Source: Candidatus Bathyarchaeota archaeon BA2
GTDB lineage: Archaea > Thermoproteota > Bathyarchaeia > Bathyarchaeales > Bathyarchaeaceae
Reading direction: 5' to 3'
Assembly: GCA_001399795.1 (NCBI GenBank)
Contig: LIHK01000056.1
Location: 5,773-69,772, forward strand
Length of the DNA: 64,000 nucleotides
Made by a program: the position numbers and the translations under genes. This document shows positions 1 to 64,000 of this stretch, one piece after another; positions within the stretch are counted from its first letter, which is position 1; each line of letters starts with the position of its first letter. Below the pieces are notes generated by a model that was not told the DNA's origin, did not search any database, and saw only the letters and a list, made by a program, of their open reading frames with translations.

Positions 1-15
1 GCCCTCACTAATATT

Positions 16-1293
16 TTATTCCACAGTTTTAACCACTGGCAAGGTGATGTTTCCATGAGGCATAGCCCAAACCTTGGCCTTCTTGCCAGCCATGTCAAAG
101 GCATCCCGCAAGGCGTCGTTCAAAGCCCTAACCGTCCTCAATTTAAAAGTGTTTACAGCGTAATAGTCAGGCATAACTGAAACTAGGATTATCTTAACTT
201 TTTGCAGGGCCCTTAGCAGGTAGTAGGCTTTGTGTCCTCCAAGAACGAAATGCTTTTTTATCTCCTTCTCCATTTGCTTCAAATCATTGAATTTTGTCAT
301 CCATTCATAAAAAACGTCGTTGCCGTGTCCTTCGGGGCATTCCGCCACTAGGACGATTACACCTCCCCTCTTGACGGTGTCGAGGGCGTTGTCGATTCCT
401 TTGTAGGCTTGAAAAAGGTCGATGTCGTGGGGGTGTCCGCCGGAACTCACGACGACGATGTCTGCTCTTCTATCAATGGGCACCTTATACATTTCATCAA
501 CGAGCCTCACTCCCTCATAGAAAGCCTTTTCCAAATCTCCAGCAAAAGCCTGAACCAATTCTCGCTTGCTGTTCGTGACGATGTTCAAGATGAAGTCAAC
601 CTTTGCGAGTTTCGCTGCCTCCACCATGTCTTCATGAACTGGGTTGCCATCTAAAACGCCGGTTTTGGCTTTGGGATGCAAAAGCATAGCATGGTTTCGC
701 TGAATGGTTTCAGCGCTTGAAACTGCGGGCAGAACGCTTTTTCTTCCACCTCCATATCCAGCGTAGTAATGTAATTCCACGTCTCCGGTTAAGATACTCA
801 CATTTGCTTCGGCGAAAACCTTGTTCACGTAAACTTTTGTCCCGAAGGAGGTTTTGCCCAAGAAAACCTGATCCGCAGATTTGTAATCGTGGCTTATGAC
901 CTTCACCCTCTTCAGAACCTCTTCGCCCACAAGCTTCTCCATCTCTTCAGGCTTTACCGCATGGTGGGAGCCGCAACCAAAGATTACCGTCACGTCTTCA
1001 TCCTTTACCCCAGCCCTGTTCAGTTCGTCTAGTAATGAAGGAACCATCAGATAACTTGGAGTTGCGCGGGTTGCATCGTCAACCACTATGGCCACTTTAT
1101 CACCTGCCTTTGCGATTTCCCTCAATTTTTTGGTTCCGATGGGCTCGTTTAAGGCTCTTTCAATCTCGGCTCTGGGGTCTGCAACTCCGGGTCTTTCCTT
1201 AGGCTCTATTGAACCCAGATAGTTTCTGGTGGGAATTCTTGCGCAAACCTCGGTTTTCCCGTAGGGAAGCCAAACGTCGACCATCAGGGTCAC
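16..1293 (-). CDS. LarA-like (DUF2088) nickel-dependent lactate racemase family protein
   Basis: 425-aa ORF. KVAIVVDDATRATP and FGCGSHH segments and the overall length are typical of the LarA/DUF2088 family. Confidence 0.75.
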   Translation of the reverse strand: MTLMVDVWLPYGKTEVCARIPTRNYLGSIEPKERPGVADPRAEIERALNEPIGTKKLREIAKAGDKVAIVVDDATRATPSYLMVPSLLDELNRAGVKDEDVTVIFGCGSHHAVKPEEMEKLVGEEVLKRVKVISHDYKSADQVFLGKTSFGTKVYVNKVFAEANVSILTGDVELHYYAGYGGGRKSVLPAVSSAETIQRNHAMLLHPKAKTGVLDGNPVHEDMVEAAKLAKVDFILNIVTNSKRELVQAFAGDLEKAFYEGVRLVDEMYKVPIDRRADIVVVSSGGHPHDIDLFQAYKGIDNALDTVKRGGVIVLVAECPEGHGNDVFYEWMTKFNDLKQMEKEIKKHFVLGGHKAYYLLRALQKVKIILVSVMPDYYAVNTFKLRTVRALNDALRDAFDMAGKKAKVWAMPHGNITLPVVKTVE

Positions 1294-1402
1294 TTCTAGT
1301 TGAATAGAAGATTTTCATGGGGTTCATTTAAAAGTAGTGGAGGAAGCCAACGTAAGCTCTTTAAAACCCAACCGATATAACTCTCTGGGTGAGGGTAACC
1401 GT

Positions 1403-2086
1403 ATGTCATTGGAAAATTTATCTCTCAAAAAGGGCGAAATAGCATTTCTGTGGTTTAATAGTTTTTCAGGCGTTGCTATAAGGACTCCGAGCAAAACTTT
1501 GGTTTTTGATCCAGCAGAGGTTGAGCCGGAAACCTTCAAGAAAGTGGACGCTGTACTCATTACCCACGACCATTTCGATCATCTCGACGAATCCATCGTC
1601 AGGGATATCCATAAACGAACTCGATGCCTTGTCATCGCTGACTTAACATCGGCAAAGAAACTAAGGAACGCTGTCGCCTCTGACAAACTGCGAGAGGTTC
1701 GAGCGGGCTCAGAACTGAAAATTGACAACGTTGCTGTTAGGGCTGAGGGTTTTAAACATCCCGCAGCCACGCCTGTTTCTTTTCTCGTTACAACCGAAGA
1801 TGGCGTCAAAATCTACCATACTGGGGATACTTTACCATTTCCAGAGATGAAGGGCATTGGAGAAAAATCTCCCCCAGACATTGTCTTTTGCACGGTTGGA
1901 GCCCCGGCTCCAGGGGCTTCTCCAAAAACTGGAGTTGAAATTGTAAAGATGGTTAAACCTAAGGTGGCTGTTCCCTACCATGCACCGAGGGCTGATTCAA
2001 CCAGATTTGCTGAGCTTCTTTCAAAAGAGGCTCCGCAAGTTCGATGTATGATTATTAGGCAGGGTGAATCCTATAAGTATCCTTAA
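1403..2086 (+). CDS. MBL-fold metallo-hydrolase
   Basis: THDHFDHLD (HxHxDH) motif. The internal ATG at 1403 is preceded by a GGTGAGGG Shine-Dalgarno-like sequence. The track ORF opens at a GTG at 1337. Confidence 0.75.
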   Translation: MSLENLSLKKGEIAFLWFNSFSGVAIRTPSKTLVFDPAEVEPETFKKVDAVLITHDHFDHLDESIVRDIHKRTRCLVIADLTSAKKLRNAVASDKLREVRAGSELKIDNVAVRAEGFKHPAATPVSFLVTTEDGVKIYHTGDTLPFPEMKGIGEKSPPDIVFCTVGAPAPGASPKTGVEIVKMVKPKVAVPYHAPRADSTRFAELLSKEAPQVRCMIIRQGESYKYP

Positions 2087-2110
2087 GTAAAGTGATCTTT
2101 GTTAGGAAAA

Positions 2111-2182
2111 GAAGAAGTTATGAAGGGTGAGTTGCGTAGAATTCTAAACAGGATTGGCGCCTTGAAGTTTGGAGCCTTTAGG
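2111..2182 (+). pseudogene. Orphan 5' fragment of an orotate phosphoribosyltransferase (pyrE-like) gene
   Basis: Translates as EEVMKGELRRILNRIGALKFGAF. This aligns to the N-terminus of the intact pyrE at 5396 (EEMKEELCRILTRIGALKFGVF). After that the frame runs into unrelated sequence. Confidence 0.55.
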
Positions 2183-2464
2183 TGCGCGTTTGCTATGTTG
2201 TTTGCGTTATTCCTCTCTTTCTAGACCCTATATAGCCCCCCTCTACGAGGATTCGTGTTGTTGTAGTTGTTGGCTTTTGTAGGAACTGGTCTGGGTGAGG
2301 GTTAGTTTTCAACCCATAGGCGGTGGTGTGGGTGTAGCTAGTGAGCTTTGCATGGGTGAGGCGATGTTAGACGGGTCTCCCAGCGTTGAACAGAAGAATT
2401 TCTGACAGAACTAGCGTGCTATTGCGCCTAAAAATTCCTGGCAGAGATTCTTGCGCGCGCTATA

Positions 2465-2746
2465 TTACTCATTTTTCCATCTGGAAGCCTTGTCCGCTAA
2501 CACGCATAACCACTCAAGGAATCCTTCAAAACAAACGACGGGCACGTATCGTCCTCTTTCTTCAGGCGTCAATCTATCCAACTCGACGGTCTTTCTTCTA
2601 ACAATATTCAGAGTTTGTGCTATACTTTCGAGCACCAAACATGTGTTGTAGGCTTCCTTCCTATTCCATGTCACTTCATTTTCACCAAAGGTGGTAGCGA
2701 AATGGTGAAATTTAAATATTCTGCTTAAAAAAACGTCAGCATGCAT
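2465..2746 (-). CDS. Hypothetical protein (93 aa)
   Basis: ORF only, co-directional with and about 117 bp downstream of the helicase. No motif recognised. Confidence 0.3.
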   Translation of the reverse strand: MHADVFLSRIFKFHHFATTFGENEVTWNRKEAYNTCLVLESIAQTLNIVRRKTVELDRLTPEERGRYVPVVCFEGFLEWLCVLADKASRWKNE

Positions 2747-2863
2747 TCTATGTAGAAACAGTTAGTAAATAAGTAAGAGGCAATGTGGTGAAGATAATCA
2801 AGTTGCATGCATCAGATGAATGTTGTTTATGCGCGCGCTAGGATGAAGAGAAGCATAAGGCAG

Positions 2864-5023
2864 TCACGGAGCAATTCCCAGTGATCTTTTAACCAACTCA
2901 AGAATTCTTTTTGCTTTTTCTTCACCAATACCTTGAATATACCGCACATGTATTTTTATGAAATTGGTTTCTCCTCGGTCTTTGTAAAGAGTTTTCAACA
3001 TGTCAAGGACTGTACCACTGTATCGAAGTGGTGGTTTAGCGAGCACATTCTTGCAATATTCATAAAGATTTCTAGCCGTAGTACGTCCAATTCCCTTGAG
3101 TTTAACGAACGGTACCTCCTCACTCCTAACTCCCTTTCGTATTCTGTCTCTTAGGATCTTGAACTGAGGAGGAATAATGAAGTTCTTTGCTCTTGCTAAT
3201 AACTTACATGTGAGTAAGAGCTTATCAAGTTCTCCCGCAACCTGAGGTAGTTGACTCGCGTAAACTTTAAAGTCTCTTTCAATCTGGTACTCCTCCATAT
3301 TTTCAATCCAGCCGAAGAAGACCGCGTACGCTGAATATTCTGCGTGACCGCAATCTGTGACCCCTTGAGTTTCATAGAACTCTTCTATCTGCTGCGATGT
3401 TTCCCTTGGAATCTTAGTCAATATAGCGCCCTCAAAAAGACGAGACAACGTATAAATGAGATCAAAATCGAAAGTAACTCCTCCTTCGTCGTCAAGATAT
3501 TTATTTAGTTCGAGAAACGGAGTTAGTTCATAAGGTGCAAAGGTGCTAAACAAAAATCTAAGAGTTACTTGTCCAAGATCTGTGAGTTTGTAGCCGGGAG
3601 CGCCAAGATATGACATGAAACCTGCGTCACAAAGGTATTTGACATGTCTACCCAGTATTCCGAAGAGGTCAAAGGGCATAAATGCTCTGGTTACTTTACG
3701 CGACTGAAAATTATAGAATGTTTTTTCAAAGAATCCTAATATTTGCGCATCTGTACATCGACCTGAATAAATCAACTCCAAAATTGCTTTTCTGAAATAC
3801 TCATCGCGTGCTATGTGTGAGTGTGCTTTTTCTATTTTTCCATTCAAGTATTGAGGTATTTTGCTAGTCAGCTCTTCGATACGTTTAGCGACAACATATG
3901 CATATCCTTCAGTACCGAATTGTGGTCTTCCAGCTCGCCCTGCCATTTGAATGTACATATAAACAGGAACGCTCACTCTTGACCTAGTATTAGGATCATA
4001 AAATGTTACATCGCTTAACACAACGGTTCTTGCAGGAAAGTTAATCCCGTACGCTAGTCCTGTGGTGGCAAATAAGTAATCAATTTCTCCGTTAAGAAAA
4101 AGATTTTCAACTAAAGTTCGTAGTCTTGGATCCAATCCAGAATGATGAAAAGCTACTTTCTTGCAAAGGCAATTGCAAAGGTTCTCTTCTAAATCCGTGA
4201 ACTGTTGTCGTTCTAACTCTCTTTCAAAGGCTTTAGCTATATCTTTTTTATTCGCGCTTAATTTCTGTATGAGCTGGCACATCTCGAGAGCTCGACTTTT
4301 TGTGGATTCTCGGGTAGTACAAAAAATAATATACGGATGCTGGCCTTTTTCCAAGAGAGATTCACAAAGAGCTCTGTTTTGTTGCGTGGCGTTCACTTCT
4401 GACAAATCAATGACGCCATACTTGAGGGGAACTACCCTAAGTTCTTCGGGAACTTCTATGACTTTTGCATCAAGCCATTCGCCAATCTCATTTTTGTCTT
4501 CAAAAGTGGCGGATAAGCAAATTATTCTTACATTAAGTTCTTTTAAAATTGTGATAACCTTTTCTAAATTAAACCCTCTAAGAGGGTCGTAAAGCACATG
4601 AAATTCATCAATGACGACTAGTTTGAAACCTTCGACATGGTGCCTAGCGGTTAGCGCAGTTCTATAGAAAAGCTCGAAAGTCGTGATTACGATATTAGCT
4701 GCATCCCAATCACGCGGCATGGCGTCCATTCCAACAATTTTATAGTTTTGCTTTAGATACAAAAATTCTCTTTCTTTATCAGAGATAAGGGGTTTCATGG
4801 GGACTAAGTAAGCTATTCTTCCTCCAGCTTTCAATGTTTGTAACATAACAAGTTCTGCAACACAAGTTTTTCCGGAAGCAGTAGGGGCAACAACTACAAA
4901 ATTCCTGTTGCTGTCGAGAAGCCCTTCGTTAAATGCTTTTTGCTCCGTAACGTTCAGCTTTTCCCAACCCTTTAATGTGAGTAATTCTTTAACAATCTCT
5001 TCTTTTCCTACTGCCATTACCAA
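2864..5023 (-). CDS. Ski2/Hel308-family DEAD/DEAH-box helicase
   Basis: Walker A APTASGKT, DEFH box, SAT-like LSAT, and a helicase C motif QMAGRAGR. The 719-aa length and the C-terminal helix-hairpin-helix-like end (GIGRTTARNL, IQGIGEEKAKRI) also fit. Confidence 0.8.
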   Translation of the reverse strand: MVMAVGKEEIVKELLTLKGWEKLNVTEQKAFNEGLLDSNRNFVVVAPTASGKTCVAELVMLQTLKAGGRIAYLVPMKPLISDKEREFLYLKQNYKIVGMDAMPRDWDAANIVITTFELFYRTALTARHHVEGFKLVVIDEFHVLYDPLRGFNLEKVITILKELNVRIICLSATFEDKNEIGEWLDAKVIEVPEELRVVPLKYGVIDLSEVNATQQNRALCESLLEKGQHPYIIFCTTRESTKSRALEMCQLIQKLSANKKDIAKAFERELERQQFTDLEENLCNCLCKKVAFHHSGLDPRLRTLVENLFLNGEIDYLFATTGLAYGINFPARTVVLSDVTFYDPNTRSRVSVPVYMYIQMAGRAGRPQFGTEGYAYVVAKRIEELTSKIPQYLNGKIEKAHSHIARDEYFRKAILELIYSGRCTDAQILGFFEKTFYNFQSRKVTRAFMPFDLFGILGRHVKYLCDAGFMSYLGAPGYKLTDLGQVTLRFLFSTFAPYELTPFLELNKYLDDEGGVTFDFDLIYTLSRLFEGAILTKIPRETSQQIEEFYETQGVTDCGHAEYSAYAVFFGWIENMEEYQIERDFKVYASQLPQVAGELDKLLLTCKLLARAKNFIIPPQFKILRDRIRKGVRSEEVPFVKLKGIGRTTARNLYEYCKNVLAKPPLRYSGTVLDMLKTLYKDRGETNFIKIHVRYIQGIGEEKAKRILELVKRSLGIAP

Positions 5024-5128
5024 GCCCTAGACCAGCTCGTAGCAAGTGTAACGCGCTAGATTTTTAAATACTTTTCAATGTATAAAAATGGGTTTAATAT
5101 TTCTGACAATTATGAGATTGTTAGAGAC

Positions 5129-5320
5129 ATGGAGATTGTCGAGAAATGCGTAAACTATGCCGAGTCGATATTGAAAGAAGTGGAGAAGTTTTTAAGAAAA
5201 TAGACGACTACGTAGCTGAGGCGCGCGAGCGCGCGCGAAATTCTGAATAAATACGGAAGCGAAAAGGGCGCCTTGAGGAAAGCCTTAGAAGAGGCGATCA
5301 GGGAGTTGAAGGACACCTAG
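5129..5320 (+). pseudogene. Small all-helical protein gene disrupted by two compensating indels
   Basis: MEIVEKCVNYAESILKEVEKFLRK stops at TAG 5201. The -1 frame continues KIDDYVAEARERAR, then the original frame resumes EILNKYGSEKGALRKALEEAIRELKDT*. The frame switches lie in an A4 run and a (GC)n run. Confidence 0.3.
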
Positions 5321-5395
5321 CGATATCCATAAGAACTTACTGATTGATACTACTAAGCGCGCGTGCTGTCACGCTCAAGAATGGTGGCTTAAACG

Positions 5396-6013
5396 ATGAG
5401 CCGAGAAGAAATGAAAGAAGAACTGTGCCGGATACTTACAAGAATCGGGGCACTCAAATTCGGGGTCTTCACCCTAACATCCGGTAAGGTAAGCCCCTAC
5501 TACATCGACCTAAGAATCGTTCCAAGCTTTCCAGACGCCTTCCAAAGAATCTGCGAACTCTACGTCGAACTAATAAAAAGCGAAGTCGGAGCCAACAACT
5601 TCGACAGAATCGCGGGAATCCCCACTGCTGGCATACCCTTCGCATCCCTCACCGCTTACCACCTCAAAAAACCCTTCCTTTACATTCGCCCGCGCGAGCG
5701 ACTACATGGACGAGAAAGACGGGTGGAAGGCATAGTGATGCCAGGCGACCGTGTCTTGTTGATGGACGACCTTATAACCAGCGGAGGTTCTCTAAAAAGG
5801 GCTGCGACGGCCATCAGAACTGAAGGCGGTGTGGTAACGGACGCTGTAATACTGTTAGACAGAGAAGAGGGCGGGAAAGAAAATTTGGCGAAGGACGATG
5901 TTAAACTCCATTATTTGTTGAGGACAAGCGAGGCCGCTGAAAAACTCTATGAGATAGGCGCCATCACAGAAGATCAATTGAAAATCATTCTGAAACAGGT
6001 GAAAAAGAAATAA
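5396..6013 (+). CDS. pyrE: Orotate phosphoribosyltransferase
   Basis: 205 aa. PRPP-binding motif VLLMDDLITSGGS and an N-terminal FKFG/LTSGK pattern. Confidence 0.9.
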   Translation: MSREEMKEELCRILTRIGALKFGVFTLTSGKVSPYYIDLRIVPSFPDAFQRICELYVELIKSEVGANNFDRIAGIPTAGIPFASLTAYHLKKPFLYIRPRERLHGRERRVEGIVMPGDRVLLMDDLITSGGSLKRAATAIRTEGGVVTDAVILLDREEGGKENLAKDDVKLHYLLRTSEAAEKLYEIGAITEDQLKIILKQVKKK

Positions 6014-6197
6014 CCTACCTCATAAAGGTCAAGTCTAATCAAGGATGTCGACAGTTTTCTTCTGAGGCTTCAGCCCCTTGTTGGGGACGTACATGAGGGT
6101 GAGCTGAGATAGAATTTTTGTCTGAATCTAAAGTCTAGATCATTGATTCATCATTCATAAAAGTCAGATGTGAACGTACCCCGTATAGGGCACCGCT

Positions 6198-6377
6198 GTG
6201 GAAATATTGAATATTTTTATAAGACGGATTTCCAAGAATGCAGACTCCTACCGCTGTTGGCACTGCGGATACGAACTTCTGAAGGAGGACGCCGTAATAT
6301 CTGGATGGGACTGTCAACAGTCGCTCCGCCATGTACACTGTCCAAAATGTGGGAGAATCATAACTCATGCTCCATGA
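6198..6377 (+). CDS. Candidate small zinc-ribbon protein (about 59 aa, below the ORF-track cutoff)
   Basis: The frame reads ...YRCWHCGYELLKEDAVISGWDCQQSLRHVHCPKCGRIITHAP*, with CxxC...CxxC. The start is uncertain (GTG 6198 or TTG 6207). Confidence 0.3.
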   Translation: MEILNIFIRRISKNADSYRCWHCGYELLKEDAVISGWDCQQSLRHVHCPKCGRIITHAP

Positions 6378-6448
6378 CTGAAGTCTGGGTTGGATTAAGA
6401 ACAAGATAAAACAAAAATGAGAGATATCACGGGTCTTTTGAATGATGC

Positions 6449-7009
6449 CTATTCGTAATATATCAGCTCTTCGTCCTCAAGTTTTTGATGGAGCTTGCTG
6501 ACCGCTTCGTAAACGTCTCCCTCACGTTTAGCACCTGTGCAAACCAGTTTTCCGCTTGCAAAGAGAAGAATTACAACCTTTGGTTCATCCATTCTGTAGA
6601 TGAGACCTGGAAATTGTTCTGGTTCATACATGGTTCTCCCGAGGGAGTAGGCTGACTTTTCAAGGTCTATCATTCCTCCCAGATCTGCTGAGGCCACGAT
6701 GTTTTGTATCTTCAGCTCGGGTTTGCCGATGATTATTATTCCGCCCTTCTTAAGTTCCTTTATAACTTTCATCACGGCTCTCCTCGCTTCTTTCTCAGAC
6801 TTGGCTCCTGTGCAAACCATCTTTCCCGAATTGAAAATGAGGGTTGCTGTTTTAGGTCTCTTCAACCTGAAAACTAGGCCGGGAAACTGTTCTGGGCGAT
6901 ACTCCACGCCGGGATAACCTTTCACAACCGCGTTTAGGTCAACATTTTGATTTAGTGTTGCAGATGCAACCACGTTTTCGATATTAATCTGCGCCTTAAC
7001 TTTAGGCAT
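6449..7009 (-). CDS. tbp: TATA-box binding protein
   Basis: 186 aa with two direct repeats (IENVVAS...FPGLVFRL...SGKMVCTGAKS and IQNIVAS...FPGLIYRM...SGKLVCTGAKR). Confidence 0.95.
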   Translation of the reverse strand: MPKVKAQINIENVVASATLNQNVDLNAVVKGYPGVEYRPEQFPGLVFRLKRPKTATLIFNSGKMVCTGAKSEKEARRAVMKVIKELKKGGIIIIGKPELKIQNIVASADLGGMIDLEKSAYSLGRTMYEPEQFPGLIYRMDEPKVVILLFASGKLVCTGAKREGDVYEAVSKLHQKLEDEELIYYE

Positions 7010-7249
7010 TTAAACCCTCCTTATAAAACACCATGAAGTTCATGTGGAGTCATTTATAAAGCCTCCGTAGTTTCATCAGAAAACCCCGTAATTTTCATAA
7101 CTCCGGTGCAGACTGCCTTGCCCACTTTTGTCTTCCCTTTACGACGCCCCCTAAAGAGTCTATTTAACATTTAGACCCAAATAAACCCCTAAGGGTACTT
7201 CTTGTGCACACAAAAAGAGATCGAGGAAATCTCCAGCTCAGGCAAGCTC

Positions 7250-7858
7250 TTATAAAAGCTTAGTTTGAGTTTGCTCCTCCTTAACCCGCTTTCTCATTAA
7301 GGGAAACACTTCTAGGATTATTAGAAGAATAATCCACAACATAATGAAGGCTACCTTCACGTGGAGGGGTTTGAAAAACAGGGCGATGTGGCCCAACAAA
7401 GGCACTTTAGCCCCCGTATATTTACCAACAATATCATTTTCCTTAACCACCCAATCGTCTTTACCTCCGGCATCACCCTGCGTTTCAAAACAACATTTCC
7501 CATTTCTATCAATTTTATTTACAGCTCTGTGCACAATTAGGTCGTGGGGAGGCACTGGCCTGCGGAACACGATGACATCGCCGGGTTGGCCGGCATCCTT
7601 CGGAGCGGCATGGATTTCACAGGCGTTATTTACTCCCTGAACCAGAATGAGGTCGCCTCTGTATAAGATGGGCTCCATGCTTCCGGAGGCGACAGCTAAC
7701 AGTGGGTTTTCCGTTCTAAAAGCAATTTTCAAACCATACCAGAAAGCGACAACGCCGACTAACATGATACCAACCATAATAGCCGTCTGTACGTAGTCTT
7801 TCCTAAGTATCTCAGCCAATTTCGCCCGTTTCATAGCGTCGCACTCTATCTTGTTCAC
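7250..7858 (-). CDS. Signal peptidase I, archaeal/Sec11 type (S26B)
   Basis: N-terminal transmembrane helix followed by the catalytic-Ser motif SGSMEP and HRAV. The start may be the internal MKRAKL at 7834. Confidence 0.8.
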   Translation of the reverse strand: MNKIECDAMKRAKLAEILRKDYVQTAIMVGIMLVGVVAFWYGLKIAFRTENPLLAVASGSMEPILYRGDLILVQGVNNACEIHAAPKDAGQPGDVIVFRRPVPPHDLIVHRAVNKIDRNGKCCFETQGDAGGKDDWVVKENDIVGKYTGAKVPLLGHIALFFKPLHVKVAFIMLWIILLIILEVFPLMRKRVKEEQTQTKLL

Positions 7859-8023
7859 ACTAGTGCTTACAGAAAGACTCTGTTCCTTCTCGCATATTAA
7901 AAACTTAACGCCTTCTAAAAATAAAAAGGAGGAGGAGTTAGGACTTTAAGGCGTTGAAACGCTCAAAGCTCTATGCTTCGAATCCATCTTTACCTTGCCA
8001 GCGATCCAAGCGACACCAGTGTC

Positions 8024-8194
8024 TCAAATCTTTCGCTTGCCTAGAACAACCCTGAAGGCTTTCTTGCACTTGGGGCAGTCGAAAAGCCCTATTGTCAGCT
8101 CCACTTTCTTTCCAGTTTTGTCTGGGCGACCAGCCATCTTCCAGCTTTTCCTAGCGTTAGCAACTTCGCCTCCACAATTCGGGCATTTAGCCAT
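8024..8194 (-). CDS. Small zinc-ribbon protein (56 aa)
   Basis: MAKCPNCGG...CPKCKK, with two CxxC pairs. A GGAGGA Shine-Dalgarno-like sequence lies 6 nt upstream of the ATG at 8194. Confidence 0.6.
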   Translation of the reverse strand: MAKCPNCGGEVANARKSWKMAGRPDKTGKKVELTIGLFDCPKCKKAFRVVLGKRKI

Positions 8195-8350
8195 GCATAT
8201 TCCTCCATTACCAACCGTCATGTTTTAAATGATATTGAATAAAAGATTTGCCCTTCATTTCGACGATACTGTCAAGTTATCTTTTATAGGAGCTTTGAGA
8301 AGCCGCTTTTGGGAGGTGATCCTCATCAAATGGCTCCTCAAAGCCCTTAA

Positions 8351-8975
8351 GATAGCAGTTTGTTCAGGATTACCAGGTTTTCGTTGCGGTTGAAGGTTAG
8401 GGCAATCCTGCTCTACATGGCTGGCTTGAGCTATAGGGACATAACCCATGTGTTGAGGGTTGTGCCATGCAGCCATGAGGCTGTTAGGCTCTGGGTTAAG
8501 AAGCTGGAGCAAGTAATCGTCATTGTTGAGGCTAAGCATAGGCGGATGGTGGCCGTCGACGAGACAAGGTTAAGGCTGATGGAGAGTGGTGCTACGTGTG
8601 GGTTGCCATAGATGTCGATACGCGTGAGCTGCTGGCTGTATGGTTTCTTGGCAGAGGAACATCCTCCATGCAGAGGCCTTCCTGAGGAGGGTGCTGGAGA
8701 CGTGCACGAACAAGCCAGTCATCCTCGTTGATAAGGGTTCCTAGTATCCCGAGGCGCTCCAAGCCCTTGGGCTGGAATGGATGCATAAAACCTTCGGCGA
8801 GAGAAACCGCGTTGAGCGCTGGTTCAGGACCACGAAAGCAAGGACTAGGCGATTCTTCAACAACTTCCCAGTGAGAAAAAGGCCCATCTTCAAGATCAAA
8901 CTCTTCGCCTTGTGGTACAACTTTATAAGGCCACACCAAACCATGAAAAGACCGCCAGCAACACCAATAACTTGA
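8351..8975 (+). mobile_element. Decayed IS6-family-like (archaeal DDE) transposase gene
   Basis: Pieces lie in three frames: VRAILLYMAGLSYRDITHVL...AVDET, then GEWCYVWVAIDVDTRELLAV, then NILHAEAFLRRVLETCTNKPVILVDKGS*YPEALQALGLEWMHKTFGERNRVERWFRTTKARTRRFFNNF. There are at least two frameshifts and one in-frame TAG where Trp is expected. Confidence 0.75.
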
Positions 8976-9214
8976 CAGTATCCATTTCGACTAGTGAAAA
9001 AGGCTAAACATAAGTGAAAAACAGACCTGTAGAAGTGATATGTTGAAGAATGAATGTGATGTATTAATAAACATTGAATATTCATGAATTTCAAATCAAC
9101 ATAATCAGGGAAATTATAGTTGGAAAGAATGTTAATTGAAAGGAGTGATAGTGTTTCCAAAACACTTTTACAGTGGCTTCCGCTGTATTTCCTTAGCTCT
9201 GGGGCATGTAGACT

Positions 9215-12094
9215 TTGTCAGATCTTCCCAAGAACGCCTTCGATATGCTCGTTAAACCGATTCGTAGACTGGTTGAGCAGAAAGGCTTTGAAGCACCAAC
9301 CGAGCCCCAGGAGAAAACCATACCAAAAATCCTTGAGGGAAAGAATGTTCTCCTTATATCGCCTACCGCCACTGGGAAAACTGAGGCGGCTGTTCTCCCG
9401 GTTCTCAGCATGCTCATTCAAACGCTTGAAAGACCGCGTGGAATCAAAATTCTCTATGTGACGCCTCTTAGGGCTTTGAACCGAGACTTACTTGAGCGTC
9501 TCGAATGGTGGTGCAACAACCTAGACGTTAAGCTGGCGGTTAGGCATGGCGACACCGACACTGAGGAGCGGACTAGACAGGCTCAAAGCCCTCCAGACAT
9601 GTTGATCACCACGCCGGAAACCTTGCAGGCCATTCTGCCCGGTAGGCTCATGCGTCAGCACCTTCAGCAGGTAAGATGGGTGATCGTCGACGAAGTTCAT
9701 GAAATGGCGGACAGCAAGCGGGGAAGCCAGTTGTCCTTGGCTCTTGAAAGGCTCAGATGGGTCACGGGCAGAGAATTTCAACTCATCGGCTTGTCGGCAA
9801 CTATTGGAAGTCCGGAGAGGGTTGCTCAGTTTCTCGTCGGTAACGGGCGTGAAGTCGAGATCGTGAAGGTGCCCGTCGCGCGGCTCATGAGGTTAAAGAT
9901 TCTTTTTCCGCAACCGGAATCAGGTGACTACGAGTTAGCTTCAACCTTGTTTACCCATCCTGAGGTCGCCGCCCGCCTTCGCATAATTCGCCGGTTCATT
10001 GAAGAGCACAAATCTGTTCTTCTTTTCACAAACACGCGAGCCATATCAGAGGTTTTGGCCAGCCGATTCAAAGTTTGGGACGTGGACTTCCCTGTTTCCA
10101 TCCATCACGGCTCCCTGGCTAAGCCTTCTAGAATCGCGGCTGAACGGGGACTGAAGAACGGCGATTTGAAGGGGCTTGTTGCCACATCTTCGTTGGAGTT
10201 GGGCATAGACGTTGGACGGATTGACATGGTGATTCAGTATATGAGTCCGAGGCAGGTTACACGTCTCATTCAACGTGTGGGTCGGAGTGGTCACAGAGTT
10301 GGACGCATCGCAGAGGGGCTCATCATCACTATGGATTCTGATGATACGCTGGAGGCCATGTCTATCGGTCGCATGGCTGGCGAAGAGGATTTGGAGCCTG
10401 TGGATGTACCATATAAGCCGTACGATGCCTTGGCTCATCAGATCATTGGCCTCTTGATGAAGAAGAAGCGTTGGTATTTCTACGAGATTTACGACCTCTT
10501 TAGGAAGGCCTATCCATACGCTGACCTTACAGTGGAAGACGTTCAGAAAGTTTTGGATTACATGCACCATCGGTTTCCTAGGTTGGCGTGGGTTTCCTTT
10601 GAGGATATGCTTGCCATTAAGCCGCGTCAAACCAAGGCTATGTACGAGTATTATTTCGAGAATCTTTCCATGATTCCCGACGAAAAGAAATTCTTGGTTG
10701 TAGAAGAAAGTAAAGATTCTGCTGTGGGTGTTCTAGACGAGGCTTTTGTTGCCGAGTACGGTAAGCCTGGCGTGAAATTCATTATTCGTGGTAGCCCTTG
10801 GAAAATTTTGAACGTTTATGGTGACCAAATTTACGTGAAGCAGGTTAACGATCCAACTGGGGCCATTCCGAGCTGGGTTGGAGAAGAGATTCCCGTTCCC
10901 TTCGATGTGTCTCAGGAGGTTGGTTGGATCAGAGGTTTTGTTGAGGAACAGGTAAAGAATGGAAGGGAGCCTTTTGAAGTTGCTAGTCAGTTGGCCGAGA
11001 AGTATCCTGCTGACAGAGATACGGTTATGCGGGCGATTCATGAGACGGTTGAGCAAGTCAGGAAAGGTTATCCTGTTCCTACGGGTAAGCGGATACTGAT
11101 CGAGGATTGGGAGGACTTCGTCATTATTCACGCCCATTTCGGGTCCCTCACGAATCGGGCTTTGGCTCAGTTAATTGGTCACGTTTTGTCTGAGCAGACC
11201 GGATACAGCGTTATGGTTCAACACGATCCGTATCGCATTTTCGTTTATACGATGAGTGCCGCCAATGCTGATCGTATTATGGGATTGTTTGATGAGATGA
11301 AGCGGATGGATGACTTGGACATTCGTGACATGCTTACCAAGGCGACCGTGAAGACCGGCATTTTCAAGAGGCGGATGGTTCACGTTGCCCGCAGGTTTGG
11401 AGCCCTAAAAAAGTGGGTTGACCTGAGCAGAATTAGTCTTCAGAAGTTGATGAAGAGTTTTGAGGATACAGCCATCTACGATGAGGCTTTGAAGGAGACT
11501 TTCACCAAGGACCTAGATTTGGAGCACATGACCTGCGTGCTGAACGATGTTAAGAAGGGCGAAATTGAAGTCACTAAACTTGAAACTGAAGGCGTTGCGA
11601 CTCCAGTTGCGCGTGTTGGAATAGAAAGGGTTAGCATGAAAACTGACCTCATTCCACCTGAGAGGATGAAGCTTATTCTGGTGGAGTCGACTAAGGCGCG
11701 CCTCCTCAACGAGGTTCGCACCTTTGTTTGCACCGATTGCTGGGAATATCTGGAAATGATTCGGATTAAAGATTTACCTGAGATGCCAGCTTGTCCTAGA
11801 TGTGGGTCCTCAAGCTTGGGCGTGCTTGGGATGGAGGAAGATGCTATTCGGTCTTTGGTTGACAAGAGGGGTGAGAAGCTAACCACAAGCGAGGAGAAAA
11901 TGAAGAAGGGAGCTTTAAAAACGGCTAGGTTGATGTCTGGGTACGGCAAGCCAGCTGCTGTGGCCCTTTCTGGAAGAAAGCTTAGGGTTTCTGACGTGGA
12001 GGAAATTCTTAGAGAGGAGAAGACGCTTTCAGACAGGTTTTTTGAGTTGGTGATAGAGGCTGAAAGAAACGCCCTAAAAAGAAGATTCTGGTAG
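9215..12094 (+). CDS. lhr: Lhr-type large ATP-dependent helicase
   Basis: 959 aa. Walker A SPTATGKT, DEVH box, SAT, a helicase C motif QRVGRSGH, and a long C-terminal Lhr-like extension with a CxxC...CPRC zinc ribbon. TTG start at 9215; ATG alternative at 9245. Confidence 0.9.
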   Translation: MSDLPKNAFDMLVKPIRRLVEQKGFEAPTEPQEKTIPKILEGKNVLLISPTATGKTEAAVLPVLSMLIQTLERPRGIKILYVTPLRALNRDLLERLEWWCNNLDVKLAVRHGDTDTEERTRQAQSPPDMLITTPETLQAILPGRLMRQHLQQVRWVIVDEVHEMADSKRGSQLSLALERLRWVTGREFQLIGLSATIGSPERVAQFLVGNGREVEIVKVPVARLMRLKILFPQPESGDYELASTLFTHPEVAARLRIIRRFIEEHKSVLLFTNTRAISEVLASRFKVWDVDFPVSIHHGSLAKPSRIAAERGLKNGDLKGLVATSSLELGIDVGRIDMVIQYMSPRQVTRLIQRVGRSGHRVGRIAEGLIITMDSDDTLEAMSIGRMAGEEDLEPVDVPYKPYDALAHQIIGLLMKKKRWYFYEIYDLFRKAYPYADLTVEDVQKVLDYMHHRFPRLAWVSFEDMLAIKPRQTKAMYEYYFENLSMIPDEKKFLVVEESKDSAVGVLDEAFVAEYGKPGVKFIIRGSPWKILNVYGDQIYVKQVNDPTGAIPSWVGEEIPVPFDVSQEVGWIRGFVEEQVKNGREPFEVASQLAEKYPADRDTVMRAIHETVEQVRKGYPVPTGKRILIEDWEDFVIIHAHFGSLTNRALAQLIGHVLSEQTGYSVMVQHDPYRIFVYTMSAANADRIMGLFDEMKRMDDLDIRDMLTKATVKTGIFKRRMVHVARRFGALKKWVDLSRISLQKLMKSFEDTAIYDEALKETFTKDLDLEHMTCVLNDVKKGEIEVTKLETEGVATPVARVGIERVSMKTDLIPPERMKLILVESTKARLLNEVRTFVCTDCWEYLEMIRIKDLPEMPACPRCGSSSLGVLGMEEDAIRSLVDKRGEKLTTSEEKMKKGALKTARLMSGYGKPAAVALSGRKLRVSDVEEILREEKTLSDRFFELVIEAERNALKRRFW
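12044..12093 (+). repeat. Direct repeat copy 1 (lhr 3' end)
   Basis: 48 of 50 nt identical to 12763-12812. Encodes ELVIEAERNALKRRFW. Confidence 0.95.
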
Positions 12095-12206
12095 GTGTCT
12101 ATTTCTAGAACCTAATTTTTGCCGAGTTAAAATTAGGCTTCAGGGAAAATTTAATGAACGTAAGTGTAAGCAATTGCGATTGATTGCGGAAGATGGAGTG
12201 GCTTAG

Positions 12207-12527
12207 ATGAAAACTTTCATGGAAGAAATCATGAGGGCTTATAGGAAGAAAGTGCTTTTTACGCGTCATGCGTTGAATCAGATGAACTTGTCTGAGAGAA
12301 TGATTTCGAGGCTGGAGGTTTATGAGGCATTGGAGAGTGATGAGATTGTGGAAGATTATCCAGATGATCCTCGGGGGCACAGTTGTTTGCTTATGGGCAA
12401 AACTCGTGATGGAAGGGTTATTCATGTGGTTTGTGCACCCAAGGAGGATTATTTGGCGATAATAACGATTTATTCGCCAACTTTATTAGAGTGGGAACCA
12501 GACTTTAAAACGCGTAGAAGAGAGTGA
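12207..12527 (+). CDS. DUF4258-family toxin-like protein
   Basis: 106 aa. The F/TRHALNQM...EDYPDDPRG...LL...VVCA pattern is typical of DUF4258. A 4-nt overlap with the downstream zinc-finger gene also fits a toxin-antitoxin pair. Confidence 0.7.
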   Translation: MKTFMEEIMRAYRKKVLFTRHALNQMNLSERMISRLEVYEALESDEIVEDYPDDPRGHSCLLMGKTRDGRVIHVVCAPKEDYLAIITIYSPTLLEWEPDFKTRRRE

Positions 12528-12760
12528 GGCTCATGGAATGTTATTATTGTAAGGGCGCTATGGTTAGGGGAAAAACAACTTATACGATGAATGGGCGGGG
12601 GTATCATCTTCTTATCGATGAAGTTCCGGCTTGGATATGTCAGCAGTGTGGCGAGGTTTATTTTGAAGGAGAGGAAGTCGACATAATCCAAGACTTGATT
12701 AAGACGATTGATTCAAAACTCGCCAAAGCTCAATTGGCTAAACCAAAACCTCCAACGTAG
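12524..12760 (+). CDS. YgiT/MqsA-type zinc-finger antitoxin-like protein
   Basis: CYYCKG...CQQCGEVYF zinc-finger pattern. It overlaps the upstream toxin-like gene. Confidence 0.7.
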   Translation: MRLMECYYCKGAMVRGKTTYTMNGRGYHLLIDEVPAWICQQCGEVYFEGEEVDIIQDLIKTIDSKLAKAQLAKPKPPT

Positions 12761-12762
12761 AT

Positions 12763-12812
12763 GAGCTGGTCATAGAGGCTGAAAGAAACGCCCTAAAAAG
12801 AAGATTCTGGTA
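12763..12812 (+). repeat. Direct repeat copy 2 (displaced lhr 3' end remnant)
   Basis: Same 16 codons as the lhr C-terminus plus a TAA stop. It starts 2 nt after the antitoxin stop codon. Confidence 0.95.
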
Positions 12813-13036
12813 AGTTTACGCTGAAAAGGCAACTTTAGGGCTCGGATTTTCCTCACATGTGCTTGTAGAACGATTTATGATCGGAAATGTGTTGGGAATG
12901 TTGAAAACATTGTTGAAAAATTATGGAGGGGCCCTAGATAGAGAAAGAGATAGTTATTTAGAATTCATAAAAGTATAAAAGGAAGAGAAAGTGACTTAGT
13001 AGTCCCCTACTGTTAGACCCTCTGGAGAAGAACAAT

Positions 13037-13372
13037 TTGGAATTAACCCGCCAAAGAATACGGGAACAGGCCCTCCAAAGATTCAAACATACACGAACCT
13101 GCGTCCTAGCCAGAGAACTATGCCTCCTCATCCGCACAAACAGAGTAGCCCTCAACCCAAAAGACGTAGCCGACTGTTGCTCCTTCATATCAACCATATG
13201 CAAAGAAGCTGGCTGCACGGAACCAAGCGAAATATGCCAAAAAGCTGCAGAAGCAGTCCTAACAAGCGAAGAGCGATACTTGGACCTCTGCATGCAAAGC
13301 TGCCAGAAATGCGGAGAATCCAGAAGACCCGCCGCAAGACAAATTCGAGAAAGAACAACCTATGTAGCCTAA
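13037..13372 (+). CDS. Hypothetical Cys-rich protein
   Basis: ORF with spaced Cys pairs (CCSFISTICKEAGC...CQKA...CMQSCQKCG). Only a TTG start is available, and there are competing ORFs in other frames. Confidence 0.3.
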   Translation: MELTRQRIREQALQRFKHTRTCVLARELCLLIRTNRVALNPKDVADCCSFISTICKEAGCTEPSEICQKAAEAVLTSEERYLDLCMQSCQKCGESRRPAARQIRERTTYVA

Positions 13373-13435
13373 CAACCGCGAAAACCATAAAAGCAGAAGG
13401 CATGTAATAAAGACAAAAAGCGAGGAGGACTAAAC

Positions 13436-13909
13436 TTGTTTATAGCACCATACGTCGCCTCACCCATGCCGGTAGTACGTCGAATGCTCACCCTCGCCGA
13501 ACTTAAACCCGGAGAAACCTTCTACGACTTAGGCTCAGGAGACGGTAGGGCAGTAATAATGGCTGCCCAAGACTTTGGAGCCAATGCTGTAGGGATCGAG
13601 TTGAGGGAAGACCTAGCGAAAAGAGCCCTCAACAGCATTGATGAACTCGGCATCGAGAGAAGGGTGCAAATTCTTCAAAACGACATATTCAAGGTTGACT
13701 TAACCACCGCAGATGTCGTCTTCCTGTACCTCACAACAAGCGCAAACGAGAAAATCAAGCCAAAACTGGAGTCTGAGCTTAAACCAGGAACCCGAATCGT
13801 TTCCCACGACTATGAAATTCTCGGGTGGAAACCATCTAAAATCGACAATTTCTGTGAAAACCCTAAGCTAGGCTACCCATCCCACACACTCTACGTCTAC
13901 AAAAGGTAA
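13436..13909 (+). CDS. Class I SAM-dependent methyltransferase
   Basis: Motif I FYDLGSGDGRAV, an acidic residue after beta-2 (GIELRE), and DVVFLYL. Confidence 0.8.
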   Translation: MFIAPYVASPMPVVRRMLTLAELKPGETFYDLGSGDGRAVIMAAQDFGANAVGIELREDLAKRALNSIDELGIERRVQILQNDIFKVDLTTADVVFLYLTTSANEKIKPKLESELKPGTRIVSHDYEILGWKPSKIDNFCENPKLGYPSHTLYVYKR

Positions 13910-14038
13910 CGTCTTCGTTCCAACGCTAAGTGATTCTAAACTTTCCGCAACATCACCTAGACTACAATTTATAAGATAGACCCTTTCTTGAATATTCTGA
14001 ACCTGCAAGACCAGCAGTTCATCGCTGGCGGATGAGAA

Positions 14039-14560
14039 ATGGTACCCATCCCTTGGAGATACGTTGAGTCTTGAAACTGTATCGCCTGTGGCATGTGCTG
14101 CAAAGGTTATCAGGTAGTCCTCGGGTTCAACGAGTGGGTTAACCTAGTTCGAACGTACGGGGTTGGAGTAATCCAGCCGGGCATAGACAAGTTTTATCTG
14201 GGGAAAAAAAGCGACGGCACATGCCTCTTCTTGTACAAGCTTTTCGACACACGGCTCTGTGGACTGCAAAACATGAAGCCTAAGGCTTGCAAACTTTGGC
14301 CCTTCAAAATTCTCTCTGGACCCAAGTTTGGCAGATCAAATGAGGCTGTCTATAGGTACAGGGACAAGGATTTTTTCGTTTACGTGGATCCGTCGTGTAT
14401 TGGGATAAGGTGGGGTAAACCGACGCCGGAGTTTACTTATAGAACCTTAACGGAGCTTGTTGAAATAGCCATGGGACTACGGGAAAAGCAGTATTATTCC
14501 ACTTCTAGGATACCTTACCGCCCACGATACTTTAGGGTTAGAGGAAGAAAAATAGTCTAG
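14039..14560 (+). CDS. YkgJ-family (CxxCxxCC) cysteine-cluster protein, interrupted by an in-frame TGA at 14072
   Basis: MVPIPWRYVES-TGA-NCIACGMCCKGY. The family motif begins 2 codons after the stop. No start codon lies between the TGA and the motif. The track ORF (ATG 14093) would lack the first two Cys. Confidence 0.65.
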
Positions 14561-14701
14561 AAATCAAGTTACACCATTTACTTCAAACATGAGCAAACAT
14601 AAATTCATTATTGTTCACATTCGATGCATTTACAATATTAGTTTTGATTCCTTTAGAATTAGAAGTATAGTATAGAAGGTTGTGATAGGCAAATTTTAAA
14701 T

Positions 14702-15925
14702 TTGCATGAAAATGAGGGCGGAACAGCAGTTGCGCTTTCTTCTACGTTTTCAGCTGAATTCGAAGTTAATACACCTATTGGTACGGATGTAATAGTTACT
14801 GACCCAGTTTCTGGCGTCACCGTAAAATTTGCTGAAGTTACAAACGCCGGAGTTACAATTGTTACTACTAGCGATATAGGGCCTACGCCACCAATAGGGT
14901 TCAAAATTGTGGGGGGATCACCACAATATTATGAGATCACTACAACCGCCGAATACGCAGTGACCATTGAAATAGCCATACCTTATGATCCGGCTCAAGT
15001 CAAGGGATCAGAAGGGTATCTAAAACTTATGCAATGGGATTCTGTTGAGGCAAAATGGAAAGATGTTACAACCTGGGTGGATGAGGTAAACAATGTAATC
15101 TACGGGCAGGTCACGGCACTCTCAATATTTGCGGTGATGGAATCGGAGCAATACTATCTAACGGTTCAAACAGAGCCTCTAGGCATAGCAACCATTCCTG
15201 GCGAAGGCTGGTACGATGAAGGCGAAACCGCATACGCAATACTAGCAATAGGCTTAGATTACGTTGACACTCTCGCCTATGGCTTCGTCGGCTGGAGCGG
15301 AGACGCCTCAGGCTGGGACCTAATAAGCGAACCCATCATAATGAACGCGCCCAAAACCGCCATCGCCAACTGGGAAGCCGGCCCAGTATACGAAGACGTC
15401 CGCACCATAGGATTCTGGAAACACCAAGTAAACGTCTGGTACTTCACCGAACTAGAAAAAACAGGCATGAAGATCAGGGGCATAGGAAAAGCGCAAATAC
15501 CTGAAGATGAGCTCATAGCCTACCTAACATTCATTGACACCAACTCAGACTATTTCAGAGGCAAAATAGTAAAAGACAACGATGGCGACGGAACTATCAT
15601 CAACTTGGAGATACTGCAAAACGCCTACAACTTCTTGGAGACTCCGACTGGTCCAGAGAGCATGAAAATGAGGGCGGAGCAGCAACTACTCGCCCTCTGG
15701 CTCAACCTAGCCCACAAAGCGTTCTTCTGGAACACCCAACTCAGCCAAGACACACTCTACATATACTATCAATACACCTACGATGATGCCGACGGACTAG
15801 CCACAATAGGCGAAGCAATAAGATTCTGCGAAGCCGAACTAACCAAAACAGACAGCAACTACGAGGCAGTCAAAAACATATGCGACAGCATCAACAATAA
15901 CCTAGGCATAATCTGGGGAACATAG
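14702..15925 (+). CDS. Hypothetical cell-surface-like protein, probably 5'-truncated
   Basis: 407 aa with a beta-rich N-terminal part and no signal peptide. Its first codons lie inside a 25-nt copy of an internal segment read in a different frame. Confidence 0.5.
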   Translation: MHENEGGTAVALSSTFSAEFEVNTPIGTDVIVTDPVSGVTVKFAEVTNAGVTIVTTSDIGPTPPIGFKIVGGSPQYYEITTTAEYAVTIEIAIPYDPAQVKGSEGYLKLMQWDSVEAKWKDVTTWVDEVNNVIYGQVTALSIFAVMESEQYYLTVQTEPLGIATIPGEGWYDEGETAYAILAIGLDYVDTLAYGFVGWSGDASGWDLISEPIIMNAPKTAIANWEAGPVYEDVRTIGFWKHQVNVWYFTELEKTGMKIRGIGKAQIPEDELIAYLTFIDTNSDYFRGKIVKDNDGDGTIINLEILQNAYNFLETPTGPESMKMRAEQQLLALWLNLAHKAFFWNTQLSQDTLYIYYQYTYDDADGLATIGEAIRFCEAELTKTDSNYEAVKNICDSINNNLGIIWGT

Positions 15926-16019
15926 AAAACAATCCATTAACGAACAAACACAAGTCCCCTCTTTTTTCTATACATTATAGCTTTGGAACGAATGCCTTTC
16001 GTACAGCATCTCATACAAC

Positions 16020-17776
16020 TTACTCATTACTCAATTTCTCAACGTTGTCGATTTCCTCAACCTTCTTGTCTGGTCGAAAACGCACAACCTTCGGAACCCT
16101 CGAGGCGTAACCACTCGTATACTCGTCTGTTTCCTGAATCTCCTGGTAAGTCGCCTCCACCACAACCGAAGGCTTAACGAAAACCCCTTCATTATCTTGG
16201 CTGATCCTGGTTTGCTCCACAATGTCCCTAAGCATGTCCATGGTTTCCTCTGGCAGATTCGAAACCCTTCCGATGGTGTAAAGCTTTTTCTTTTCTGGAT
16301 CTCGAACAGCCAGCAAAAAGGAGGAGTATAGTCCAGCTCTCCTTCCCTTCCCGTACAAAGCCTTTATAATGGTGCAGTCGATGGTGTCGCGCTCAGGCTT
16401 CAGTTTCAGCCAGGTGTAGGTTCTCTGCCCAGCCTCGTAGGTTGAGTTAAGATTCTTAACGACTATGCCTTCCAAACCGCTACGCAAGGCTTCCTCGTAA
16501 AACTTCATCAGTTCAACCTCGTTTTCACAGTCCCTCCCTTCCACAACATACTCGGCTGGAACAACCTCTAGGAGGTATTTCCTCCTTTCCGAAAGAGGCA
16601 GATCGGTCAGCTTCCTACCATTCAAGAAAAGAATGTCGAAGGCTCGGATAGTTACCCTAATCTTCTTCTTTCTTCGCTCCAAACCTTCCTTAGGCGGCTT
16701 TCTTGGAACAGTTCTTTCAAGCAAATATTGGAACGGGAGAAATCTTCCGTTTTCATCGATGGCGACAACCTCGTTGTCAACGATGCAACTCTGCGCCTTA
16801 AAAGTGTTGGCAATATCCACGACTTCAGGTAGAGTCTGCGACTTCTCCAATGCCCTCCTTGAAAAAAGCCAAGTTTGGGTGCCCCACCTATGAATCTGCA
16901 ATCGGCTTCCATCCAACTTGAACTCAGCTCGAACAGGATACTCCACCTTGTCGGACTCGTATAAATGGGCGAGTTGGGGCTTAAGAAACTGTCCGGGTCG
17001 CAGTTTTATGGTTGAAAGCGCTAGGTCGCCCTTGGGCACAAGCATTATGCCTTCAGTTATTCCTAGTATGGCGCAAGCGCTTTCAATAAGCTCAGGCGAA
17101 ACGTTATAGGCTCTTGCTGCAGCTCGAATTACAGTTCGTTGGTAGTAGCCCAGTTTCAGGTCGCTCAACAGGAGCCTAACTATATACTTTGCCTCTTCAG
17201 GGGTGCCAACCCTCAACAGGCTGGAGATGTGGAGGTTCCGCTCCATAATCCTGGCCATTTTAGGGAGAAGCCTAATTGCTTCGTAAACTTCCTCCACGGT
17301 TAGTTCTTCTTTCTTCGGTTTTTTAGGAGGAAGGCTACTTCTCCGTGTTCGCCGTAGTCTATGAGTAGTTTTCTCACTTCGCGTATGGACGTTCCTGTGG
17401 CGAGGGATACGGCTCTTTCCACGGTTCCTGGACCCACTTTTAGACTTTCTTCTATGATGTTTCCGAGTGCCAGCCTCGTTTTCATCTCTAAGCCTAGGTC
17501 CTCTCGCTGGAAGAATTTGGCGAGTCCTGTTTCCTTTCCCTTCTTGCTTCTCAAAACGGCTAGGCGTTCATACACCTTTACAACACTTGAGAAGGGGGCG
17601 GGATTTTTCAGCGGTATCCCTGCTATGAATAAACGTATGAGATGGTAGGGGACTCCCCACTTCCATTCAATTTGTTCTGGAGTGAAACCTGATTCTATAA
17701 GGTGTTGTACTGCGGCTTTAGGACTGCCGTACATTTGAACGAGTTCCTCAAAGGTGGGAGGCTTCACTACCGTCAT
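16020..17776 (-). CDS. lig: ATP-dependent DNA ligase, split into two ORFs by a -1 frame change at 17318-17324
   Basis: The upstream ORF (17300-17776) is the ligase N-terminal DNA-binding domain (FSSVVKVYERLA...GEHGEVA). The downstream ORF (16020-17297) carries the adenylation motif EFKLDGSR and the OB domain. Read in the -1 frame, the join gives ...KKPKKEELTVEEVYEAI. Confidence 0.85.
17318..17324 (-). promoter_or_regulatory. A_AAA_AAC heptamer in the ligase 0 frame (candidate -1 slip site or homopolymer indel site)
   Basis: The minus strand reads CTA AAA AAC CGA. The X_XXY_YYZ phasing was verified by counting back from the stop at 17300-17302. Confidence 0.6.
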
Positions 17777-17791
17777 AGCTTTTCACTGACT

Positions 17792-19018
17792 CTAATCCGA
17801 AGGCTTCGGGATGGGCTCAAGGGCTCGGATGAAGCCTTCAGGCGTGATGTCTACGCGTATTCTTCTCCGTTCAAAGTTGCACATTCTGCAGTCTAGCACC
17901 CTGGCGATTCTCACGAATTCTCCTCTGTTGGCTTCGAGGTCAACCTTCTGATCTTCCCAGTAGATGCGGCAATAGTCCACTATGATGGTTCCGTCGAGGT
18001 TGTGAGCTAGGCCTATGCCTCCAGCCATGTCGTAGCTGTCCCACCTTTCGGCGCTCCTTTGATTCACATAGAGGCCGGTCACCCCGTGCAGTTGGTTGTA
18101 CCTCGCCAGTTCCATAACTCGATATTTCAGGGCGCCTCTGTAGGCTTCCAAGACCGTTACCGAATCTAAAATGACCAGTTCAATTTTTTCCTTTTCGACA
18201 ACGTAACGATAAGTTTCAGCGAAGGTGCTCCAGTCTCTCAAATCCGGATAGACAACTGTGTCGAGGACGTAGAGGTTTTTCCTAATATTTTTCCAGTCTA
18301 ACCCCAGCATGTCAGCTTTCTGCTTTAAACGGGACTGCAAATCAAACCTTGGAGTCGCGCTTTTCCAAGTATCCTCCGCAGTGGCGTAAAGAGTCTTCCT
18401 CCCAGCAGCCGCCACCCTAACCGCAATTTCCTCAACCAAAATAGACTTGCCAGCCCCTGGAAGCCCTGTTATGGCAAACTGCCCACAAATCGGAACGCCG
18501 TTTAGGGTTTCTCCCTCAGGCGTCAAGAACAGCTGATCTATAAAGGTGCCTGTTGACAGTCCCACAAGAGGCTTCATTGCTTCTGGCGCCTCGTCTGGAC
18601 GGAGAACCAAGCCGCTCAGTTTCTCTTCTTTCCTCTCGATTTCTGTTTTCATGGGCTTGGTGGCTAGTTCCCACTCGTCGGCAGGAGCTCTAGCTCCCTT
18701 CATGGCTTCGGCTAATGTTTTAGCCATGGCCTTCATTATTCTTTCAACATCAGGCGCTGCTTCTGGCTTCTTCACCTCCGGCGGAGCCGACGGTGCAACT
18801 ACCTTAGAAATGACTGTTTCTGGGGCTAGGAGAACCCACATCTCTCCTCTTCTGTTGACGACGCCCTTGGACCTGAGGGACTGAAGTAGGGCGTAGGCGG
18901 AATCTGGACCATACTTGGGCACGCCTAAGCCTTCAGAAATTTCGTCTAAGGAAGCTTGGCCGTCGTGATCTTTCAAGAATCCTACGATGTCGCTTTCCTC
19001 CACCATTATGTTCCCCAC
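17792..19018 (-). CDS. KaiC/RecA-superfamily ATPase with an N-terminal winged-helix domain
   Basis: Walker A GLPGAGKS, Walker B LVILDS, and an N-terminal wHTH-like LDEISEGLGVPKYGPDSAYALLQSLRSKGVV. It lies 15 nt upstream of the ligase and is co-directional with it. Confidence 0.75.
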   Translation of the reverse strand: MGNIMVEESDIVGFLKDHDGQASLDEISEGLGVPKYGPDSAYALLQSLRSKGVVNRRGEMWVLLAPETVISKVVAPSAPPEVKKPEAAPDVERIMKAMAKTLAEAMKGARAPADEWELATKPMKTEIERKEEKLSGLVLRPDEAPEAMKPLVGLSTGTFIDQLFLTPEGETLNGVPICGQFAITGLPGAGKSILVEEIAVRVAAAGRKTLYATAEDTWKSATPRFDLQSRLKQKADMLGLDWKNIRKNLYVLDTVVYPDLRDWSTFAETYRYVVEKEKIELVILDSVTVLEAYRGALKYRVMELARYNQLHGVTGLYVNQRSAERWDSYDMAGGIGLAHNLDGTIIVDYCRIYWEDQKVDLEANRGEFVRIARVLDCRMCNFERRRIRVDITPEGFIRALEPIPKPSD

Positions 19019-19116
19019 TGGTTAATGTTTCCCTGTTCACTATAAACATTCCCACTTTTAAGGTGAAAATTCATATATCAGAAGCTGAATAATAGACAGC
19101 ATGAGGGATAGTGTTT

Positions 19117-19521
19117 ATGAAGGTCTTTCTCGCTGCCCCCTTATTCAGCGAGGCAGAGCGCGATTTCAATTCTAAGGTAGCCAAAAGGCTGAGGGACAAA
19201 GGGTTCGAAGTTTGGCTTGCTCAGGATTTTCCTTTCATTCATGAAGGAACTTCCAAGGAGAAAAAGAAAATCTACGAAGAGGATATTTCAGCTTTGAAGG
19301 CATGTGATGTTGTGGTGGCAGTCTTAGACGGTGTGACGGTTGATTCAGGTGTGGCTTTCGAAATGGGTTATGCCATAGCCATAGGAAAGCCTGTGATGGG
19401 ACTAAAAACGGACCATAGGGCTTTTTCAAAGATGGAAGATGTCAATCTCATGTTAGAAGTGCCCCTAATCAAGCTCTGCAATACCATAGAGGAAGTCCTA
19501 ACTGAGCTCAAAAGCATTTAA
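19117..19521 (+). CDS. Nucleoside 2-deoxyribosyltransferase family protein
   Basis: MKVFLAAPLFSEAERDFN... and the DSGVAFEMGYA pattern. Confidence 0.7.
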   Translation: MKVFLAAPLFSEAERDFNSKVAKRLRDKGFEVWLAQDFPFIHEGTSKEKKKIYEEDISALKACDVVVAVLDGVTVDSGVAFEMGYAIAIGKPVMGLKTDHRAFSKMEDVNLMLEVPLIKLCNTIEEVLTELKSI

Positions 19522-19557
19522 TTGCCCCAAGTAACGTTGAGAGTAAAGGTGTTTATC

Positions 19558-20097
19558 GTGGACGTTTTTGAAGCCATCAGAACTAGGAGGAGCATAAGAA
19601 AGTTCCGCCCAAAACCTATTCCAGACGAGAAGTTGGAGATGATTCTGGAGGCTGGTCGTCTGGCGCCTTCAGCTGGCAACCGTCAACCCTGGCGCTTCGT
19701 TGTGGTTAAGGACCCAGAGAGGAAGAGAGCTCTTGCCAAGGCGGCGGACAACCAGATGTTCATTGCAGACGCCAGCGTAATTATAGTTGCCCTCGGTGAT
19801 CCTGAAGCTTCACCGAGATGGTTTAGGCAGGACCCTATGATAGCGGTTGAGCACATGGTTTTGGCTGCAACCGCTTTGGGTTATGGCACTTGCTGGATTG
19901 GAGCTTTCAGTGAAGATAGGGTTAAACGCATTCTAAGAATTCCTGAGGGGTTAAAGGTTATAACACTGCTACCTATAGGCTTTCCAGACGAGGCTCCAGC
20001 TCCTAGGGAAAGAAAAAAGTTGAAGGAAATCATTTTCCTAGAAAAATACGGGAACCTTCCTGAACATAGCATCAGCAATTGTATTTCCATCAGCTGA
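19558..20097 (+). CDS. Nitroreductase family protein
   Basis: EAIRTRRSIRKF and PSAGNRQPWRFVVV motifs. GTG 19558 is the likely start; the track ORF opens at TTG 19522. Confidence 0.8.
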   Translation: MDVFEAIRTRRSIRKFRPKPIPDEKLEMILEAGRLAPSAGNRQPWRFVVVKDPERKRALAKAADNQMFIADASVIIVALGDPEASPRWFRQDPMIAVEHMVLAATALGYGTCWIGAFSEDRVKRILRIPEGLKVITLLPIGFPDEAPAPRERKKLKEIIFLEKYGNLPEHSISNCISIS

Positions 20098-20121
20098 AGA
20101 AAAATTGTTTTAATCGTTTAG

Positions 20122-20493
20122 TCATAGCCTCTTGAACAAGCTAGGAGACGATTCTGCGGTTCGCCAAAATCTAGCTACAAGGGCTACCATTCCGCCAATG
20201 ATGATTAGTACGCCGGAGAGAGTGCGATACTTGAAGTCAAAAGAATGCAGGATAAGTATTCCTACGATGATGCCCATTACGCCGCCTGCAAGGGAGGCGC
20301 CTTTCCATATTATGATGCACCCAATAACGGCTAATATTGCAAGCAATGTTTCTTCTATCGGAAAAGAGCCTGTGATTTGGTTTTGAGCCAAAATGTAGGT
20401 GGCTTCCAGCGGAACCATGAATTCAAGTAACCCCCCAATCAGCGTTAGCATTGATCCTATGGTCTCTAGTTCCTTTCCATCCAACTTTTTCAC
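20122..20493 (-). CDS. Hypothetical membrane protein
   Basis: 123 aa with about 4 hydrophobic helices. Confidence 0.5.
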   Translation of the reverse strand: MKKLDGKELETIGSMLTLIGGLLEFMVPLEATYILAQNQITGSFPIEETLLAILAVIGCIIIWKGASLAGGVMGIIVGILILHSFDFKYRTLSGVLIIIGGMVALVARFWRTAESSPSLFKRL

Positions 20494-20580
20494 CGCTGAG
20501 GTTTTGTCAGGTTGACAAGATAACTCTTTCTAAGCCCCTCATCACCATTTTTAGTGCAATTGCGTTTTTGGAAAAAATAC

Positions 20581-20617
20581 TGTTTTCAACATTCTTCTGT
20601 TATTAGGATCCAAATAG
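20581..20617 (+). repeat. 37-bp perfect repeat, copy 1
   Basis: TGTTTTCAACATTCTTCTGTTATTAGGATCCAAATAG is identical at 41622-41658. Weaker similarity extends about 25 nt upstream. Confidence 0.9.
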
Positions 20618-20675
20618 CGCCATAGTCTTTCATTTTGCTTCACCTTTATAAGTAATAACGCCGTTATAGATATCG

Positions 20676-21071
20676 ATGAAAATGAGACCACCATGCGAAC
20701 TTGTTGTGCGATCAGTGCTTCCGGCGTTTCGGTCTCTGATAGCTAAAAGACTTATTGAGAGACATCATTTTTCTCAGGTGACTGCGGCTGAAAAGCTTGG
20801 AACAACCCAGGCTGCTATAAGTTATTATCTCTATTCAAAACGTGGGGATGAAAAGGTGAAACAGCTTGAAGCCCTGCCTTCTGTTCAGGCCATGGTAAAT
20901 GAAATTGCTGAAGGCATCGCAACCGACAAGTTTTCTCCCTTCCAAGCCATGCTGCTTTTTTGCAAGTTATGTAAAGCCCTTAGAACGGGAGACCTTATAT
21001 GCGACTGGCACAGGGATTTCCTCGCAGTTCCAGAAGCATGCGACATATGCCCCACCGTTATTGAGAGTTAG
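20676..21071 (+). CDS. HTH transcriptional regulator with a C-terminal Cys cluster
   Basis: HTH segment FSQVTAAEKLGTTQAAISYYL. C-terminal CKLCK...C...CDIC. Confidence 0.6.
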   Translation: MKMRPPCELVVRSVLPAFRSLIAKRLIERHHFSQVTAAEKLGTTQAAISYYLYSKRGDEKVKQLEALPSVQAMVNEIAEGIATDKFSPFQAMLLFCKLCKALRTGDLICDWHRDFLAVPEACDICPTVIES

Positions 21072-21181
21072 CCTAAAGCGTATCTTAGCAGACGCATTGC
21101 GACTTAACGGTTTATGATGTAAGGCAGTTTATCTTAGCAAGCCATAAAAATGTGAGACTAGAAGGTAGTGATTAAAGTGCG

Positions 21182-21688
21182 GTGTCAAAGGTGCCCAAGA
21201 AACCTAGACGATATTTTCTGAAAGAAAAGGAGACAAGGAAACTTTTACTTGATTTTTCCCAAAGGCTTAAAGTAAACGCTGAAAGGTTGTTCGGGCCCAA
21301 ACCACGCGTTGAGGTGAATGAAAATGAGGTTGCTGAAATCTTTATTTTTGACAGAAAACCTTTGTTGGCAAAGTCCGGTGACACGTTTTTTCCCACCTTA
21401 GCCTTTGACGACGTTTTCTCCTTTCTTCCCAAAATAGTGGTGGACATGGGTGCTGTCCCCTTCGTTTGCAAGGGAGCTGACGTGATGGCTCCCGGCGTTG
21501 TTAGCATTGAAGGAGATTTTAAGGAGAATGATTTTCTTCTCATTGTGGATGAGCGCCATGGCAAACCGTTGATGATAGGCGTTGCCCTCTTCGATTCGCA
21601 AGCCATGAAGAATTTAAAACATGGAAAAATCGTGAAAAACATTCACCATGTGGGGGATAGGCTTTGGAATGCTTTAAAGAAAGTTTGA
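21182..21688 (+). CDS. PUA-domain RNA-binding protein (MCT-1/Tma20-like)
   Basis: C-terminal PUA pattern VVDMGAVPFVCKGADVMAPGV...GKPLMIGVAL. Confidence 0.75.
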   Translation: MSKVPKKPRRYFLKEKETRKLLLDFSQRLKVNAERLFGPKPRVEVNENEVAEIFIFDRKPLLAKSGDTFFPTLAFDDVFSFLPKIVVDMGAVPFVCKGADVMAPGVVSIEGDFKENDFLLIVDERHGKPLMIGVALFDSQAMKNLKHGKIVKNIHHVGDRLWNALKKV

Positions 21689-21883
21689 TGTATACAATGT
21701 CAAACTGCTGGCGATAGAAGCAGGGTTGCTCCAAATTGATGTAGATCGTTGTATTCCCGATTATTCTATGCAAGCGCATACAAAACAGAAATAGAAAGGA
21801 AGATTGCAGGGGAATGGAGAAGTCTCCAAACGCAAACGTTTAAAGTCAAACACCTCCTAACTAAACAGTTAAGAAAGTGAGCA

Positions 21884-22264
21884 ATGAATATTAAATTCAG
21901 GAGAGCAACCAGAATGTCCAAAAAGATTAAAAAAACTAAAACTGAGAAAGCTTCTCCGGTCTCCTCTGGTTTCCCAGCCAATGTTTACTTGAAAGCTCTG
22001 TCATTACGCGCTCTAGAGGACGTAGATGTTGTCAAACGTGAAATAGAATCGGGAAACATCCTCATACTGAGAGTAAGTCCACTAGCAAGAAAAAGCATTG
22101 AAGATGTAAAAAAGGCGGTGAATGAGCTATGCGAATTTACCAAATCAATTGGAGGAGACATTGCCCGCTTAGGTGAAGAACGCGTGGTTGTAGTGCCAAG
22201 TTTCATTAGAATTTGGCGGCAAGAAACCGCTACTTCCAAAGAAAAAGCGTCTACCGCAACTTGA
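21884..22264 (+). CDS. sepF: Cell division protein SepF
   Basis: LKALSLRALEDVDVVKREIESGNILILRVSPLA...IGGDIARLGEERVVVVP, the SepF/DUF552 pattern. The start may be the internal MSKKIKK. Confidence 0.7.
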   Translation: MNIKFRRATRMSKKIKKTKTEKASPVSSGFPANVYLKALSLRALEDVDVVKREIESGNILILRVSPLARKSIEDVKKAVNELCEFTKSIGGDIARLGEERVVVVPSFIRIWRQETATSKEKASTAT

Positions 22265-24146
22265 CGGTTTCTAGGTTCTCCGGCACAATCGCTTCAACCC
22301 TATACTTTCTCTGGAAAATGTTGGCTACGCTCATACACTTCGCTTTTTCGCCATGAACAACGATTATTCTCTCTGGTTTCGGTTTTACTCGTCGGATGTA
22401 ATTAATTATCTGCCTCCTATCTGAATGTCCAGAAAATCCCTCGATGGATTCGACCTGCAAGTTCACTTTCACCACTTCAATTTTTCCCTCGCTGTTTATC
22501 ATGGGTGTCTCAGTTAAGCCCTTCTGAATTCTGCGTCCCATGGTTCCCTCAATTTGATAGCTGACGAAGATTATTGTGTTGCGTTTATCCTGTGCCAAAG
22601 GTCCACCTTCCAGCATGCCCGAAGTCGCTATGATGATGCTTTGCTCTCCCTCAACGATTTCTTCCCTTGCACTGGGATGCTCCACGATGGTGAAGTAGTC
22701 TGACTGGAACGGGTTGATCCCCCCATGCAGAATGCTGTTTCGCACACCCCTCGCCAAATACTCAGGATAAGCCGTGTGAATGGCAGTTGCCTCAGAAATC
22801 ATGCCCTCAATAAAAACGGGCGCCTCCTTCAGCAATCCCCGCCGCATATACCCATCGATAATCAGCATGATTTCCTGAGCTCTCCCAACCGCTGGAACAG
22901 GAATCAAAACTTTACCTCCCCGATCTAAGGTTTCGTTAATCACTGACGCAAGTCTTTCTTCAGCCCCTATCCTAGACGGCATTAAATCATTTGGAGACCC
23001 GTACGTGCTTTCCGTTATTATGGTCTCCACTCTTGGAAACATTGATACAGCGGGCTCAAGAAGCATCGTCGGCGCATATTTATAGTCACCAGTGTAGACG
23101 ACGTTGTGCAGTCCCTCTCCAATGTGCAGGTGAATCAAAGATGAACCGAGAATATGCCCAGAATTATGCAAAGTTAGACGAATATCAGGCGCTATGTCAG
23201 TTACAGCGCCATATCGCAACGGAATAGTGTGTAAAACTGTCTCCCGCACATCCTTCTGACCATAAAGCGGCATCAGCCCTTGTTTGCTTAGAACATCAAG
23301 GTAATCCAGTTGAAGCAGGGTCATAAGATTTGAAGTTGGAGCCGAACAGTAAACAGGGCCATCGTATCCGTATTTGAACAAAAATGGGAGAAAACCACAG
23401 TGATCTAAGTGCGCGTGGCTTATTACAACAGCGTCCAACAAGTCCAGATCAAACTGGGCGGCGTCAAGCCTTGGGAAAGCTTCGAGGGGGTTTGTGGAAC
23501 CTGGATTGATGCCACAGTCCAGCAACACGTTACTTTCTCTCGTCTGCACGAGTATGGCGGATCTTCCCACTTCTCGGAAGCCGCCTAACGCTGTGAGTCG
23601 AATGTCCCCAGCTCCGTGGACAGCGGGTCTGAAAATTCTTTCGCCAACCGTGCGAAGTATCCTCTCCCTTTCCTTGCTCTCGGAGTGAAGATAATGGCGC
23701 ATGTGAGCCACAATTTTAGACGATATCGGAGGGCTTCTCAAAATGCGGGGTCTCCACCGCGTCTTCCTAACGATTTCTTGTAAGACCGCTCCATTTTTTC
23801 CAATAACCAGGCCTGGCTTCTTGGTTTCTATAATAACTTCGCCGAGGCTCGGGTCGAAGTTTATTCCTGTAATCTCTGCCTCTGGAGAAACTATTTCAGG
23901 TATAATCCTCTCCGCGTCTTTCTCATCCAACCTTACAGAAGGATCGGAGCGCACAACTATTCTTTTCCTGATCAAATTGACGATGTCTGCAATGATGTAG
24001 CTTTGTTCAATCAGAATCTCCGGCTTTTTCGTGTAGACGGCTAGTGCCGGCCCTTCGAACTCGATGCGGGTGACTTCCGCTTCTTTTGGAATGTGTTCCA
24101 ATATGTGTTGGCTTATTTCCCCCTCGGTTTTGCTGTTGGCTGGCAT
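22251..24146 (-). CDS. fttA: aCPSF1 (FttA) beta-CASP ribonuclease with N-terminal KH domains
   Basis: 631 aa. KH-like GKNG, the MBL motif SHAHLDHCG, beta-CASP region motifs, and C-terminal GFSGHSD...VHGE. Confidence 0.9.
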   Translation of the reverse strand: MPANSKTEGEISQHILEHIPKEAEVTRIEFEGPALAVYTKKPEILIEQSYIIADIVNLIRKRIVVRSDPSVRLDEKDAERIIPEIVSPEAEITGINFDPSLGEVIIETKKPGLVIGKNGAVLQEIVRKTRWRPRILRSPPISSKIVAHMRHYLHSESKERERILRTVGERIFRPAVHGAGDIRLTALGGFREVGRSAILVQTRESNVLLDCGINPGSTNPLEAFPRLDAAQFDLDLLDAVVISHAHLDHCGFLPFLFKYGYDGPVYCSAPTSNLMTLLQLDYLDVLSKQGLMPLYGQKDVRETVLHTIPLRYGAVTDIAPDIRLTLHNSGHILGSSLIHLHIGEGLHNVVYTGDYKYAPTMLLEPAVSMFPRVETIITESTYGSPNDLMPSRIGAEERLASVINETLDRGGKVLIPVPAVGRAQEIMLIIDGYMRRGLLKEAPVFIEGMISEATAIHTAYPEYLARGVRNSILHGGINPFQSDYFTIVEHPSAREEIVEGEQSIIIATSGMLEGGPLAQDKRNTIIFVSYQIEGTMGRRIQKGLTETPMINSEGKIEVVKVNLQVESIEGFSGHSDRRQIINYIRRVKPKPERIIVVHGEKAKCMSVANIFQRKYRVEAIVPENLETVKLR

Positions 24147-24162
24147 ACTTCTTCTTCGCTCC

Positions 24163-24804
24163 TCAGGAGCCCCCTAGAATGTTTTTCTTTTCCTCGTCGT
24201 TTAATTCACGATAACCTTTTTCGTCTATGACTGCTACGTCAAAACTGTCTCCGCTTGCGGCGTCCCTTTTCATAGCGGAGTCAACAGCTCGCACAACCAC
24301 GGATAGAACGTCCTTTACATCAGCATCTTCTTTGTATTTGTCTTCCAGAACCCCGTAGGCTATGGGGGAACCCGACCCAGTGGCAACGCATTTTTCTTCC
24401 GTGAGGCTTCCGAAGGGATCTAAGGAGAAAACATGGGCACCTGTGTCATCGACGCCGCCAACGAGAACCTGCGTTATCAGTGGCGCTAAACGAGCTGAGA
24501 ACAAGAGGTTTGCGACAAGTCTGGCTGCTGATTGTACTGGCATTGGTCGTCCGGAGTTCAGTTTGTAGAGTCGCGCGTTTACTTTAAGAATTTCAACGGT
24601 TCTTTGCGCGTCGGCAACGGTGCCTGAAATGGTCATGGCCAAATGGTCGTCTATTTGGTATATTTTCTTTCCCTTTTTGTGGGCTACAAAGTATCCCATG
24701 GTCACGCGGGTATCTGAAGAAAGGATAACTCCGTCTTTGCAAACTACGCCTATGGTTGTTGTTCCCTTTAAGGCTAATTTATCAATTGGTTCACGCATTT
24801 TCAT
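24163..24804 (-). CDS. psmB: Proteasome subunit beta
   Basis: A short propeptide, then the active-site GTTTIG. Start taken at MKMREP (ATG 24804); the longer track ORF is upstream read-through. Confidence 0.9.
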   Translation of the reverse strand: MKMREPIDKLALKGTTTIGVVCKDGVILSSDTRVTMGYFVAHKKGKKIYQIDDHLAMTISGTVADAQRTVEILKVNARLYKLNSGRPMPVQSAARLVANLLFSARLAPLITQVLVGGVDDTGAHVFSLDPFGSLTEEKCVATGSGSPIAYGVLEDKYKEDADVKDVLSVVVRAVDSAMKRDAASGDSFDVAVIDEKGYRELNDEEKKNILGGS

Positions 24805-25279
24805 TTCCCCCGAAAATTGAGAGATACACAGATACGTATCGGGAGAAGTTAGAGGAATGTATATCATAACCGACGCGTTAATTAATCTTACGGTTAGATT
24901 TATACCAAACTTCCCTTTTCTGTATAAATCTAAGCATACAGACAATTAACCGACGGATTTTGAAATTTATTTGTTCACCTTTTCCAGCCACCGGATTAGG
25001 AGGGACTTCTCTCTTTTGCGACGTTTTAGTCTTAAAGTTGTTTTCTTTGATTTCATCTCTTTTTCCATAGCTTTATCGTCTTAACAAAATCCCTTGGAAA
25101 GAAGACACTTGCGCAATAATTGGAGAAGATGACAAAGTCTGGTTCTATGAATCTCTAGCGGGGGACTTTTCATAATCAAAAATGGAGAATTTGTACCAGT
25201 TGTGTAGTAGCGCGCGAAAAGCGAGCAAGAATCGAACTAACCAAAAAACTATTACGGGGAACGAAGACAAGAAGCTAAC

Positions 25280-26344
25280 ATGAAGCCGAAGCCTGCCGTC
25301 CACAGAATGACTCTTCCAAGGGAAGTCGTTGTGGGAAACGAAACTCTATCGTTGATAAGCGATATTTGTAAAAGGCTTGGCTTTTCCGAATCCGCTTTTG
25401 TGGTAACGGGTCCGGAAACACAGCATGTTGCGGGTGGGAGGGTTATTGATTTGCTTCGTGACAAGGGAATTGATGTTGATCATTTGGTTGTGTCTTCCTC
25501 TACTATGTGGAATGTTAGGGCGGTTGAAGAGAAGATTCAGGAGTCGAAACCGCAGGTGGTTCTTGGGGTAGGTGGTGGCACCAAAATTGATCTTGCGAAG
25601 CTTGGTTCTGCGCGTCAGGGGATTCCCTTCATAAGCATACCGACCACGGCTTCTCATGATGGGATTGCGAGTCCTTTTGCTTCTGTTAAGGGGCTGAGTA
25701 AACCTTATTCTGTGGTGGCGCAGTCGCCTATGGCTATTGTAGCGGACACCAATGTCATCATTCAGTCGGATTACTGTTTTACTGCTAGTGGATGTGGAGA
25801 TGTCGTAGCCAAGTTTACGGCGGTTCGTGATTGGGAGCTTGCTCACAAAGTGAAAAATGAGTATTATGGTGAGTATGCCGCAAGTTTGGCTTTGATGAGT
25901 GCGAAGCTTGTCATGAGAAATGCGGATGTAATTAAGTCTGGGGTGGAGGAAGGTCTCCGTGCTGTCTTGGAGGCTTTGATAAGTTGTGGTGTTGCTATGA
26001 GCATTGCGGGCAGTAGCAGACCTTGCAGTGGTTCAGAGCATTTGTTTAGCCATGCTCTAGACCTTGTTGCGCCGAACATGGCTATGCATGGGGAACAGTG
26101 TGGTGTGGGGACAATAATGTTGGCTTATCTTTATGGAATGAATTGGAAGGGCATAAAGACAACGCTTCAGAAGGCTGGGGCTCCCACCACGGCTGAGGAA
26201 TTGGGGGTGGAACCTGAGTCTGTTGTGGAAGCGTTGGTGCGGGCGTGTACGATTCGTCCTGAGCGGTACACGATTTTGGAGGAGAAAAGGTTGAGTTATG
26301 ATTCTGCTGAGAAGCTTGCTAGGGCTACTGGCGTTATAGATTAA
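25280..26344 (+). CDS. egsA: sn-Glycerol-1-phosphate dehydrogenase
   Basis: 354 aa. GVGGGTKIDLAK and PTTASHDGI motifs, plus the metal-binding SEHLFSHAL/HGEQCG. Confidence 0.85.
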   Translation: MKPKPAVHRMTLPREVVVGNETLSLISDICKRLGFSESAFVVTGPETQHVAGGRVIDLLRDKGIDVDHLVVSSSTMWNVRAVEEKIQESKPQVVLGVGGGTKIDLAKLGSARQGIPFISIPTTASHDGIASPFASVKGLSKPYSVVAQSPMAIVADTNVIIQSDYCFTASGCGDVVAKFTAVRDWELAHKVKNEYYGEYAASLALMSAKLVMRNADVIKSGVEEGLRAVLEALISCGVAMSIAGSSRPCSGSEHLFSHALDLVAPNMAMHGEQCGVGTIMLAYLYGMNWKGIKTTLQKAGAPTTAEELGVEPESVVEALVRACTIRPERYTILEEKRLSYDSAEKLARATGVID

Positions 26345-26372
26345 GCTTGGATGAGAGGCGTGGAAAGGAGGA

Positions 26373-26729
26373 ATGGCTTTGGGACCAGAGGAATTAGAGA
26401 CAATAGTCATAGCATTGCGTGAACTTGGCCTGAGTTACGATGAGACGGTCAAACTAATGAGTGGAGTTACGAAAGATGCAAAGTCTCTGAGGTCCCTATG
26501 GGGAAAACCTAGTGCTGGAGGACAGAAGGGCTCTCGGCTCGTCAAGCTTGGTGTGTCTTTGATAGCTTTTCCAATTCCCACAATTGGTATTAAGAAGAGC
26601 TTGGGCGGTATGCTGATAGCTGCTGGTTTGGTTCAAGAGAGAATGAGGCATATGCACGTAGCGGATGTCTACAGCACTTTCCAAGATGTAAACAGGGAAT
26701 TGCAGAAGCTTCAGCAGAAATCTGTTTAG
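26373..26729 (+). CDS. Hypothetical protein with one or two hydrophobic segments
   Basis: 118-aa ORF. No motif recognised. Confidence 0.4.
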   Translation: MALGPEELETIVIALRELGLSYDETVKLMSGVTKDAKSLRSLWGKPSAGGQKGSRLVKLGVSLIAFPIPTIGIKKSLGGMLIAAGLVQERMRHMHVADVYSTFQDVNRELQKLQQKSV

Positions 26730-26844
26730 CTCTCCTACTCTCTTGGAGCATCTTAATGGAGTATGAAATGTAGAGAGTGTAGATGTTGTAACTATTTCCT
26801 TTCAGAGAACAAGTATTGGTGCTAGTTGCTTTTCTTTTTGGTTG

Positions 26845-27543
26845 TTATGCGCCTGTTTCCTGTTTTTTGAATATTTCGGTGAATTTTACGGTTGTTATTT
26901 CTGGGAAGAATTTTTGTATGTCTGTGGCGACGCCTCTTTTTGCGGGTTGTATTCCTTCTAGGTAGAAGGCTTCTTCGGGCATGTTTATTGTGATGTTGGT
27001 TTTTGTTGTTTTGAATTTTATTTTTTGTGTTTCTACTGCTGGTATTCTGCGGTGGATGAGTGCGGCTATTTTTTCTTTTTTTGTTTTGAGGTTTTTTTGG
27101 ACTGTGATTTCGTAGATTAGGGTTTTTCCGGCTAGGGGTGGGTTGAAGTCTAGTTGTACTCTTCCAGCTCCTATGGTTCTTATTGTTGCGGGTTTTTTGT
27201 TGTATTCGATTCGCATTCCTAGTTGGGGGGTTATTCCGCGGGCTGTTAGTCTTCTTAGGGGGACTAGCCGTACTTTTTCTGGGTCTCTGGGTCCGAAGGC
27301 TTTTTCTGGTGGTACTTCTATGGAGTCTTTTTTCTTGATTTTGAGGTTGGGTAGGGCTTCGTCTACAGCTTTTAGCATCCAGCCTTCTCCGACGACAATG
27401 AGTTGTGGCTCATAGATTTCTCCTTCTTTGTAGAGTTTTTCCTTTTTTGCTGTTTCTTCGATGGTAGTGTCAAAGATTTCTCCTGTTTCTTTGACTTTGC
27501 TTGTGTAGTTGATTAGGATGAAGTCGCCTTTTTTGCTGGGCAC
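26845..27543 (-). CDS. FKBP-type peptidyl-prolyl cis-trans isomerase (long archaeal type)
   Basis: N-terminal GDFILINYT...ETGEIFDTT, an insert-in-flap region, and FNPPLAGKTL. Confidence 0.85.
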   Translation of the reverse strand: MPSKKGDFILINYTSKVKETGEIFDTTIEETAKKEKLYKEGEIYEPQLIVVGEGWMLKAVDEALPNLKIKKKDSIEVPPEKAFGPRDPEKVRLVPLRRLTARGITPQLGMRIEYNKKPATIRTIGAGRVQLDFNPPLAGKTLIYEITVQKNLKTKKEKIAALIHRRIPAVETQKIKFKTTKTNITINMPEEAFYLEGIQPAKRGVATDIQKFFPEITTVKFTEIFKKQETGA

Positions 27544-27678
27544 TTTCTGTTCCTCTCCGGTGTTGTTTTAGTTTTGTTGGACGTTGTCTTTAACTTTTAT
27601 TTATGATTATTGTGTTTTTGTTTTTCTTTTTATAGATTAGCCCTCGACAAACATGTTATATAACTCTTTTGGGTCGGC

Positions 27679-28059
27679 TTAGCTTGGTCTCTTCAGGTAT
27701 TCAGACACGCTTTTGAGAAAGCGTTCAGCAGCCTCAACAATCCATTCTGCATCTTCTGAGCCAAGAACAGGCCTTAAGGCGTAGTCAGCTGTTTCCCTCA
27801 AACTTTTTGCATCTGAAAATATTATGCCAAGCTCTCTGGGCAGTTTCTTCTCCTTGACGAAATGTAATCCAAACTCTCGGAGGGTTCCTTCATGGGTTTT
27901 TGGAAACGAGTTTTCAGAGGCTAGAGCAGCTTTAGACGCATGGAATATGCAATAGTAGGCTCTAGAAATGGCGTCTTCATATTCCTCAAGGCCCAGTAAT
28001 TTCTTCGCCGCCCCCAGTTTTCTTTGAGCTTTCCTTAAGAGGTCATCAATTTCTGACAA
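27679..28059 (-). CDS. HEPN domain protein (toxin-like partner of the MNT protein)
   Basis: 126 aa. AISRAYYCIFHA and the Rx4-6H-like RETADY region. It overlaps the upstream nucleotidyltransferase gene by 14 nt. Confidence 0.75.
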   Translation of the reverse strand: MSEIDDLLRKAQRKLGAAKKLLGLEEYEDAISRAYYCIFHASKAALASENSFPKTHEGTLREFGLHFVKEKKLPRELGIIFSDAKSLRETADYALRPVLGSEDAEWIVEAAERFLKSVSEYLKRPS

Positions 28060-28543
28060 GACTCAAAACATCTCCATATAACTGAATGCCTTCTTCCTTG
28101 ATTTCCCTAGCAAAATTCAGCTCGTCCTTTATCCACTCAATAAATTCTTCTCGGTTCATGATGATTAGTGTTATGGGCGTGGCTGAAACCAGAGATATGG
28201 GATAGATTATTTTGTGTGATTTCCTTCTGACTCTAGAAGCATCTTCGTGTTCAATCAGAATGAGCAGGTCTATGTCACTTTCAAGTGTGGCATCGCCGCG
28301 AGCTACAGACCCGAACAGCACAACATCAGTGATGACGCTGGCTAGGTTAGATTTCAAAATCTCGGAAGCTATTTCAGCGATAACACGAATAAACCTTTGC
28401 AGGGATATGTAATGTTCGGCAACAAGCCTTCGAACCGCCTCTCTAATGGCTTCGCTTCTGCTTACATAGAAACCCTCTGAGACAAGTCTATCCAGTTCTC
28501 CGACAAGTTTATTGTCAAGTTTCGTTGGGATAGCTAGGTCCAT
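28046..28543 (-). CDS. Minimal nucleotidyltransferase (MNT) with an N-terminal ribbon-helix-helix
   Basis: RHH-like SRSEAIREAVRRLV. Nucleotidyltransferase motif LFGSVARGDATLESDIDLLIL. Confidence 0.75.
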   Translation of the reverse strand: MDLAIPTKLDNKLVGELDRLVSEGFYVSRSEAIREAVRRLVAEHYISLQRFIRVIAEIASEILKSNLASVITDVVLFGSVARGDATLESDIDLLILIEHEDASRVRRKSHKIIYPISLVSATPITLIIMNREEFIEWIKDELNFAREIKEEGIQLYGDVLSLVRN

Positions 28544-28622
28544 ATGGACACCATGTAGATAGAAATTATACTCTGGTATAAAAAGATAATTATGTCAGTT
28601 CTACTTCATCAACGTTTACATG

Positions 28623-29714
28623 TTACCTAAAGCACCGCCAGTATTTCTTCAGGATTTGTTTTAGTTCTGTAAGTGTTTTCTTAACCGTTCTTCGGCATTC
28701 TTCTGGTTCAACAGGCGGACTGTAAGGATCACCCACCCCGATCTTTTCCAAACCAACAACTCCAGCCGTGAGAGCATACCAACAAGCTGGCAGAACCACT
28801 GGATTATATCCACTTCCAACCATCAAAACCATTTTACCGCCACAAACCTTCTCCGCTACCCCAACAACAGTCCTACTTAACTCAAAGAAACCCTTCACCG
28901 TCAAACCCAAACTACCAAGCATATCAGCAAAATGAGAATCGCTTCCTCCATTACCCAAAATAATGTCAGGCTTATACTCCCCAGCCAAAGGAACAAAAAC
29001 CTCCCTCAAAGCCTCAAGATAAGTCTCATCCCCAATCCCAGGAGGCAAAGGCACATTCACATTAAAACCCTCACCATCCCCCTCACCAATCTCCTCAGCA
29101 AACCCAGTGCCAGGATACAAAGTCCTCGGATCCTGATGCAACGAAACAAACAACACGCTAGGATCGGAATAGTATATGTCGCTTGTTCCATTACCAAAAT
29201 GCACATCATAATCCAAAACCAAAACACGCTTCAACCCATACTTTTCGCGTAAGTACTCCACCAAAACCGCAACATCATTAAAAAGACAGAAACCCCCACC
29301 ATAATTCTTACCAGCATGATGAAAACCACAACCCAAAGCCACAGCACGGTCAACCTCACCCCCATAAACAGCCTCGCCAGCCATAACAGCTCCACCAATC
29401 ACCAACCTAGCCGCCTCAAGAATCCTAAGCGAAACAGGCGTCTCAACATCATAAGGCTGACCAAACTCAGCCAAACGAAAAATCAAATCCACATACTCCT
29501 CATCATGAACCCTAAGCAAATCCCCCCTATCAACCAAACCAGGCTTCAAAACAGTCACGCCGGGCAAACCAAGCAGCCCCTGCTCCTCAAAAAAACGCAT
29601 AACATTAACAAAACGGTCACCCCTAAAAGGATGACCAAACCCCAAATCATACTGACCAAACTTTTCGTGATAAGTCAAAGCCACTTTCAAACCATGCTGT
29701 CCCCGAAAACTCAA
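28623..29714 (-). CDS. Histone deacetylase / acetoin-utilisation (AcuC-like) family deacetylase
   Basis: GFHHAGKNYGGGFCLFND, DYDVHFGNGT and GGSDSH motifs. Confidence 0.85.
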   Translation of the reverse strand: MSFRGQHGLKVALTYHEKFGQYDLGFGHPFRGDRFVNVMRFFEEQGLLGLPGVTVLKPGLVDRGDLLRVHDEEYVDLIFRLAEFGQPYDVETPVSLRILEAARLVIGGAVMAGEAVYGGEVDRAVALGCGFHHAGKNYGGGFCLFNDVAVLVEYLREKYGLKRVLVLDYDVHFGNGTSDIYYSDPSVLFVSLHQDPRTLYPGTGFAEEIGEGDGEGFNVNVPLPPGIGDETYLEALREVFVPLAGEYKPDIILGNGGSDSHFADMLGSLGLTVKGFFELSRTVVGVAEKVCGGKMVLMVGSGYNPVVLPACWYALTAGVVGLEKIGVGDPYSPPVEPEECRRTVKKTLTELKQILKKYWRCFR

Positions 29715-31552
29715 ACCGACAACTTCACATACCTACCAAGTTCCTCAGCAACATCTCGCAAACCCAGCCTAGCTAACGAACTCTCAGTGGGTATTCCCCG
29801 ATTATCCCAGCCCCTCTTGCCATAGTACACCCCAAGCATACTGTCGTATTTTTCTCTATCTAAAGTTGCTCCCTTGAAGTGACCTTTTGTAAGAGGTTCA
29901 TCAAACCATCTCGCCGGCGGAACATCCATGTTCCTACTCCAACTATCAGCGTACTCCCTTACCCAAAAAGCTCTCATCAAAGCAAAAGTTCTGTCAGCAA
30001 TGGTGAACAAATCATTCATGGTCATGTCCACGCCAGTTGCAGCCTTCAGAAACTTGGGATACCAATATAACCCAAAGCCCACCTCCACCCACGGAAGGCG
30101 ACAAGTCGTCAGACACTCAAACACTCCTCCCCTCAACCTCTGCAACTCAATAACCTTGTCAACTTTAGCTTCGCCATAGCTTTCACGTCCAACCGAAACC
30201 TCCCAAGAAATAACCCAAGCATCCTTGTGATGAGCACCAATGGAGCAAGTGCCATAAGACAGCGCCATTCCAGGAGTTGTATGACAGTTGTAACCTGAAA
30301 CTTCCAAGCCCTTTATCTGCATAGCCAACTTTTCAGCATCACCGCCCACCTTCTTAGACGCTGACCGTACACCTTCCGCAAGAAGAGCGCCTATTCCACG
30401 TTTATAGACTACATCTTCAGCTAGGACCTTCGCTTCTTCAAAGTCTCCCCATTCAACCCTATAGTCGACGAGCCTCTTTTCTGAAGCCTCCATAGCGAAA
30501 CCTATAACGTTTCCAAGAGATATAGTGTCTACTCCATAGTCGTCGGCAAGCCTGTTCAAAGTTGCTACTTCTTTGAGATTGCCTAGACCTATGTTAGACC
30601 CCAGCAGAGCAACATTTTCGTAGTCCAGTTCAGAAGGCAACTTCTCAGAATCCTCCACCACATTGCCACAAGTCATGTTGCAGTGAGGACAACCTCTGTT
30701 GGAAATTTTTATTTTCTCCATAGCAAAACCTCCGATTTCATCTGCTTCGTCGAAAACTCCTTCCCGAAAGTTTTGCGTTGGAAGAACACTGTTTTCTTGG
30801 CTCCATTCTACGACCGACATAGTTCCCTGACGCTTCCAAAAATCGTAGTTTGGTTTTGCCAATACTTCCCGGTAGGCTTCAAGACCTAAGGTTTTTACGG
30901 CTTTAGCATCCTTTACTGGCAGGGTTTTTGTTCCTCTAACAACTACTGCCTTCAGGTTTTTAGAGCCCATAACTGCGCCCATGCCAGGTCTACCGCCCGC
31001 CCGGCCTCCTTGAGAAACCGCATTGGCGAACTTAACTTGGTTTTCTCCAGCTTGACCTATGGCGATGACACCTACGCTTGTACCATGCTCTTTTTTGAGG
31101 GCTTTTTCGGTTTGAAGGGAGCCTTCGCCCCAGTAGTCTTTGGCGTCAACGAACTCTGTTTTGGCATCGTGAATATACAGGGTGGTGGGTTTCGAAGCTT
31201 TCCCTTGTATGACGATGGCGTCGTATCCAGCCCTTCTCATTTGAACCGTTGCGTGGGTGCCTAGGTTTCCGTCGCCGTAACCACCTGTTAAGGGACTTTT
31301 CGCCGCGACTAGGAGTTTGCCGCTGCTGGGAAGCGGAAGGGCCGTTAGTGGTCCGGCTGCGAAGATTAGCTTGTTTTCAGGAGAAAGCGGGTCTATCCCT
31401 GGTTTCAGTTCGTCCCAGAGAATTTTAGCTGCAAAGCCTCTTCCGCCAAGGAAGGTCTTGGCGAAGCTGGCATCATATTCTTGAGAAACAGCCTTTCCTT
31501 TTGTTAGGTCTACTCGCAGTAGTTTGCCGTTCCAACCGTGCATCTCATCCAC
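29711..31552 (-). CDS. Aldehyde:ferredoxin oxidoreductase (tungstopterin AOR family)
   Basis: 613 aa. N-terminal GWNGKLLRVDLT, and the Cys motif region CPHCNMTCG. A 4-nt overlap with the downstream deacetylase gene. Confidence 0.9.
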   Translation of the reverse strand: MDEMHGWNGKLLRVDLTKGKAVSQEYDASFAKTFLGGRGFAAKILWDELKPGIDPLSPENKLIFAAGPLTALPLPSSGKLLVAAKSPLTGGYGDGNLGTHATVQMRRAGYDAIVIQGKASKPTTLYIHDAKTEFVDAKDYWGEGSLQTEKALKKEHGTSVGVIAIGQAGENQVKFANAVSQGGRAGGRPGMGAVMGSKNLKAVVVRGTKTLPVKDAKAVKTLGLEAYREVLAKPNYDFWKRQGTMSVVEWSQENSVLPTQNFREGVFDEADEIGGFAMEKIKISNRGCPHCNMTCGNVVEDSEKLPSELDYENVALLGSNIGLGNLKEVATLNRLADDYGVDTISLGNVIGFAMEASEKRLVDYRVEWGDFEEAKVLAEDVVYKRGIGALLAEGVRSASKKVGGDAEKLAMQIKGLEVSGYNCHTTPGMALSYGTCSIGAHHKDAWVISWEVSVGRESYGEAKVDKVIELQRLRGGVFECLTTCRLPWVEVGFGLYWYPKFLKAATGVDMTMNDLFTIADRTFALMRAFWVREYADSWSRNMDVPPARWFDEPLTKGHFKGATLDREKYDSMLGVYYGKRGWDNRGIPTESSLARLGLRDVAEELGRYVKLSV

Positions 31553-31686
31553 ACAACTCGTGGAGAATAGCGTATAGGTTCAAGGCTTTATAAATTCGGG
31601 TTTTGGATGGGAGGAATTTCGTCTGTGCTGTGTGATTGGGATTCAAGAAAAAGGGGAAGGAAGTTTTTGCGGGGTTTTGTTAAAGG

Positions 31687-32523
31687 CTACTCGTAGGTTT
31701 CCTCTTCAGTGGTCTCCTCTGTTTCTTCGTAGGAGGACGTCTCCTCAGCTGAAGTCTCGGTTTCAATCTCTTCTTCTGTTGCAGTTTCCTCCGTGTATGT
31801 CTCGTTAACAACTTCTTCCGTGTCCACGGTTTCTTCGGCGGTCTCCTCTAGTGCTTCGTATGGTGCCTCTTCTTCCACTGGCATCTCTTCTGCTGGGGTT
31901 TCGATAGGTATCTCAACCCCTTCCTCGGTGGGAGTTTCCTCTGATGTTTCCAAAGGCTCTTCGATTGTCACTTCCTCGGCAACTACCTCTTCTGGTGCTT
32001 CCAAAGGCTCTTCAACTGGCATCTCAACCAGCGTTTCAGTCGGGGTTTCCACAGGTATTCCTTCAACAACCCCTTCTGTCGGCTGTGCTTCCTCAATTTC
32101 GCTTGGCGTTGGTGGGGGTGTAGGCGCTACCACTTCCGGCATAAGCTCCGCAACGACCTCCTTGATGGCACTCAATTGGTTTTTCACAACGTCAAGGCCC
32201 AGAGTGAAGGCACCGATTTCGTTTGCATGCGACTCTTCATCTATTTCTCCAGCGACGTACTGGATCTCCGAGTTTGCAAGGAATAGTTCTAACGTGCTGA
32301 TCTGCTTTTCGAGGCCAGCAATTTGGGAGGCCATTTTTTCGGTCACATCCTTTTTGCGCGCCTCAATCTCCAAGATGGTGTCAGTGAGTTCCTTGTCAAG
32401 AGACTCATAAGTAGATGCCGAGATTTTGCCTGAATTGAAAAGATCGTCTAAGACCTGTTTCTTTTTCTTCGCTAGTTCCAAATCCTTGCTTATTTTCTCG
32501 AAAGAATACTTCCATGAAATCAA
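31687..32523 (-). CDS. CdvA-like coiled-coil protein with a long acidic E/T/P-rich tail
   Basis: The N-terminal ~130 aa (SGKISASTYESLDKEL...LELFLANSEIQYVAGEIDEE...) resemble the CdvA coiled-coil domain as I remember it. No PRC-barrel domain is present. The C-terminal ~150 aa are low complexity and acidic. Confidence 0.5.
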   Translation of the reverse strand: MISWKYSFEKISKDLELAKKKKQVLDDLFNSGKISASTYESLDKELTDTILEIEARKKDVTEKMASQIAGLEKQISTLELFLANSEIQYVAGEIDEESHANEIGAFTLGLDVVKNQLSAIKEVVAELMPEVVAPTPPPTPSEIEEAQPTEGVVEGIPVETPTETLVEMPVEEPLEAPEEVVAEEVTIEEPLETSEETPTEEGVEIPIETPAEEMPVEEEAPYEALEETAEETVDTEEVVNETYTEETATEEEIETETSAEETSSYEETEETTEEETYE

Positions 32524-33012
32524 ATTCGAACACCCAGTTGACTGCTAGCATAAAAGAACGAAATAACTTTTGTTAACATGCAGATATATTGTTGGCTGTC
32601 AAAATAAGCCTCTTTTCCTTTTTTCTTCAAGAAATGCTTTTAAATGGTATAGGTTAGCCATACAAACACAGCCTTAATCATTAACACTCTTAACTTAAAC
32701 GTGCACTCAGGTGAGAAACATCGAGCCCAGCGAAAATGCGACAGTTGTAGCATATTAATCTTCATTGAGTGGCTTATCCATGGGCAAGCGCTACTTCTTC
32801 AAGGCTAGCTGCGAGCTTTAAATGTTTTCAGGTCTTCCCGAGGAGCTGCTCATCTTTTGGACTTGCTCAAAGGGCTCCGGTCAACGCTTTTCATTCTGCG
32901 ATCTTAAAGCTGAACAGGGGTTCCTCAGGTCTTCAGATTTGAATTTTGCGCAGATTCGGACTCGGATTTAGACTAAATTATAAATATTCATATTTATATA
33001 TAAAATTAAAAT

Positions 33013-33375
33013 ATGACTAAACAAGATTATATTCAACGCGGTGGACGCAGTTTGGAATCCGAAGTCCTAAAGAAAATGCACAGAAGAATGGTCAAAAGCT
33101 TCATGGACATCCTTATCCTCGCAGAGTTGAGAAACAACCCCCTGAGCGGCTACGATGTTATCGCCCACATCCACAACAAATTCGGCATACTGGTTAGCTC
33201 GGGAACCGTTTACTCCCTCCTGTACTCTTTGGAAAGAGACAATTTGATAAGAGGCATCTGGGCCAAAAGAAAAAGAGTTTACGAGCTAACCGAAAAAGGT
33301 GAACGAGACATCGAAGCCATTCTAAACGCAAATGACCAAATTAAAAGCTTGATGACAACCCTCCTGACAGGCTGA
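33013..33375 (+). CDS. PadR-family transcriptional regulator
   Basis: ILILAELRNNPLSGYDV...SSGTVYSLLYSLERDNLI...KRKRVYELTEKG. Confidence 0.8.
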   Translation: MTKQDYIQRGGRSLESEVLKKMHRRMVKSFMDILILAELRNNPLSGYDVIAHIHNKFGILVSSGTVYSLLYSLERDNLIRGIWAKRKRVYELTEKGERDIEAILNANDQIKSLMTTLLTG

Positions 33376-33460
33376 AGAAACGTACCTACGTTAAAACTGC
33401 TAAAGCCAAGGCAAATCCTAGCCTAACACACTGCTCGTGTTCAGCCTTTGCCAGCTTCAT

Positions 33461-33709
33461 TCAACCACGAAGCTTAGGCACAAGTTTATCTACAGCTTCC
33501 TTAACCTTATTCCATTCATCAACATTCCTTAGCTGAAACTTGTGTTTTCTCTTCCACTTTCCATCCCGAAACTGCCACATGTACATGGCGATGGAACGCT
33601 TTCCATAGGATTCTATGAGGGCTATGGCCTCCCACCATTTATCGCTCTTAAAAATTGTTACATGATCAATTAGTTTGTAAAAGTCTGAAATGGGCAACTT
33701 TTCACTCAT
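33461..33709 (-). CDS. Hypothetical protein (82 aa)
   Basis: ORF only. Confidence 0.4.
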   Translation of the reverse strand: MSEKLPISDFYKLIDHVTIFKSDKWWEAIALIESYGKRSIAMYMWQFRDGKWKRKHKFQLRNVDEWNKVKEAVDKLVPKLRG

Positions 33710-33843
33710 TCTCTCATCTCCACCGTATTGTTAGAGTAAAATCTTAATTTAAGCTCTTTCTTCTTCTCAAAGGCACGGGTTTCCGTATGTAAAAATGTCG
33801 TTTAATCTCAGAACTTAAATACTTACCTTACCATGAATTACGC

Positions 33844-34638
33844 ATGAAAATTTGCATGATGGGGTCCTCCTTTGCGGATCCTGTGAAAGAGATCGAATTT
33901 GCAGGAAAGCATGATTTCCAGGGTTTCGAACTAGCCCTTGAATACCCAGAGGCAACTCCAGAGCAAATTCCCAGGAAAAGTAAGCAAATCCTGGATACAT
34001 TTTCGCGTTACAACCTCGTCAGGATCGGCCACACCCAGTCCTTTGTGAACATCTGCGACTTTTCCAAGATCATAAGGCGGGCCAGTCTCAAAGAAACAGT
34101 TAAAGCATTGGAGGCCGCCCACCGTCTGGACATCAGTTTCTTGACGGTTCATCCGGGCTTCCTTTGGCCAGTGATGACAAGGGAGAAAGCTTTGAAGGAA
34201 ACTTGCAAATCGCTGGAAGAACTTCTGAAGGTTGTGGATCTCGATTTGATTCTTGGTCTCGAGATTTTGCCTCCGAGATTTTTTCCTCCCAGAGGATACG
34301 TCAGTAGAACCGAAGAATTTGATGTCGTTTTTAGTCAAATAGCGTCGCAGAGGCTAAAACTCGTGCTCGATGTGGCCCACGCAAGCTTTCCTGAATCCGA
34401 TTCTTCGCTCAATTTTATTGACAAATTCTACGAAAAGTTGGCACATGTACATCTCAGCGACAACCTTGGGCAAAGGGATGACCACCTGCCCCTAGGAGCT
34501 GGTAGAGTGGATTACGAAACTCCGATAAAGGAAATAAAGAAAAGAGGTTACAGTGGAACCATAACGCTTGAAATTTTCGGCAAAGACCGTGACTATCTGC
34601 TGATGAGTAAGAGGAAGGTTGAGGAGCTTTTGCGGTGA
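33844..34638 (+). CDS. Sugar phosphate isomerase/epimerase (xylose isomerase-like TIM barrel)
   Basis: LTVHPG, GLEILP, LDVAHA and HLSDN segments in the spacing typical of this fold. Confidence 0.7.
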   Translation: MKICMMGSSFADPVKEIEFAGKHDFQGFELALEYPEATPEQIPRKSKQILDTFSRYNLVRIGHTQSFVNICDFSKIIRRASLKETVKALEAAHRLDISFLTVHPGFLWPVMTREKALKETCKSLEELLKVVDLDLILGLEILPPRFFPPRGYVSRTEEFDVVFSQIASQRLKLVLDVAHASFPESDSSLNFIDKFYEKLAHVHLSDNLGQRDDHLPLGAGRVDYETPIKEIKKRGYSGTITLEIFGKDRDYLLMSKRKVEELLR

Positions 34639-34644
34639 GAATCC

Positions 34645-35127
34645 ATGATTCAGGACAAGAGAAGTCGTAAAATCGTGGTTGTTGCCCACTGCATTTTAAA
34701 CCAGAACTCTCGCGTCCTTGGAATAGCCTACTACCCAGGAATGATCAAGGAAATCGTTGATGTGCTAAGAAAATGTGAGGTTGGTGTTGTTCAGATGCCT
34801 TGTCCAGAGCTGACTTATGCTGGTTTGCTTAGAGGGATTCAGACGAAAGAGCAGTATGACACTCCGGCCTTTAGGAGATATTGTAGGCAAATTGCTTCTG
34901 GTATAGCTGATCAAGTCCAAGAATATTCAAGAAATGGTTTCAAGGTTTTAGCTGTTCTCGGCGTGGATGGAAGTCCAACCTGTGGAGTAGATGAGACCTC
35001 TCCAGGCATTCTCATAGAGGAGTTGCAGTCTAAGTTGAAGGAAAGAAAAGTTGCGGTTCCTATGAAGGGTGTGAGGCATAAATATGCTAGCCAAGATGCT
35101 GCTTGGCTGGAGAAGATTCTGGCCTAG
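34645..35127 (+). CDS. DUF523/TudS-related protein
   Basis: VVAHCILNQNSR...QMPCPE...GSPTCG cysteine pattern. Assigned from memory of the family. Confidence 0.5.
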   Translation: MIQDKRSRKIVVVAHCILNQNSRVLGIAYYPGMIKEIVDVLRKCEVGVVQMPCPELTYAGLLRGIQTKEQYDTPAFRRYCRQIASGIADQVQEYSRNGFKVLAVLGVDGSPTCGVDETSPGILIEELQSKLKERKVAVPMKGVRHKYASQDAAWLEKILA

Positions 35128-35346
35128 AATACTGTGGGAAGAAGGGGCTCGCTTGAACTGAACCGAGTCGACCACTTAAATTGCTAAGCTTATGCGCACA
35201 CGCGCTTTGGGACTCCGAGTTCTGCGAGTCTCTTCTCCCCACAGACGGTCGGGCCATAAAAACATGTCTCTCTCAATAAATAATGGGAGAAGATACACAA
35301 AAACCTTGTTGTACACCCCCTAAAGAGACGCAACTGCGGTGGACCG

Positions 35347-35472
35347 CTGTAGATAGACCCCTCTAGTTTTCTTTATATACTGTCAACATTGAAACTGGGC
35401 GATGTGGTGCAGATGCTTCTTTGTGTGTCGAGGCTATGTAGCCCCCTCTGTTTATAGTTCCAACATTGAAAC
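35347..35472 (+). repeat. Two tandem units of a dispersed intergenic repeat family
   Basis: CTGTAGATAGACCCCTCTAGTTTTCTTTATATACTGTCAACATTGAAAC is followed about 77 nt later by CTATGTAGCCCCCTCTGTTTATAGTTCCAACATTGAAAC. Related copies lie at 48468-48610, 41449-41509 (minus strand) and, more weakly, at 2230-2330 and 43870-43925. Confidence 0.8.
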
Positions 35473-35495
35473 CGCGGATTGGGGCAGTCTCCAAC

Positions 35496-36356
35496 TTAGC
35501 TGATTGGTGTTTTCTTTCCTTGGAAGTCTAGCTTAAACTTGCCAAACTCCTCCTTAACCATCCTCAACTGCTCTGAAGTAAACACAGGCCCATCCCTACA
35601 AACCCGGAACCCACCAATCACACAGCTACCACACAACCCAATGGCACAACGCATAATCCGCTCCAAACTAGCCTGAAGCGGCATGCTATACCGTTCTGCC
35701 AAAACAAACATCCTATACATCATACGTTCAGGACCACACGTGTAAACCACATCAAACCTTTCCTTCTCCAACTTTTTCTCAGCCTCGTCAGTAACAACTC
35801 CCTTCAACCCGTAACTCCCATCCTCCGTCGTAGCAACAATTTCCGCATTAACCTTCGAAAGCATCCGCTCTATCCTATCCAAAAACAAAAGCTCATTCTT
35901 TGTCTTAGCTCCAACCAAAAAGATAATTTTCGTAGCAACTTCCACAACTTTCTCGGCTAAAGGCAAAAGAGGCACCAACCCAGTTCCTCCCCCAACAACC
36001 ATCACATTTCCACTAGCAACCGTGAAACCATTACCGTAAGGTCCCCGCACCCCCAGAACGTCACCTCGACTTCTCTCATTAATAGCCCTAGTAGCTTCCC
36101 CCACATCAGCCACACTTATCGAAGCAAGACCCCCCGAACTTATAGTTGAAAGACTCATGGGAACTTCATCGACCTCAGGTATCCAAACCATAACAAACTG
36201 CCCAGGCTCAGCCTCTGCGCAAAGCCTGTCATGAAAGATAAAAGTTTTAACAGTAGGACTTTCCTTTTTAACCTCCTGAATTTTCACAATTCTTAGGCGA
36301 TTAGTAGCAGTGGGATAGACCGCCAGTCTGGAACGTTTTTGCGAATGAAATTGCAT
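35496..36356 (-). CDS. pyrK: Dihydroorotate dehydrogenase electron-transfer subunit
   Basis: FAD/NAD-binding fold (GGGTGLVPL) and a C-terminal 2Fe-2S motif CAIGLCGSC...C. Confidence 0.85.
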   Translation of the reverse strand: MQFHSQKRSRLAVYPTATNRLRIVKIQEVKKESPTVKTFIFHDRLCAEAEPGQFVMVWIPEVDEVPMSLSTISSGGLASISVADVGEATRAINERSRGDVLGVRGPYGNGFTVASGNVMVVGGGTGLVPLLPLAEKVVEVATKIIFLVGAKTKNELLFLDRIERMLSKVNAEIVATTEDGSYGLKGVVTDEAEKKLEKERFDVVYTCGPERMMYRMFVLAERYSMPLQASLERIMRCAIGLCGSCVIGGFRVCRDGPVFTSEQLRMVKEEFGKFKLDFQGKKTPIS

Positions 36357-36422
36357 CCTTACCGCACGTCCTTCCTTAAGACATTATTCTATTTAACTAA
36401 TTATTATATGCACCCAAGAACA

Positions 36423-37083
36423 ATGGTTAGGAAAGAAGAGATTGGCAATACCGAAAGTAAAGGTAAATGACATCCAAATTCACTACGAAGTGCACGGCAA
36501 AGGCTTCCCATCATAATGATCATGGGGCTAAGCGCAAACATAGACTGGTGGGACCTCGCATGATTCAAGAACTTTCCGAGCATTTCAAGCTAATACTTTC
36601 GACAACAGGGGAGCCGGACGCACCGAAACATCCGATAAAAAATACACCATCAAATTGTTTGCCGATGATACAGTGGGTTTAATGGATGCCCTAGTAATCT
36701 TCAAGGCCCACGTACTTGGAATTTCAATGGGCGGAATGATAGCCCAAGAACTAGTGCTCAACTACCCCGAAAAAGTTGAAAAGCTGGTCCTCTGTTCAAC
36801 CATCTCAGGATGTATTGGGAATGATCATACCCGATAAAGCGTTGTCCCCAGAAGAAATAGCCAGAATGACGATTCCACTTATTTTCACCCAAGACTTCAT
36901 CAAAAAGTACCCTGCTATTACATGGCAAACAAGACATTCTAATACCTCCAGAAAACGGCTCCATTCTAGCTAAAGCCATACCAAACGCTAAACTCGTTTA
37001 CTTCGAGAATTCAGCCCACGGACTCATAGAAGAAAATGGACGAAGTGATTAACGTTCTACTAGACTTCCTAACAGAATCTTAA
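36423..37083 (+). pseudogene. Alpha/beta-fold hydrolase pseudogene (multiple frameshifts)
   Basis: Pieces lie in different frames: KVNDIQIHYEVHGKGFP, IMIMGLSANIDWW, PRMIQELSEHFKLIL, FDNRGAGRTE, LFADDTVGLMDAL...HVLGISMGGMIAQE (nucleophile elbow GxSxG), ...KLVYFENSAHGL. Confidence 0.75.
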
Positions 37084-37087
37084 CAAT

Positions 37088-38005
37088 TCAAAAGCTCTTG
37101 TGGGCTAAACCCACAATCTCCTTCACATTCCCAAAACCCTTCTTCTTAACATAAGCGTCAATTCCCCTAGCCACAGACTTGAAGACTCCAAGCCCCTTAA
37201 AAGCAATTGCTGTTCCAATCTGAACCGCTGAAGCCCCAGCCAACATAAACTCCGCAGCATCTCGCCAAGTAGTTATTCCCCCACAGCCGATAACCGGAAC
37301 ATCAACCTCACGGTAAACCTCATACACGCACCTTACGGCAATGGGCTTTATAGCAGGACCAGACAACCCGCCAATCCTGTTCGCCAAAAGAGGCCTAGCG
37401 GTTTCAATTTCGATGGCCATAGCCCTAACCGTGTTAATAGCTACTATGGCATCCGCACCCGCTTCAACAGCAGCCCTAGCTATTTCAGCAATGTTAGCAA
37501 CGTTTGGAGTCAACTTCACGAAAACCGGCTTGCCCACCTTCTTCTTAACTTCCCTCACAACTTCCGCCACCAAATCCAGATCGCTTCCAATCTCTGCTCC
37601 CATTTCTTCAACATGGGGACAAGACACGTTCAATTCTAAGGCGTCTGCTCCCGCCCCAGCCGCAACCTTAGCCACTTCAGCAAAGTCTCCAGATGAAAAA
37701 CCGTAGACGCTTACAATAATTGGAACCCCAGCCTCCTTTGCTTCTCTTATCTCCTCACCAAAATGATGAATGCCAGGGTTTGGAAGCCCGATGGCGTTGA
37801 GTAAGCCGCATTCAACCTGAACCACGGTTGGGTTGGGATAGCCTTCCCGCGGTTTTAGCCCCACCGACTTCGTAACAACGGCGCCAGCGCCAGCCTCAAC
37901 TACGCTTCTTAAGGATGACCCAGTCAACCCGAGAATCCCAGCGGCGAGCATCGTGGGATTGGCAAGCTTTAGTCCAGCTATTTCTGTAACGAGTCGCCCC
38001 GACAC
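37088..38005 (-). CDS. pyrD: Dihydroorotate dehydrogenase catalytic subunit (class 1B)
   Basis: 305 aa. NPTMLAAG, ELNVSCPH, TPNV, NTV, GGLSGP and GCGGI motifs. Confidence 0.9.
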   Translation of the reverse strand: MSGRLVTEIAGLKLANPTMLAAGILGLTGSSLRSVVEAGAGAVVTKSVGLKPREGYPNPTVVQVECGLLNAIGLPNPGIHHFGEEIREAKEAGVPIIVSVYGFSSGDFAEVAKVAAGAGADALELNVSCPHVEEMGAEIGSDLDLVAEVVREVKKKVGKPVFVKLTPNVANIAEIARAAVEAGADAIVAINTVRAMAIEIETARPLLANRIGGLSGPAIKPIAVRCVYEVYREVDVPVIGCGGITTWRDAAEFMLAGASAVQIGTAIAFKGLGVFKSVARGIDAYVKKKGFGNVKEIVGLAHKSF

Positions 38006-38088
38006 CTAGGGGACACCTCTTGTTGCAGTAAATGTTATCCACTAGCAAGATAAATGTTAAGAGGAAACACTGAGATGGAGGAAGCTGG

Positions 38089-39306
38089 GTGAAAGCAACT
38101 ATCGTAGAATGCGTGATGGGTGTTCTCAGCTTCGGAGAAGCCAACGAACTTCTCGACAAAGTTTTCTTCCCAAAGAATCCGCTGGAAATAGCGGAAAGGC
38201 TTGGAAAAATAGAAGCCGGAAAGGTTATTGAAGAAATAGCTACTTTGATTGAAAAACTGCAAGAAAAGGGTTACACAACCTTTGTTTTTGAAAGTTTGGA
38301 GATGGCTCGAAACGCCCGCGAAAAGCTAAACATTGAAGTAGATGTAGAGAGGCCCTCGGAGGCTGGTGAGCTGCTTCGTGGAAACCTTGAAAATTTTGCT
38401 GTTGACTTGGGGTTCGTAAAGCGGGCGGATCAGCTTCATGAATGGATTCACAATGTTTCTATGGAACTCGCTAAGGTAAGGGTGATGAGGGCTGTTGAAA
38501 AGCGAGATTTGTTGGTGGTTCAGGCTATTCAAACCATTGACGACTTGGACAAGACGCTGAATCTTTTCATGAGCAGGGTCCGCGAGTGGTATGGACTCCA
38601 CTTTCCAGAACTAGATCGTCTGATAGACAAACACGAAACATACGCGCGCCTTATCCTTAACTTTGGAAAAAGGGACAATTTTACTGTAGAAAACCTAGAG
38701 AAAGAGGGGTTACCGAAAGCTAAAACCGAACAGATAGCCGAAGCCGCCAAAGCTTCGATGGGAGCTGAACTCAGCGAAGAAGACATAAACCAAATGCAAG
38801 CCATGTGCAGAAACACGCTCGGGCTCTACGATGCGCGGCAGTCGCTGGAAAAGTATGTTGACACGATGATGAACGAGGTTGCGCCCAACACCCGTGCCTT
38901 GGTTGGTTCCCTTCTTGGAGCTAGACTCATAGCGCTTGCAGGTGGATTAAACAATCTAGCTAAGTTGCCAGCGAGCACACTTCAGGTTTTGGGTGCTGAA
39001 AAAGCCCTGTTTAGGTCGCTCAGGACAGGGGCTCGCCCCCCCAAGCATGGAATAATTTTTCAGCATTCCCTTATTCACGAAGCGAAACGGTGGCAGAGGG
39101 GGAAGGTTGCTCGGGCTTTGGCTGGAAAGTTGGCTATAGCCGCTCGAATCGACGCCTTCAGCGGCAAGTACGTGGGAGACAAGTTGACGGCTGGTCTCGA
39201 GAAAAGAATTGAGGAAGTCAAAGAAAAGTATGGGGAGCCTCCTCCTCCCAAGAAGCTTCCAGTCCAGAAGCGTCCTAGGAGAATGAAACGTGGCCGTAGA
39301 CGTTAA
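38089..39306 (+). CDS. nop5: C/D box RNP protein Nop5 (Nop56/58)
   Basis: NOSIC/Nop domain (REWYGLHFPEL...AEKALFR...PKHGIIFQH) and a K/R-rich tail. Directly upstream of fibrillarin and overlapping it. Confidence 0.9.
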   Translation: MKATIVECVMGVLSFGEANELLDKVFFPKNPLEIAERLGKIEAGKVIEEIATLIEKLQEKGYTTFVFESLEMARNAREKLNIEVDVERPSEAGELLRGNLENFAVDLGFVKRADQLHEWIHNVSMELAKVRVMRAVEKRDLLVVQAIQTIDDLDKTLNLFMSRVREWYGLHFPELDRLIDKHETYARLILNFGKRDNFTVENLEKEGLPKAKTEQIAEAAKASMGAELSEEDINQMQAMCRNTLGLYDARQSLEKYVDTMMNEVAPNTRALVGSLLGARLIALAGGLNNLAKLPASTLQVLGAEKALFRSLRTGARPPKHGIIFQHSLIHEAKRWQRGKVARALAGKLAIAARIDAFSGKYVGDKLTAGLEKRIEEVKEKYGEPPPPKKLPVQKRPRRMKRGRRR

Positions 39307-39988
39307 GCCGCACCCACGGTTTCCAGGAGTTTACTGGGCTTCTTTAGAGGATGGTTCCAGAAGACTAGCCACAGCAAACCTTATTCCAGGGAAGAGTGTT
39401 TACGGTGAGCGACTGGTCAGGTTTAGGGGTGAAGAATACAGGCTTTGGGACCCTTATAGGAGCAAGTTTGCTGCTTCCATTTTGAAGAGTCTGGAAGCTG
39501 TTCCTATCCAACCTAACCATAAAGTTTTGTACTTGGGAGCCGCTTCTGGAACAACGGCGAGTCACGTTTCTGACATTGTCGGGGAGAAGGGTCATGTCTA
39601 TTGCGTAGAATTTGCTGCTCGCGTCATCAGAGAGTTGGTTAACAACGTTTGTGCCTTTCGCTCTAACATGTCGCCTGTATTGGCGGATGCACGTCTGCCG
39701 GAGCGTTACTCGACGCTGGTGGGGAAGGTGGACGACGTTTACTGTGATATAGCTCAGCCTGAGCAGGCTAGGGTTTTGGCGGACAATGCTGATTTGTTTC
39801 TTGTGGATGGTGGTTGGGTTATGTTGGCGGTTAAGGCTCAGAGCATAGATGTTACGAGGGAGCCCTCTGAAATATATGAACAAGAGATAAACATTATGAA
39901 GGTCCGTGGGTTTCGTGTCAGCGAGGTTGTTCACCTGGAACCTTATGATAAGGCGCACGCCATGATTGTGGCAAAGAAAGAAACTTAA
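39290..39988 (+). CDS. flpA: Fibrillarin (rRNA/tRNA 2'-O-methyltransferase)
   Basis: YRLWDPYRSKFAA, VLYLGAASGTTASHVSDIV, and DIAQPEQA. Confidence 0.95.
   Translation: MAVDVKPHPRFPGVYWASLEDGSRRLATANLIPGKSVYGERLVRFRGEEYRLWDPYRSKFAASILKSLEAVPIQPNHKVLYLGAASGTTASHVSDIVGEKGHVYCVEFAARVIRELVNNVCAFRSNMSPVLADARLPERYSTLVGKVDDVYCDIAQPEQARVLADNADLFLVDGGWVMLAVKAQSIDVTREPSEIYEQEINIMKVRGFRVSEVVHLEPYDKAHAMIVAKKET
39806..39983 (+). repeat. Direct repeat copy 1 (fibrillarin 3' end, 178 bp)
   Basis: Identical to 40599-40777 apart from one extra G in copy 2. Checked base by base. Confidence 0.95.
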
Positions 39989-40033
39989 AAAGGAAGAAAC
40001 ATGCTTCTCTTATTTATCAAGTAAGGTGATCAA

Positions 40034-40240
40034 ATGAGCGTAACGGTCAGCAAAACTCAGTTGAAACAGGTGCTAGATAAATTGGACTCGGTGAGACTCG
40101 AACTTTTGAGGCTCAGAGCAACACTTCTTCCTCAAGAAGAGCCAAGCAAAGAGGATGCAAAAAAACTTGAAGAGGCCCGAAAAGAAATAGCAAAAGGCGT
40201 GAGCATAAACCTCGAGGACCTAATCAAAGAGTTAGGCTGA
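40034..40240 (+). CDS. Antitoxin-like small protein (partner of RelE)
   Basis: 68 aa, helical, located 8 nt upstream of the RelE-like gene. Confidence 0.55.
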   Translation: MSVTVSKTQLKQVLDKLDSVRLELLRLRATLLPQEEPSKEDAKKLEEARKEIAKGVSINLEDLIKELG

Positions 40241-40247
40241 CCCAACG

Positions 40248-40511
40248 TTGTTTCAGGTTATTCTTTCTCAGAAAGCCAGAAAATCTATCAAAAAACTCCC
40301 TAAATATTACAAGCGAAGAATCATAGAGTTACTTTTAATTTTTCGTGAGAATCCTGTTCCAGCTGAATACTACGATATAAAGAAGCTTAAGGGATATCTT
40401 GATGCATACAGAGCAAGAATAGGGGATGTCCGAGTTATCTACGAAATTCTCTGGGATGAGAAAAAAGTTAATGTACTGCTAATCGAGCCAAGAGAAAGAG
40501 CCTACCTCTAA
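40248..40511 (+). CDS. relE: RelE/ParE-family toxin
   Basis: KKLPKYYKRRI...YRARIGDVRVIYEILWDEKKVNVLLIEPRERAY, the typical RelE/StbE layout. Confidence 0.75.
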   Translation: MFQVILSQKARKSIKKLPKYYKRRIIELLLIFRENPVPAEYYDIKKLKGYLDAYRARIGDVRVIYEILWDEKKVNVLLIEPRERAYL

Positions 40512-40598
40512 AACTATTCAGTGCGTAACGTGATTGTAGAGCTTAGAAAATATAGGATAAGAAGACTCTAAACAGTAGCCTGTTTAATCAATTCTTTT

Positions 40599-40777
40599 AG
40601 ATGGTGGTTGGGTTATGTTGGCGGTTAAGGCTCAGAGCATAGATGTTACGAGGGAGCCCTCTGAAATATATGAACAAGAGATAAACATTATGAAGGTCCG
40701 TGGGTTTCGTGTCAGCGAGGTTGTTCACCTGGAACCTTATGATAAGGCGCACGCCATGATTGTGGCAAAGAAAGAAA
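40599..40777 (+). repeat. Direct repeat copy 2 (displaced fibrillarin 3' end, 179 bp)
   Basis: Same as 39806-39983 with GG changed to GGG at about 40619-40621. The end diverges (..KKENI* versus ..KKET*). Confidence 0.95.
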
Positions 40778-41011
40778 ACATCTAATGAAGTCGTAAAAAA
40801 CTACTAGAATTTGGAAGAAACAAACGTTACTTGAGGTAATAAGTTGTAAATTTTCCCCCATCTAAGCTCAATTGTTTTCTGTCCAGTTCTTATCCATTCA
40901 AAGGCTTTTTTATTAACCATGAACAGGGGCATTAATGCATCACCAAAGTTTATCTCTATGATGAAAATTTATAGATTGAAGAGTAAGCAACAAAAATAGA
41001 TGTGATGTTAG

Positions 41012-41250
41012 TTGTCTGGTCAGATTACACCTGAAGATTTAGCTAAGGCTGAAGACGTTGACTTTGAACAAGAAAAGGAACATTGGAACACATACAAACT
41101 AAAAGATGGGACTACTCTAATGGTGAAACTGGTTCTTGTTGGAGTAAAAAACTGAGAAAATGGAATCCCGATGGAAGTCCAGTTTACGTGATTAACTCTC
41201 AAAACGTAGTGCGAGTAACTAATGTGCCAAAGGAATTGAAAGAAAAATAG
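41012..41250 (+). pseudogene. Small ORF (about 79 aa) interrupted at an A_AAA_AAC heptamer
   Basis: ...KDGTTLMVKLVLVGVKN stops at TGA 41153. The -1 frame continues KKLRKWNPDGSPVYVINSQNVVRVTNVPKELKEK*. The heptamer at 41146-41152 is phased X_XXY_YYZ. Confidence 0.4.
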
Positions 41251-41448
41251 CCAGAGAAACGACATTCAAACCAGTGTAGTGATCATAGCTGGTGTAACTT
41301 CGATCTTCCTCATAAAGTGCCGATATTTGTTCATGGAATTTCATCTTAATGTGAGAAATGTGGAAAAAGTTATAGCAGAACCAAAAGAACTAATTAAAAT
41401 CTCAAAATCTTTAGCACCACTAGAAATGATACATCAGCTGTTCATCAG

Positions 41449-41509
41449 TGACTGCAAATGCGCTTGAATGTTGAACTATATAAAGAGAAACTAGGGGGTC
41501 TATCTACAG
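41449..41509 (-). repeat. Unit of the dispersed intergenic repeat family (reverse orientation)
   Basis: The reverse complement reads CTGTAGATAGACCCCCTAGTTTCTCTTTATATAGTTCAACATTCAAGCGCATTTGCAGTCAC. Confidence 0.75.
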
Positions 41510-41621
41510 CGCGCGCGGCGACAGGTCTTTTGTCTCTCGAAGGAAAAATTTGTTGTGAGACAAAGGTGAGGTACCCCTCCATCCATTTTCACAGCAGTTA
41601 CGGTTTTCAGAAAAATATTGT

Positions 41622-41658
41622 TGTTTTCAACATTCTTCTGTTATTAGGATCCAAATAG
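41622..41658 (+). repeat. 37-bp perfect repeat, copy 2
   Basis: Identical to 20581-20617. Confidence 0.9.
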
Positions 41659-41793
41659 GCAAGAAAAAGGGGAGCCCGCGGGGGACATCTCCACTAAAAG
41701 CTGAAACCTGTATTTTGGATTCATATTTTGGATTCATAAGTTAGTTAAAGGCAAAAGCCCATCACACATCCATAATCAGATGGAGAAACAAAA

Positions 41794-41976
41794 ATGGAAA
41801 AATCTCTATCCCCTCAAAAGCGTAAAAAACTTCAAAGGATGGTTATGGAAGCCTTCAAAGAAGAAATAAAAACCCTGCCCGCCGAACTCCGATACATCCT
41901 AACAGACGACTTAGTGACAGCTTTCCAAAACAGAATAACCATATTCCAGAGAATCCAAACAAAAACAAGCCTCTAA
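41794..41976 (+). CDS. Hypothetical small protein (60 aa)
   Basis: ORF only. Confidence 0.3.
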   Translation: MEKSLSPQKRKKLQRMVMEAFKEEIKTLPAELRYILTDDLVTAFQNRITIFQRIQTKTSL

Positions 41977-42061
41977 TCGGAATCGGAAGAAAAAACCTTA
42001 GTCTAAATCCATAAATGATATATACTCACTAGACAAAAATAAACTTAAAAGGGGCATACCT

Positions 42062-42358
42062 ATGCGAAGATCCAAACTTGAGATGTACATCGACATCCTC
42101 AAAGTTCTGGCCCACAGAGGCCCCCTTAAACTAACCCACATTATGTACAAAGCCAACGTAAACTGCAGCGTTCTCAAGCAATACTTAGATTTCCTCATAA
42201 AACAAAACCTAGTAGAAGAAAAAACCATAGGCAAAAAAAGAATAGTATACGGCATCACAGAAAGAGGCATAACAGTTCTCAAATACTTTAGAGAACTAAA
42301 AGTTATGCTCCCAGCTCTAGAAGAAGAAATCGCCAAAATCCCCCCAAGCCTATACTAG
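42062..42358 (+). CDS. Winged-helix DNA-binding protein
   Basis: SKLEMYIDILKVLAHRGPLKLTHIMYKANVNCSVLKQYLDFLIKQNLVEE...YGITERG pattern. Confidence 0.6.
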   Translation: MRRSKLEMYIDILKVLAHRGPLKLTHIMYKANVNCSVLKQYLDFLIKQNLVEEKTIGKKRIVYGITERGITVLKYFRELKVMLPALEEEIAKIPPSLY

Positions 42359-42513
42359 CCAAACCACCCACTTCCCATCCCCTTCCACTTCTGCAACCAA
42401 ACATGCAAGCAACAATTTTTTTCGAGAATATAGACTAGTATGTCGTAAGATTTAAGAAGCGCTGTCTCCCTACAATACTGTAGACCCGTCAAACACATCG
42501 AGGGTTCCCAACC

Positions 42514-42906
42514 ATGACAGTGTACAAGGGAAGGTTAGAAGGGAAATCCGCCAGAATATTGGAGAAAATAAAAGAAGGCCTTGACCGCCTCAACGAAAAA
42601 ATTGACGTGATGATCGAAATTCAGAGGCATAACCGAAAAGAAAGCCAAACCATACCAGACGTACTAGACGTAATGACCCTCCTTTCCCTGCCCGATCACC
42701 TGAGAAAAACAGCCGTGACCCTTTGTAGGCTCGGTCAAGCAACAGCCGATGAAGTCGCCGGACAAACAAAACGGGCAAGGGCTGTTGAAAGCGGCTACCT
42801 CAATCAGCTGGTAATAATGGGGTACTTAAAAAAGGAGAGGAGGGGACGCAAGGCCTACTTTTATGTTGAAAAGGAGGCTGAGGGTAACACATGGGAAAAA
42901 TCATAG
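42514..42906 (+). CDS. Winged-helix protein overlapping the ParA/MinD-like gene
   Basis: C-terminal wHTH-like LCRLGQATADEVAGQTKRARAVESGYLNQLVIMGYLKKERRGRKAYF. It overlaps the next gene by 16 nt. Confidence 0.5.
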   Translation: MTVYKGRLEGKSARILEKIKEGLDRLNEKIDVMIEIQRHNRKESQTIPDVLDVMTLLSLPDHLRKTAVTLCRLGQATADEVAGQTKRARAVESGYLNQLVIMGYLKKERRGRKAYFYVEKEAEGNTWEKS

Positions 42907-43678
42907 CCCTCCACTCATACAAAGGCGGAACAGGAAAAACGCTGCTATCAGTCAATCTAGCAGCAACATACGTTAGAAGAGGAAAAAACATTTGCCTCCT
43001 AGACCTAGATTTTCGCGCCCCAAGTCTCCATGCAGTTTTCAAAACCAACGACGCAGAATATTGGTTAAACGATTACCTAAACGGCGTCTGTGAAATTGAC
43101 AAGGTTTTGACTGATGTTGCTGAAAAGCATGGTAGAAGCGGGAGGTTTTTGGTTGGGCTGGCAAATCCAGCCACTGAAGCTATTAGAGAGATGTCTGCGA
43201 AGGATAGAAAGTGGGAAATGAGGGCTCTGGGTAGGCTCTTATCGCTTAAGACAGCTCTTCTTAACAATATGCATCTTGACAGCGTTATTTTTGACACAAG
43301 TCCTGGGCTTCAATACTCGTCTATAAATGCCATCGTTAGCGCCGACATTATCTTGGTGGTAACAAGCCTTGACATATCTGACATCCAGGAACCCGAAGGA
43401 TGACCCGTGAACTCTACACTCTTTTCGAGAAGAAAACTGGAATTTTGATGAACAAGGTGTCCACCGAGATCCTAGCATCCAAGAAAGAAAAAGAGAAATT
43501 CTATAAACACTTTAACAGCGTACATAAGCTTCCCATCTTAGAGGCTATTCCCTGCTTCTGCGACGTACTCCGGGCAGGAGGAACATACATATTCGCAGAG
43601 GAAAAACCAGAACACCCATTCACTAAGATCCTAGACAAATTAGCCACAAAAATCGAACACTTTTGCGTTTTGAGTTAA
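42891..43678 (+). CDS. MinD/ParA-family ATPase, frameshifted at about 43388
   Basis: Deviant Walker A KGGTGKT. ORF1 ends ...DISDIQEPEG*. The other frame continues GTRRMTRELYTLFEKKTGILMNKV. A single missing base in the GG run at 43388-43389 would join them into about 262 aa. Confidence 0.75.
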
Positions 43679-44016
43679 CGCTAATCTGTTAGACGCTTGC
43701 TCCGCTGACCGGTCGGTGAAACTCGCAATCTGGCAATAAAAAATTATTTCTTCCAAGGTTTTCCACTAGTTTTTCCGGCATTTTTCCAAGGTTTCCTTGG
43801 ATTATTTGAACCGCACAGAGGTGAGCCCTCCACAAGGTTTGTCTCTAGGCAAGGGCCTTTTTTCTACCAGAATAGTTTTCAACTTGTTGTTTGCGCATGT
43901 TTTAGCCGCGGTGGTCCCACTTGGGCCTGCTCAATAACCGCAACATCAAACATCATTTGTTTGTTCTACCTGTAACAATTGAAGTGTATGTTACCTTAAG
44001 TGTTGTTCTGGAAGTG

Positions 44017-45165
44017 CTATTTCTCTATATATTTTTCCCTAACTTTCTTCGCCGCCTCCACATAATTTCTAAGTCGCCTAAGCTCAATCTTCCTTTCAGG
44101 CAAAGTTTCAGGAGCGTACATTAAAGGCAAAACCGCTAAGAATAGGAAAAAGCTGGCTAACGAAAATGCTGCAGAGACATCGATTAGTTTAGTGTAAGGT
44201 GTGAATAGTATTTCTATGTAGCTTGAAATGAGAAAGGGTAATATGCCTATCAAGTAGTATTTTTCTTTGATTCGGTTTCCAGCTAGTTCTGACCATATAA
44301 CCAGATAGAAAATCAGTGAAAAGATTCCCCACGCAACGCCGTCTAGGATGATATACAAATACCAAGAAAGAATGCTTTGAAAAAGCCCTAACACAGCATA
44401 CCCGATTCCCAGCGTTATGAAGCCGACGATAACTATTCGTTTTCGACCAACTGAATCAGCGAACCAACCGCCCATTAATGCAGCAAAACTGCCAATTCCG
44501 TATTCTGCGATTGGCACAAATGAGGCAAAGTCTTCGCCCAAAAGAAAATTTACTACCGGTCTTTCAAGAAAATTTATCAGGCAGAACATAACCCATGGAA
44601 CGAGATACAGGAGGAAAGATCTGGCAAGCAAAACTGATCTGTAGGAGACGTCAGTCATAGTTTCTTTGTGATAGTCTTGTTTTGATCGGGCAAGAAGAAA
44701 TAAGAACAAGCCAATTCCTCTCCACGCAGCCAGTATTAATGCACCAACCACTAGAGTGGAGAAACTTAAGATCAAATCAATGAAAAGAGTGCAGAGACCC
44801 GATGCAAAAAACGTGATCCCTGCTAACCATCCTCTATTTTCCACGGTACTATGATCTCCGAAATATGCGAGGCAAGAGGGAAAACCCGATCCTAACGAAA
44901 ACCCCAAAAGAAAAGAAACTAGTAAAATATATGTTATATTAAACGTCTTCAACGTAACCATTAATGTAGGGGCTATGCTCCCAACGAACATCCAAACAGC
45001 CAGAAATGCATCGCGACTTGGAAATCTCTTCACCAAAGCCGCGCCTACTATTGCAAAACCAACAGCCGCCGCACAATGAACTCCGAATGCTGCTAACAAA
45101 AAATTGTATCCTATTTGAAATTTTCCTAAAGCACTCTCAAAAAAATGTACAGGGGAAAATACCAT
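44017..45165 (-). CDS. MFS-type transporter
   Basis: 382 aa with about 12 hydrophobic helices and DSVGRKR between TM helices. Confidence 0.7.
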   Translation of the reverse strand: MVFSPVHFFESALGKFQIGYNFLLAAFGVHCAAAVGFAIVGAALVKRFPSRDAFLAVWMFVGSIAPTLMVTLKTFNITYILLVSFLLGFSLGSGFPSCLAYFGDHSTVENRGWLAGITFFASGLCTLFIDLILSFSTLVVGALILAAWRGIGLFLFLLARSKQDYHKETMTDVSYRSVLLARSFLLYLVPWVMFCLINFLERPVVNFLLGEDFASFVPIAEYGIGSFAALMGGWFADSVGRKRIVIVGFITLGIGYAVLGLFQSILSWYLYIILDGVAWGIFSLIFYLVIWSELAGNRIKEKYYLIGILPFLISSYIEILFTPYTKLIDVSAAFSLASFFLFLAVLPLMYAPETLPERKIELRRLRNYVEAAKKVREKYIEK

Positions 45166-45469
45166 GAAAAAGCATTTACAACAACAATAAAGACAGCAAG
45201 AAAGTCTCTCTGCAAGAGAACGGTGCTTATGGCAAGTTTTCTAACCATTCTCTTACAACCCAATTCTCTATACTACATTAGAAAGATAAAATGTTTGCCA
45301 ATGCAGGTCCAGTTTGCGTAAAGACATTGAGAAAAACTGTGTTTGTGTTCAACAAAACTTATAGGTAACTGTAGAACAAAAATACAATTGGTGATGAGCT
45401 ATGGCCGAGAAGAAAGAAAAGAAAGCAAAGCCAATACGCTTGTATGCTGTTTAGGTTTGTCATATAGTA

Positions 45470-46510
45470 TCATAAATCTTCAATTACGCTCTTAATTAGC
45501 ACTTCCATCTGGGAAACTAAGTTTTTGTTGGGTATGCTGGAGATGCTATTGCAAACTTCTTCAGCCAAGCGTTCGACTTCATTTCTAAACATTTCAACAT
45601 TCTCTTCCTCAAAGATGATATCAACTATTCTTTCTGCATCCTTGTCAGAAATTTCTCGTTTTGAAAGATAATCTAGTATGATTTTTTTGGTTTGGGGGTT
45701 CTTGAAAGCGTAAAGGATAGGAAGTGGCAAGCATTCATTCCTAACCCGGTTTTTGAGCTCCTCGGGTTCGAATACATCAATGAAATCTTCTCTTATGCTA
45801 ACCAGAATCCCCAATCCCCTGCCATAATTACCTATTAAATCAACAATATCTTGTTCTCCACCTCCTATAATGGCGCCAATACGCATATGGGCTTCGAAGG
45901 TTGAAGCTTTCATTTTCAGAATCTTGAAGCATTCTTCCGGGGAAATATCTATGTTGCCTTTTAAAGAAGCTTCGAGGGCCTCAGCGTCTCCCAGCTCAAA
46001 AAATCGACTATTAATTATGTTCCAGATAGCATTCATCTTTTCTGTAGAAAATTGTTTCTCTAATTTGTGAAGAAGAATTAGGGCCTTCATCAAAAAAGCG
46101 TCACCTACAAGAAGAGAAATATCTTTGCCAAACCTACCGAAAACAGTGGGCTTCCCATATTTTGTCTTTGACTCATCAATTATGTCATCATGTATATCAA
46201 GCGCGGCAGTTAGCAACAACATGACGACTTGTATCGGAATTGCCTTGTCTACACTACCCCCTGCTGCCTCACAAGCAATTGAAATTAGCCCAGGATGCAC
46301 AACATCGTTCCAATTTTTTACGTAATACATGAAGGCATCATTAATTTCTTTGCATTCCCTTTTTTCTTGCAGAATCTCTTTTTTTGCGATCTCTAGAGAT
46401 TTTTGACTTCTTTCTTCTAGTAACCTTTGAACTTGTTCAATTAACTTCTCTTTGGTTTTCACTTTGGTTTCCCCCAATTTTCTGTGTAACTCTATCCTAA
46501 CTACTAACAT
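45470..46510 (-). CDS. Polyprenyl synthetase family protein
   Basis: First Asp-rich motif DIHDDIIDES. The second motif is degenerate (IREDFID). Confidence 0.7.
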   Translation of the reverse strand: MLVVRIELHRKLGETKVKTKEKLIEQVQRLLEERSQKSLEIAKKEILQEKRECKEINDAFMYYVKNWNDVVHPGLISIACEAAGGSVDKAIPIQVVMLLLTAALDIHDDIIDESKTKYGKPTVFGRFGKDISLLVGDAFLMKALILLHKLEKQFSTEKMNAIWNIINSRFFELGDAEALEASLKGNIDISPEECFKILKMKASTFEAHMRIGAIIGGGEQDIVDLIGNYGRGLGILVSIREDFIDVFEPEELKNRVRNECLPLPILYAFKNPQTKKIILDYLSKREISDKDAERIVDIIFEEENVEMFRNEVERLAEEVCNSISSIPNKNLVSQMEVLIKSVIEDL

Positions 46511-46539
46511 TTATCGTTTAAATCAATTGGGCCTGCGTT

Positions 46540-47387
46540 CACGTCCTCTCTAATAGAAAAAGAAATCAAACGGGCGCGGGATTCTGTTAATAATTGTAAA
46601 GCTAACCTATTTTTCTTAAGATCTTTGACAAAACTACGAGCATTTCGGGCGATTTCCTGCATGAGTTGTTCTACATGCCTAAGTCCTCCAGCTCCATCAG
46701 TAGTCTCCTAAAATTATTCTGGCGTCTCTTTTTGTTATTGTTTTTTTGAAAAGAACAGAAGCCAGTTTAGACCCAGTTTTGGGGGCTCTGTAAAGCATAA
46801 ACCAAGGGTAGGGGCAGGCACTCTCTTTTAATTCTATGCGTAATTCTATGCGCAATCTCTTCAAAGTCAACCATATCCATCCAGTCATCTCTCAATATCA
46901 TGATCATGCCGAGAAGTCTACTCGCCGAAGGGCCTCAATCTCGTCTTTTTGTTCCGCCTCCTTCCTCAACTGCTTTGTGCAGTAGTGTAAAACCTTTGAA
47001 TAGAAGCGCGTCTCCGACGAGCAGCGCTATGCCTTTACTAAACTTGCCTAGAACTGTGAGGCGAGACCCTTTGACCTTTGATCGATCAATGATATCGTCG
47101 TGTATGTCTATGGCTCCGCTAATCAACGTCATAGGGATAGCTATTGGCGTAGTTATGTCAGGGTATCCTCCTACGGCTTCGCAGGCTAAGGAAAGCAGTG
47201 CTGGCCTGGCTAAGTCGTGCCAGTACTCGGTTATGAAGTATTTTAGGGCTTCGCGGGTCTCTTTGCATTCTATTTCTTCCTGTAGAACTTCATTTCTAGC
47301 CATTTCCAGGGCTTTTCTTCCCCTCTCCTCAAGAGTTTTTTGCAACTGCTCCATTAATTCTTCTTGGCTGGGCTGTTTTTGGTTCAT
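46540..47387 (-). pseudogene. Decayed tandem paralogue of the polyprenyl synthetase gene
   Basis: An intact-looking 150-aa N-terminal part (46935-47387, DIHDDIIDRS) ends prematurely. Further downstream, another frame still shows ...LISFSIREDVNA, matching the LVSIREDFID region of the intact copy. Confidence 0.6.
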
Positions 47388-47389
47388 GG

Positions 47390-47752
47390 CTAGACCTCTT
47401 TTATGTCCAGCCTTTGCAGTTGTTCCCTCAAGAAATCATAGTAGGAGTCAACGAGTTGTATTCCCTTTGGAGTGATCTCGTACACTTTCCTCACTCGTCC
47501 TCCCTTAGCCACTTTTCTGCTTCTAACAAAGCCTTTCTTTTCTAGTTGGTTGAGGAGGGGATATAGGGCGCCGTGTCTAAGCTTGATTCCGAAGAGCTTT
47601 TCTGTTTTCTTTATGATTTTGTAGCCCCACATGGGTTCTGTCTGGATGAGCCTGAGGACGAGGATGTCTAGAAAGTTTCTGCTTACCCGTTGAACAATTT
47701 CCTTTCTGAAGTTTTGGGGCAATTTTTCACTTTCCACGCCGGCCATATTCAT
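47390..47752 (-). CDS. PadR-family transcriptional regulator
   Basis: FLDILVLRLIQTEPMWGYKI...HGALYPLLNQLEKKGFV...VRKVYEITPKG. Confidence 0.8.
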   Translation of the reverse strand: MNMAGVESEKLPQNFRKEIVQRVSRNFLDILVLRLIQTEPMWGYKIIKKTEKLFGIKLRHGALYPLLNQLEKKGFVRSRKVAKGGRVRKVYEITPKGIQLVDSYYDFLREQLQRLDIKEV

Positions 47753-47956
47753 GGATAGGAGAATTTGGCTTATTTAGGTTATCTAGGCTTTTATGTGGGC
47801 TTAATATGTTTGAATATGCTTTTCTATGCCTTTTGGTCGCACGAACCTTTATATTCTCGTTTACTCTATATAAAGTCCTAATATGTCAAAAATAAGACAT
47901 ATTGTACATGAGTAGAACATGCAAACTGTTGGGCAGAAATACATGAGGGAAATGGA

Positions 47957-48361
47957 TTGAGACAAAAATTGCGGGAGGTCCAGATCAAATTCATGAGGGG
48001 CCTCCTAGACCTCGTGGTCCTTCAGTTCTTGAAGGTGGAGCCCATGCATGGATACCAGATAATCACTAATATTCGCAGGAATTTCGGGGTTTATTTTGGT
48101 CCCGGCACCATCTATCCCCTGTTAGGGGCCTTGGAAGAGAAGGGTTACATTAGGAGTCGGTGGGACTTAGAGAACGACAGACCAAGAAAGGTTTATTCTT
48201 TGACGCCTGAAGGTCAGGGCCTGCTAAACGGCACAGAAGAATCCTTGAATCACATTTGTCGCAGGCTTAACACCATAGGCTTGAACAGACTATACGCCGA
48301 CAATCATAATGGCGTTCTGAAAAGCCGCAACCAATACCTTAAAGACCTTAAGAAACACTAG
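47957..48361 (+). CDS. PadR-family transcriptional regulator
   Basis: LLDLVVLQFLKVEPMHGYQI...PGTIYPLLGALEEKGYI...PRKVYSLTPEG. Confidence 0.8.
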   Translation: MRQKLREVQIKFMRGLLDLVVLQFLKVEPMHGYQIITNIRRNFGVYFGPGTIYPLLGALEEKGYIRSRWDLENDRPRKVYSLTPEGQGLLNGTEESLNHICRRLNTIGLNRLYADNHNGVLKSRNQYLKDLKKH

Positions 48362-48467
48362 GCATCCCAGCAGCATCAGCGGCCATCCATGCATGGCTTA
48401 GAACTCCCCTTGCCCATGTTTATTCAATTTTTGATATATTGTGGTTTATGATATATGCTGCTTGCCT

Positions 48468-48610
48468 CTGTAGATAGACCACCCTATCTAGACTGGGTAT
48501 ATACTATCAACATGGAAGTTGGGAGTTGCGGTTTATGCCCTCTGTGTAGATAGATCCCCCCTAGTTTTTCTTTATATAGTCGTAACATTCTTCGGTGCGT
48601 TTGCGGCACA
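48468..48610 (+). repeat. Two tandem units of the dispersed intergenic repeat family
   Basis: CTGTAGATAGACCACCCTATCTAGACTGGGTATATACTATCAACATGGAAG is followed about 73 nt later by CTGTGTAGATAGATCCCCCCTAGTTTTTCTTTATATAGTCGTAACATTCTTCGGTGCGTTTGCGGCAC. Confidence 0.8.
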
Positions 48611-48734
48611 TACCTCTTCCTCTAGGCTTTTTGAGGGTTTGTTTGGATGAAAAGGAAAGGTTAAGGTGTTGCTGATGAGTTTTTGGGTCGGTTAAAGATA
48701 ATATTCATGCAAACACCCCTATACATAAGCACAG

Positions 48735-50087
48735 GTGAACTTCTTGGAAGAATCCGACATCCTAATCCACAACTGCACAATCCTACCCATGGACAACAGA
48801 GAACCCATAAAAGAAGGCTTAATCGCCATAAAAAACGGAACCATAACCTACGCAGGTAGAGAAGCCAAAGCACCGCGAATGAGGGCTGAAGAGATCATAG
48901 ACGGTCGCGGAAAAGTAGCTATGCCCGGCCTAGTTAACTGTCACACCCACTTGGCTATGACCCTTTTCCGTGGAATAGCAGAAGATCAGCCGCTTCAAAA
49001 ATGGCTGAAACAAACTATATGGCCTCTAGAAGCAAAACTGAAACCACGCGATGTCTACGACGGCGCCCTACTGGGCTGCCTAGAAATGATAAAAAGCGGC
49101 ACCACAACCTTCGCAGACATGTACTTCCACGAAGATCAGGTGGCGAAGGCCGTAGAAAAAGTTGGTCTAAGAGCGGTTCTGGCCCAAGGAATTTTGGAAG
49201 CAGGTGTTCTTAGCCTAGGAGAAAAAATGCTACGCGAAAGCGTAAACTTCGCAAAAAAATACAATGGATACGCAGACAGAAGAGTCACCGCTCAACTGGG
49301 ACCTCATACCCTCTACACTTGCGGTTCTTCTCTCCTAAGGAAAGTACGAGAAAAGGCCACGGAACTCAAGGTGGGAATCCACATCCACCTAGCAGAGTCA
49401 GAAGAAACCGTGAACCTAACCAAACAGAAATACGGCCTCCATGAGATTGAACTTCTAGAAAAAATAGGCTTCTTGGGTCCAGATGTCCTAGCCGCCCACT
49501 GCACCCACCTAGCCAAGAAGGAAATGCGAACCATGGCCAAACACGATGTCAAAGTCGTCTACAACCCGGTTGCCAACACGAAACTCGCCCAAGGCACAGC
49601 AAGAATCAAAGACCTTATGGACCTAGGCATAACCGTGGGCATAGGAACAGACGGACCAGCCAGCAACAACAACCTAGACATGTTTGAATCCATGAAAATT
49701 GCGGCTCTCCTCCAAAAACAATTTTACAAGGACCCGACGGTTATGCCAGCCCAGACAGCACTGAAAATGGCAACAATAGATGGCGCCAGAGTAGTAGGAC
49801 TGGAAAAAACGGTTGGAACTCTAGAAGCCGGCAAGAAGGCAGACATCATCCTCGTAGACTTTAGAAAGCCTCACCTTACACCAGTTCATGACCCTTACGC
49901 CAACATGGTCTACTCGGCGCGTGGAAGCGATGTGGATACGGTTGTAGTAGACGGAAAAGTACTTATGGAAAACAGAAGAGTGAAAACCCTAGATGAAGAG
50001 GAAGTCATGTTAGAGGCTCAAAAAACTGCCATAGACTTAATAAAACGCAAGGCTCCCGTTTTCAAGTTTATTAAGAACTTCACATAA
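48735..50087 (+). CDS. mtaD: 5'-methylthioadenosine/S-adenosylhomocysteine deaminase (amidohydrolase)
   Basis: PGLVNCHTHLAMTLFRG...QKWL..., HIHLAES, and GTDG motifs. GTG start. Confidence 0.8.
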   Translation: MNFLEESDILIHNCTILPMDNREPIKEGLIAIKNGTITYAGREAKAPRMRAEEIIDGRGKVAMPGLVNCHTHLAMTLFRGIAEDQPLQKWLKQTIWPLEAKLKPRDVYDGALLGCLEMIKSGTTTFADMYFHEDQVAKAVEKVGLRAVLAQGILEAGVLSLGEKMLRESVNFAKKYNGYADRRVTAQLGPHTLYTCGSSLLRKVREKATELKVGIHIHLAESEETVNLTKQKYGLHEIELLEKIGFLGPDVLAAHCTHLAKKEMRTMAKHDVKVVYNPVANTKLAQGTARIKDLMDLGITVGIGTDGPASNNNLDMFESMKIAALLQKQFYKDPTVMPAQTALKMATIDGARVVGLEKTVGTLEAGKKADIILVDFRKPHLTPVHDPYANMVYSARGSDVDTVVVDGKVLMENRRVKTLDEEEVMLEAQKTAIDLIKRKAPVFKFIKNFT

Positions 50088-50113
50088 ACAATTCCATAAC
50101 ATGGTAAAAAGCT

Positions 50114-50750
50114 TTGTCGTCCCGATCAGTCATAACGGTTTCAAAGCTTACAAAATTCTACGGCGACCTCAAAGCGTTGGACTTAACCTCATTCGCAGTG
50201 GAAAAGGGCGGGTCTACGCTATCTAGTCCCAAATGGAGTATGGAAAACCACAACCACAAGAACCATGCTTGGTCTCCTAACCAGACCAAGGGGAAGTCCA
50301 AATAACAGACATCAGCCCAACTAAAGACCCGGTTCAAGCACTTCAAAGCCTAGGATACGCCCCGGAACTGCCGACCCGCAAACCTTTTTCACCGGAGAGC
50401 AGTTGCTAAATTTTATGGATTTTATGGGAAAATGTTTGGGTTGGCTGCGCAGGCTGGGAAGGAGAAGATTAAACAACTCCTTGATCTCGTTGGCTTGAAA
50501 GAGTGGGAAGACAAAAATTGGAAAGTATAGCAAGGGGATGGTTCAGAGACCCTTGGAAGCCACAGCTCACTTCGGAAACCTCTTCACAAACCTTTCAAAA
50601 CAAGGAAAAATAGTCTTTATTTCATCCCGCCTCCTAGAAGTTTAACGAATTTGCACCCATGAGGAATAAACAAAGGCAAAATGTTCTTCGACGGTCAGAT
50701 GACGCAAGTGTTGAAGTTTTCACCAAACAATGGATTATAAAAAGCAGAAC
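50114..50750 (+). pseudogene. ABC transporter ATP-binding protein pseudogene
   Basis: ITVSKLTKFYGDLKALDLTSFAVEKG, then frame changes (..TMLGLLTRPRG.., ..YSKGMVQR.., ..INKGKMFFDGQMTQVLKF). The Walker A region is corrupted. Confidence 0.7.
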
Positions 50751-50891
50751 TGAAAAAAGTAACAAAGAGAATGATTTCCCTTAAAAAGCGAAATGAAAAA
50801 TTATGGTATACAAGGTTTTTCATTCGATACTAGCAAACTTTAATAACAACTTTTGATAAAAATAACGGCATCCTAATGGCGTAATTGTGAG

Positions 50892-51659
50892 GTGAAGAAA
50901 ATGAGTGTTCCAACTGAGAATTTAAGGAGAGATGTCCGAATGCGTGATGAATCGGATCCAATAATGTCCACCGCATGGATCCTCGTCTACTTGATACCAG
51001 TTTTCGCTATAATTACAGCAATTCTTACAATCTTTTACGCTGTATTTGCGGCGGCGACGACACCTTGGATTGTACCTGCTTTGCCCTTACTGGCAGTATT
51101 GACTACCATATTTGGGTTCATTGTGTCTATAATACTCACATACAAACTCGTTAAGAGGCGCAACACACACTTCAAGAGACAGACGTTTTTATCTGAAGAT
51201 GCTGTAACCGCAGTTAAAACCATAGCGGCAAAAAAGGGTGTTGACGTAGAAGTCAGTTTGTCGTCCGTTAAGAGAACCGTGAGAGAAGCCAAAGCCGAGG
51301 AAACCGAAAAGAGCGCAGTACTTTGGGCTATTTTGTCCGCGATCATATTTCTTGCGCAATGGTATGTCTGCTACTTTCTGATGAAAGACTTCTACAAGCA
51401 TGAGAGAAGGGAGGAAGGCTTTTGGGAAGACCTCAGCAGGACGCTAGACAAGTGTGGTATCACGTTTTCCGTGCCGAGAAGAACAGAGACCATACCTAAC
51501 AGAAGCTTTATTCTATATCTAATTCTGACAATAATAACTGTGGGCTTATTTGGGATATACTGGCTTTACGTCCTGTTGAAAGATCCCAATGAACACTTCA
51601 AATATCACATACAAATAGAAGACCAGTTATTGAGTACTGTGGAATCTATTGCAATCTAG
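50892..51659 (+). CDS. DUF4234-like membrane protein
   Basis: Transmembrane helices plus a C-terminal GLFGIYWLYVLLKD motif. Confidence 0.5.
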   Translation: MKKMSVPTENLRRDVRMRDESDPIMSTAWILVYLIPVFAIITAILTIFYAVFAAATTPWIVPALPLLAVLTTIFGFIVSIILTYKLVKRRNTHFKRQTFLSEDAVTAVKTIAAKKGVDVEVSLSSVKRTVREAKAEETEKSAVLWAILSAIIFLAQWYVCYFLMKDFYKHERREEGFWEDLSRTLDKCGITFSVPRRTETIPNRSFILYLILTIITVGLFGIYWLYVLLKDPNEHFKYHIQIEDQLLSTVESIAI

Positions 51660-51771
51660 AAAATTCCTGTGCTGCCACTAACCCTTCTTTTTTTCACTTG
51701 TTCCGTAGCAGTTTTGCCCTCTGATCATAAAATTCTTTGTAAACGTCAAATGCAAATGTCTAATGTTTTTT

Positions 51772-52518
51772 CTACATTCCAAGTAGGTATGGAGTAATGT
51801 ACGTCTCTACATAAGCTGCTATCATGAAAAGTATCACGGATGCTACCGCAAGAATTAGGGTGTCTTTTACGCCCTGTTTAAACCTAGTGCTCTCCACTTT
51901 TTCCCCTGTTATCTTCGCCATCATTACATCAATCGTTGTTACGTGCCAGCGTATTATAGAAGCAAATTGGAGTATGAATGCTGGTATTTCGAGTATGCCA
52001 TGAGGCGTCAGTCCTACGATTGGATAAAATATGCCGTGAGTTATTCCAGTCATAACGGCTACTATCCCTATTACCCCTCCGTTAAGCAGGTGCTCTAAAC
52101 CCAGGATGAATGTACCCAGCAAAGGTATCCAAACAAGCATCTTAGGCGGGTTCCAGAAATGACCTACGTTGTTTAGAAAAATGTAAAAATAGAGGTTTTC
52201 AGTGAATGGAGGTGGAATAGCTATGTAACGTCTTTCAGACTGTGCCACAGACCTGAACCAGTCTGATAGCCATGGAGCCATAGAGAAAACAAGAACCGTT
52301 GAAAGCATTGAGAGCAATATTATCGTAAAGAAAGCTAGAGCTGTTGTCTTAATTATCAGTTTGTTTCGTTGAATACAGGATTTAAATGTCTCTTTGGCTT
52401 TTTTGAAGAATAGTTTCAAATGCAAACATGACATCTTCCATAATTCTAATGGCTGTTGTTGATTAAAAATTCTTTGTCGGGGCAATAACCTTCCGTCGAT
52501 TTTCTGCGCGGAGTTCAA
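51772..52518 (-). CDS. SpoIIM/DUF95-like membrane protein
   Basis: Multi-pass membrane protein with the GILEIPAFIL segment typical of the family. Confidence 0.55.
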   Translation of the reverse strand: MNSAQKIDGRLLPRQRIFNQQQPLELWKMSCLHLKLFFKKAKETFKSCIQRNKLIIKTTALAFFTIILLSMLSTVLVFSMAPWLSDWFRSVAQSERRYIAIPPPFTENLYFYIFLNNVGHFWNPPKMLVWIPLLGTFILGLEHLLNGGVIGIVAVMTGITHGIFYPIVGLTPHGILEIPAFILQFASIIRWHVTTIDVMMAKITGEKVESTRFKQGVKDTLILAVASVILFMIAAYVETYITPYLLGM

Positions 52519-52733
52519 GAGCTTTCAACATTCTCTTGATCGTCATTTCTTATCTTAAATGTCTCTTGGACACGTGTTTCCTCTCTTTTCAACCCAACCG
52601 TTATATGAATGCACGCGTCTCCAGTCGTCATCCTTCATAACAAAGATGTCCCTAAAAGGACTGTTAAGGAAGAAAAGTGTTATAAATAATTGAAACAACA
52701 GTAACCTGAAACTCAAGTGGGAGAAGTGGAATT

Positions 52734-53288
52734 TTGAAAATAAACTATATCGGCGTTGTGGCGACCGTTATAGCATTCATCAGCTTGGCGTTGCCTTGGT
52801 GGACGATGACAACGTCAGCTGAAGCCATTGGAATAAAAGTGAGCGCGGATGTTTCGGTATATCCACACCAAGCAAGGGCGTCGGCGATGGGAGTAGCACG
52901 GACCGTTGCTATGGAACTTTGGTTTGGTTGGGTAGCTCTCGCTCTCATCGTCATAGCCGGCGTCACGGGAATAGTGGGCAGCGTAATAATCGGAAAAACT
53001 GGAAAAATGATCCTTATTGTCGCTGGGATACTCACATTGCTTTTCATTTTAATCTTTGCAGCAGGTTTACAAAATGAGCTTTCAAAGGCGGCGCCAGTGC
53101 CAGGTCTTCCAACGGTAGGTCTGTTCTCCAGTGGTTCTTGGACTTTCATGGGAACAACGATGGATTACTCAACTTATCTATCCTTTGGCTTTTGGCTGGC
53201 ATTAGTTGCTGCTATCATAGCCTTCATTTCATTACTAAAGCATCTCATGGCTCCACCAGAAGCTCCGCCGACACCAAAGTCCCGATAA
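52734..53288 (+). CDS. Hypothetical membrane protein
   Basis: 184 aa with about 5 hydrophobic helices. Confidence 0.5.
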   Translation: MKINYIGVVATVIAFISLALPWWTMTTSAEAIGIKVSADVSVYPHQARASAMGVARTVAMELWFGWVALALIVIAGVTGIVGSVIIGKTGKMILIVAGILTLLFILIFAAGLQNELSKAAPVPGLPTVGLFSSGSWTFMGTTMDYSTYLSFGFWLALVAAIIAFISLLKHLMAPPEAPPTPKSR

Positions 53289-53421
53289 ACCGCCCAACCC
53301 TCCATTTTTCTCAACCCATCCAGTTCTTTCTAATATCTAGATTTCGATTCTTTGCAAAAGATTTACGTTACACTTCAGGTGTCCTTTAAGGAAATCGAAA
53401 GTGACCAATTGAAAGTTAAGT

Positions 53422-55200
53422 ATGAAAGCAAAGCAACCTAAGGATATTTATAAACATGATCAGCAGACAGTTATTCGAGGAGACAAAGAGCGTACTGGAA
53501 ATGAAATTATGGCTCTCTTAAACGAAAATTTGAAAGAAACTGTTTCAGACATCTGCATGCGTATCGCTGCCTCTCACAAAAGCCAGGTCATTGCCGCATG
53601 TTTTTACGGTTCTAGGGTTTGTGGGTACGCTGAAACCAAAAGCGACGTACATGTTTTATTGGTGTTGAGCAATTACAGTCCTGGGTTAAGGGGTTACCTC
53701 CAACCATTGAACGGGATCAACGTTTTCATTTTGGCAACAAGTCAGGTAGCCTTTGAAAGAGATGTGAAGCAGGGGTGGCTGGGCGAGTTTGTTGCCCAAA
53801 ACGTGACGGTTCCGTATGAACCTTTCATTAATAAGGAATATTTGCAGCGTCAAGAAGTGAAGATGAAAAGAAGGATAGTTTGGGAGCTTTTAGAAAACAT
53901 AGTTTCAGAATTTCCAGAGTTATCCCATGGACTTCTCATTAAGGCGGAATACTTCATGTATGAAGCCATGATGCGGCGGGCTCGACTGTTTCCATTAATA
54001 ACCTACACCCTTCTTAACATGTTAAGGCGAGACCTGAAAAGGAAAAACGTGGAATCTATGATGAAGGGATACATAAAAGCCCTTAATGAACTGGCGGAAG
54101 AAAATTGGATAACCTATTTCCATGGGCACATCAAGATTAAACGAAAATTTATCGATGCGGTCAGACGCCGGAAACCTCGGCTTCCATTTTTTGTCAAGTC
54201 TGTCCAGAGGGCAGCGTTCCTCCACATTCTCAGCGCTCTCCCAAAAATGATGAATCCCCTCATGGAGGACCAGAAAATCTTCATGAAGGCGCACCGAGGG
54301 GTTAAAGCTGAGGAACCAGTTTTTCAACTTGAAGAACCCAAAAAATACTTGTTGATGCCAACGCCTCTTGGACCCGTGGCACTTTCAGACAAGTCCGCCA
54401 TCGAAGATTTTGTGGGGAAAACTGTTCCGGGCGGAAAGGCTTTGGATATGAAAATTGATGAGATAGGGGGAGTCTTAAACGACGTTTACCTGCTAAGGCT
54501 TAGAAGAAATAACAGGGAACAGAAAGTTGTAGTGAAGAAATTTAGGGACTGGTCTGGCTTTAAATGGCTTCCCCTAGCGTTGTGGACCTTGGGCACCAAA
54601 ACCCTTGCGGTGCTTGGAAGATCTAGGCTGGAAAGGGAATATGCCATAAACCAGTTTCTGCACAGCCAAGGATTTCCTGTTCCTGAGGTTCTTCACGTTA
54701 GTCCTCGAGAACGCATGATTTTTGAAGAGTTCATTGAAGGAGAAAAAATGGTCAAGATCATAAAGCGAATTATTTCATCTAGGAAGGCCGTAAAAGAGGC
54801 CGCTCTTGTGAAAGAGGTGGGGAGAAAAATCGCCGAGGCCCACAGGCTTGGTGTTGTTCTAGGGGATTGCAAACCGGAAAACATTATTGTGACAAAAGAC
54901 GGAAAAACTTTCTTCGTTGACCTTGAGCAGGCGGCGAGGGACGAAAATCAAGCTTGGGACGTAGCTGAATTCTTATACTATTCTGGTCACCACGTTCCTC
55001 TAATATCCTCTGTTGAACCCGCGAAAATCATAGCCAAAAATTTTATTGAAGGATACTTAGAAGCTGGAGGGAGGAAAGAAACCGTGAAGAAGGCTGGATC
55101 AGCACGGTACGCAAAGGTGTTCAGCGTTTTCACCCCACCGCATGTTCTTATGGCCATTTCTAACTTTTGCCAAACAATGGGGAAAGAATTAGAAAATTAG
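53422..55200 (+). CDS. Fusion protein: N-terminal nucleotidyltransferase-like region plus a C-terminal Bud32/RIO/Kdo-type atypical kinase domain
   Basis: N-terminal FYGSRVCGYAETKSDVHVLLVL (GS...D.H, where the second carboxylate is replaced). C-terminal VVVKKF (beta-3 Lys), catalytic GDCKPENIIV, and FFVDLEQA (DFG-like DLE). Confidence 0.6.
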   Translation: MKAKQPKDIYKHDQQTVIRGDKERTGNEIMALLNENLKETVSDICMRIAASHKSQVIAACFYGSRVCGYAETKSDVHVLLVLSNYSPGLRGYLQPLNGINVFILATSQVAFERDVKQGWLGEFVAQNVTVPYEPFINKEYLQRQEVKMKRRIVWELLENIVSEFPELSHGLLIKAEYFMYEAMMRRARLFPLITYTLLNMLRRDLKRKNVESMMKGYIKALNELAEENWITYFHGHIKIKRKFIDAVRRRKPRLPFFVKSVQRAAFLHILSALPKMMNPLMEDQKIFMKAHRGVKAEEPVFQLEEPKKYLLMPTPLGPVALSDKSAIEDFVGKTVPGGKALDMKIDEIGGVLNDVYLLRLRRNNREQKVVVKKFRDWSGFKWLPLALWTLGTKTLAVLGRSRLEREYAINQFLHSQGFPVPEVLHVSPRERMIFEEFIEGEKMVKIIKRIISSRKAVKEAALVKEVGRKIAEAHRLGVVLGDCKPENIIVTKDGKTFFVDLEQAARDENQAWDVAEFLYYSGHHVPLISSVEPAKIIAKNFIEGYLEAGGRKETVKKAGSARYAKVFSVFTPPHVLMAISNFCQTMGKELEN

Positions 55201-55244
55201 AGTCTATGATAAAATTATGGGACATAGTTAACGAGGAAGTGAGG

Positions 55245-56606
55245 ATGGCGAAACAAAAAACTTTTCTTACCTTTTATGGTGGAGTAAACGAAATCGGCGG
55301 AAACAAGGTTCTTTTGGAAGACAAAAAAGTCAGAATCTTTCTGGATTTTGGGCAGTCTTTCACCATGAGCGCAGAATATTTCACGGGTTGGCTTGAACCC
55401 AGACCCATAAACGGTTTGGGAGACTATTTTGAGTTCAATCTACTGCCAAAGATAAAAGGAGTATACGGTAAAGAGCAACTGGCGTTTACCGATGTTCCTT
55501 ACACAAAACCGAAAATTGATGCTGTATTCCTGTCTCACGCTCACGTCGATCACATGGGGCACATCTTATTTCTTGACGAAAAAATTCCCGTACACTGTGG
55601 TTACGGAACAAAGATGTTCATTGAGTCAATGGAGAAAACAGGCTCAGTTAATTTTGGAGAACACCAGTACAACTCGTTCAGAACAGGGCGCAAAATAAAA
55701 ATTGGGCACCTGGTGGTAGAGCCCATTCACGTGGATCATTCTATCTCTGCCTCCTACGGCTTCATTATCCACACATCCGAAGGACCAGTCGTGTATACTG
55801 GAGACCTTAGGGCGCATGGTCCTCGGAAAGAGATGACGAAAGAATTTGCGGAAAAAGCACAGGAATCTGAGCCCATAGCCTTAATAAGTGAAGGAACTAG
55901 GATGGTTGAGACGGAACAGAAAAAGAGCTATTCCGAATTAGAAGTAGAGAAACTAAGTAACGAGATTGTTTCTGAAACCAAAAAGATTGTGTTTGTTACC
56001 CATTATGGGCGAGATACAGATAGGTTCAGAACATTCTACAACGTAGCCAAAAACAACAACAGAAAAATTGTCATATCTCCGAAAACAGCTCATTTACTAA
56101 GCAAGCTTGTAGAGGATAAGCGCCTTCACCTTCCAGACCCCATGAAAGACGAGAACATCCTAGTTTACTACAAGAGGAAAAAAACTGGGGGTTTCCTAGA
56201 GACGGACTACTACGTCTGGGAACGGAAGTTCATGGAAAAAATGGTGAATTACAAGTTTGTTCATGAGCATCAAAGCGAGTTGGTTATGAACTTGGATTTT
56301 TATCAGTTCGCGGAGCTCATTGATATAAAGCCTGATCCCGGTAGTCACTTCATCTACAGCATGAGCGAACCTTACAGTGAAGAAGACATCGAAGACGAAG
56401 TCATGCACAATTGGCTGAACCACTTCAAAATCAAGTTTCATCAACTCCACGCTTCCGGTCACATGAACAGAAGCCAACTAACAGGTCTCATTAACTACAT
56501 TAAACCGAAACAGATTTTCCCGATACACGTGGAAAACCCAAAACTGTTCAAAGCAATAAGCAAAACTGTTCAGTTAGTAAAATACGGAAAAAAGTATAGA
56601 GTTTAG
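55245..56606 (+). CDS. MBL-fold beta-CASP family nuclease (RNase J-like)
   Basis: FYGGVNEIGGNKVLLE, SHAHVDHMGH, DHSI, TGDLR and HASGH motifs. Start taken at ATG 55245, after GAGG; the track ORF opens at 55167 inside the upstream gene. Confidence 0.75.
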   Translation: MAKQKTFLTFYGGVNEIGGNKVLLEDKKVRIFLDFGQSFTMSAEYFTGWLEPRPINGLGDYFEFNLLPKIKGVYGKEQLAFTDVPYTKPKIDAVFLSHAHVDHMGHILFLDEKIPVHCGYGTKMFIESMEKTGSVNFGEHQYNSFRTGRKIKIGHLVVEPIHVDHSISASYGFIIHTSEGPVVYTGDLRAHGPRKEMTKEFAEKAQESEPIALISEGTRMVETEQKKSYSELEVEKLSNEIVSETKKIVFVTHYGRDTDRFRTFYNVAKNNNRKIVISPKTAHLLSKLVEDKRLHLPDPMKDENILVYYKRKKTGGFLETDYYVWERKFMEKMVNYKFVHEHQSELVMNLDFYQFAELIDIKPDPGSHFIYSMSEPYSEEDIEDEVMHNWLNHFKIKFHQLHASGHMNRSQLTGLINYIKPKQIFPIHVENPKLFKAISKTVQLVKYGKKYRV

Positions 56607-56747
56607 AGACAACACATGCGTGGCAACTACTCCGCGATCTTGATAGACTGAAACAAAAAGGATTGCAGAGGATAACTCTAACTGCGCGAGGGTTCAAACA
56701 GGGGTTGTAACCCAACACAAATCAGGGGAGACTGTGGATGAAAACCA

Positions 56748-57218
56748 CTAGATTAACATGAAGGATTCGGCTTTCTTAAGTTTTCCTGTCATTGTATCTG
56801 GCATTAGGTTCAGCAGCTCTAGGGTTGTTAAACCAATTATTCCCCAGTCACTCAACTGCTTTGACCTTAACATTTCTTTGACTTCTTCTGGAATCCTTAG
56901 GACGAGTAAATGGGCATAAGGTAATTCTTCTCCTTCAACAATAAGTTTGTTGATGACCGCTAACTCACCATCCATTTTATGTCCTGAAGCGGTCATGAGT
57001 GTCAGCGTACGTTTAACATGGGTAACACCGACCTTATCAACCACTTCTTTATCGACTATAGTCACGGAGGCTCCAGTATCAACAAGTATAATGCCCTCTG
57101 AATATTCCTTTGATCCCTCCAACCTTAATCTAGCTTTAACGATGGTCAATGAAGACCCCGTGACTATAATTCCTAAGCACTCTAATAAGTTATCCCCTCC
57201 TATCGACCCCCTAATCAT
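56748..57218 (-). CDS. Retropepsin-like (clan AA) aspartic protease
   Basis: ILVDTGASVTIV active-site motif. 156 aa. Confidence 0.65.
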   Translation of the reverse strand: MIRGSIGGDNLLECLGIIVTGSSLTIVKARLRLEGSKEYSEGIILVDTGASVTIVDKEVVDKVGVTHVKRTLTLMTASGHKMDGELAVINKLIVEGEELPYAHLLVLRIPEEVKEMLRSKQLSDWGIIGLTTLELLNLMPDTMTGKLKKAESFMLI

Positions 57219-57620
57219 GTCCTTTCCATTGTGGCATTTGTTATACTTTCATTCTTTTCAGCTCTTTAAATTTTATTTGCGAGGGTTCAAAATGAGGTGC
57301 AGATTTTAGACATAGTCTGAGCTTATTTCAGCTAGAGAAACCCAATTAGAATGCCGGGTTAGTTTAATATCGGTTTAAAACCTATTCTGGCACTAGAATC
57401 ATACCGCTTGCGCGCTAATGAGAGGTTATCCATGGATACGATGGGTGTGTAATCGCAATCCTAGCGTCATCATAAGTTGTAGTTCGAATTGCAATTTCAC
57501 GGATTTATACCGCACCATGTTCTTACGCCCATTTAGATCATTTTTGGGGAAAGGCTTGGTCAGAGAGTGCTGAGATTTTGGCTTGCGGTAAATTTATATG
57601 TGTTTTATGATGTATGACGT

Positions 57621-57848
57621 GTGGTGATTATTGTGAGCGATAAAAGAGCCAGGACGACGCTCATACTGGAGGAGACCGTGATTAAGAAGCTAAAACAAAA
57701 GTCACGAGGGAACATCTCAGAGCTAGCCAATAGAATACTTAAGGAAGCCCTCTTTGGTAAAGGCGAAAGCATGTTTGGCGAATTAAAGGGATTGGTGTCA
57801 ACGAAGGACGTCGTTGAGGAAGAAACTCATGAGGAGTTATATCGTTGA
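57621..57848 (+). CDS. vapB: VapB-like antitoxin
   Basis: 75 aa. An N-terminal beta-strand/helix pattern TTLILEETVIKKLK. It overlaps the PIN gene. Confidence 0.6.
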   Translation: MVIIVSDKRARTTLILEETVIKKLKQKSRGNISELANRILKEALFGKGESMFGELKGLVSTKDVVEEETHEELYR

Positions 57849-58209
57849 CACATACGCTTGGGTATCATACTTTGAGGGAAAGAAAGAATTCAAAGAAGCC
57901 ATAGAAGAAAACGAGCTTTACACCCCTTCAATAGTCCTAGCGGAGTTCAGCAGGATTCTAGTTAGAAAACGCATTCCGCAAGATAAGCGCTCTAAGACTC
58001 TTGGCTTCGTAAGGAAGCGCAGTCTCATCTTAAGCTTAGATGAGACCAACGCTGTTAAAGCTGGGGAAATAGCAGAGAAGGAGGGGCTACATCTAATCGA
58101 TGGCATCATATACTCCTACGTAGATGAAGACGTTTGGCTCCTCACAGGCGATAAGCACTTTATGAACAAACCTTTCGTTAACCTCATTGAAGGAAGCAAT
58201 GCCACATAG
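57829..58209 (+). CDS. vapC: PIN-domain toxin VapC
   Basis: YIVDTYAW (first acidic residue), ...EFSR..., and a C-terminal TGDKHF. Start taken at ATG 57829 (MRSYIVD). Confidence 0.75.
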   Translation: MRSYIVDTYAWVSYFEGKKEFKEAIEENELYTPSIVLAEFSRILVRKRIPQDKRSKTLGFVRKRSLILSLDETNAVKAGEIAEKEGLHLIDGIIYSYVDEDVWLLTGDKHFMNKPFVNLIEGSNAT

Positions 58210-58287
58210 TTTCTATGATGAACTTGTTTTAGGAAAATAAATGATGATTTAATCGAGATATTTCGCGGATAAACTAGGTCTCATAGA

Positions 58288-58320
58288 GTAGGGTTCATGG
58301 GTTCGAATCCCACCCTTACT
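58288..58320 (+). other. Orphan tRNA 3'-half-like fragment (T-arm plus acceptor strand)
   Basis: ATGGG-TTCGAAT-CCCAC followed by CCTTACT. No matching D-arm, anticodon arm or 5' acceptor strand lies upstream. Confidence 0.4.
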
Positions 58321-58537
58321 TCAGAATGACCACTTGCAAAATATGTGGAATTTAAACGTAGTTTTAAATGTAACCCACACATTATTTGAGAACGTTTTAA
58401 TGTTCAATTAAGAGTTCCCTTCAAGAGAGATGCATGCGCACTGTCCAGTGTTTCGAGTGCTTTCTGAAGATGCGAACTACACTTGCAAGTTCTTTCTTTC
58501 CACTTGGGTCGCAACGATTTGACATAAAAATATACTT

Positions 58538-60178
58538 TCACAAGAGCTTGCTAAATGTTTGGAGCTCGCTTTCCGAAATCCATTTCTCTTCCTTTAATTC
58601 TTCCAACCCCTTTTTGACGAGTTCTCGTGACCCTTTTGTTCGCAAAATGCTGACTTGGATTCCAGCGTCGCTTATCTCTTTTTCGAACACCGGGTTTTCT
58701 TGGATCAGGGCAACGAGTTGACTAAGGAAAGTTGTTACGGCTTTTGAACGAGGCTGAAGAAAGGATTTCATTTTTGTTGCTCTGAAGACGCCCTTCAATT
58801 TTGTTAGGATTCCTATGCTGCCTACGACGGACGGTGGGTACACAATGTATCTTTTCTTCTGCTCCGTTTCGTAGCAGGCAATGTAGAGAGGTAGGTAAAC
58901 CAGCGCGTATTTCCTTCGGGTCTCAGGTGCACCAATCTCGTCGAGTTCCTTCAATGCCGCCTTTTTCAACTTCATCATTTCATTCATTTGGTCTATAATA
59001 TGGGGGGTCGTATCCTCCAGCGACTTAATTTCTTGCTGTTTCATTCTGATTCTGGCTTCACGGGAAGCCTCAAGTTCCCTAAGGTCTCTCATGGCTTCCT
59101 CAACCTTTGCGTCATAGTTTAACCTTAGGTTGGATATATCAAGCTTCTTTGCGGTTTCTGCGTCCTCTATTTTTTTATTCATGTCCCGGATGCTTTTCTG
59201 TAAAGTCTGAAGCTCTTTCTTGCTTATTTTAAGCTTCTGTCTCCATGTGAGTTCTCCGCCCTCGTCTTTACGAAGCCTACAAGATTTTATTCCAGCTTCG
59301 TAACGGTCGATTTCAGCGTTTAAACGTTCGTGTTTTTTCTCAAGCTTGACGCTGTCTTTGTGAAGACGCCGGAGTTGCAGCTCAAATTTCTTGGAAGCCC
59401 TCGTGATTTCTACATCGCATCTCCTTTGAATCTCATGTACGCTCTCCATAACCTTAGGCCTAACCTTCTCAATTTCTTCGTCAAATTTCTTTTCAATTTC
59501 TCTGATTTCTTCATGAATGATTCTCACTTGTTGTTTGGTTGTGGTGCTCAGCAGATTCATACTTTTACCTAAGCTGTCGATTTCTTCTCTTAATTTGGCT
59601 CTAAAATTTGAGAGTTCTTCGATAATGGTTGAAATCGCTGACTCGTCCATGGTAGAAGACAAAAACGCCATGTTAGCCACAGGTTTTTCAATTTTCTCTG
59701 CTTCTGGAAGATAGGAGACAAGGTCTCGTATGAAATCGGGATTTGCGATGAGGCTCTCTATGGTTTTTTCCTCTTTGCCAGCGAAACTTTGAAAGTAATC
59801 GGCATTGTTGGAAAGAGCTGCGGAATAGGCTTCGCGTGTCTCTGCGCTTCGTTGTATATCGTTGTCAAATGCATTGATGTCAGGAAGTACGTCATAAGAT
59901 AAAGTGTGCGATGTGGCGTTAAGCCCGTCAAGGGTTAGGGTCCTTCCATTCCATGGAACCAACCATACGGGATAACAAGCCTCTGCAATGAAAATCAATT
60001 CCTCAGCTGTTTTTTTCAAGATGCGGCCCCCGCCCTTTCCCCTCTCTGCCTCGGCTAAGTAGAAAACAGCTGCCATTTCCATGTCCCTTGTAAACGCTTT
60101 GCTTCGATCCTCAGCAGGAATAGCGAAGGGGAGAAAAAGCTTAGTCGTTTGTTGGGACATGTTCTTCACCATTTTCAA
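58538..60178 (-). CDS. Large coiled-coil protein of unknown function (546 aa)
   Basis: Long uninterrupted ORF with a globular N-terminal ~200 aa, a ~200-aa heptad-rich charged middle, and a globular C-terminus (YLPLYIACYE...). Confidence 0.7.
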   Translation of the reverse strand: MKMVKNMSQQTTKLFLPFAIPAEDRSKAFTRDMEMAAVFYLAEAERGKGGGRILKKTAEELIFIAEACYPVWLVPWNGRTLTLDGLNATSHTLSYDVLPDINAFDNDIQRSAETREAYSAALSNNADYFQSFAGKEEKTIESLIANPDFIRDLVSYLPEAEKIEKPVANMAFLSSTMDESAISTIIEELSNFRAKLREEIDSLGKSMNLLSTTTKQQVRIIHEEIREIEKKFDEEIEKVRPKVMESVHEIQRRCDVEITRASKKFELQLRRLHKDSVKLEKKHERLNAEIDRYEAGIKSCRLRKDEGGELTWRQKLKISKKELQTLQKSIRDMNKKIEDAETAKKLDISNLRLNYDAKVEEAMRDLRELEASREARIRMKQQEIKSLEDTTPHIIDQMNEMMKLKKAALKELDEIGAPETRRKYALVYLPLYIACYETEQKKRYIVYPPSVVGSIGILTKLKGVFRATKMKSFLQPRSKAVTTFLSQLVALIQENPVFEKEISDAGIQVSILRTKGSRELVKKGLEELKEEKWISESELQTFSKLL

Positions 60179-60322
60179 ATTTCATCCAATAATATGAAAT
60201 CTGCTAATTTAAATGACTTGCGAATGCTTCTGAACGGGGATGAAAAAATTCAGGTATGGTCATGTTCAGAATAAATATAGTAGTGTACCAAGTATAATAG
60301 CTCTGTAGAAAAACTAAACGCT

Positions 60323-61117
60323 ATGATGGAAGGTTTCGCTTTGCCTCAACCTATTCGTGAAGGAGAAGATATCCTTCTCTACTTGGACAGTAAAAGAACT
60401 TATCTGGTTAGGGTGGAAAAGGGGAAAAGTTTCCATACTCACAAGGGTTTTGTTCAACTAGACGACTTGGTTGGAAAGGAGTATGGAACTCGAATAATTA
60501 GTAGCATGGGAGTAGAGTTTGTAGCTTTAAAACCCACCCTCCGAGACTACGTTTTCAAGATGCAGAGAAAAACACAGATATCCTATCCCAAAGACATGGC
60601 CCTCATCCTAATGTTCAGTGGAGTTGGCCCAGGAAGTCGCGTTGTTGAGGCGGGCACGGGAACAGGCGCCCTAACCAGCGCCCTAGCCTTCTATGTCAAA
60701 CCCGCTGGGAGGATTTACAGTTACGAGATTCGGCGAGAATTCGTGGACTCTGCGCTGAAAAACTTGAAGAGGGTTGGGTTGTCAGAGTATGTGGACCTCA
60801 AAAATAAGGACGTAACAGAGGGAGTTGATGAAAAGGACTTGGACGCGGTCGTTTTGGACATGGCAACTCCTTGGCTGGTTGTTCCTCACGCCTATTCAGC
60901 CTTGAAAGGAAGCGGCGTTCTGGTCTCCTTCAGCCCCACCATAGACCAGGTAGTAAAAACAGTAGAGGCCTTGAAGGAGAAAGGATTCGTAGACATTGAA
61001 ACCATTGAGTGCCTTGTGCGGAGAATGCAGGTTGAGAGGGGGAAAACCAGACCCCAAACCCTGATGACTGGGCACACGGGCTACATAACGTTTGCCCGTA
61101 AAGCTCTTGAACAATAA
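60323..61117 (+). CDS. trmI: tRNA (adenine-N1)-methyltransferase TrmI
   Basis: N-terminal beta domain (GEDILLYLDSKRTYLV), the SAM motif VVEAGTGTGALTSALA, and DAVVLDMATPW. Confidence 0.85.
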   Translation: MMEGFALPQPIREGEDILLYLDSKRTYLVRVEKGKSFHTHKGFVQLDDLVGKEYGTRIISSMGVEFVALKPTLRDYVFKMQRKTQISYPKDMALILMFSGVGPGSRVVEAGTGTGALTSALAFYVKPAGRIYSYEIRREFVDSALKNLKRVGLSEYVDLKNKDVTEGVDEKDLDAVVLDMATPWLVVPHAYSALKGSGVLVSFSPTIDQVVKTVEALKEKGFVDIETIECLVRRMQVERGKTRPQTLMTGHTGYITFARKALEQ

Positions 61118-61489
61118 ACTTCTCCTTGCGATAAAACTCTTAAATCAAAAAGCACGTAGCCTAAAACGATGAAAGTGGCTAGGGGGTGAGGTATTTTAGT
61201 TCAAAATGGAGCCATTTTCCGAAGTTCTAAGCCGAGTTTAGGTTTAAACCTATTTGATATGCAATGAATGAAAAGAATCTGGTTCGTTGCTGGGGGTCTC
61301 TTCTAACCTTATGAAGTGTTGAGATGTTTACGTTCGGTGAAATTGTTAGTCATTCATAAAGTGGGTTTTTGAAGGAACATATAGAAAATTCTTCTATCAA
61401 ATTTTATATACGATCTTGTGGTAGATATAAAGGTGAAGGGAGATTCCCAAATGATGAATATTTTTAATTTTCGGCTTGGAGGAAGGTGA

Positions 61490-62707
61490 GTGATGGAAAA
61501 GAAAATAGTATCGGGAATAGTAGTGGCACTGCTTTTAATAGGCATGTTAACGTTGGCGTTTAACATTCAATCAGTTAAGTCAGATTATACTTGGACTGAA
61601 ACTATTTATATTAGGGCTGATGGAAGTGTTTACCCGCCAGATGCGCCTATTTCTAGTGATGACAACATTACTTACACCTTAACAGACAACATTGTTGGAA
61701 ACGTCCCGTACAGAACCTCTGCGATTGTGGTGGAGAGGGATAATATTGTGGTTGACGGAGCCAACAACACGCTTCAATGTTCAATGCCACTTTTTCCCGG
61801 AACAGGAGTATACTTAGGTGAAAGAAGCAGCGTAACAGTAAAGAATATGAAAATTAAATCATTCTATTGTGGCATCGTTCTCAATTCCTCTTCTTACAGC
61901 ACCATTTCTGGAAACAGCATATTATCAAGCTACGTCTGTGGCATCCACCTCTCGAGTTCTTCTAACAACAAATTCTACCATAACAACTTCATAGACAACG
62001 ATCAGCAAGTGTACATAGAACCATCTAGCTATGCCAACGTTTGGGATGATGGTTACCCTCCTGGAGGAAACTACTGGAGCGACTACACAGGCGTTGATGA
62101 GAAAAGTGGTCCGAACCAGAATCAGCCTGGAAGCGACGGAATAGGCGACACTCCATACAAAATCAACGCAACCAAAACGGATGATGGAGACCGATATCCG
62201 CTTATGAATCCAGTGGTGTACGATGTGGCCGTTACCAGTGTTGTGCCTCAGAAGACGGTGGTAGGCCAAGGTTACGCCCTCAGGGTGAACGTAACCATTC
62301 TGAATCAAGGCAACTTCACACAAACCTTCGACGTCACACTTTATGCTAACACCACTTCAATTGCATCCCAAGAAATCACCCTAACAAGCGGAAAATCCAC
62401 AACCATCACCTTCACTTGGAATACAACAGACGTTCCATACGGCAACTACACCATAAGTGCCACAGCCGCCCCAGTCCCAGGCGAAACAGACACAACAGAC
62501 AACACCTATGTCGACGGCATAGTAGTCGTTAAGATTCTTGGCGATATTGATGGTGACGGCGATGTTGACGTAGACGACTTCTACGTATTCTCAAGGGCAT
62601 ATGGAACTAGTCCAGCAAGCAATCCAGGATGCGACTTAGACGGCGACGGCGACGTTGACAAAGACGACTTCTACATGTTCGCAGGAAACTACGGAAAAAG
62701 CATATAG
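61490..62707 (+). CDS. Secreted surface protein: right-handed beta-helix (NosD/PbH1-like) + CARDB-like domain + two dockerin-type Ca-binding repeats
   Basis: Signal/anchor helix IVSGIVVALLLIGMLTLAF. NNTL...GI.L..SS..TISGN repeats. VAVTSVVP...LNQGN (CARDB-like). DIDGDGDVDVDDF and DLDGDGDVDKDDF. Confidence 0.7.
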   Translation: MMEKKIVSGIVVALLLIGMLTLAFNIQSVKSDYTWTETIYIRADGSVYPPDAPISSDDNITYTLTDNIVGNVPYRTSAIVVERDNIVVDGANNTLQCSMPLFPGTGVYLGERSSVTVKNMKIKSFYCGIVLNSSSYSTISGNSILSSYVCGIHLSSSSNNKFYHNNFIDNDQQVYIEPSSYANVWDDGYPPGGNYWSDYTGVDEKSGPNQNQPGSDGIGDTPYKINATKTDDGDRYPLMNPVVYDVAVTSVVPQKTVVGQGYALRVNVTILNQGNFTQTFDVTLYANTTSIASQEITLTSGKSTTITFTWNTTDVPYGNYTISATAAPVPGETDTTDNTYVDGIVVVKILGDIDGDGDVDVDDFYVFSRAYGTSPASNPGCDLDGDGDVDKDDFYMFAGNYGKSI

Positions 62708-62744
62708 CCACAAACAGCGATTGTGACAGGGGTGCGAGGCTTAC

Positions 62745-62860
62745 AGATCCAAGCCGGGAGATCCCAACTGGGATGTGACCTGCGACATGAACCGAGCGGC
62801 ATCGTAGACGGCGCTGACCATACAATGGCCTGCGGAAACTACAGGAAAACATGCTGATCA
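62745..62860 (+). pseudogene. Frameshifted dockerin-like remnant downstream of the surface-protein gene
   Basis: GDPNWDVTCDMN in one frame, then SGIVDGADHTMACGNYRKTC* in another. Confidence 0.35.
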
Positions 62861-62964
62861 CGAGGGCGCGTTAGGGGACCGTTAAATGAGTTTGCAAGGA
62901 AGACGCTTGGGCTGTGATCATGGACTTCGAATTACTAATGTTGGCAGTCAATACGGTGGTTAGA

Positions 62965-63654
62965 TTACAAAATTAATGGATAGATTTCCTTCTCAACATA
63001 CTCCAAATACTTGTTCTTGTCAACTATGTTAAATATCGTGACAGAAGCGTCTCGTGTCACCCCAACAACGTATCCATGTTCCTTAGATTTAGCCACAATA
63101 TACCAGAGGTCACCGTGCTTACCATACTCCTCGAAAAGACTGGTGCCGATAAGGTCAGGTCCGTACAAAGAAAGCTTGTTCACGTTGGGAATGTCCACAT
63201 TGTCGAAAAACGTAATCTTCGTGTCCTCAGGATTCTTCAGGTGGAAGTCTCGAAGGGTTTCCGGAGGTATCCGCGCTTCTGTAATATGCCCAGCCCTTTC
63301 ATAAATTGTTTCGCTGAGGCGGTTGGCAATAAAATTGGCAAGCCTCTTCTTTTCAACCACCGTCAAGAAGGTTCGATCTTTGTGTTGGGCGAAACGGAAC
63401 ATTGCTTCGATGGTTCGGGGAAGGGGAACAGTCTTCCCCCTATGAAACACATGGGTCACGTAGTCGTGAGAGTAGACGCCAGTGAGGGCGTTCTCACGGG
63501 GCATAAGATGAACGATCTCCGTGACCAACATGAACTCGTAGTCGCTCTCCTCATAGGCTTCCTCTCTCCTGTAACCACCAAGTTTAGACGCTAGTTCAGG
63601 CAGAGGCGCAGGTTCAACAAGCTTAAAAACCTTCCCAGCCGTAACCATATCCAA
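62965..63654 (-). CDS. Hypothetical protein (229 aa)
   Basis: Long ORF. No motif recognised. Confidence 0.5.
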   Translation of the reverse strand: MDMVTAGKVFKLVEPAPLPELASKLGGYRREEAYEESDYEFMLVTEIVHLMPRENALTGVYSHDYVTHVFHRGKTVPLPRTIEAMFRFAQHKDRTFLTVVEKKRLANFIANRLSETIYERAGHITEARIPPETLRDFHLKNPEDTKITFFDNVDIPNVNKLSLYGPDLIGTSLFEEYGKHGDLWYIVAKSKEHGYVVGVTRDASVTIFNIVDKNKYLEYVEKEIYPLIL

Positions 63655-64000
63655 TTCTCACCAAACTTTGTTGTCTAATAGAGAGAAGTAGCTAATAATT
63701 TTAGTCTTATGTAGCTCAGAAAAAATAAACTAACCGCCCATACACCGCAACACGCGCGTACATGCTCTGCGGCTTCTAATGAAACAAAAACTTCGAACAT
63801 AGTACCATTCATATTGATTCTTAAGTTTTGAATTTGCCGTTCTAACTCATCTAGCTGTTTTGAATTAATGGCGTTCTAATCCGATTGCGAGTGCCAAAAA
63901 GAATATCCCTCACGCATGTGTGTATTCAAGTCATTTGACAGCGAACTTGCCGTCACGGAAGTTTTTCAAAATCTTATTTTCTATTGCACTATGAAAATCG

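Follow-up and report, generated by a model that had tools for sequence, protein, structure and literature searches.

Acinetobacter plasmids carry pdif modules, small promoter-plus-gene units that often encode a toxin-antitoxin (TA) pair, have no recombinase of their own, and are stacked. Such modules share a common site, pdif, as integron cassettes share attC. Integrons are also known from archaea (PMC9668308). Other elements enter at gene ends. The prophage e14 (and phage 21) integrates within the 3' part of a housekeeping gene, icd of E. coli; e14 brings a replacement 3' end whose differences are mostly conservative, and the native end is left on the far side as a pseudogene, icdC (PMC13626634). 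Cis-mobilizable elements (CIMEs), which derive from ICEs or IMEs, are att-flanked, lie at a gene 3' end (for example, fda of Streptococcus thermophilus), have lost their integration genes, and form tandem arrays via accretion (PMC5704250). In Thaumarchaeota and Crenarchaeota, iMGEs with a tyrosine integrase target tRNA genes, intergenic DNA, and the 3'-distal parts of protein genes. Element sequence replaces the stop codon, and re-use of a site leads to arrays; the att sites have a median of 17 bp in Thaumarchaeota and measure 29-69 bp in Crenarchaeota. These archaeal iMGEs encode an integrase, and TA-only minicassettes are not reported among them (PMC6563490).

We analysed a window of 64,000 nucleotides from Candidatus Bathyarchaeota archaeon BA2, in which the original prediction had placed three insertions, each at a gene end that is regenerated while a copy is displaced (Table 1). 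Comparison of occupied and empty sites bears this out, since relatives with an empty site exist for all three junctions. Like e14 at icd, the inserts supply a new gene end and displace the native one. Unlike e14, a 15-kb prophage with an integrase, the units here are 0.7 kb, with a TA pair only and no recombinase. As with integrase-type elements, direct repeats flank the insert and one of them overlaps the 3' end of the target gene, but no integrase gene lies inside the lhr and flpA cassettes. Given e14/icd, CIMEs, and the thaumarchaeal elements, the gene-end logic is therefore not unprecedented, and the claim that no described system matches survives in a narrower form: it is the TA-only, recombinase-less, many-target minicassette that appears to be undescribed.

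Table 1. Features at the pyrE, lhr, and flpA junctions (window coordinates).
Feature	Position	Strand	Remarks
Metallo-beta-lactamase-fold (MBL) gene	1337-2086	+	Pfam Lactamase_B_2; immediate left neighbour of pyrE in relatives
Displaced pyrE 5' fragment	2111-2182	+	'type A' N-terminus, ~24 codons; cut at GGAGCCTTTAGG/TGCGCG
Inserted block between MBL gene and pyrE	2183-5395		G+C 0.41 vs 0.46-0.49
93-aa ORF of unknown function, cargo	2465-2746	-	no Pfam match
Ski2/Hel308-like helicase, 719 aa, cargo	2864-5023	-	Pfam DEAD, Helicase_C, HHH
Intact pyrE, chimeric	5396-6013	+	first ~110 nt 'type B', rest like type-A relatives
lhr (large helicase-related) gene	9215-12094	+	Pfam DEAD, WH_Lhr, DEAD_assoc
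lhr 3'-end repeat copy 1	12043-12096	+	exact core 12053-12093
TA minicassette 1	12097-12761	+	DUF4258 toxin and MqsA-like antitoxin; G+C 0.415
Promoter-like GGGAAAATTTAATGA box of minicassette 1	~12145-12160		
DUF4258 toxin	12207-12527	+	PF14076, E 4e-24
MqsA-like zinc-ribbon antitoxin	12524-12760	+	PF15731, E 4e-6, below its curated cutoff
Displaced native lhr 3' end	12762-12815	+	right side colinear with native downstream DNA
flpA (fibrillarin)	39290-39988	+	Pfam Fibrillarin, E 4e-96; last codon and stop (T*) cassette-derived
flpA 3'-end repeat copy 1	39798-39983	+	exact core 39806-39983
TA minicassette 2	39984-40591	+	promoter region, antitoxin, ParE/RelE toxin; G+C 0.386
68-aa ORF, antitoxin of minicassette 2	40034-40240	+	partner of ParE/RelE toxin
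ParE/RelE toxin of minicassette 2	40248-40511	+	PF05016, E 1e-8
Displaced native flpA 3' end	40592-40785	+	ends KKENI*; runs on into native downstream sequence

At flpA, the two copies of the 3' end (39798-39983 and 40592-40777) are 186 nt long and 99% identical, with an exact core of 178 nt (39806-39983 and 40600-40777); the intact gene ends in KKET* and the displaced copy in KKENI*. In L005-L007 the site is empty, flpA being followed directly by the sequence found after copy 2 in the window, and window 40592-40822 aligns with L005 6509-6732 at 83%. In the alignment, L005 and L006 have the host state at the variant positions. Copy 2 has a non-host T and A at its left edge, and copy 1 has the non-host tail T*. 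A polymorphism in L002 at the edge of copy 2 suggests that gene conversion may still be ongoing. The insertion shared with L085 could be vertical, since the cassette (92% identity) has diverged about as much as the flanking core genes (88-90%). Among 80 species-level loci, none has another element at the flpA site.

The lhr copies (12043-12096 and 12762-12815; 54 nt, 94% identity, exact core of 41 nt) differ by two synonymous changes and by TAG versus TAA. Minicassette 1 is absent from the relatives L180 and L181. In L180, lhr is followed directly by the post-copy-2 sequence with no TA genes, and L180 1093-2334 aligns with window 12762-14000 at 89%. The host state, TGAGTTGGTG...TAA, is the same in L180, and comparison with this relative indicates that the lhr stop TAG and all sequence beyond it are cassette-derived. 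Copy 1 has its non-host TAG on the right edge, and copy 2 has a non-host C and C on the left edge (first 10 nt); thus, both variant-bearing edges face the cassette. Such a partition of variants between the copies directly supports the proposal that the cassettes carry along pieces of conserved genes as arms. The toxins fit their family profiles and have a small adjacent partner gene in conserved order, and the two payloads can be classed as putative type II TA pairs, ParE/RelE with an upstream antitoxin and DUF4258 with an MqsA-like antitoxin.

Chance would not be expected to produce exact repeats of 178 and 41 nt within 64 kb, and related Bathyarchaeia loci totalling about 800 kb have only three dispersed repeats of at least 35 bp. 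The duplications might be suspected to be assembly artefacts, an outcome once named as a possible refutation, since the genome is a MAG whose 178-nt repeat is longer than short-read k-mers and interrupts contigs (L002). However, three assemblies of the sample agree, the same structure being present in the two others (L001-L004), the two copies are not identical at the edges, and homologous structures are found in independent, unrelated samples, including on a 2.2-Mb contig. We regard an artefact as extremely improbable.

The payloads, TA ORFs or a helicase tract, have no recombinase, as first proposed. A tblastn search with three integrases, together with a motif scan, found no integrase-like ORF in the window, and gene annotation of 2.3-21.7 kb and 35.5-49.8 kb yielded no integrase. 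TA cassettes 1 and 2 contain two small TA ORFs each and no recombinase. Unlike transposons and casposons, the cassettes have no terminal inverted repeats (repeat search) and no short fixed-length target-site duplication; the repeats found are 41-178 nt, with partitioned variants. In being small, often TA-encoding, probably served by an enzyme encoded elsewhere, and arrayed, they resemble integron cassettes and pdif modules. However, they are flanked by fragments of the upstream host gene instead of a common site, with no attC at their ends, and the window contains no integrase. Neither a circular form nor an attP junction was seen.

The third junction shares this logic only in part. The fragment at 2111-2182 reads EEVMKGELRRILNRIGALKFGAFR and the intact pyrE (5396-6013) reads REEMKEELCRILTRIGALKFGVFT (tblastn E 1e-4). 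The differences fall mostly at third positions, as had been noted (4, 4, and 18 by codon position; 15 synonymous and 5 non-synonymous codons). LarA, the MBL gene, and pyrE lie side by side in L175, L176/L177, and L178, and the site is empty in L175 and L176, where the MBL gene and pyrE are neighbours. L178, a distant lineage, has the same junction with an insert of only about 260 bp. The insert ends at 2206-2250 and 5362-5394 are common to this short insert, and the interior of the block would be secondary cargo; its helicase matches Hjm (2zj2), Hel308 (2va8/2p6r), and Brr2/ASCC3 in the PDB. Chimerism of pyrE was measured in 60-column alignment windows against L175 and L178. In the first two, identity is 83-90% with L178 and 44-72% with L175; in later ones it is mostly 85-95% with L175 (range 70-95%) and 68-85% with L178, consistent with the idea that the first ~110 nt of the intact gene arrived with the insert. 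The event looks one-sided because the fragment ends at codon 24 and the replaced stretch reaches about codon 30-35. The claim of a single logic thus stands for lhr and flpA. The pyrE junction is an older event of another kind with a like outcome: an insertion, apparently by one-sided homology, would have regenerated the 5' end and displaced the native one, and the helicase cargo would have been gained later.

Beyond the window the theme recurs in the test that had been proposed: homologous TA cassettes lie behind various host genes, and in each case the arm matches the gene. Metagenomes contain at least 312 related ParE genes. Proximal direct repeats are present at 17 of 55 evaluable ParE-cassette loci versus 7 of 500 control windows, a flanking repeat is not detectable in about two thirds of the related cassettes, and the antitoxin-toxin pair is kept in nearly all of 80 related loci. 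For the DUF4258 cassettes, four of five other contexts are repeat-flanked, and at some (L168, L171) the repeats are intergenic. The arms include 3' ends of flpA (L085-L087), of a hexapeptide-repeat sugar nucleotidyltransferase-like gene (at least eight loci), of a gene labelled by a peptide near its C-terminus (LDYLYP...), of tRNA-Ile and tRNA-Phe, and others; all identified arms are 3' ends in the same orientation as the cassette. The units fall into discrete lengths of about 0.7-1.2 kb, and tandem arrays occur at some loci (L113, L117, and L161). Start-to-start spacings are 1159, 1159, 1159, and 1139 bp; 794 and 782 bp; and 763, 763, and 753 bp. Cassette-arm junctions are conserved between loci and across hosts. 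No recombination site or motif is common to different arms, the cassette ends being mutually unrelated and abutting host-gene fragments. Differences in the L142 arm number 33, 23, and 65 by codon position, and this dominance of third positions, like that in pyrE, indicates that the arms derive from diverged functional alleles. Together, the recurrence points to what may be an abundant miniature mobile element without its own recombinase.

One family with many different arms, the co-oriented 3' ends, and the lack of a shared recombination site would also fit a dedicated trans-acting system that inserts at gene termini and reads its target from the carried arm (homology-programmed integration). 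Such a system is improbable: no candidate gene is associated with the cassettes, and ordinary recombination or integrases can yield all of the observations. The variable repeat lengths and the intergenic repeats could instead reflect long target-site duplications, from staggered cuts or replicative template switching at insertion. Arms that can be 76% diverged functional alleles with a third-position bias speak against this explanation, as do junctions conserved across hosts. Moreover, because the non-host variants at lhr and flpA are confined to the cassette-facing edges, they argue for a Campbell-type crossover rather than a target-site duplication, which we consider very unlikely.

The tRNA-arm relatives have additional features. 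Their repeats begin in the T-loop, a conserved att-like motif of about 35 nt abuts each tRNA fragment whatever the cargo, and tyrosine integrases of one family adjoin the sites in L141 and L147, and also in IMG/VR proviral contigs beside tRNA-Ser. This integrase family and the motif accompany only the tRNA-arm relatives; the motif is absent from the flpA and lhr cassettes. A possible reading, though one that we hold short of probable, is that all of the cassettes, those at flpA and lhr included, are CIME-like derivatives of integrase-type integrated elements. A tyrosine-integrase element with a replacement gene end, as e14 at icd, would have been deleted down to its TA pair, which could not be lost, and the att-flanked remnant would be immobile or moved in trans by a related integrase. 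The architecture is known for integrase-borne elements (PMC13626634), thaumarchaeal elements lie in 3'-distal protein-gene parts, including that of a GlmU-like gene (PMC6563490), and bacterial CIMEs with tandem accretion are described (PMC5704250). Like CIMEs, the cassettes retain flanking repeats (attL/attR) and have no integration or transfer genes. The tRNA-arm motif with its nearby integrases, the arrays, and the 41-54 bp lhr repeat, which is within archaeal att sizes, add to this. However, CIMEs are bacterial, usually decayed elements of several kb that share their site with a recognisable autonomous ICE, whereas no autonomous partner was found for lhr, at flpA (80 species-level loci), in the nucleotidyltransferase-arm arrays, or in IMG/VR. 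A single TA family with many arms would require independent reduction at eight or more targets, yet the unit lengths and junctions are discrete and conserved; the flpA and lhr cassettes have no motif, and the window has no integrase.

The reading that we prefer, with confidence about evenly balanced, is that these are miniature non-autonomous integrative TA cassettes that enter by a Campbell-type crossover and draw their recombination functions from outside. A unit of 0.7-1.2 kb would comprise a promoter, antitoxin, toxin, and arm, the arm being a copy of the final 50-450 bp of a host gene or the terminal 24-30 nt of a tRNA. The data show entry by a single reciprocal crossover in which the arm recombines with the end of the chromosomal gene: the cassette comes to lie directly behind the gene, the right part of the arm rebuilds the gene end, and the native end, 5'-truncated, remains beyond the cassette. 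TA addiction (post-segregational killing) would then penalise cassette loss. For the long flpA and lhr arms we favour host homologous recombination with a copy of the unit that is circular or has repeats at its ends, and for the tRNA-arm relatives a tyrosine integrase acting in trans. Homologous recombination at protein-gene arms is favoured by arm lengths of 41-~450 bp, no shared motif, and no integrase; the absence of other elements at the flpA site and the L002 edge polymorphism also suggest it. At 41 nt, the lhr core is a short substrate for homologous recombination, and its length lies in the range of crenarchaeal att sites, 29-69 bp (PMC6563490). A model of recombination alone leaves the acquisition of new arms by one TA family without explanation. 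A bolder version, which we consider doubtful, has TA minicircles for which the carried arm alone is enough to home to essential-gene and tRNA ends, and which would lack a recombinase of their own and perhaps need none whatsoever. This would be a homology-programmed selfish cassette that host recombination inserts, TA addiction locks in, and new arms retarget.

Such cassettes would explain the spread and stacking of TA genes in uncultured archaea, such as Bathyarchaeia, where no transposase or integrase is visible, with hotspots at the ends of flpA, lhr, the nucleotidyltransferase-like gene, and tRNAs. They would also account for a class of 'gene 3'-fragment' pseudogenes and of genes with chimeric ends in MAGs, and for assembly breaks at cassette loci. 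Should integrases act in trans, these would be the first counterparts of bacterial CIMEs in archaea; should the arm be enough to direct insertion, archaeal tools for site-directed integration would have a natural template in the units. Finally, if the homology-programmed reading is true, such cassettes would be a major route of TA and defence-gene flux in Bathyarchaeia.

The 3' ends of two genes in the window, flpA (fibrillarin) and lhr, are present twice, and in each case the two copies bracket a toxin-antitoxin (TA) pair (see table). A third payload lies between a displaced 5' fragment of pyrE and the intact gene. As originally predicted, this fragment matches the pyrE N-terminus as protein; its differences number 4, 4, and 18 at codon positions 1, 2, and 3, respectively. 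The G+C content of the three payloads (0.39-0.42) is lower than that of host genes (~0.49). The predicted absence of a recombinase from the payloads is also borne out: the cassettes are too small to encode one, and neither tblastn with three integrases nor a motif scan detected an integrase in the window. No tRNA gene or Rfam match was found in the window as a hidden target. A fourth possible gene-end fragment, a nop5-like match at 49.2 kb, was rejected as chance similarity within a 450-aa gene.

Coordinates of features in the window
Feature	Position	Description
lhr 3'-end repeat	12043-12096 and 12762-12815	54 nt, 94% identical, exact core 41 nt (repeat finder)
lhr cassette	12097-12761	DUF4258 toxin and MqsA-like zinc-ribbon antitoxin
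flpA 3'-end repeat	39798-39983 and 40592-40777	186 nt, 99% identical, exact core 178 nt (repeat finder)
flpA cassette	39984-40591	68-aa ORF (antitoxin) and ParE/RelE toxin
Displaced pyrE fragment	2111-2182	followed by 93-aa ORF and 719-aa Ski2/Hel308-like helicase
Intact pyrE	5396-6013
Helicase-pyrE gap	5100-5320	short reading frames (e.g. ...ALRKALEEAIRELKDT*) flanked by GCGCGC runs
Extra DNA beyond flpA	40822-41467	includes 81-aa ORF (41020-41265, minus strand), no Pfam match
~85-nt non-coding element	20535-20617 and 41574-41658	83-91% identical, core TTTTCAACATTCTTCTGTTATTAGGATCCAAATAG, no Rfam match
TATA-box/C-G-run motif family	35345-35379 vs 41477-41511 (inverted); 2222-2250; 12925-12945
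Polyprenyl-synthase-like genes	45473-47435	two adjacent local paralogues, 52% identical over 135 aa
PadR-like regulators	33010-33372; 47393-47773; 47912-48358	29-39% identical, two divergently paired
Asp/Gly-rich repeats	62541-62696	two 66-nt repeats, 90 bp apart, 74% identical, encoding DxDGDGDVD motifs; probably calcium-binding (dockerin- or thrombospondin-like) repeats of a surface protein

An assembly artefact is ruled out, since the same structure is present in other assemblies of the sample and homologous structures occur elsewhere. The ParE and DUF4258 toxins of the window are identical, residue for residue, in MAG GCA_002509245.1 and in an ENA assembly from the same hydrocarbon metagenome, on contigs that are 99-100% identical to the window. 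Within lhr, 67 nt at window 10951-11018 correspond to 186 nt in the NCBI MAG contig (L003 8626-8812), where the lhr call is consequently reduced to a 293-aa fragment; the discrepancy stems from assembly or scaffolding and is not biological.

Relatives retain the sites without the cassettes. A fibrillarin scan of species-representative genomes gave matches exclusively in Bathyarchaeia, the closest being 87% identical. The flpA gene of the closest species has the terminus KKEKT* and continues into ...ACTAATAGAATTTTGGAAGAAACA, the sequence that follows copy 2 (the displaced native end, right of the cassette) in the window; window 40592-40822 aligns with positions 6509-6732 of the related locus L005 at 83% identity. 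No second flpA 3' copy is present in any of the 80 related flpA loci. In L180, whose Lhr is 88% identical, lhr runs directly into the DNA found after copy 2 (L180 1093-2334 aligns with window 12762-14000 at 89%), and the lhr TA pair is present in neither L180 nor the compared locus L181. The lhr empty-site junction would read GGTTTTTTGAGTTGGTGATAGAGG...TTCTGGTAAGTTTACGCTG, and the predicted circle junction of the cassette CCAACGTAGATGAGCTGGTCATAGAGG...TTCTGGTAGGTGTCTATTTC. At the pyrE site, LarA, a metallo-beta-lactamase-fold gene (MBL), and pyrE are directly adjacent, with no insert, in L175 and L176/L177.

The region beyond flpA has other differences. About 540 bp between the flpA downstream flank and conserved elements are absent from L005, possibly because the window gained a further small insertion here. 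The counterpart of window 42484-47472 in the complete genome bin28 (L011 1-3439) sits upstream of pyrD-nop5-flpA rather than after flpA, which makes the stretch downstream of flpA a breakpoint of rearrangement among Bathyarchaeia.

The edges of the repeats bear on how the two TA cassettes were inserted. In the host state (L180), the lhr repeat is bounded by TGAGTTGGTG at the left and TAA-GTTTAC at the right. In the window, copy 1 (the rebuilt gene end, left of the cassette) has a host left edge and a foreign right edge (TAG-GTGTCT), and copy 2 has a foreign left edge (TGAGCTGGTC) and a host right edge. Similarly, flpA copy 1 ends with a foreign T*, and copy 2 begins TTCTTTTAGATGG where the host has TTCTTGTGGATGG and retains the native NI* tail and flank. 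Judged from these sequences, the pattern is the one that a single reciprocal crossover within the identical core, a Campbell-type insertion, would produce: the incoming DNA would carry a version of the gene end that differs slightly from the host's (an "arm"), and one exchange in the core would insert the cassette. The pattern speaks against target-site duplication, in which both copies would begin as host sequence, and against an illegitimate join on the right. Target-site duplication and template switching are rejected because non-host variants are confined to the cassette-facing edges and because arms can be diverged functional alleles; at one related locus, L142, the repeat copies are only 76% identical, with 33, 23, and 65 differences at codon positions 1, 2, and 3. 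A one-sided homologous event with an illegitimate join was considered as a general route for TA cassettes. At lhr and flpA, homologous-but-different arm bases at the left edge of copy 2 lead to its rejection; for pyrE it is retained. In a second assembly of the same sample (L002 577-590), the left edge of the displaced flpA copy has host-type G and G where the window (40592-40604) has T and A. This difference reflects either polymorphism in the population or gene conversion involving both copies, and the host variant at this edge suggests continuing exchange between them.

The original prediction placed the pyrE junction under the same logic as the other two. It shares their outcome, but its history differs. 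PyrE N-termini fall into two types; the displaced fragment belongs to type A, as do the closest PyrE bodies, and the intact gene starts with type B. The first ~110 nt of the window pyrE are 83-90% identical to L178, from a distant lineage, and 44-72% to L175, while the remainder for the most part resembles L175 (70-95% per alignment window, in most of them 85-95%) more than L178 (68-85%). The displaced type-A fragment and its junction (GGAGCCTTTAGG followed by YGCGCG) are shared by L178, where the insert is only ~260 bp and has ends that match window 2206-2250 and 5362-5394. Thus, the pyrE insertion is old and has moved between lineages, and the helicase and 93-aa ORF are later cargo. Since the fragment ends at codon 24 and type-B sequence extends to ~codon 30-35, pyrE would be better explained by homology on one side and an illegitimate join on the left than by a reciprocal crossover. 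The short frames in the helicase-pyrE gap resemble vestiges of small genes within the pyrE-linked insert.

The TA cassettes recur in metagenomes. A scan with the ParE toxin yielded at least 312 relatives, the best 80 of which are 71-93% identical. On viral contigs, the ParE and DUF4258 cassettes had distant matches at most, or none, and no circular contig was found. Nearly all of the best ParE loci keep the upstream antitoxin and a conserved archaeal promoter box that begins right after the upstream gene. Direct repeats of at least 24 bp bracket the TA pair in 17 of the 55 evaluable loci, those with 250 bp or more on each side, compared with 7 of 500 control windows. These repeats are the 3' ends of differing upstream genes, all co-oriented with the cassette. 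Thus, the payload recurs, as proposed, behind different host genes, each with a matching arm: flpA (L085, and by displaced fragments L086 and L087); a hexapeptide-repeat (LbH), sugar nucleotidyltransferase-like gene (L133, L139, L142, L149, L153, L161, and others); a gene with the peptide LDYLYP... near its C-terminus (L117, L135); and tRNA-Ile (L136, L137) and tRNA-Phe (L113), with further arms besides. Start-to-start spacings are discrete (1159, 1159, 1159, and 1139 bp for the nucleotidyltransferase type; 794 and 782 bp for flpA; 763, 763, and 753 bp for tRNA-Ile), and cassette-arm junctions are conserved across loci with different host fragments. No terminal motif common to all cassettes was found; the promoter box alone is conserved. 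The flpA cassette may have spread horizontally or vertically: among flpA cassettes, toxins are 91-97% identical and the displaced fragments, which are pseudogenes, 80-90%; core genes of the window and L085 are 88-90% identical. Close homologues of the lhr payload (75-89% identical) occur in four other distinct contexts, and in three of these they, too, lie between repeats (58, 105, and 160 bp).

Cassettes also accumulate. At L117, L146, L153, and L161 the gene end is repeated three or four times, and in L113 (contig Ga0105163_1003725, 1430-6242) a tRNA-Phe gene is followed by at least three cassettes, each of which terminates in a G-rich motif of ~35 nt and a 3' fragment of a tRNA. Judged from the translations, the cargo genes are ParE, a DUF4258-like/DUF2283-like pair, and PadR plus HepT/MNT. 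In the unit ending at ~5040, the 3' end comes from another tRNA, which suggests that units move between tRNA sites.

Two sets of evidence address what makes the crossover. In tRNA-arm cassettes, the repeat begins in the T-loop, and the G-rich motif, which is confined to these cassettes, adjoins every tRNA fragment regardless of cargo; in L141 it also marks where a 5.7-kb element ends on the far side. Of 150 large ORFs near ParE cassettes, 3 are tyrosine recombinases of a single family (L135, L141, L147), which also occurs beside tRNA-Ser at the ends of proviral contigs in IMG/VR. All of this is consistent with a classical att site on which an integrase acts in trans. The G-rich motif is missing from the flpA and lhr cassettes, whose arms are long and mutually unrelated. 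No other integrated element was found at flpA among 80 species, and no flpA fragment on IMG/VR viral contigs. The host variant at the copy-2 edge in L002 likewise points to homologous recombination. Given these two sets, we lean towards host homologous recombination for both window cassettes and an integrase for their tRNA-arm relatives. An integrase-only origin, like that of CIMEs (bacterial att-flanked derivatives without integration genes; PMC5704250), is a strong rival, and insertion may also be recombinase-independent.

Two non-coding features were also observed. Elements similar to the ~85-nt one lie just downstream of flpA in L005, L006, L020, and L044; possible identities are a conserved gene for a small RNA and a regulatory site. 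The second is a motif family consisting of a TATA-like box (TATATAAAG or TATATGATCCAAATA), a C/G run (TAGACCCC or GGGGTCTA), and then GCGCGC or GTGCGCAC. It is often close to cassette junctions, is also present in L091, L094, L102, L108, L123, and L154, and might act as a strong promoter or represent a small type of repeat.

The claim that no described system has this combination stands in part. Replacement of a gene end with displacement of the native end is known. Prophage-like e14 integrates at the 3' end of icd with an element-borne replacement end (PMC13626634), and thaumarchaeal integrated elements likewise use gene 3' ends with a replacement end; their sites are tRNA genes, intergenic DNA, and 3'-distal parts of protein genes, and they form arrays (PMC6563490). 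CIMEs also belong among the known cases. An ANME-1 paper notes TA insertions and deletions, with no mechanism given (PMC13385816). In the literature searched, no description was found of TA-only cassettes with gene-end arms, a family whose 0.7-1.2-kb members encode no recombinase, carry arms from many different gene ends, and are abundant in an archaeal lineage. The gene-end cassette theme is real, and it is more general than could be seen from the window.

Follow-up and report, generated by a model that had tools for sequence, protein, structure and literature searches.

A toxin–antitoxin pair lies between two copies of the lhr 3′ end

The locus lies within a 64,000-nt stretch of archaeal DNA (hereafter, the window) and consists of an Lhr-type helicase gene, a small cassette, and a second copy of the helicase gene's 3′ end that is followed by chromosomal flank (Table 1). 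A repeat search of the window aligned 12043–12096 with 12762–12815 at 51 of 54 nt (94% identity), and copy 1 forms the 3′ end of lhr, which stays intact. Using the 50-nt lhr end as a query and allowing up to three mismatches, we recovered just 12044–12093 (no mismatches) and 12763–12812 (two mismatches), with no match in any of 100 shuffled sequences, confirming the coordinates that a first-pass annotation of this DNA had assigned to the duplication. Both internal differences are synonymous in the lhr frame (TTG/CTG for Leu and GTG/GTC for Val), and the copies end in different stop codons, TAG in copy 1 and TAA in copy 2, also as annotated. The intervening insert is 669 nt long, and ORF and profile searches agree with the annotation that it encodes only a co-directional DUF4258 toxin and YgiT-type antitoxin. 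The ends of these two genes overlap by 4 nt (12524–12527), and copy 2 starts 2–3 nt after the antitoxin stop codon (TAG, 12758–12760). Upstream of lhr, outside the bracketed structure, is an IS6 remnant (8360–8975).

Table 1. Coordinates of the features at the lhr and fibrillarin loci (window positions)
Feature	Position	Strand	Evidence or remark
lhr, Lhr-type large helicase, target gene	9215–12094	+	ORF of 959 aa; Pfam DEAD, Helicase_C, WH_Lhr, DEAD_assoc
E1, repeat copy 1: final 16 lhr codons, TAG stop and 2 nt	12043–12096	+	
Cassette leader	12097–12206	+	Sequence and alignment with other cassettes
Toxin gene, DUF4258 (RelE/ParE-superfamily BECR fold)	12207–12527	+	PF14076
Antitoxin gene, YgiT-type zinc ribbon, corresponding to the N-terminal half of MqsA	12524–12760	+	TIGR03831
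E2, repeat copy 2: remnant lhr end with TAA stop, then chromosomal flank	12762–12815	+	
Flank between E2 and orf111	12816–13036	+	Holds promoter-like motif AATTCATAAAAGTATAAAAGGAAGA
Fibrillarin gene	39290–39988	+	PF01269, E 3.6e-96
Antitoxin-like ORF, 68 aa	40034–40240	+	Beside ParE/RelE toxin
ParE/RelE toxin, 87 aa	40248–40511	+	PF05016, E 1.2e-8
Fibrillarin 3′-end copy 2	40592–40777	+	99% identical to copy 1

The toxin, which has 358 homologues, matches PF14076 over profile positions 1–70 of 71 (E 4.3e-24; 85 bits against a cut-off of 25). The antitoxin carries a YgiT-type CxxC...CxxC zinc ribbon and matches TIGR03831 (E 1.3e-13; 51 bits against a cut-off of 20.2), while scoring below the cut-offs for Pfam MqsA_antitoxin (27.5 bits against 30, covering only profile positions 1–65 of 131) and TIGR03830 (30.8 against 61.8). 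Profile searches of its 78 aa found no HTH domain, and the full MqsA architecture is absent; having only the zinc-ribbon half, the protein is best described as a YgiT-finger antitoxin rather than a full MqsA. Toxin and antitoxin occur together in 78 of 80 related loci. DUF4258 has been listed as a member of the RelE/ParE superfamily lacking experimental study, and DUF4258-MqsA fusions exist (PMC11980606). The pair is a predicted type II toxin–antitoxin (TA) cassette.

The leader falls into two parts, the first of which (12097–12136) is common to lhr-associated cassettes only (this one and those at loci L083 and L084/L085); a perfect 9-bp inverted repeat occupies 12111–12119 and 12129–12137. 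The remainder, from about 12137 on, is conserved where cassettes occupy other sites. This part contains the TATA-like AAAATTTAA (12146–12155), invariant in the cassette alignment, an operator-like palindrome (12170–12187), and a GGAG (12196–12199). AAAATTTAA and the palindrome may function as promoter and operator, respectively.

A second instance of this arrangement lies behind the fibrillarin gene in the same window. Here the final 186 nt of the gene (39798–39983) recur downstream of a ParE/RelE toxin, which has 278 close homologues, mainly in Bathyarchaeia, and an antitoxin-like ORF. The gene itself ends ...KKET* and copy 2 ends ...KKENI*; the gene caller used for GCA_002509245.1 reported copy 2 as a 56-aa Fibrillarin fragment. 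At both loci, part of the target locus is present as direct copies on either side of the insert, and one intact target gene is kept.

Because every sequence considered here is a metagenome assembly, the structure could in principle be a chimeric contig of strain variants or a mis-resolved repeat, in which an excised circle and a separate empty site are misread as the integrated form. The fibrillarin repeat leaves room for this, as its 186 nt exceed the k-mer and the independent MEGAHIT assembly is interrupted at the repeat, leaving the cassette alone on a 703-bp contig, so that integrated and circle-plus-empty forms are not told apart at that site. The 51-nt lhr repeat, however, is shorter than the k-mer of 127, and single k-mers therefore span each junction. 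Both lhr junctions are present in all three retrieved assemblies of this population, with the identical arrangement in contig DAEP01000104.1 of GCA_002509245.1 (100% identity) and in a MEGAHIT k127 contig of run SRR2132206 (99.96%). The bracketed architecture also recurs across dozens of samples and assemblers, including on contigs of 1–2 Mb, and copies that are only 75–90% identical cannot be strain bubbles. We consider an assembly artefact highly improbable.

The insertion behind lhr is lineage-specific

If the cassette had been inserted, as the first-pass annotation proposed, relatives would be expected to show an empty site. We compared 80 lhr orthologues from Bathyarchaeia MAGs (71–89% amino acid identity), and neither the pair nor the lhr-end duplicate occurs at any of the 80 loci. 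The usual order in these relatives is lhr, about 100 bp, orf111, and a methyltransferase gene, with the conserved promoter-like AATTCATAAAAGTATAAAAGGAAGA (12962–12986 in the window) about 55 nt past the lhr stop. The insertion behind lhr is lineage-specific. Across about 1 Mb of lhr loci, we found no such bracketed structure except in L081, where the repeat is a 32-nt promoter-like sequence, and L006, where the repeats are internal to one region. The order expected of a donor (lhr followed by the cassette, with no second copy) was found in none of the 80 species-level relatives.

An orthologous insertion with the same junctions is present in a second lineage (L083). Within each of the two genomes, four substitutions, one of them a replacement (R to T), are common to both lhr-end copies, indicating that the copies have been homogenized by gene conversion and evolve in concert. 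Their near-identity is thus uninformative on their origin. The first-pass annotation had taken the two synonymous differences to imply that the copies evolved in different lineages before they were joined; in light of L083, which shows gene conversion, this argument is weak at lhr.

Between the window and L083, dS is 0.71 for lhr, compared with 0.19 for the toxin and 0.31 for the antitoxin (Fisher p = 1.3e-6), indicating that the cassette moved between lineages after lhr had diverged and is younger than lhr. The first ~125 nt of flank past copy 2 are about 90% identical to L083 despite the lhr dS of 0.71; with the common block reaching this far past copy 2, the spread resembles ordinary double-crossover replacement, which is uninformative on how the structure first arose. 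A further related pair of loci, L084/L085, carries the cassette and both lhr-end copies in degenerate form at a locus without lhr, and in L085 these dead copies have acquired stops and indels. L084/L085 are left unexplained by a simple single-crossover model.

The same architecture surrounds TA cassettes at many conserved genes

To look at related cassettes, we scored direct repeats around 55 non-redundant DUF4258 loci. Within 350 nt, 13 of the 55 exceeded the 99th percentile of non-cognate pairs, compared with 1 in the reverse-complement control of the upstream/downstream repeat test, and within 3 kb bracketing repeats were found at 18 of 52 loci; tight bracketing direct repeats thus occur at about one-quarter to one-third of the 52–55 related DUF4258 loci. 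The pattern extends to ParE and VapBC cassettes, which in some cases form arrays. The repeat is the end of FolD in L128 (an array with an HlyIII gene), of IMPDH (guaB) in L150, and of a FadB-like gene in L120, where the copies differ by 42 nt in frame. In L117 the repeats derive from gyrB (its 5′ end) and from a membrane-protein ORF (its 3′ end; EamA-like on visual inspection), and in the arrays L172–L177 they are fragments of GT2 and GDP-mannose-dehydratase-like genes. The shortest repeats are 32 nt long and the longest about 450 nt; 5′ ends and the ends of convergent genes also occur as repeats. The same architecture therefore recurs around TA cassettes, both related and unrelated, at many conserved genes. 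A check suggested by the first-pass annotation came out positive, related cassettes being found beside other genes whose own ends are duplicated, and the Campbell-type topology that it described fits.

The annotation's comparison with site-specific elements of the tRNA-targeting type fails. A remnant or satellite of an integrative element, with its integrase lost through internal deletion or supplied in trans and an attP mimicking the lhr 3′ end recombining with an attB in lhr, would account for the 41-nt identical core with differing arms, the restored gene end, and junctions that are identical in two lineages; the tandem folD and GT2 arrays also look like serial integration at one att site. 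However, we found no integrase in the 669-nt insert, and no integrase or recombinase among the Pfam-annotated neighbours of 18 loci or the profiled window ORFs, and the window contains no tRNA gene. Toxins 73–89% identical to that of the window occupy at least six sites, with a repeat that differs from site to site, and neither the range of repeat lengths nor the use of 5′ ends and convergent-gene ends is that of a fixed att site. No conserved termini are common to cassettes at different sites: their homology begins only inside the leader, about position −70 relative to the toxin start, and ends 5–45 nt short of the antitoxin stop. Taken together, these observations make a site-specific element quite unlikely.

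Two other candidates were considered and rejected: a transposon or IS with target-site duplication, given the unconserved termini, the duplications of 32 to about 450 nt, and an insert without a transposase; and an integron gene cassette, which the sequences make implausible, as cassette ends at different sites have no sequence in common and no integrase was found among the annotated neighbours or profiled window ORFs.

Redundant copies diverge like functional coding sequence

Pooling the first nine copy pairs gave pS of 0.257 and pN of 0.062, a pN/pS of about 0.24, in a test that is sensitive to transition bias on short pairs. The GT2 copy (142 codons; pS 0.44, pN 0.092) has an open frame with its stop in place, and the GDP-mannose-dehydratase-like copy (72 codons; pS 0.74, pN 0.16) also has an open frame; synonymous sites are near saturation in several remnants whose frames and stops are intact. 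The substitutions in the redundant copies are thus of the kind expected in coding sequence that stayed functional.

This pattern bears on the possibility that each cassette arrived with a long target-site duplication made de novo, for instance by widely staggered breaks, template switching, or break-induced replication, after which copy 2 decays. Variable repeat lengths fit such an origin, as do cassettes at gene boundaries, expected if harmless insertions alone survive, and the near-identity of the window copies (94% over 54 nt at lhr and 99% over 186 nt at fibrillarin). But a decaying copy should give a pN/pS of at least 0.5, and remnants at pS 0.44–0.74 keep open frames, one with its stop, whereas the dead copies in L085 do not. 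The L120 copies, moreover, differ by an in-frame length change, and the near-identity in the window is explained by gene conversion, as L083 shows. De novo duplication is therefore unlikely.

Low pN/pS between copies is also predicted if the copies are ancient tandem paralogues under selection, between which a cassette later landed, one copy being truncated. No second lhr or lhr end exists in any of the 80 relatives, however, and the same history would be needed for lhr, fibrillarin, folD, guaB, gyrB, and others, with just the terminal fragment beside a TA cassette surviving each time; nor would window copies that are 94–99% identical be expected. The chance that the copies originated in this way is very slight.

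The divergence data instead support foreign orthologues as the probable source of the redundant copies in the cassette families. For the cassette families overall, the first-pass proposal of coding evolution in another lineage is upheld by the pN/pS of about 0.24 and the intact frames and stops; the lhr locus, with two synonymous differences between homogenized copies, says little on this by itself.

A model for recombinase-free entry

We propose that the TA cassette probably entered the lhr 3′ end by homology-anchored recombination, either a Campbell-type single crossover or homology-facilitated illegitimate recombination (HFIR), with no recombinase of its own and possibly with stabilization by addiction. 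A fragment from another lineage would have carried that lineage's lhr end followed by the cassette. Once circularized, this fragment would have undergone one crossover in the resident copy of the lhr end, giving a Campbell-type insertion-duplication. In the HFIR alternative, the fragment would have entered through one homologous and one illegitimate end. The product would be intact lhr with copy 1, the cassette, the redundant copy 2, and the old flank. In E. coli, a re-circularized molecule bearing a lacZ end has been reported to integrate by single crossover, generating duplications of 109–950 bp, and this route was far commoner than HFIR (PMC3240628). A circular intermediate may likewise have existed here. 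Recombination between the direct copies would otherwise delete such a structure, and addiction, in which cells that lose the pair are killed, may guard it. The near-identity of the lhr-end copies requires an additional process in this model, namely gene conversion. Finding the same scar around cassettes at many genes suggests that TA pairs can spread without a recombinase by borrowing a piece of a conserved neighbour gene.

Comparison with known systems

Phage 21 and e14 integrate in icd, and many elements integrate in tRNA genes; these elements use a tyrosine integrase and one fixed att site. As at lhr, they duplicate the 3′ end of the target, leave the gene intact, and displace a copy with mostly synonymous differences, but the cassettes described here have no integrase, many targets, and unconserved ends. 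Translocatable units of IS26/IS6 are circles of one repeat copy plus cargo, in which the repeat is a transposase-encoding IS. They too insert beside a resident copy, leave direct repeats bracketing the cargo, and can be re-excised by recombination; here, by contrast, the repeat is a fragment of a host gene, and the IS6 remnant upstream of lhr lies outside the structure. The TA cassettes of Vibrio superintegrons are small, promoter-bearing or promoterless, and stabilize a deletion-prone array, paralleling the role that we suggest for the pair at lhr. Unlike them, the cassettes studied here have no intI nearby and no attC-like element common to their sites, and their repeats are direct copies of host genes.

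A parallel in topology is Campbell-type insertion-duplication, as in suicide-vector integration and E. coli conjugation (PMC3240628), where the direct duplication is likewise exactly the homologous segment, one gene stays intact, duplication length varies (109–950 bp in E. coli, compared with 32 nt up to about 450 nt for the cassettes), and no dedicated recombinase takes part. The structures in uncultured archaea and bacteria differ in being natural and recurrent, in having homology as short as 32–51 nt and a TA pair as cargo, and in that their circle is deduced from the product.

HFIR and C-terminal displacement have been described for arrays of T6SS effector–immunity modules in Vibrio cholerae and for orphan modules of Rhs and CDI systems (PMC5361080). 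There, as in the folD and GT2 arrays, a conserved upstream segment anchors the incoming module, and displaced 3′ fragments and orphan genes accumulate over serial events. In those polymorphic-toxin loci each displaced 3′ end encodes a different toxin domain. What is displaced in the structures described here is a near-copy of the resident housekeeping gene's own end, and an intracellular TA pair forms the cargo.

The lhr end is duplicated around a toxin-antitoxin cassette

The final 50 nt of lhr are found again, with two mismatches, just beyond a DUF4258 toxin gene and a YgiT-type antitoxin gene, which are the sole content between the two copies (51 of 54 nt identical when flanking bases are included). 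Both internal differences are synonymous, and the copies end in different stop codons (TAG versus TAA). No chance match to the lhr end appeared among shuffled sequences. The antitoxin lacks the HTH half and is therefore not a full MqsA. Both junctions are present in three assemblies of the BA2 population, and, because these agree and MEGAHIT used a k-mer (127) longer than the repeat, the structure is not an assembly artefact. The duplicate described in the first-pass annotation is thus real, and its concern that reads might not support both junctions is not borne out. An exact-protein look-up of Lhr with two start variants returned no record, and no relatives of the toxin were found on viral contigs. 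The leader between copy 1 and the toxin start contains a perfect 9-bp inverted repeat, located in the part specific to lhr-associated cassettes and partly conserved in an orthologous insertion from another metagenome (L083). Separately, degenerate IS6-family transposase fragments lie between a zinc-ribbon gene and lhr; since close relatives (e.g., locus L003) have only ~280 nt there, these represent a second lineage-specific insertion beside lhr.

Features of the window and of comparison loci from other assemblies
Sequence	Positions	Feature	Details
Window	8229-9160	Degenerate IS6-family transposase fragments	8360-8611, NF033587, E 5e-10; 8781-8975, weak match
Window	9215-12094	lhr	DEAD, Helicase_C, WH_Lhr and DEAD_assoc domains
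Window	12044-12093	lhr 3' end, copy 1	
Window	12111-12137	Perfect 9-bp inverted repeat	CCTAATTTT, 9 nt, AAAATTAGG
Window	12207-12527	DUF4258 toxin gene	PF14076, E 4e-24
Window	12524-12760	YgiT-type zinc-ribbon antitoxin gene	TIGR03831, E 1.3e-13; 4-nt overlap with toxin gene
Window	12763-12812	lhr 3' end, copy 2	
Window	12962-12986	Counterpart of promoter-like motif preceding orf111	
Window	20555-20617, 41590-41658	~65-75-nt repeat, 21 kb apart	Core 46 nt, 91% identity, contains GTTTTCAACATTCTTCTGTTATTAGGATCCAAATAG
Window	27679-28543	HEPN/MNT pair	HEPN + RHH-nucleotidyltransferase
Window	35370, 45583, 48494, 52514	Related TTTCAACATT motifs	
Window	39290-40777	Fibrillarin repeat region	Copies 39798-39983 and 40592-40777
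Window	57621-58209	VapBC pair	VapB-like + PIN
L081	8862-11900	Insert directly after lhr	32-nt repeat at 9073-9104 and 9626-9657
L084	7441-8351	Sister cassette	
L085	9790-10700	Sister cassette	
L117	1354-2243	VapBC pair with GyrB-like 5' ends	44-nt copies
L128	8948-12307	folD-end array	
L173	383-3783	PIN/MazE + ParE array	Separated by GT2 and GDP-mannose-dehydratase-like 3' fragments
L174	647-3959	PIN/MazE + ParE array	Separated by GT2 and GDP-mannose-dehydratase-like 3' fragments

Relatives carry the empty site

Scanning one genome per species yielded 80 orthologous lhr loci (71-89% protein identity), all from Bathyarchaeia MAGs. None of the 80 has a toxin or antitoxin homologue within 6 kb of lhr, and none has a second lhr end downstream; the usual order is lhr, ~100 bp, orf111 and a methyltransferase gene. 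In the window, the promoter-like motif found before orf111 in the closest relatives comes 3' of copy 2. The cassette is therefore an insertion and the duplicate is part of it, and the possibility raised earlier, that relatives without the toxin-antitoxin (TA) pair might still carry the tandem end, does not hold. A donor-type arrangement, with lhr followed by the cassette but no duplicate, was not found. In a comparison meant to identify the native flank, the 46 nt after each stop scored no higher than shuffles against the lhr 3' flanks of ~80 relatives.

We considered an insertion hot spot at lhr loci where either orf111 or the methyltransferase gene is missing downstream (L009-L020, L070 and L073), finding ordinary gene-content differences: a 534-aa unannotated ORF and, identified by eye, ABC-transporter-like ORFs and, in L009, one unbracketed RelE-like pair. 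At another lhr locus, L081, an RHH protein, a 299-aa ORF and several small basic ORFs directly follow lhr, together with a repeated promoter-like sequence and no second lhr end within 5.4 kb; this insert may be an integrated plasmid or virus-like element.

Cassettes lack an integrase and defined termini

Cassettes with 73-89% identical toxins occupy different sites. All the sequence they share begins ~70 nt before the toxin start, in a leader with an invariant AAAATTTAA, and ends 5-45 nt short of the antitoxin stop. Among cassettes at different sites we found no common termini or terminal inverted repeats, and neither the Pfam-annotated neighbours (18 loci) nor the profiled window ORFs include an integrase or transposase. 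Rfam and tRNA scans of the window were empty, indicating that no RNA gene or tRNA-type att site is involved. Together, these results exclude the cassettes from the integrase/att, transposon and integron kinds of element. The first-pass annotation had proposed Campbell-type or site-specific insertion; the evidence favours the former, driven by homology and free of a recombinase, and speaks against the latter, given the many sites, the missing integrase and the absence of shared termini.

Gene-end copies are homogenised and the cassette has been exchanged

L083 (~84% DNA identity) has its cassette at the same lhr site with the same junctions; its first copy stops at TAG and its second at TAA, after which comes GTTTACGCTG. 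Of 51 repeat positions, 5-6 distinguish the window from L083, and four substitutions (GCT/GCG, GAA/GAG, AGA/AGG and AGA/ACA, the last R to T) occur in both copies of each genome, indicating homogenisation either through gene conversion or through repeated excision and reinsertion. Within one genome the copies show 1-3 differences, all at the repeat edges, as a consequence of this homogenisation. The earlier argument that synonymous-only divergence implies separate coding lineages consequently has no force at lhr.

Between the window and L083, dS reaches 0.71 over the final 505 codons of lhr, with pS at 0.45-0.67 in the adjacent 1 kb, but is 0.19 in the toxin gene and 0.31 in the antitoxin gene (Fisher p = 1.3e-6). 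The lower values within the cassette indicate that lineages exchanged this block once lhr had already diverged. The transferred stretch reaches ~125 nt beyond copy 2, and the event resembles an ordinary replacement by homology at either side rather than a new single crossover.

Two further loci (L084 and L085) have a sister cassette, its toxin 88% identical, located 11 nt after an Hsp20-like ORF on a 1.1-Mb contig. Two degenerate lhr-end copies flank this cassette; they start ~22 nt further 5' than those of the window, and no lhr is nearby. The pair of gene ends apparently moved together with the cassette.

A fibrillarin end brackets a second pair in the window

Four TA-type pairs lie in the 64-kb window. 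One of them, a 68-aa antitoxin-like ORF with a ParE/RelE toxin, is enclosed by two copies (99% identical) of the 3'-terminal 186 nt of the fibrillarin gene; the gene ends in KKET and the remnant in KKENI. NCBI lists a ParE protein 100% identical to this toxin under BA2. An independent assembly breaks at this repeat, leaving a 703-bp contig (L165); because the repeat exceeds the k-mer, the assemblies are compatible with either an integrated form or a circle plus an empty site. No bracketing repeats were found at the HEPN/MNT and VapBC pairs. The window also contains a dispersed ~65-75-nt repeat, with related motifs elsewhere, that could be a regulatory motif or a small repeat element.

Bracketing by gene ends recurs across TA cassettes

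To gauge generality, we scanned metagenomes with the DUF4258 toxin, recovering 80 loci (46-89% identity). With 350 nt taken on each side, 13 of 55 non-redundant loci exceeded the 99th percentile of non-cognate pairs in their upstream/downstream direct-repeat score (ten by a wide margin), compared with one locus in the reverse-complement control; allowing 3 kb, 18 of 52 loci were bracketed. No comparable structure was seen in ~1 Mb of lhr loci other than the L081 promoter-like repeat and region-internal repeats in L006.

The repeats are the ends of whichever gene adjoins the cassette: the 3' end of lhr in L083, of a FadB-like gene in L120, of IMP dehydrogenase in L150, of a membrane-protein ORF in L117 (EamA-like by eye) and of a convergent gene in L123, and the 5' end of a divergent gene in L090. 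In L128, an intact folD is followed by the DUF4258/YgiT pair, a 68-nt folD-end copy, a hemolysin-III gene and a 193-nt folD-end copy (80% identical, open frame), so that three copies of the folD 3' end separate the TA pair and the hemolysin-III gene; this array suggests serial insertions at one gene end, non-TA cargo included.

Other TA families show the same architecture. VapBC pairs are bracketed in L143, L110 and L117, the last by copies of a GyrB-like 5' end (the ORF was recognised by eye, on its N-terminal sequence); there the gene truly starts at the downstream copy, and the architecture thus also occurs at gene 5' ends. Homologues of the ParE cassette in L172-L177 are bracketed by 277-449-nt copies of a glycosyltransferase (GT2) 3' end, and an adjoining PIN/MazE pair by copies of a GDP-mannose-dehydratase-like 3' end, together forming arrays whose fragments are 72-83% identical and still called as ORFs. 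In contrast, the aspartic-protease genes on either side of a ParE pair (L166-L171), considered as a bracket, are paralogues with 32% protein identity.

Redundant copies resemble imported gene ends

De novo duplication followed by decay predicts a pN/pS of at least ~0.5 (the mean of a constrained and a neutral lineage), with stops and indels, whereas import of a foreign, working gene end along with the cassette predicts low pN/pS and an intact frame. Nine pooled pairs gave pS 0.257 and pN 0.062, with values of 0.44 and 0.092 for the GT2 copy (142 codons), 0.59 and 0.17 for GT2 fragment B (71 codons), and 0.74 and 0.16 for the GDP-mannose-dehydratase-like copy (72 codons). Pooled by hand, ~156 synonymous and ~123 non-synonymous differences correspond to a non-synonymous fraction of 0.44 versus ~0.62 expected under decay, about six standard deviations off; short pairs alone are much less decisive after allowing for transition bias. 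The compared remnants have open frames, with the stop kept in the GT2, L120 and L150 remnants and a 42-nt in-frame length difference between the L120 copies. The L085 lhr-end copies, which adjoin no functional gene, contain stops and indels. These patterns lead us to conclude that the redundant copy in these cassette families is usually an imported orthologous gene end.

As a check on a foreign origin of the L128 remnant, database FolD proteins were compared with it; the closest stands at 79%, versus 80% for the resident gene. Searching with a 71-aa FolD C-terminal fragment retrieved only short FolD C-terminal ORFs (63-125 aa, >100 matches). Two of these on long contigs, L179 and L180, considered as candidate scars, proved to be frameshift-split or degraded folD in long-read assemblies, a caution against calling short fragments insertion scars without context.

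A probable homology-driven route for TA cassettes

This topology would arise most simply if a circularised fragment with the foreign gene end and the cassette crossed over once with the resident gene end. Homology-facilitated illegitimate recombination (HFIR) would give the same topology and has been invoked for analogous arrays of displaced 3' ends at T6SS and Rhs loci (PMC5361080); in E. coli, single crossover of a circle carrying a lacZ end produced 109-950-bp duplications and was far commoner than HFIR (PMC3240628). In seven cases, the right edge of the repeat falls within a span from 55 nt upstream to 7 nt downstream of the stop codon, as expected if homology between donor and recipient stops with the conserved coding sequence. 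The Campbell-type reading, recombinase-free and homology-driven, is supported.

We tentatively extend the single-crossover model to a mobile cycle, which we consider possible but somewhat less than probable: TA cassettes, and occasionally other cargo, may be recombinase-free mobile units that use a housekeeping-gene end as a portable homology arm. The unit would be excised as a circle by recombination between the two gene-end copies, reach another cell, re-insert at the corresponding gene of any lineage whose similarity permits homologous recombination, and be held there by addiction. If so, each gene-end remnant would preserve a datable trace of the donor lineage, and the two near-identical brackets in the window would be active, still-excisable copies. 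Writing E for the repeated lhr end, an excised circle or tandem unit would join ...CCTCCAACGTAGAT + E + TAGGTGTCTATTTCTAG, and an empty site would join the lhr body ...GACAGGTTTTTT + E + TAAGTTTACGCTG. Direct repeats separated by a few hundred bases are prone to deletion, so addiction may preferentially retain TA cargo; at least one non-TA gene, hemolysin III in L128, is also bracketed.

Chromosomal TA pairs are patchily distributed and clearly transferred horizontally, most without a transposase or integrase, and to our knowledge it has long been unclear how they move. For a sizeable share of loci, from at least three TA families in both archaea and bacteria, the scars offer a concrete answer that can be tested: host homologous recombination would use a co-transferred piece of a conserved neighbouring gene, and addiction would explain the persistence of a deletion-prone structure. 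Short fragment ORFs beside TA pairs (56-aa fibrillarin, 95-aa FolD and 141-aa GT2) would then be insertion scars, not genes. As each remnant samples a donor housekeeping gene, the donor and the date of transfer could be inferred, and near-identical brackets, such as both in BA2, predict excision circles and presence/absence polymorphism.

We found no description of TA cassettes bracketed by duplicated gene ends in full-text, open-access literature, a search that is not proof of absence. The mechanism itself is already known, from bench work and from polymorphic-toxin loci; what appears to be new here is its widespread natural use by TA cassettes, for which housekeeping-gene ends would serve as landing pads.

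Follow-up and report, generated by a model that had tools for sequence, protein, structure and literature searches.

The A_AAA_AAC sites of retroviral gag-pro junctions are conserved and depend on a downstream pseudoknot or stem-loop lying 5-9 nt away. In cellular archaeal genes, the closest described system is the fucA1 gene (alpha-L-fucosidase) of Sulfolobus solfataricus, where a -1 frameshift occurs at A-AAA-AAT, at a level of 5% in E. coli and of about 10% in S. solfataricus extracts (PMC1616953, PMC8211752). Interrupted genes and pseudogenes at A/T tracts have also been described in archaeal genomes (van Passel 2007, Cobucci-Ponzano 2010, reviewed in PMC8211752). As for the enzyme concerned here, the Lig1-type archaeal ligases, such as those of Thermococcus sp. 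1519 (3rr5) and Pyrococcus furiosus (2cfm), are composed of DNA-binding, adenylation and OB domains and carry the KxDG motif; the Bathyarchaeia proteins share these features and add to them a conserved N-terminal extension of about 60 residues.

The idea that Bathyarchaeota have a methane metabolism goes back to two genomes, one of which is that of Candidatus Bathyarchaeota archaeon BA2, from a coal seam; its annotation is therefore widely reused. In the 64,000-nucleotide stretch of this genome analysed here (the window), two minus-strand ORFs are the two pieces of one ATP-dependent DNA ligase, with a -1 frame change between them. ORF1 (17300-17776) encodes 158 residues ending in FLLKNRRKKN and is deposited as KPV61665.1, 'hypothetical protein AOA66_1635'. 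ORF2 (16020-17297), deposited as KPV61664.1, 'DNA ligase', encodes 425 residues from a GTG at 17297 to a stop at 16020. Across the junction, the minus strand reads GCC TTC CTC CTA AAA AAC CGA, then AGA AAG AAG AAC and the stop TAA, then CC and GTG GAG GAA. Translation from the ATG at 17776 must thus stop at the TAA 17302-17300 and yield a 158-residue fragment, and the GTG of ORF2 lies only 2 nt beyond this stop. The heptamer A_AAA_AAC (17318-17324) stands in phase in the 0-frame CTA AAA AAC, with X_XXY_YYZ running from 17324 to 17318; its A-run spans 17319-17324, six A in all, and position 17318 is a C. Reading one base back at the heptamer gives LLKKPKKEELTVEEVYEAI, which is identical to the intact relatives. 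The junction region of the -1 trans-frame product then reads ...GEVAFLLKKPKKEELTVEEVYEAIR, as compared with the ...FLLKNRRKKN end of ORF1. The split at a correctly phased A_AAA_AAC with a -1 shift, as reported in a preliminary description of this DNA, is thus borne out by the letters, by the ORFs and by the match of the -1 reading to relatives.

The fused product has 585 residues, on which Pfam places PF04675 (DNA_ligase_A_N, 61-220), PF01068 (_M, 277-460) and PF04679 (_C, 480-571) in the expected order. The solved archaeal ligase 3rr5 aligns colinearly across the junction, over fused residues 61-583 (E = 1.7e-75), and the catalytic lysine motif KxDG, found in EFKLDGSR, has K287, D289 and G290 invariant in the alignment. 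The fused product is 92-94% identical to the intact 598-residue Bathyarchaeia ligases, with an identical junction peptide. The domain order, the colinear alignment and this identity together place the assignment of both ORFs to a single ligase far beyond chance. This ligase is not encoded as one continuous ORF, since a tblastn search with an intact orthologue falls successively in frames -1, -3 and -1. The domain content of each piece differs from that first proposed. ORF1 had been taken as the DNA-binding domain and the join as the usual linker into the adenylation domain. ORF1 consists in fact of the N-terminal helical extension of about 60 residues, conserved in Bathyarchaeia ligases, and of the first 92 or so residues of the DNA-binding domain, covering positions 1-102 of the 174 of the PF04675 profile. 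The break, at fused residue 152 or so (profile positions ~102-112), falls in the middle of this domain. The linker assignment is wrong, the join being internal to the DNA-binding domain: ORF2 opens with the second half of this domain, followed by the adenylation and OB domains. Such an interruption, together with the loss of the C-terminal tail described below, distinguishes the BA2 copy from the 3rr5 and 2cfm ligases.

Comparison with relatives indicates which base is missing. The nearest relatives read CTC CTG AAA AAA CCG, also with six A, where the window reads CT- AAA AAA CCG, so that exactly one base is lacking, at the 17324/17325 boundary, with respect to all relatives examined. The window allele, A6 with its flanking T, is CTAAAAAAC, and the alternative alleles considered were CTGAAAAAAC and CTAAAAAAAC. 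A CTA AAA AAA (A7) version was observed at only one of 57 aligned loci (L014). Since the nearest relatives also carry A6, what was lost is either the G next to the run or, by way of a CTA-AAA-AAA variant (G>A, then A7>A6), a single A. The one-base loss favoured in the preliminary description therefore stands, whereas its origin in an A7 run does not hold for the nearest relatives. None of the relatives examined shows the frameshift: it is absent from 59 metagenome loci (57 ungapped and two, L052 and L037, with an in-frame insertion), from 10 GTDB species representatives (intact ORFs of 597-599 aa) and from the 120 best protein matches listed, all single ORFs, 119 of them 595-606 aa long. These make up the "about 190 relatives" referred to below. 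A continuous ORF is thus observed in orthologues, with A7 being the exception. Each large contig from the relatives has a single ligase of this type. The event is most probably a genuine and recent deletion, specific to this lineage, that removed one base at the 5' edge of the A6 tract in the BA2 ligase gene. BA2 resembles in this respect the archaeal interrupted genes, with a lineage-specific frameshift at a slippery-looking A tract and several other disrupted genes in the genome; it differs from them in that the gene is a single-copy Lig1-type ligase rather than an accessory gene, and in that the tract has the same length as in relatives, the flanking base being the one missing.

The site adjoins a homopolymer, an A7 variant exists in the clade and the gene is presumably essential, with normal purifying selection. 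A read error, PCR slippage or the choice of a strain variant by the assembler could thus have hidden an in-frame allele (CTG AAAAAA or A7) encoding an intact ligase. Both ligase lesions are found in three different assemblies, namely in the 154.5-kb contig of BA2, in the UBA re-assembly (twin assembly GCA_002509245.1; contig DAEP01000104.1, 100% identical) and in a contig assembled from SRR2132206 with MEGAHIT, and this agreement speaks against an artefact, although the three probably share one read set. The BA2 BioProject (PRJNA291107) was used in a study requiring Illumina data (PMC10936416), for which A6/A7 consensus errors are rare, and 18 A7/T7 runs are resolved in the window. No intact allele of more than 94% identity appeared among the matches listed from a search of 5.8 billion protein clusters. 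The same gene also carries a 7-bp duplication, which is not an error type. Two analogous lesions of the contig, in a MinD-like and in an MFS gene, could be cross-checked and are 100% identical in the Logan assembly of a different run, SRR5036703. This comparison covers the MinD/MFS region only: exact searches for ORF1, for ORF2 and for the KaiC-like gene next to them yielded only NCBI/ENA contigs of the same project and nothing from Logan SRR5036703. No disagreement was observed between assemblies or runs, and the literature held nothing specific on the run accessions or on a BA2 frameshift. An artefact or misleading consensus looks quite unlikely on balance, and the "undercall" proposed earlier is likewise improbable, given the concordance of the assemblies and the recurrence of comparable lesions in another run.

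The other breaks of the contig are of various kinds. The MinD-like gene has lost one G of GGG and is split with an ATGA stop-start overlap, at a place devoid of any slippery site. The MFS gene lacks a base adjoining a T7 run, with an in-phase T_TTT_TTG at the site. An ABC ATPase has accumulated at least 10 indels and a 69-nt deletion, and a polyprenyl-synthase paralog is broken. The surroundings look otherwise sound. Of ten orthologues compared in the neighbourhood, nine stay collinear and in a single frame over practically their whole length, and the tenth does so over residues 1-193 of 222. When 30 ORFs were swept with Pfam, about 23 further genes gave matches, with profiles mostly spanned in full and none looking split. 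In a window-wide screen of every homopolymer of at least 5 nt for its potential to fuse ORFs, a screen blind to the breaks of the MinD-like and MFS genes (these came to light through homology), only the ligase site survived; its matches at 24170 and 42896 were discarded as ordinary gene boundaries. General assembly sloppiness was rejected on these three grounds. The frame breaks of the contig appear to be real mutations rather than assembly noise, and inferences about the gene content of BA2 should consequently allow for pseudogenes.

A second frame-disrupting lesion of the ligase gene (16020-16033, minus strand) lies outside the coordinates given in the preliminary description, where it went unnoticed. 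It is a perfect 7-bp tandem duplication, TGAGTAA-TGAGTAA, a mutation of the replication-slippage type, unique to this genotype, about 70 relatives being ungapped at this place. It creates a premature TAA stop (16022-16020), so that ...SNE* replaces the conserved C-terminal tail, which in relatives consists of the final 15 residues. An out-of-frame remnant of this tail, KLYEMLYERHSFQSYNV*, persists downstream (15968-16021, minus strand; tblastn match in frame -1 at 16021-15980). The gene thus combines two lesions absent from relatives, the 1-nt deletion at 17324/17325 and the 7-bp duplication, as would a pseudogene. The orphaned tail shows an excess of non-synonymous change (Nd 5, Sd 2, omega 0.50, versus about 0.1 elsewhere in the gene), and a Gln shared by all the relatives' tails displayed has been lost from it. 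A possible additional indication of weakened constraint is present in a C-terminal OB-domain motif, where a TCG Ser codon (16101-16103, minus strand) stands at fused residue 559 in place of the Leu of the aligned relatives (YALRVPK to YASRVPK).

Upstream of this tail, selection has left a different picture. Along the terminal branch, dN/dS amounts to 0.134 in the ORF1 part and 0.097 in the ORF2 part, versus 0.03-0.31 in intact relatives. Only the orphaned tail is raised, and neither half approaches 1. A long-standing pseudogene was therefore rejected, pairwise and terminal-branch dN/dS both being free of relaxation outside the tail. Both halves being within the range of intact relatives, the deletion is probably recent; if disabling, it is estimated to be confined to about the final 15% of the branch. 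Of note, unrelaxed selection on the halves would be equally expected if the gene were fully expressed or the deletion unreal, and an in-frame allele could coexist in the population; both points count against the deletion.

Purifying selection on both halves would also suit a functional -1 frameshift, in which tandem slippage of tRNA-Lys and tRNA-Asn on A_AAA_AAC would deliver a full-length ligase besides the 158-residue product, either as an evolved device or as a selected leaky rescue. The BA2 gene shares several features with fucA1. In both cases, a cellular archaeal gene lies in two ORFs related by a -1 shift at an in-phase Lys-Asn A_AAA_AAY, full-length homologues without the shift exist elsewhere, and the sequence of these homologues is recovered in the shifted product (PMC1616953, PMC8211752). 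The correctly phased BA2 heptamer is nearly identical to the A-AAA-AAT of fucA1, the only proven cellular archaeal -1 site, which is likewise not conserved in full-length homologues (PMC1616953, PMC8211752), and the second BA2 frameshift, in the MFS gene, also sits on an in-phase slippery heptamer. However, fucA1 has flanking rare codons, a putative stem-loop and experimentally demonstrated frameshifting. The BA2 gene encodes an essential-type replication enzyme and carries a second lesion, shows no predicted structure and offers an overlap of only about 16 nt between the 3' end of the heptamer and the ORF1 stop.

The heptamer followed by an ORF in the -1 frame has the form of a programmed site, and its phasing, singled out for a check in the preliminary description, is correct. 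It is not statistically special, however: 66 in-phase X_XXY_YYZ heptamers occur in 44 long ORFs (14,459 codons), four of them being A_AAA_AAC, and the phasing came automatically, because the tract consisted of two in-frame Lys codons (ancestral AAA AAA). A downstream stem-loop, which the preliminary description proposed to look for, could not be recognized, the 98 and 58 nt after the heptamer folding no better than shuffles (MFE z = -0.57 and -0.34, respectively). In the predicted fold, the first 20 nt 3' of the heptamer are unpaired and pairing begins 21 nt after it. The retroviral gag-pro heptamer is identical to that of BA2, but conservation and downstream structure are found at the viral sites only. 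The configuration recurs in none of the about 190 relatives (the proteins being the matches listed), no shift to frame -1 being found in the relatives' DNA examined, and conserved recoding was rejected on this basis. The GGAG present upstream shows no conservation at the nucleotide level, and the third BA2 frameshift, in the MinD-like gene, involves no slippery site. The sequence evidence thus does not support a programmed -1 frameshift at the BA2 ligase site, contrary to the first of the two readings initially put forward, and functional frameshifting in either form seems unlikely. Rather than an evolved recoding signal, the locus most likely represents an ordinary frameshift mutation, in a genome where several genes are decaying.

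The most likely course of events is as follows. From an ancestral CTG AAA AAA, either the G was lost, or CTA AAA AAA arose first and then lost one A by slippage, in a gene that had already been deprived of its C-terminal tail by the 7-bp tandem duplication. Full-length 585-residue ligase, if any, would then come only from unprogrammed -1 slippage on A_AAA_AAC, perhaps at a level of a few percent by analogy with the A-AAA-AAT of Sulfolobus fucA1. ORF2 might also be produced by termination-reinitiation at the GTG located 2 nt past the ORF1 stop, giving a complete catalytic core with half a DNA-binding domain. Incidental slippage and a two-piece ligase are both possible. In the latter, ORF1 and ORF2 would be translated separately, and ligase activity would be kept without any recoding, either through non-covalent reassembly of the two halves of the DNA-binding domain or because ORF2 is sufficient by itself. 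The stop/start spacing (TAA CC GTG) and the presence of all catalytic motifs in ORF2 are consistent with this, as are the purifying selection on both halves and the ATGA stop-start overlap of the split MinD-like gene. The break also falls in a variable, indel-tolerant stretch between helices, which corresponds to a gap in the 3rr5 alignment and to the in-frame insertion of two metagenome loci, and residues 152-160 are non-helical in an AlphaFold2 model of the fused protein. This model, of low confidence (mean pLDDT 41), is nevertheless too poor to support reassembly, no Shine-Dalgarno-like sequence precedes the GTG, and no split ligase of the BA2 kind occurs among the protein matches listed for relatives. 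A functional two-piece enzyme is very unlikely.

The BA2 ligase is presumably the replicative one, so that the fixation of a disabling mutation in an abundant population is unexpected, which counts against the preferred reading of a genuine deletion. There is only a slim chance that BA2 has no other replicative ligase and survives through -1 slippage on A_AAA_AAC frequent enough to supply the full-length enzyme. Should this be true, BA2 would provide a second case, besides fucA1, of a -1 frameshift in a cellular archaeal gene, and the first to concern a core replication gene; the T_TTT_TTG of the MFS gene would then suggest that frameshifts are tolerated in this lineage preferentially at places where slippage can rescue them. 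For biology, the interest is modest, unless a fixed frameshift should prove to lie in the only replicative ligase; DNA replication would then have to be sustained by leaky -1 slippage or by a split enzyme, and the gene would lend itself naturally to testing unprogrammed frameshifting in archaea. A more immediate value concerns annotation and the judging of MAG quality, the ligase having been deposited as a 'hypothetical protein' and a truncated 'DNA ligase'.

The ATP-dependent DNA ligase gene of Candidatus Bathyarchaeota archaeon BA2 lies on the minus strand as two pieces, ORF1 (17776-17300, 158 aa, C-terminal end ...FLLKNRRKKN*) and ORF2 (425 aa, from a GTG at 17297, 2 nt 3' of the ORF1 stop, to a stop at 16020). 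They match exactly the BA2 entries KPV61665.1 ('hypothetical protein AOA66_1635') and KPV61664.1 ('DNA ligase'). The junction reads GCC TTC CTC CTA AAA AAC CGA AGA AAG AAG AAC TAA CC GTG on the minus strand, in which positions 17319-17324 are an A6 run and 17318 is C. Re-reading of this sequence and of the ORF frames bore out the coordinates of the preliminary description, as well as its heptamer A_AAA_AAC (17324-17318), which has the X_XXY_YYZ phase of classic -1 slippery sites in the ORF1 frame. Stepping back one base there gives ...LLKKPKKEELTVEEVYEAI. The fused product (585 aa) contains the Pfam domains DNA_ligase_A_N (61-220), DNA_ligase_A_M (277-460) and DNA_ligase_A_C (480-571), and aligns without a break to the solved archaeal ligases 3rr5, 4eq5 and 2cfm (E ~1e-75). 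Judged by domain content and alignment, ORF1 and ORF2 are a single ligase gene, interrupted within its DNA-binding domain. The preliminary description had put the break at the end of this domain, with the linker into the adenylation domain following. This is incorrect, because ORF1 alone covers profile positions 1-102 of the 174 of DNA_ligase_A_N, with positions 112-173 at the beginning of ORF2, and because, in the alignment to solved ligases, the Thermococcus DNA-binding domain has a short insertion opposite the junction. The break stretch tolerates indels, with an in-frame insertion at two relatives' loci (L052 and L037), and a low-confidence AlphaFold2 model (pLDDT 41) places it in a non-helical segment between two helices. 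At the other end of ORF1, residues 1-60 (17597-17776, minus strand) form an extension of about 60 aa kept in Bathyarchaeia ligases, MTVVKPPTFEELVQ.YGSPKAAVQHLIESGFTPEQIEWKWGVPYHLIRLF, which matches nothing in Pfam and lacks an equivalent in the solved archaeal ligases; its predicted structure, four short helices, is the top-scoring portion of an otherwise poor model.

The best 120 protein matches, all Bathyarchaeia sequences with 73-94% identity, are without exception single ORFs, 119 of them of 595-606 aa and nearly all of 598 aa. The junction peptide VAFLLKKPKKEELTVEEVYEAI is identical in the aligned protein matches, and no intact allele in the protein collection searched exceeds 94% identity. 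In DNA, 57 metagenome loci are ungapped across the site and two more have an in-frame insertion only; the ten GTDB species representatives all have intact ORFs (597-599 aa). The preliminary description had suspected the loss of a base from an A7 run. The reading is indeed continuous in orthologues, but the nearest relatives (88-91% nucleotide identity) have CTC CTG AAA AAA CCG, also an A6 run, preceded by G, and CTA AAA AAA was seen at one locus (L014). The window has CTC CT- AAA AAA CCG, and the lost base is therefore either the G that ended the Leu codon or an A from an A7 run; by the latter route, a synonymous CTG>CTA change would have created the run before one A was lost. The comparison points firmly to a lineage-specific one-base deletion, which forces termination at 17302-17300.

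Whichever base was lost, the in-phase heptamer follows from the origin of the tract as two Lys codons in frame, and its phasing does not independently argue for recoding. Nor are in-phase X_XXY_YYZ heptamers rare in the window: 44 long ORFs (14,459 codons) contain 66, including four A_AAA_AAC. Programmed -1 frameshifting, the other reading first proposed, is not supported, as the site lacks two of its defining features, conservation and a stimulator. The suggested downstream stem-loop did not emerge, since the 58 and 98 nt 3' of the heptamer fold no better than shuffled sequences (z = -0.34 and -0.57); unpaired purines make up the 20 nt next to it. A GGAG about 15 nt upstream of the heptamer is a Gly-Glu codon pair, with GGT, GGC and GGA variants among relatives. 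The BA2 site has no conserved or structured recoding apparatus.

The window ligase also terminates early, at VEKLSNE*, where relatives run on with ...KLHKLYEMQYERHPFQSL. Its seven extra bases in the DNA alignment are a perfect tandem duplication, TGAGTAA-TGAGTAA (16020-16033), at a position ungapped in about 70 relatives. What remains of the tail (16021-15968), now orphaned, can still be made out in another frame. On the terminal branch it shows five non-synonymous and two synonymous changes (omega 0.50), one of which alters a Gln invariant in every displayed relative tail. Since the tail has accumulated such changes, the duplication is real and older; the C-terminal truncation pre-existed the one-base deletion. 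The repaired ligase gives a pairwise dN/dS of 0.07-0.11 against relatives, no different from that of the intact relatives among themselves. Along the window terminal branch (pS ~0.14), the ORF1 part (Nd 7, Sd 16) has an omega of 0.134 and the ORF2 part one of 0.097, and neither value leaves the range seen in intact relatives. A deletion that abolished function would, by estimate, date from roughly the last 15% of this branch; otherwise the gene would still be expressed. Separately, at 16101-16103 (minus strand), all aligned relatives have Leu where the window has Ser (YALRVPK to YASRVPK), in a motif of the C-terminal OB domain.

Two other assemblies show the same split and both lesions: the UBA re-assembly GCA_002509245.1, with 100% identity across 6.5 kb, and a MEGAHIT assembly of SRR2132206 (PRJNA291107), with two SNPs, none in the ligase. 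The coal-seam data of PRJNA291107 were used in a study requiring Illumina data (PMC10936416). The UBA contigs DAEP01000104.1 and DAEP01000008.1 map within the 154,546-bp BA2 contig of which the window is part; a short stretch near 43572-43631 is not of the same length in DAEP01000008.1 and in the window. A generally unreliable contig is ruled out by its other genes. Compared with a relative's 2.2-Mb contig, nine neighbouring orthologues, including a 948-aa helicase, are collinear, in one frame and about full length, and a tenth is collinear over residues 1-193 of 222; among these neighbours only the ligase splits (frames -1, -3, -1). About 23 of 30 further ORFs had Pfam matches, most over the full profile, and none looked split.

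The contig nevertheless holds real gene decay. A MinD/ParA-family ATPase gene (42891-43678, plus strand) is split into ORFs of 170 and 92 aa whose stop and start overlap in ATGA; relative to 258-aa single-ORF homologues (90% identity), it lacks one G of a GGG (~43387-43389). GenBank names its N-terminal piece 'cryptic autophosphorylating protein tyrosine kinase Etk'. In an MFS transporter gene (44017-45248, minus strand), the first ~45 codons are in another frame than the remainder (break ~45114-45148). Compared with the relative L094, this gene has lost the base after a T7 run (~45140-45148), and an in-phase T_TTT_TTG remains; this break shares with that of the ligase the loss of a flanking base with run length kept. 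The UBA, ENA and Logan assemblies all carry the MinD/ParA lesion in identical form, and the MinD/ParA and MFS lesions both recur with 100% identity in the Logan assembly of a different run, SRR5036703, so they belong to the DNA of the organism itself. By induction the same probably holds for the ligase deletion, although its locus, unlike the MinD/MFS region, was not found in that run. An ABC-transporter ATPase remnant (~50108-50800, plus strand) is an old, clearly decayed pseudogene: compared with the L094 orthologue, it carries at least 10 small indels plus a deletion of 69 nt, and no partner permease gene is present. A second, fragmented polyprenyl-synthetase copy (46460-47390, minus strand), lying between the intact copy (45470-46510) and a PadR regulator, is 52% identical to the N-terminus of that neighbour and absent at the matching position in the relative's genome.

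The ligase deletion is probably a real, recent mutation of the kind that A/T tracts of archaeal genomes accumulate (review: PMC8211752), and is best filed as a further archaeal interrupted gene at an A tract; its sole notable point is that the gene encodes the Lig1-type ligase of a much-cited MAG. Two rescue routes are possibilities, not findings. Residual ligase might arise from unprogrammed -1 slippage on A_AAA_AAC, by analogy with the near-identical A-AAA-AAT of the Sulfolobus solfataricus alpha-L-fucosidase gene fucA1, which gives 5-10% frameshifting (PMC1616953); the BA2 site resembles this type of archaeal -1 site in appearance and would act in the same way. Alternatively, reinitiation at the GTG 2 nt past the stop could yield the catalytic core with half of the DNA-binding domain. 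That BA2 replication depends on leaky slippage at the heptamer seems to us quite improbable.

Elsewhere in the window, a 186-bp direct repeat (99% identical; 39798-39983 and 40592-40777, plus strand) duplicates the 3' end of the fibrillarin gene. Its copies bracket a cassette of about 600 bp with a 68-aa ORF and a ParE-family toxin, which looks like an insertion bringing its own copy of the target gene's end. Two toxin-antitoxin-like pairs were also seen, one combining HEPN and a nucleotidyltransferase with a ribbon-helix-helix N-terminus (27682-28543, minus strand), the other a PIN-domain protein preceded by a 75-aa ORF (57621-58206, plus strand).
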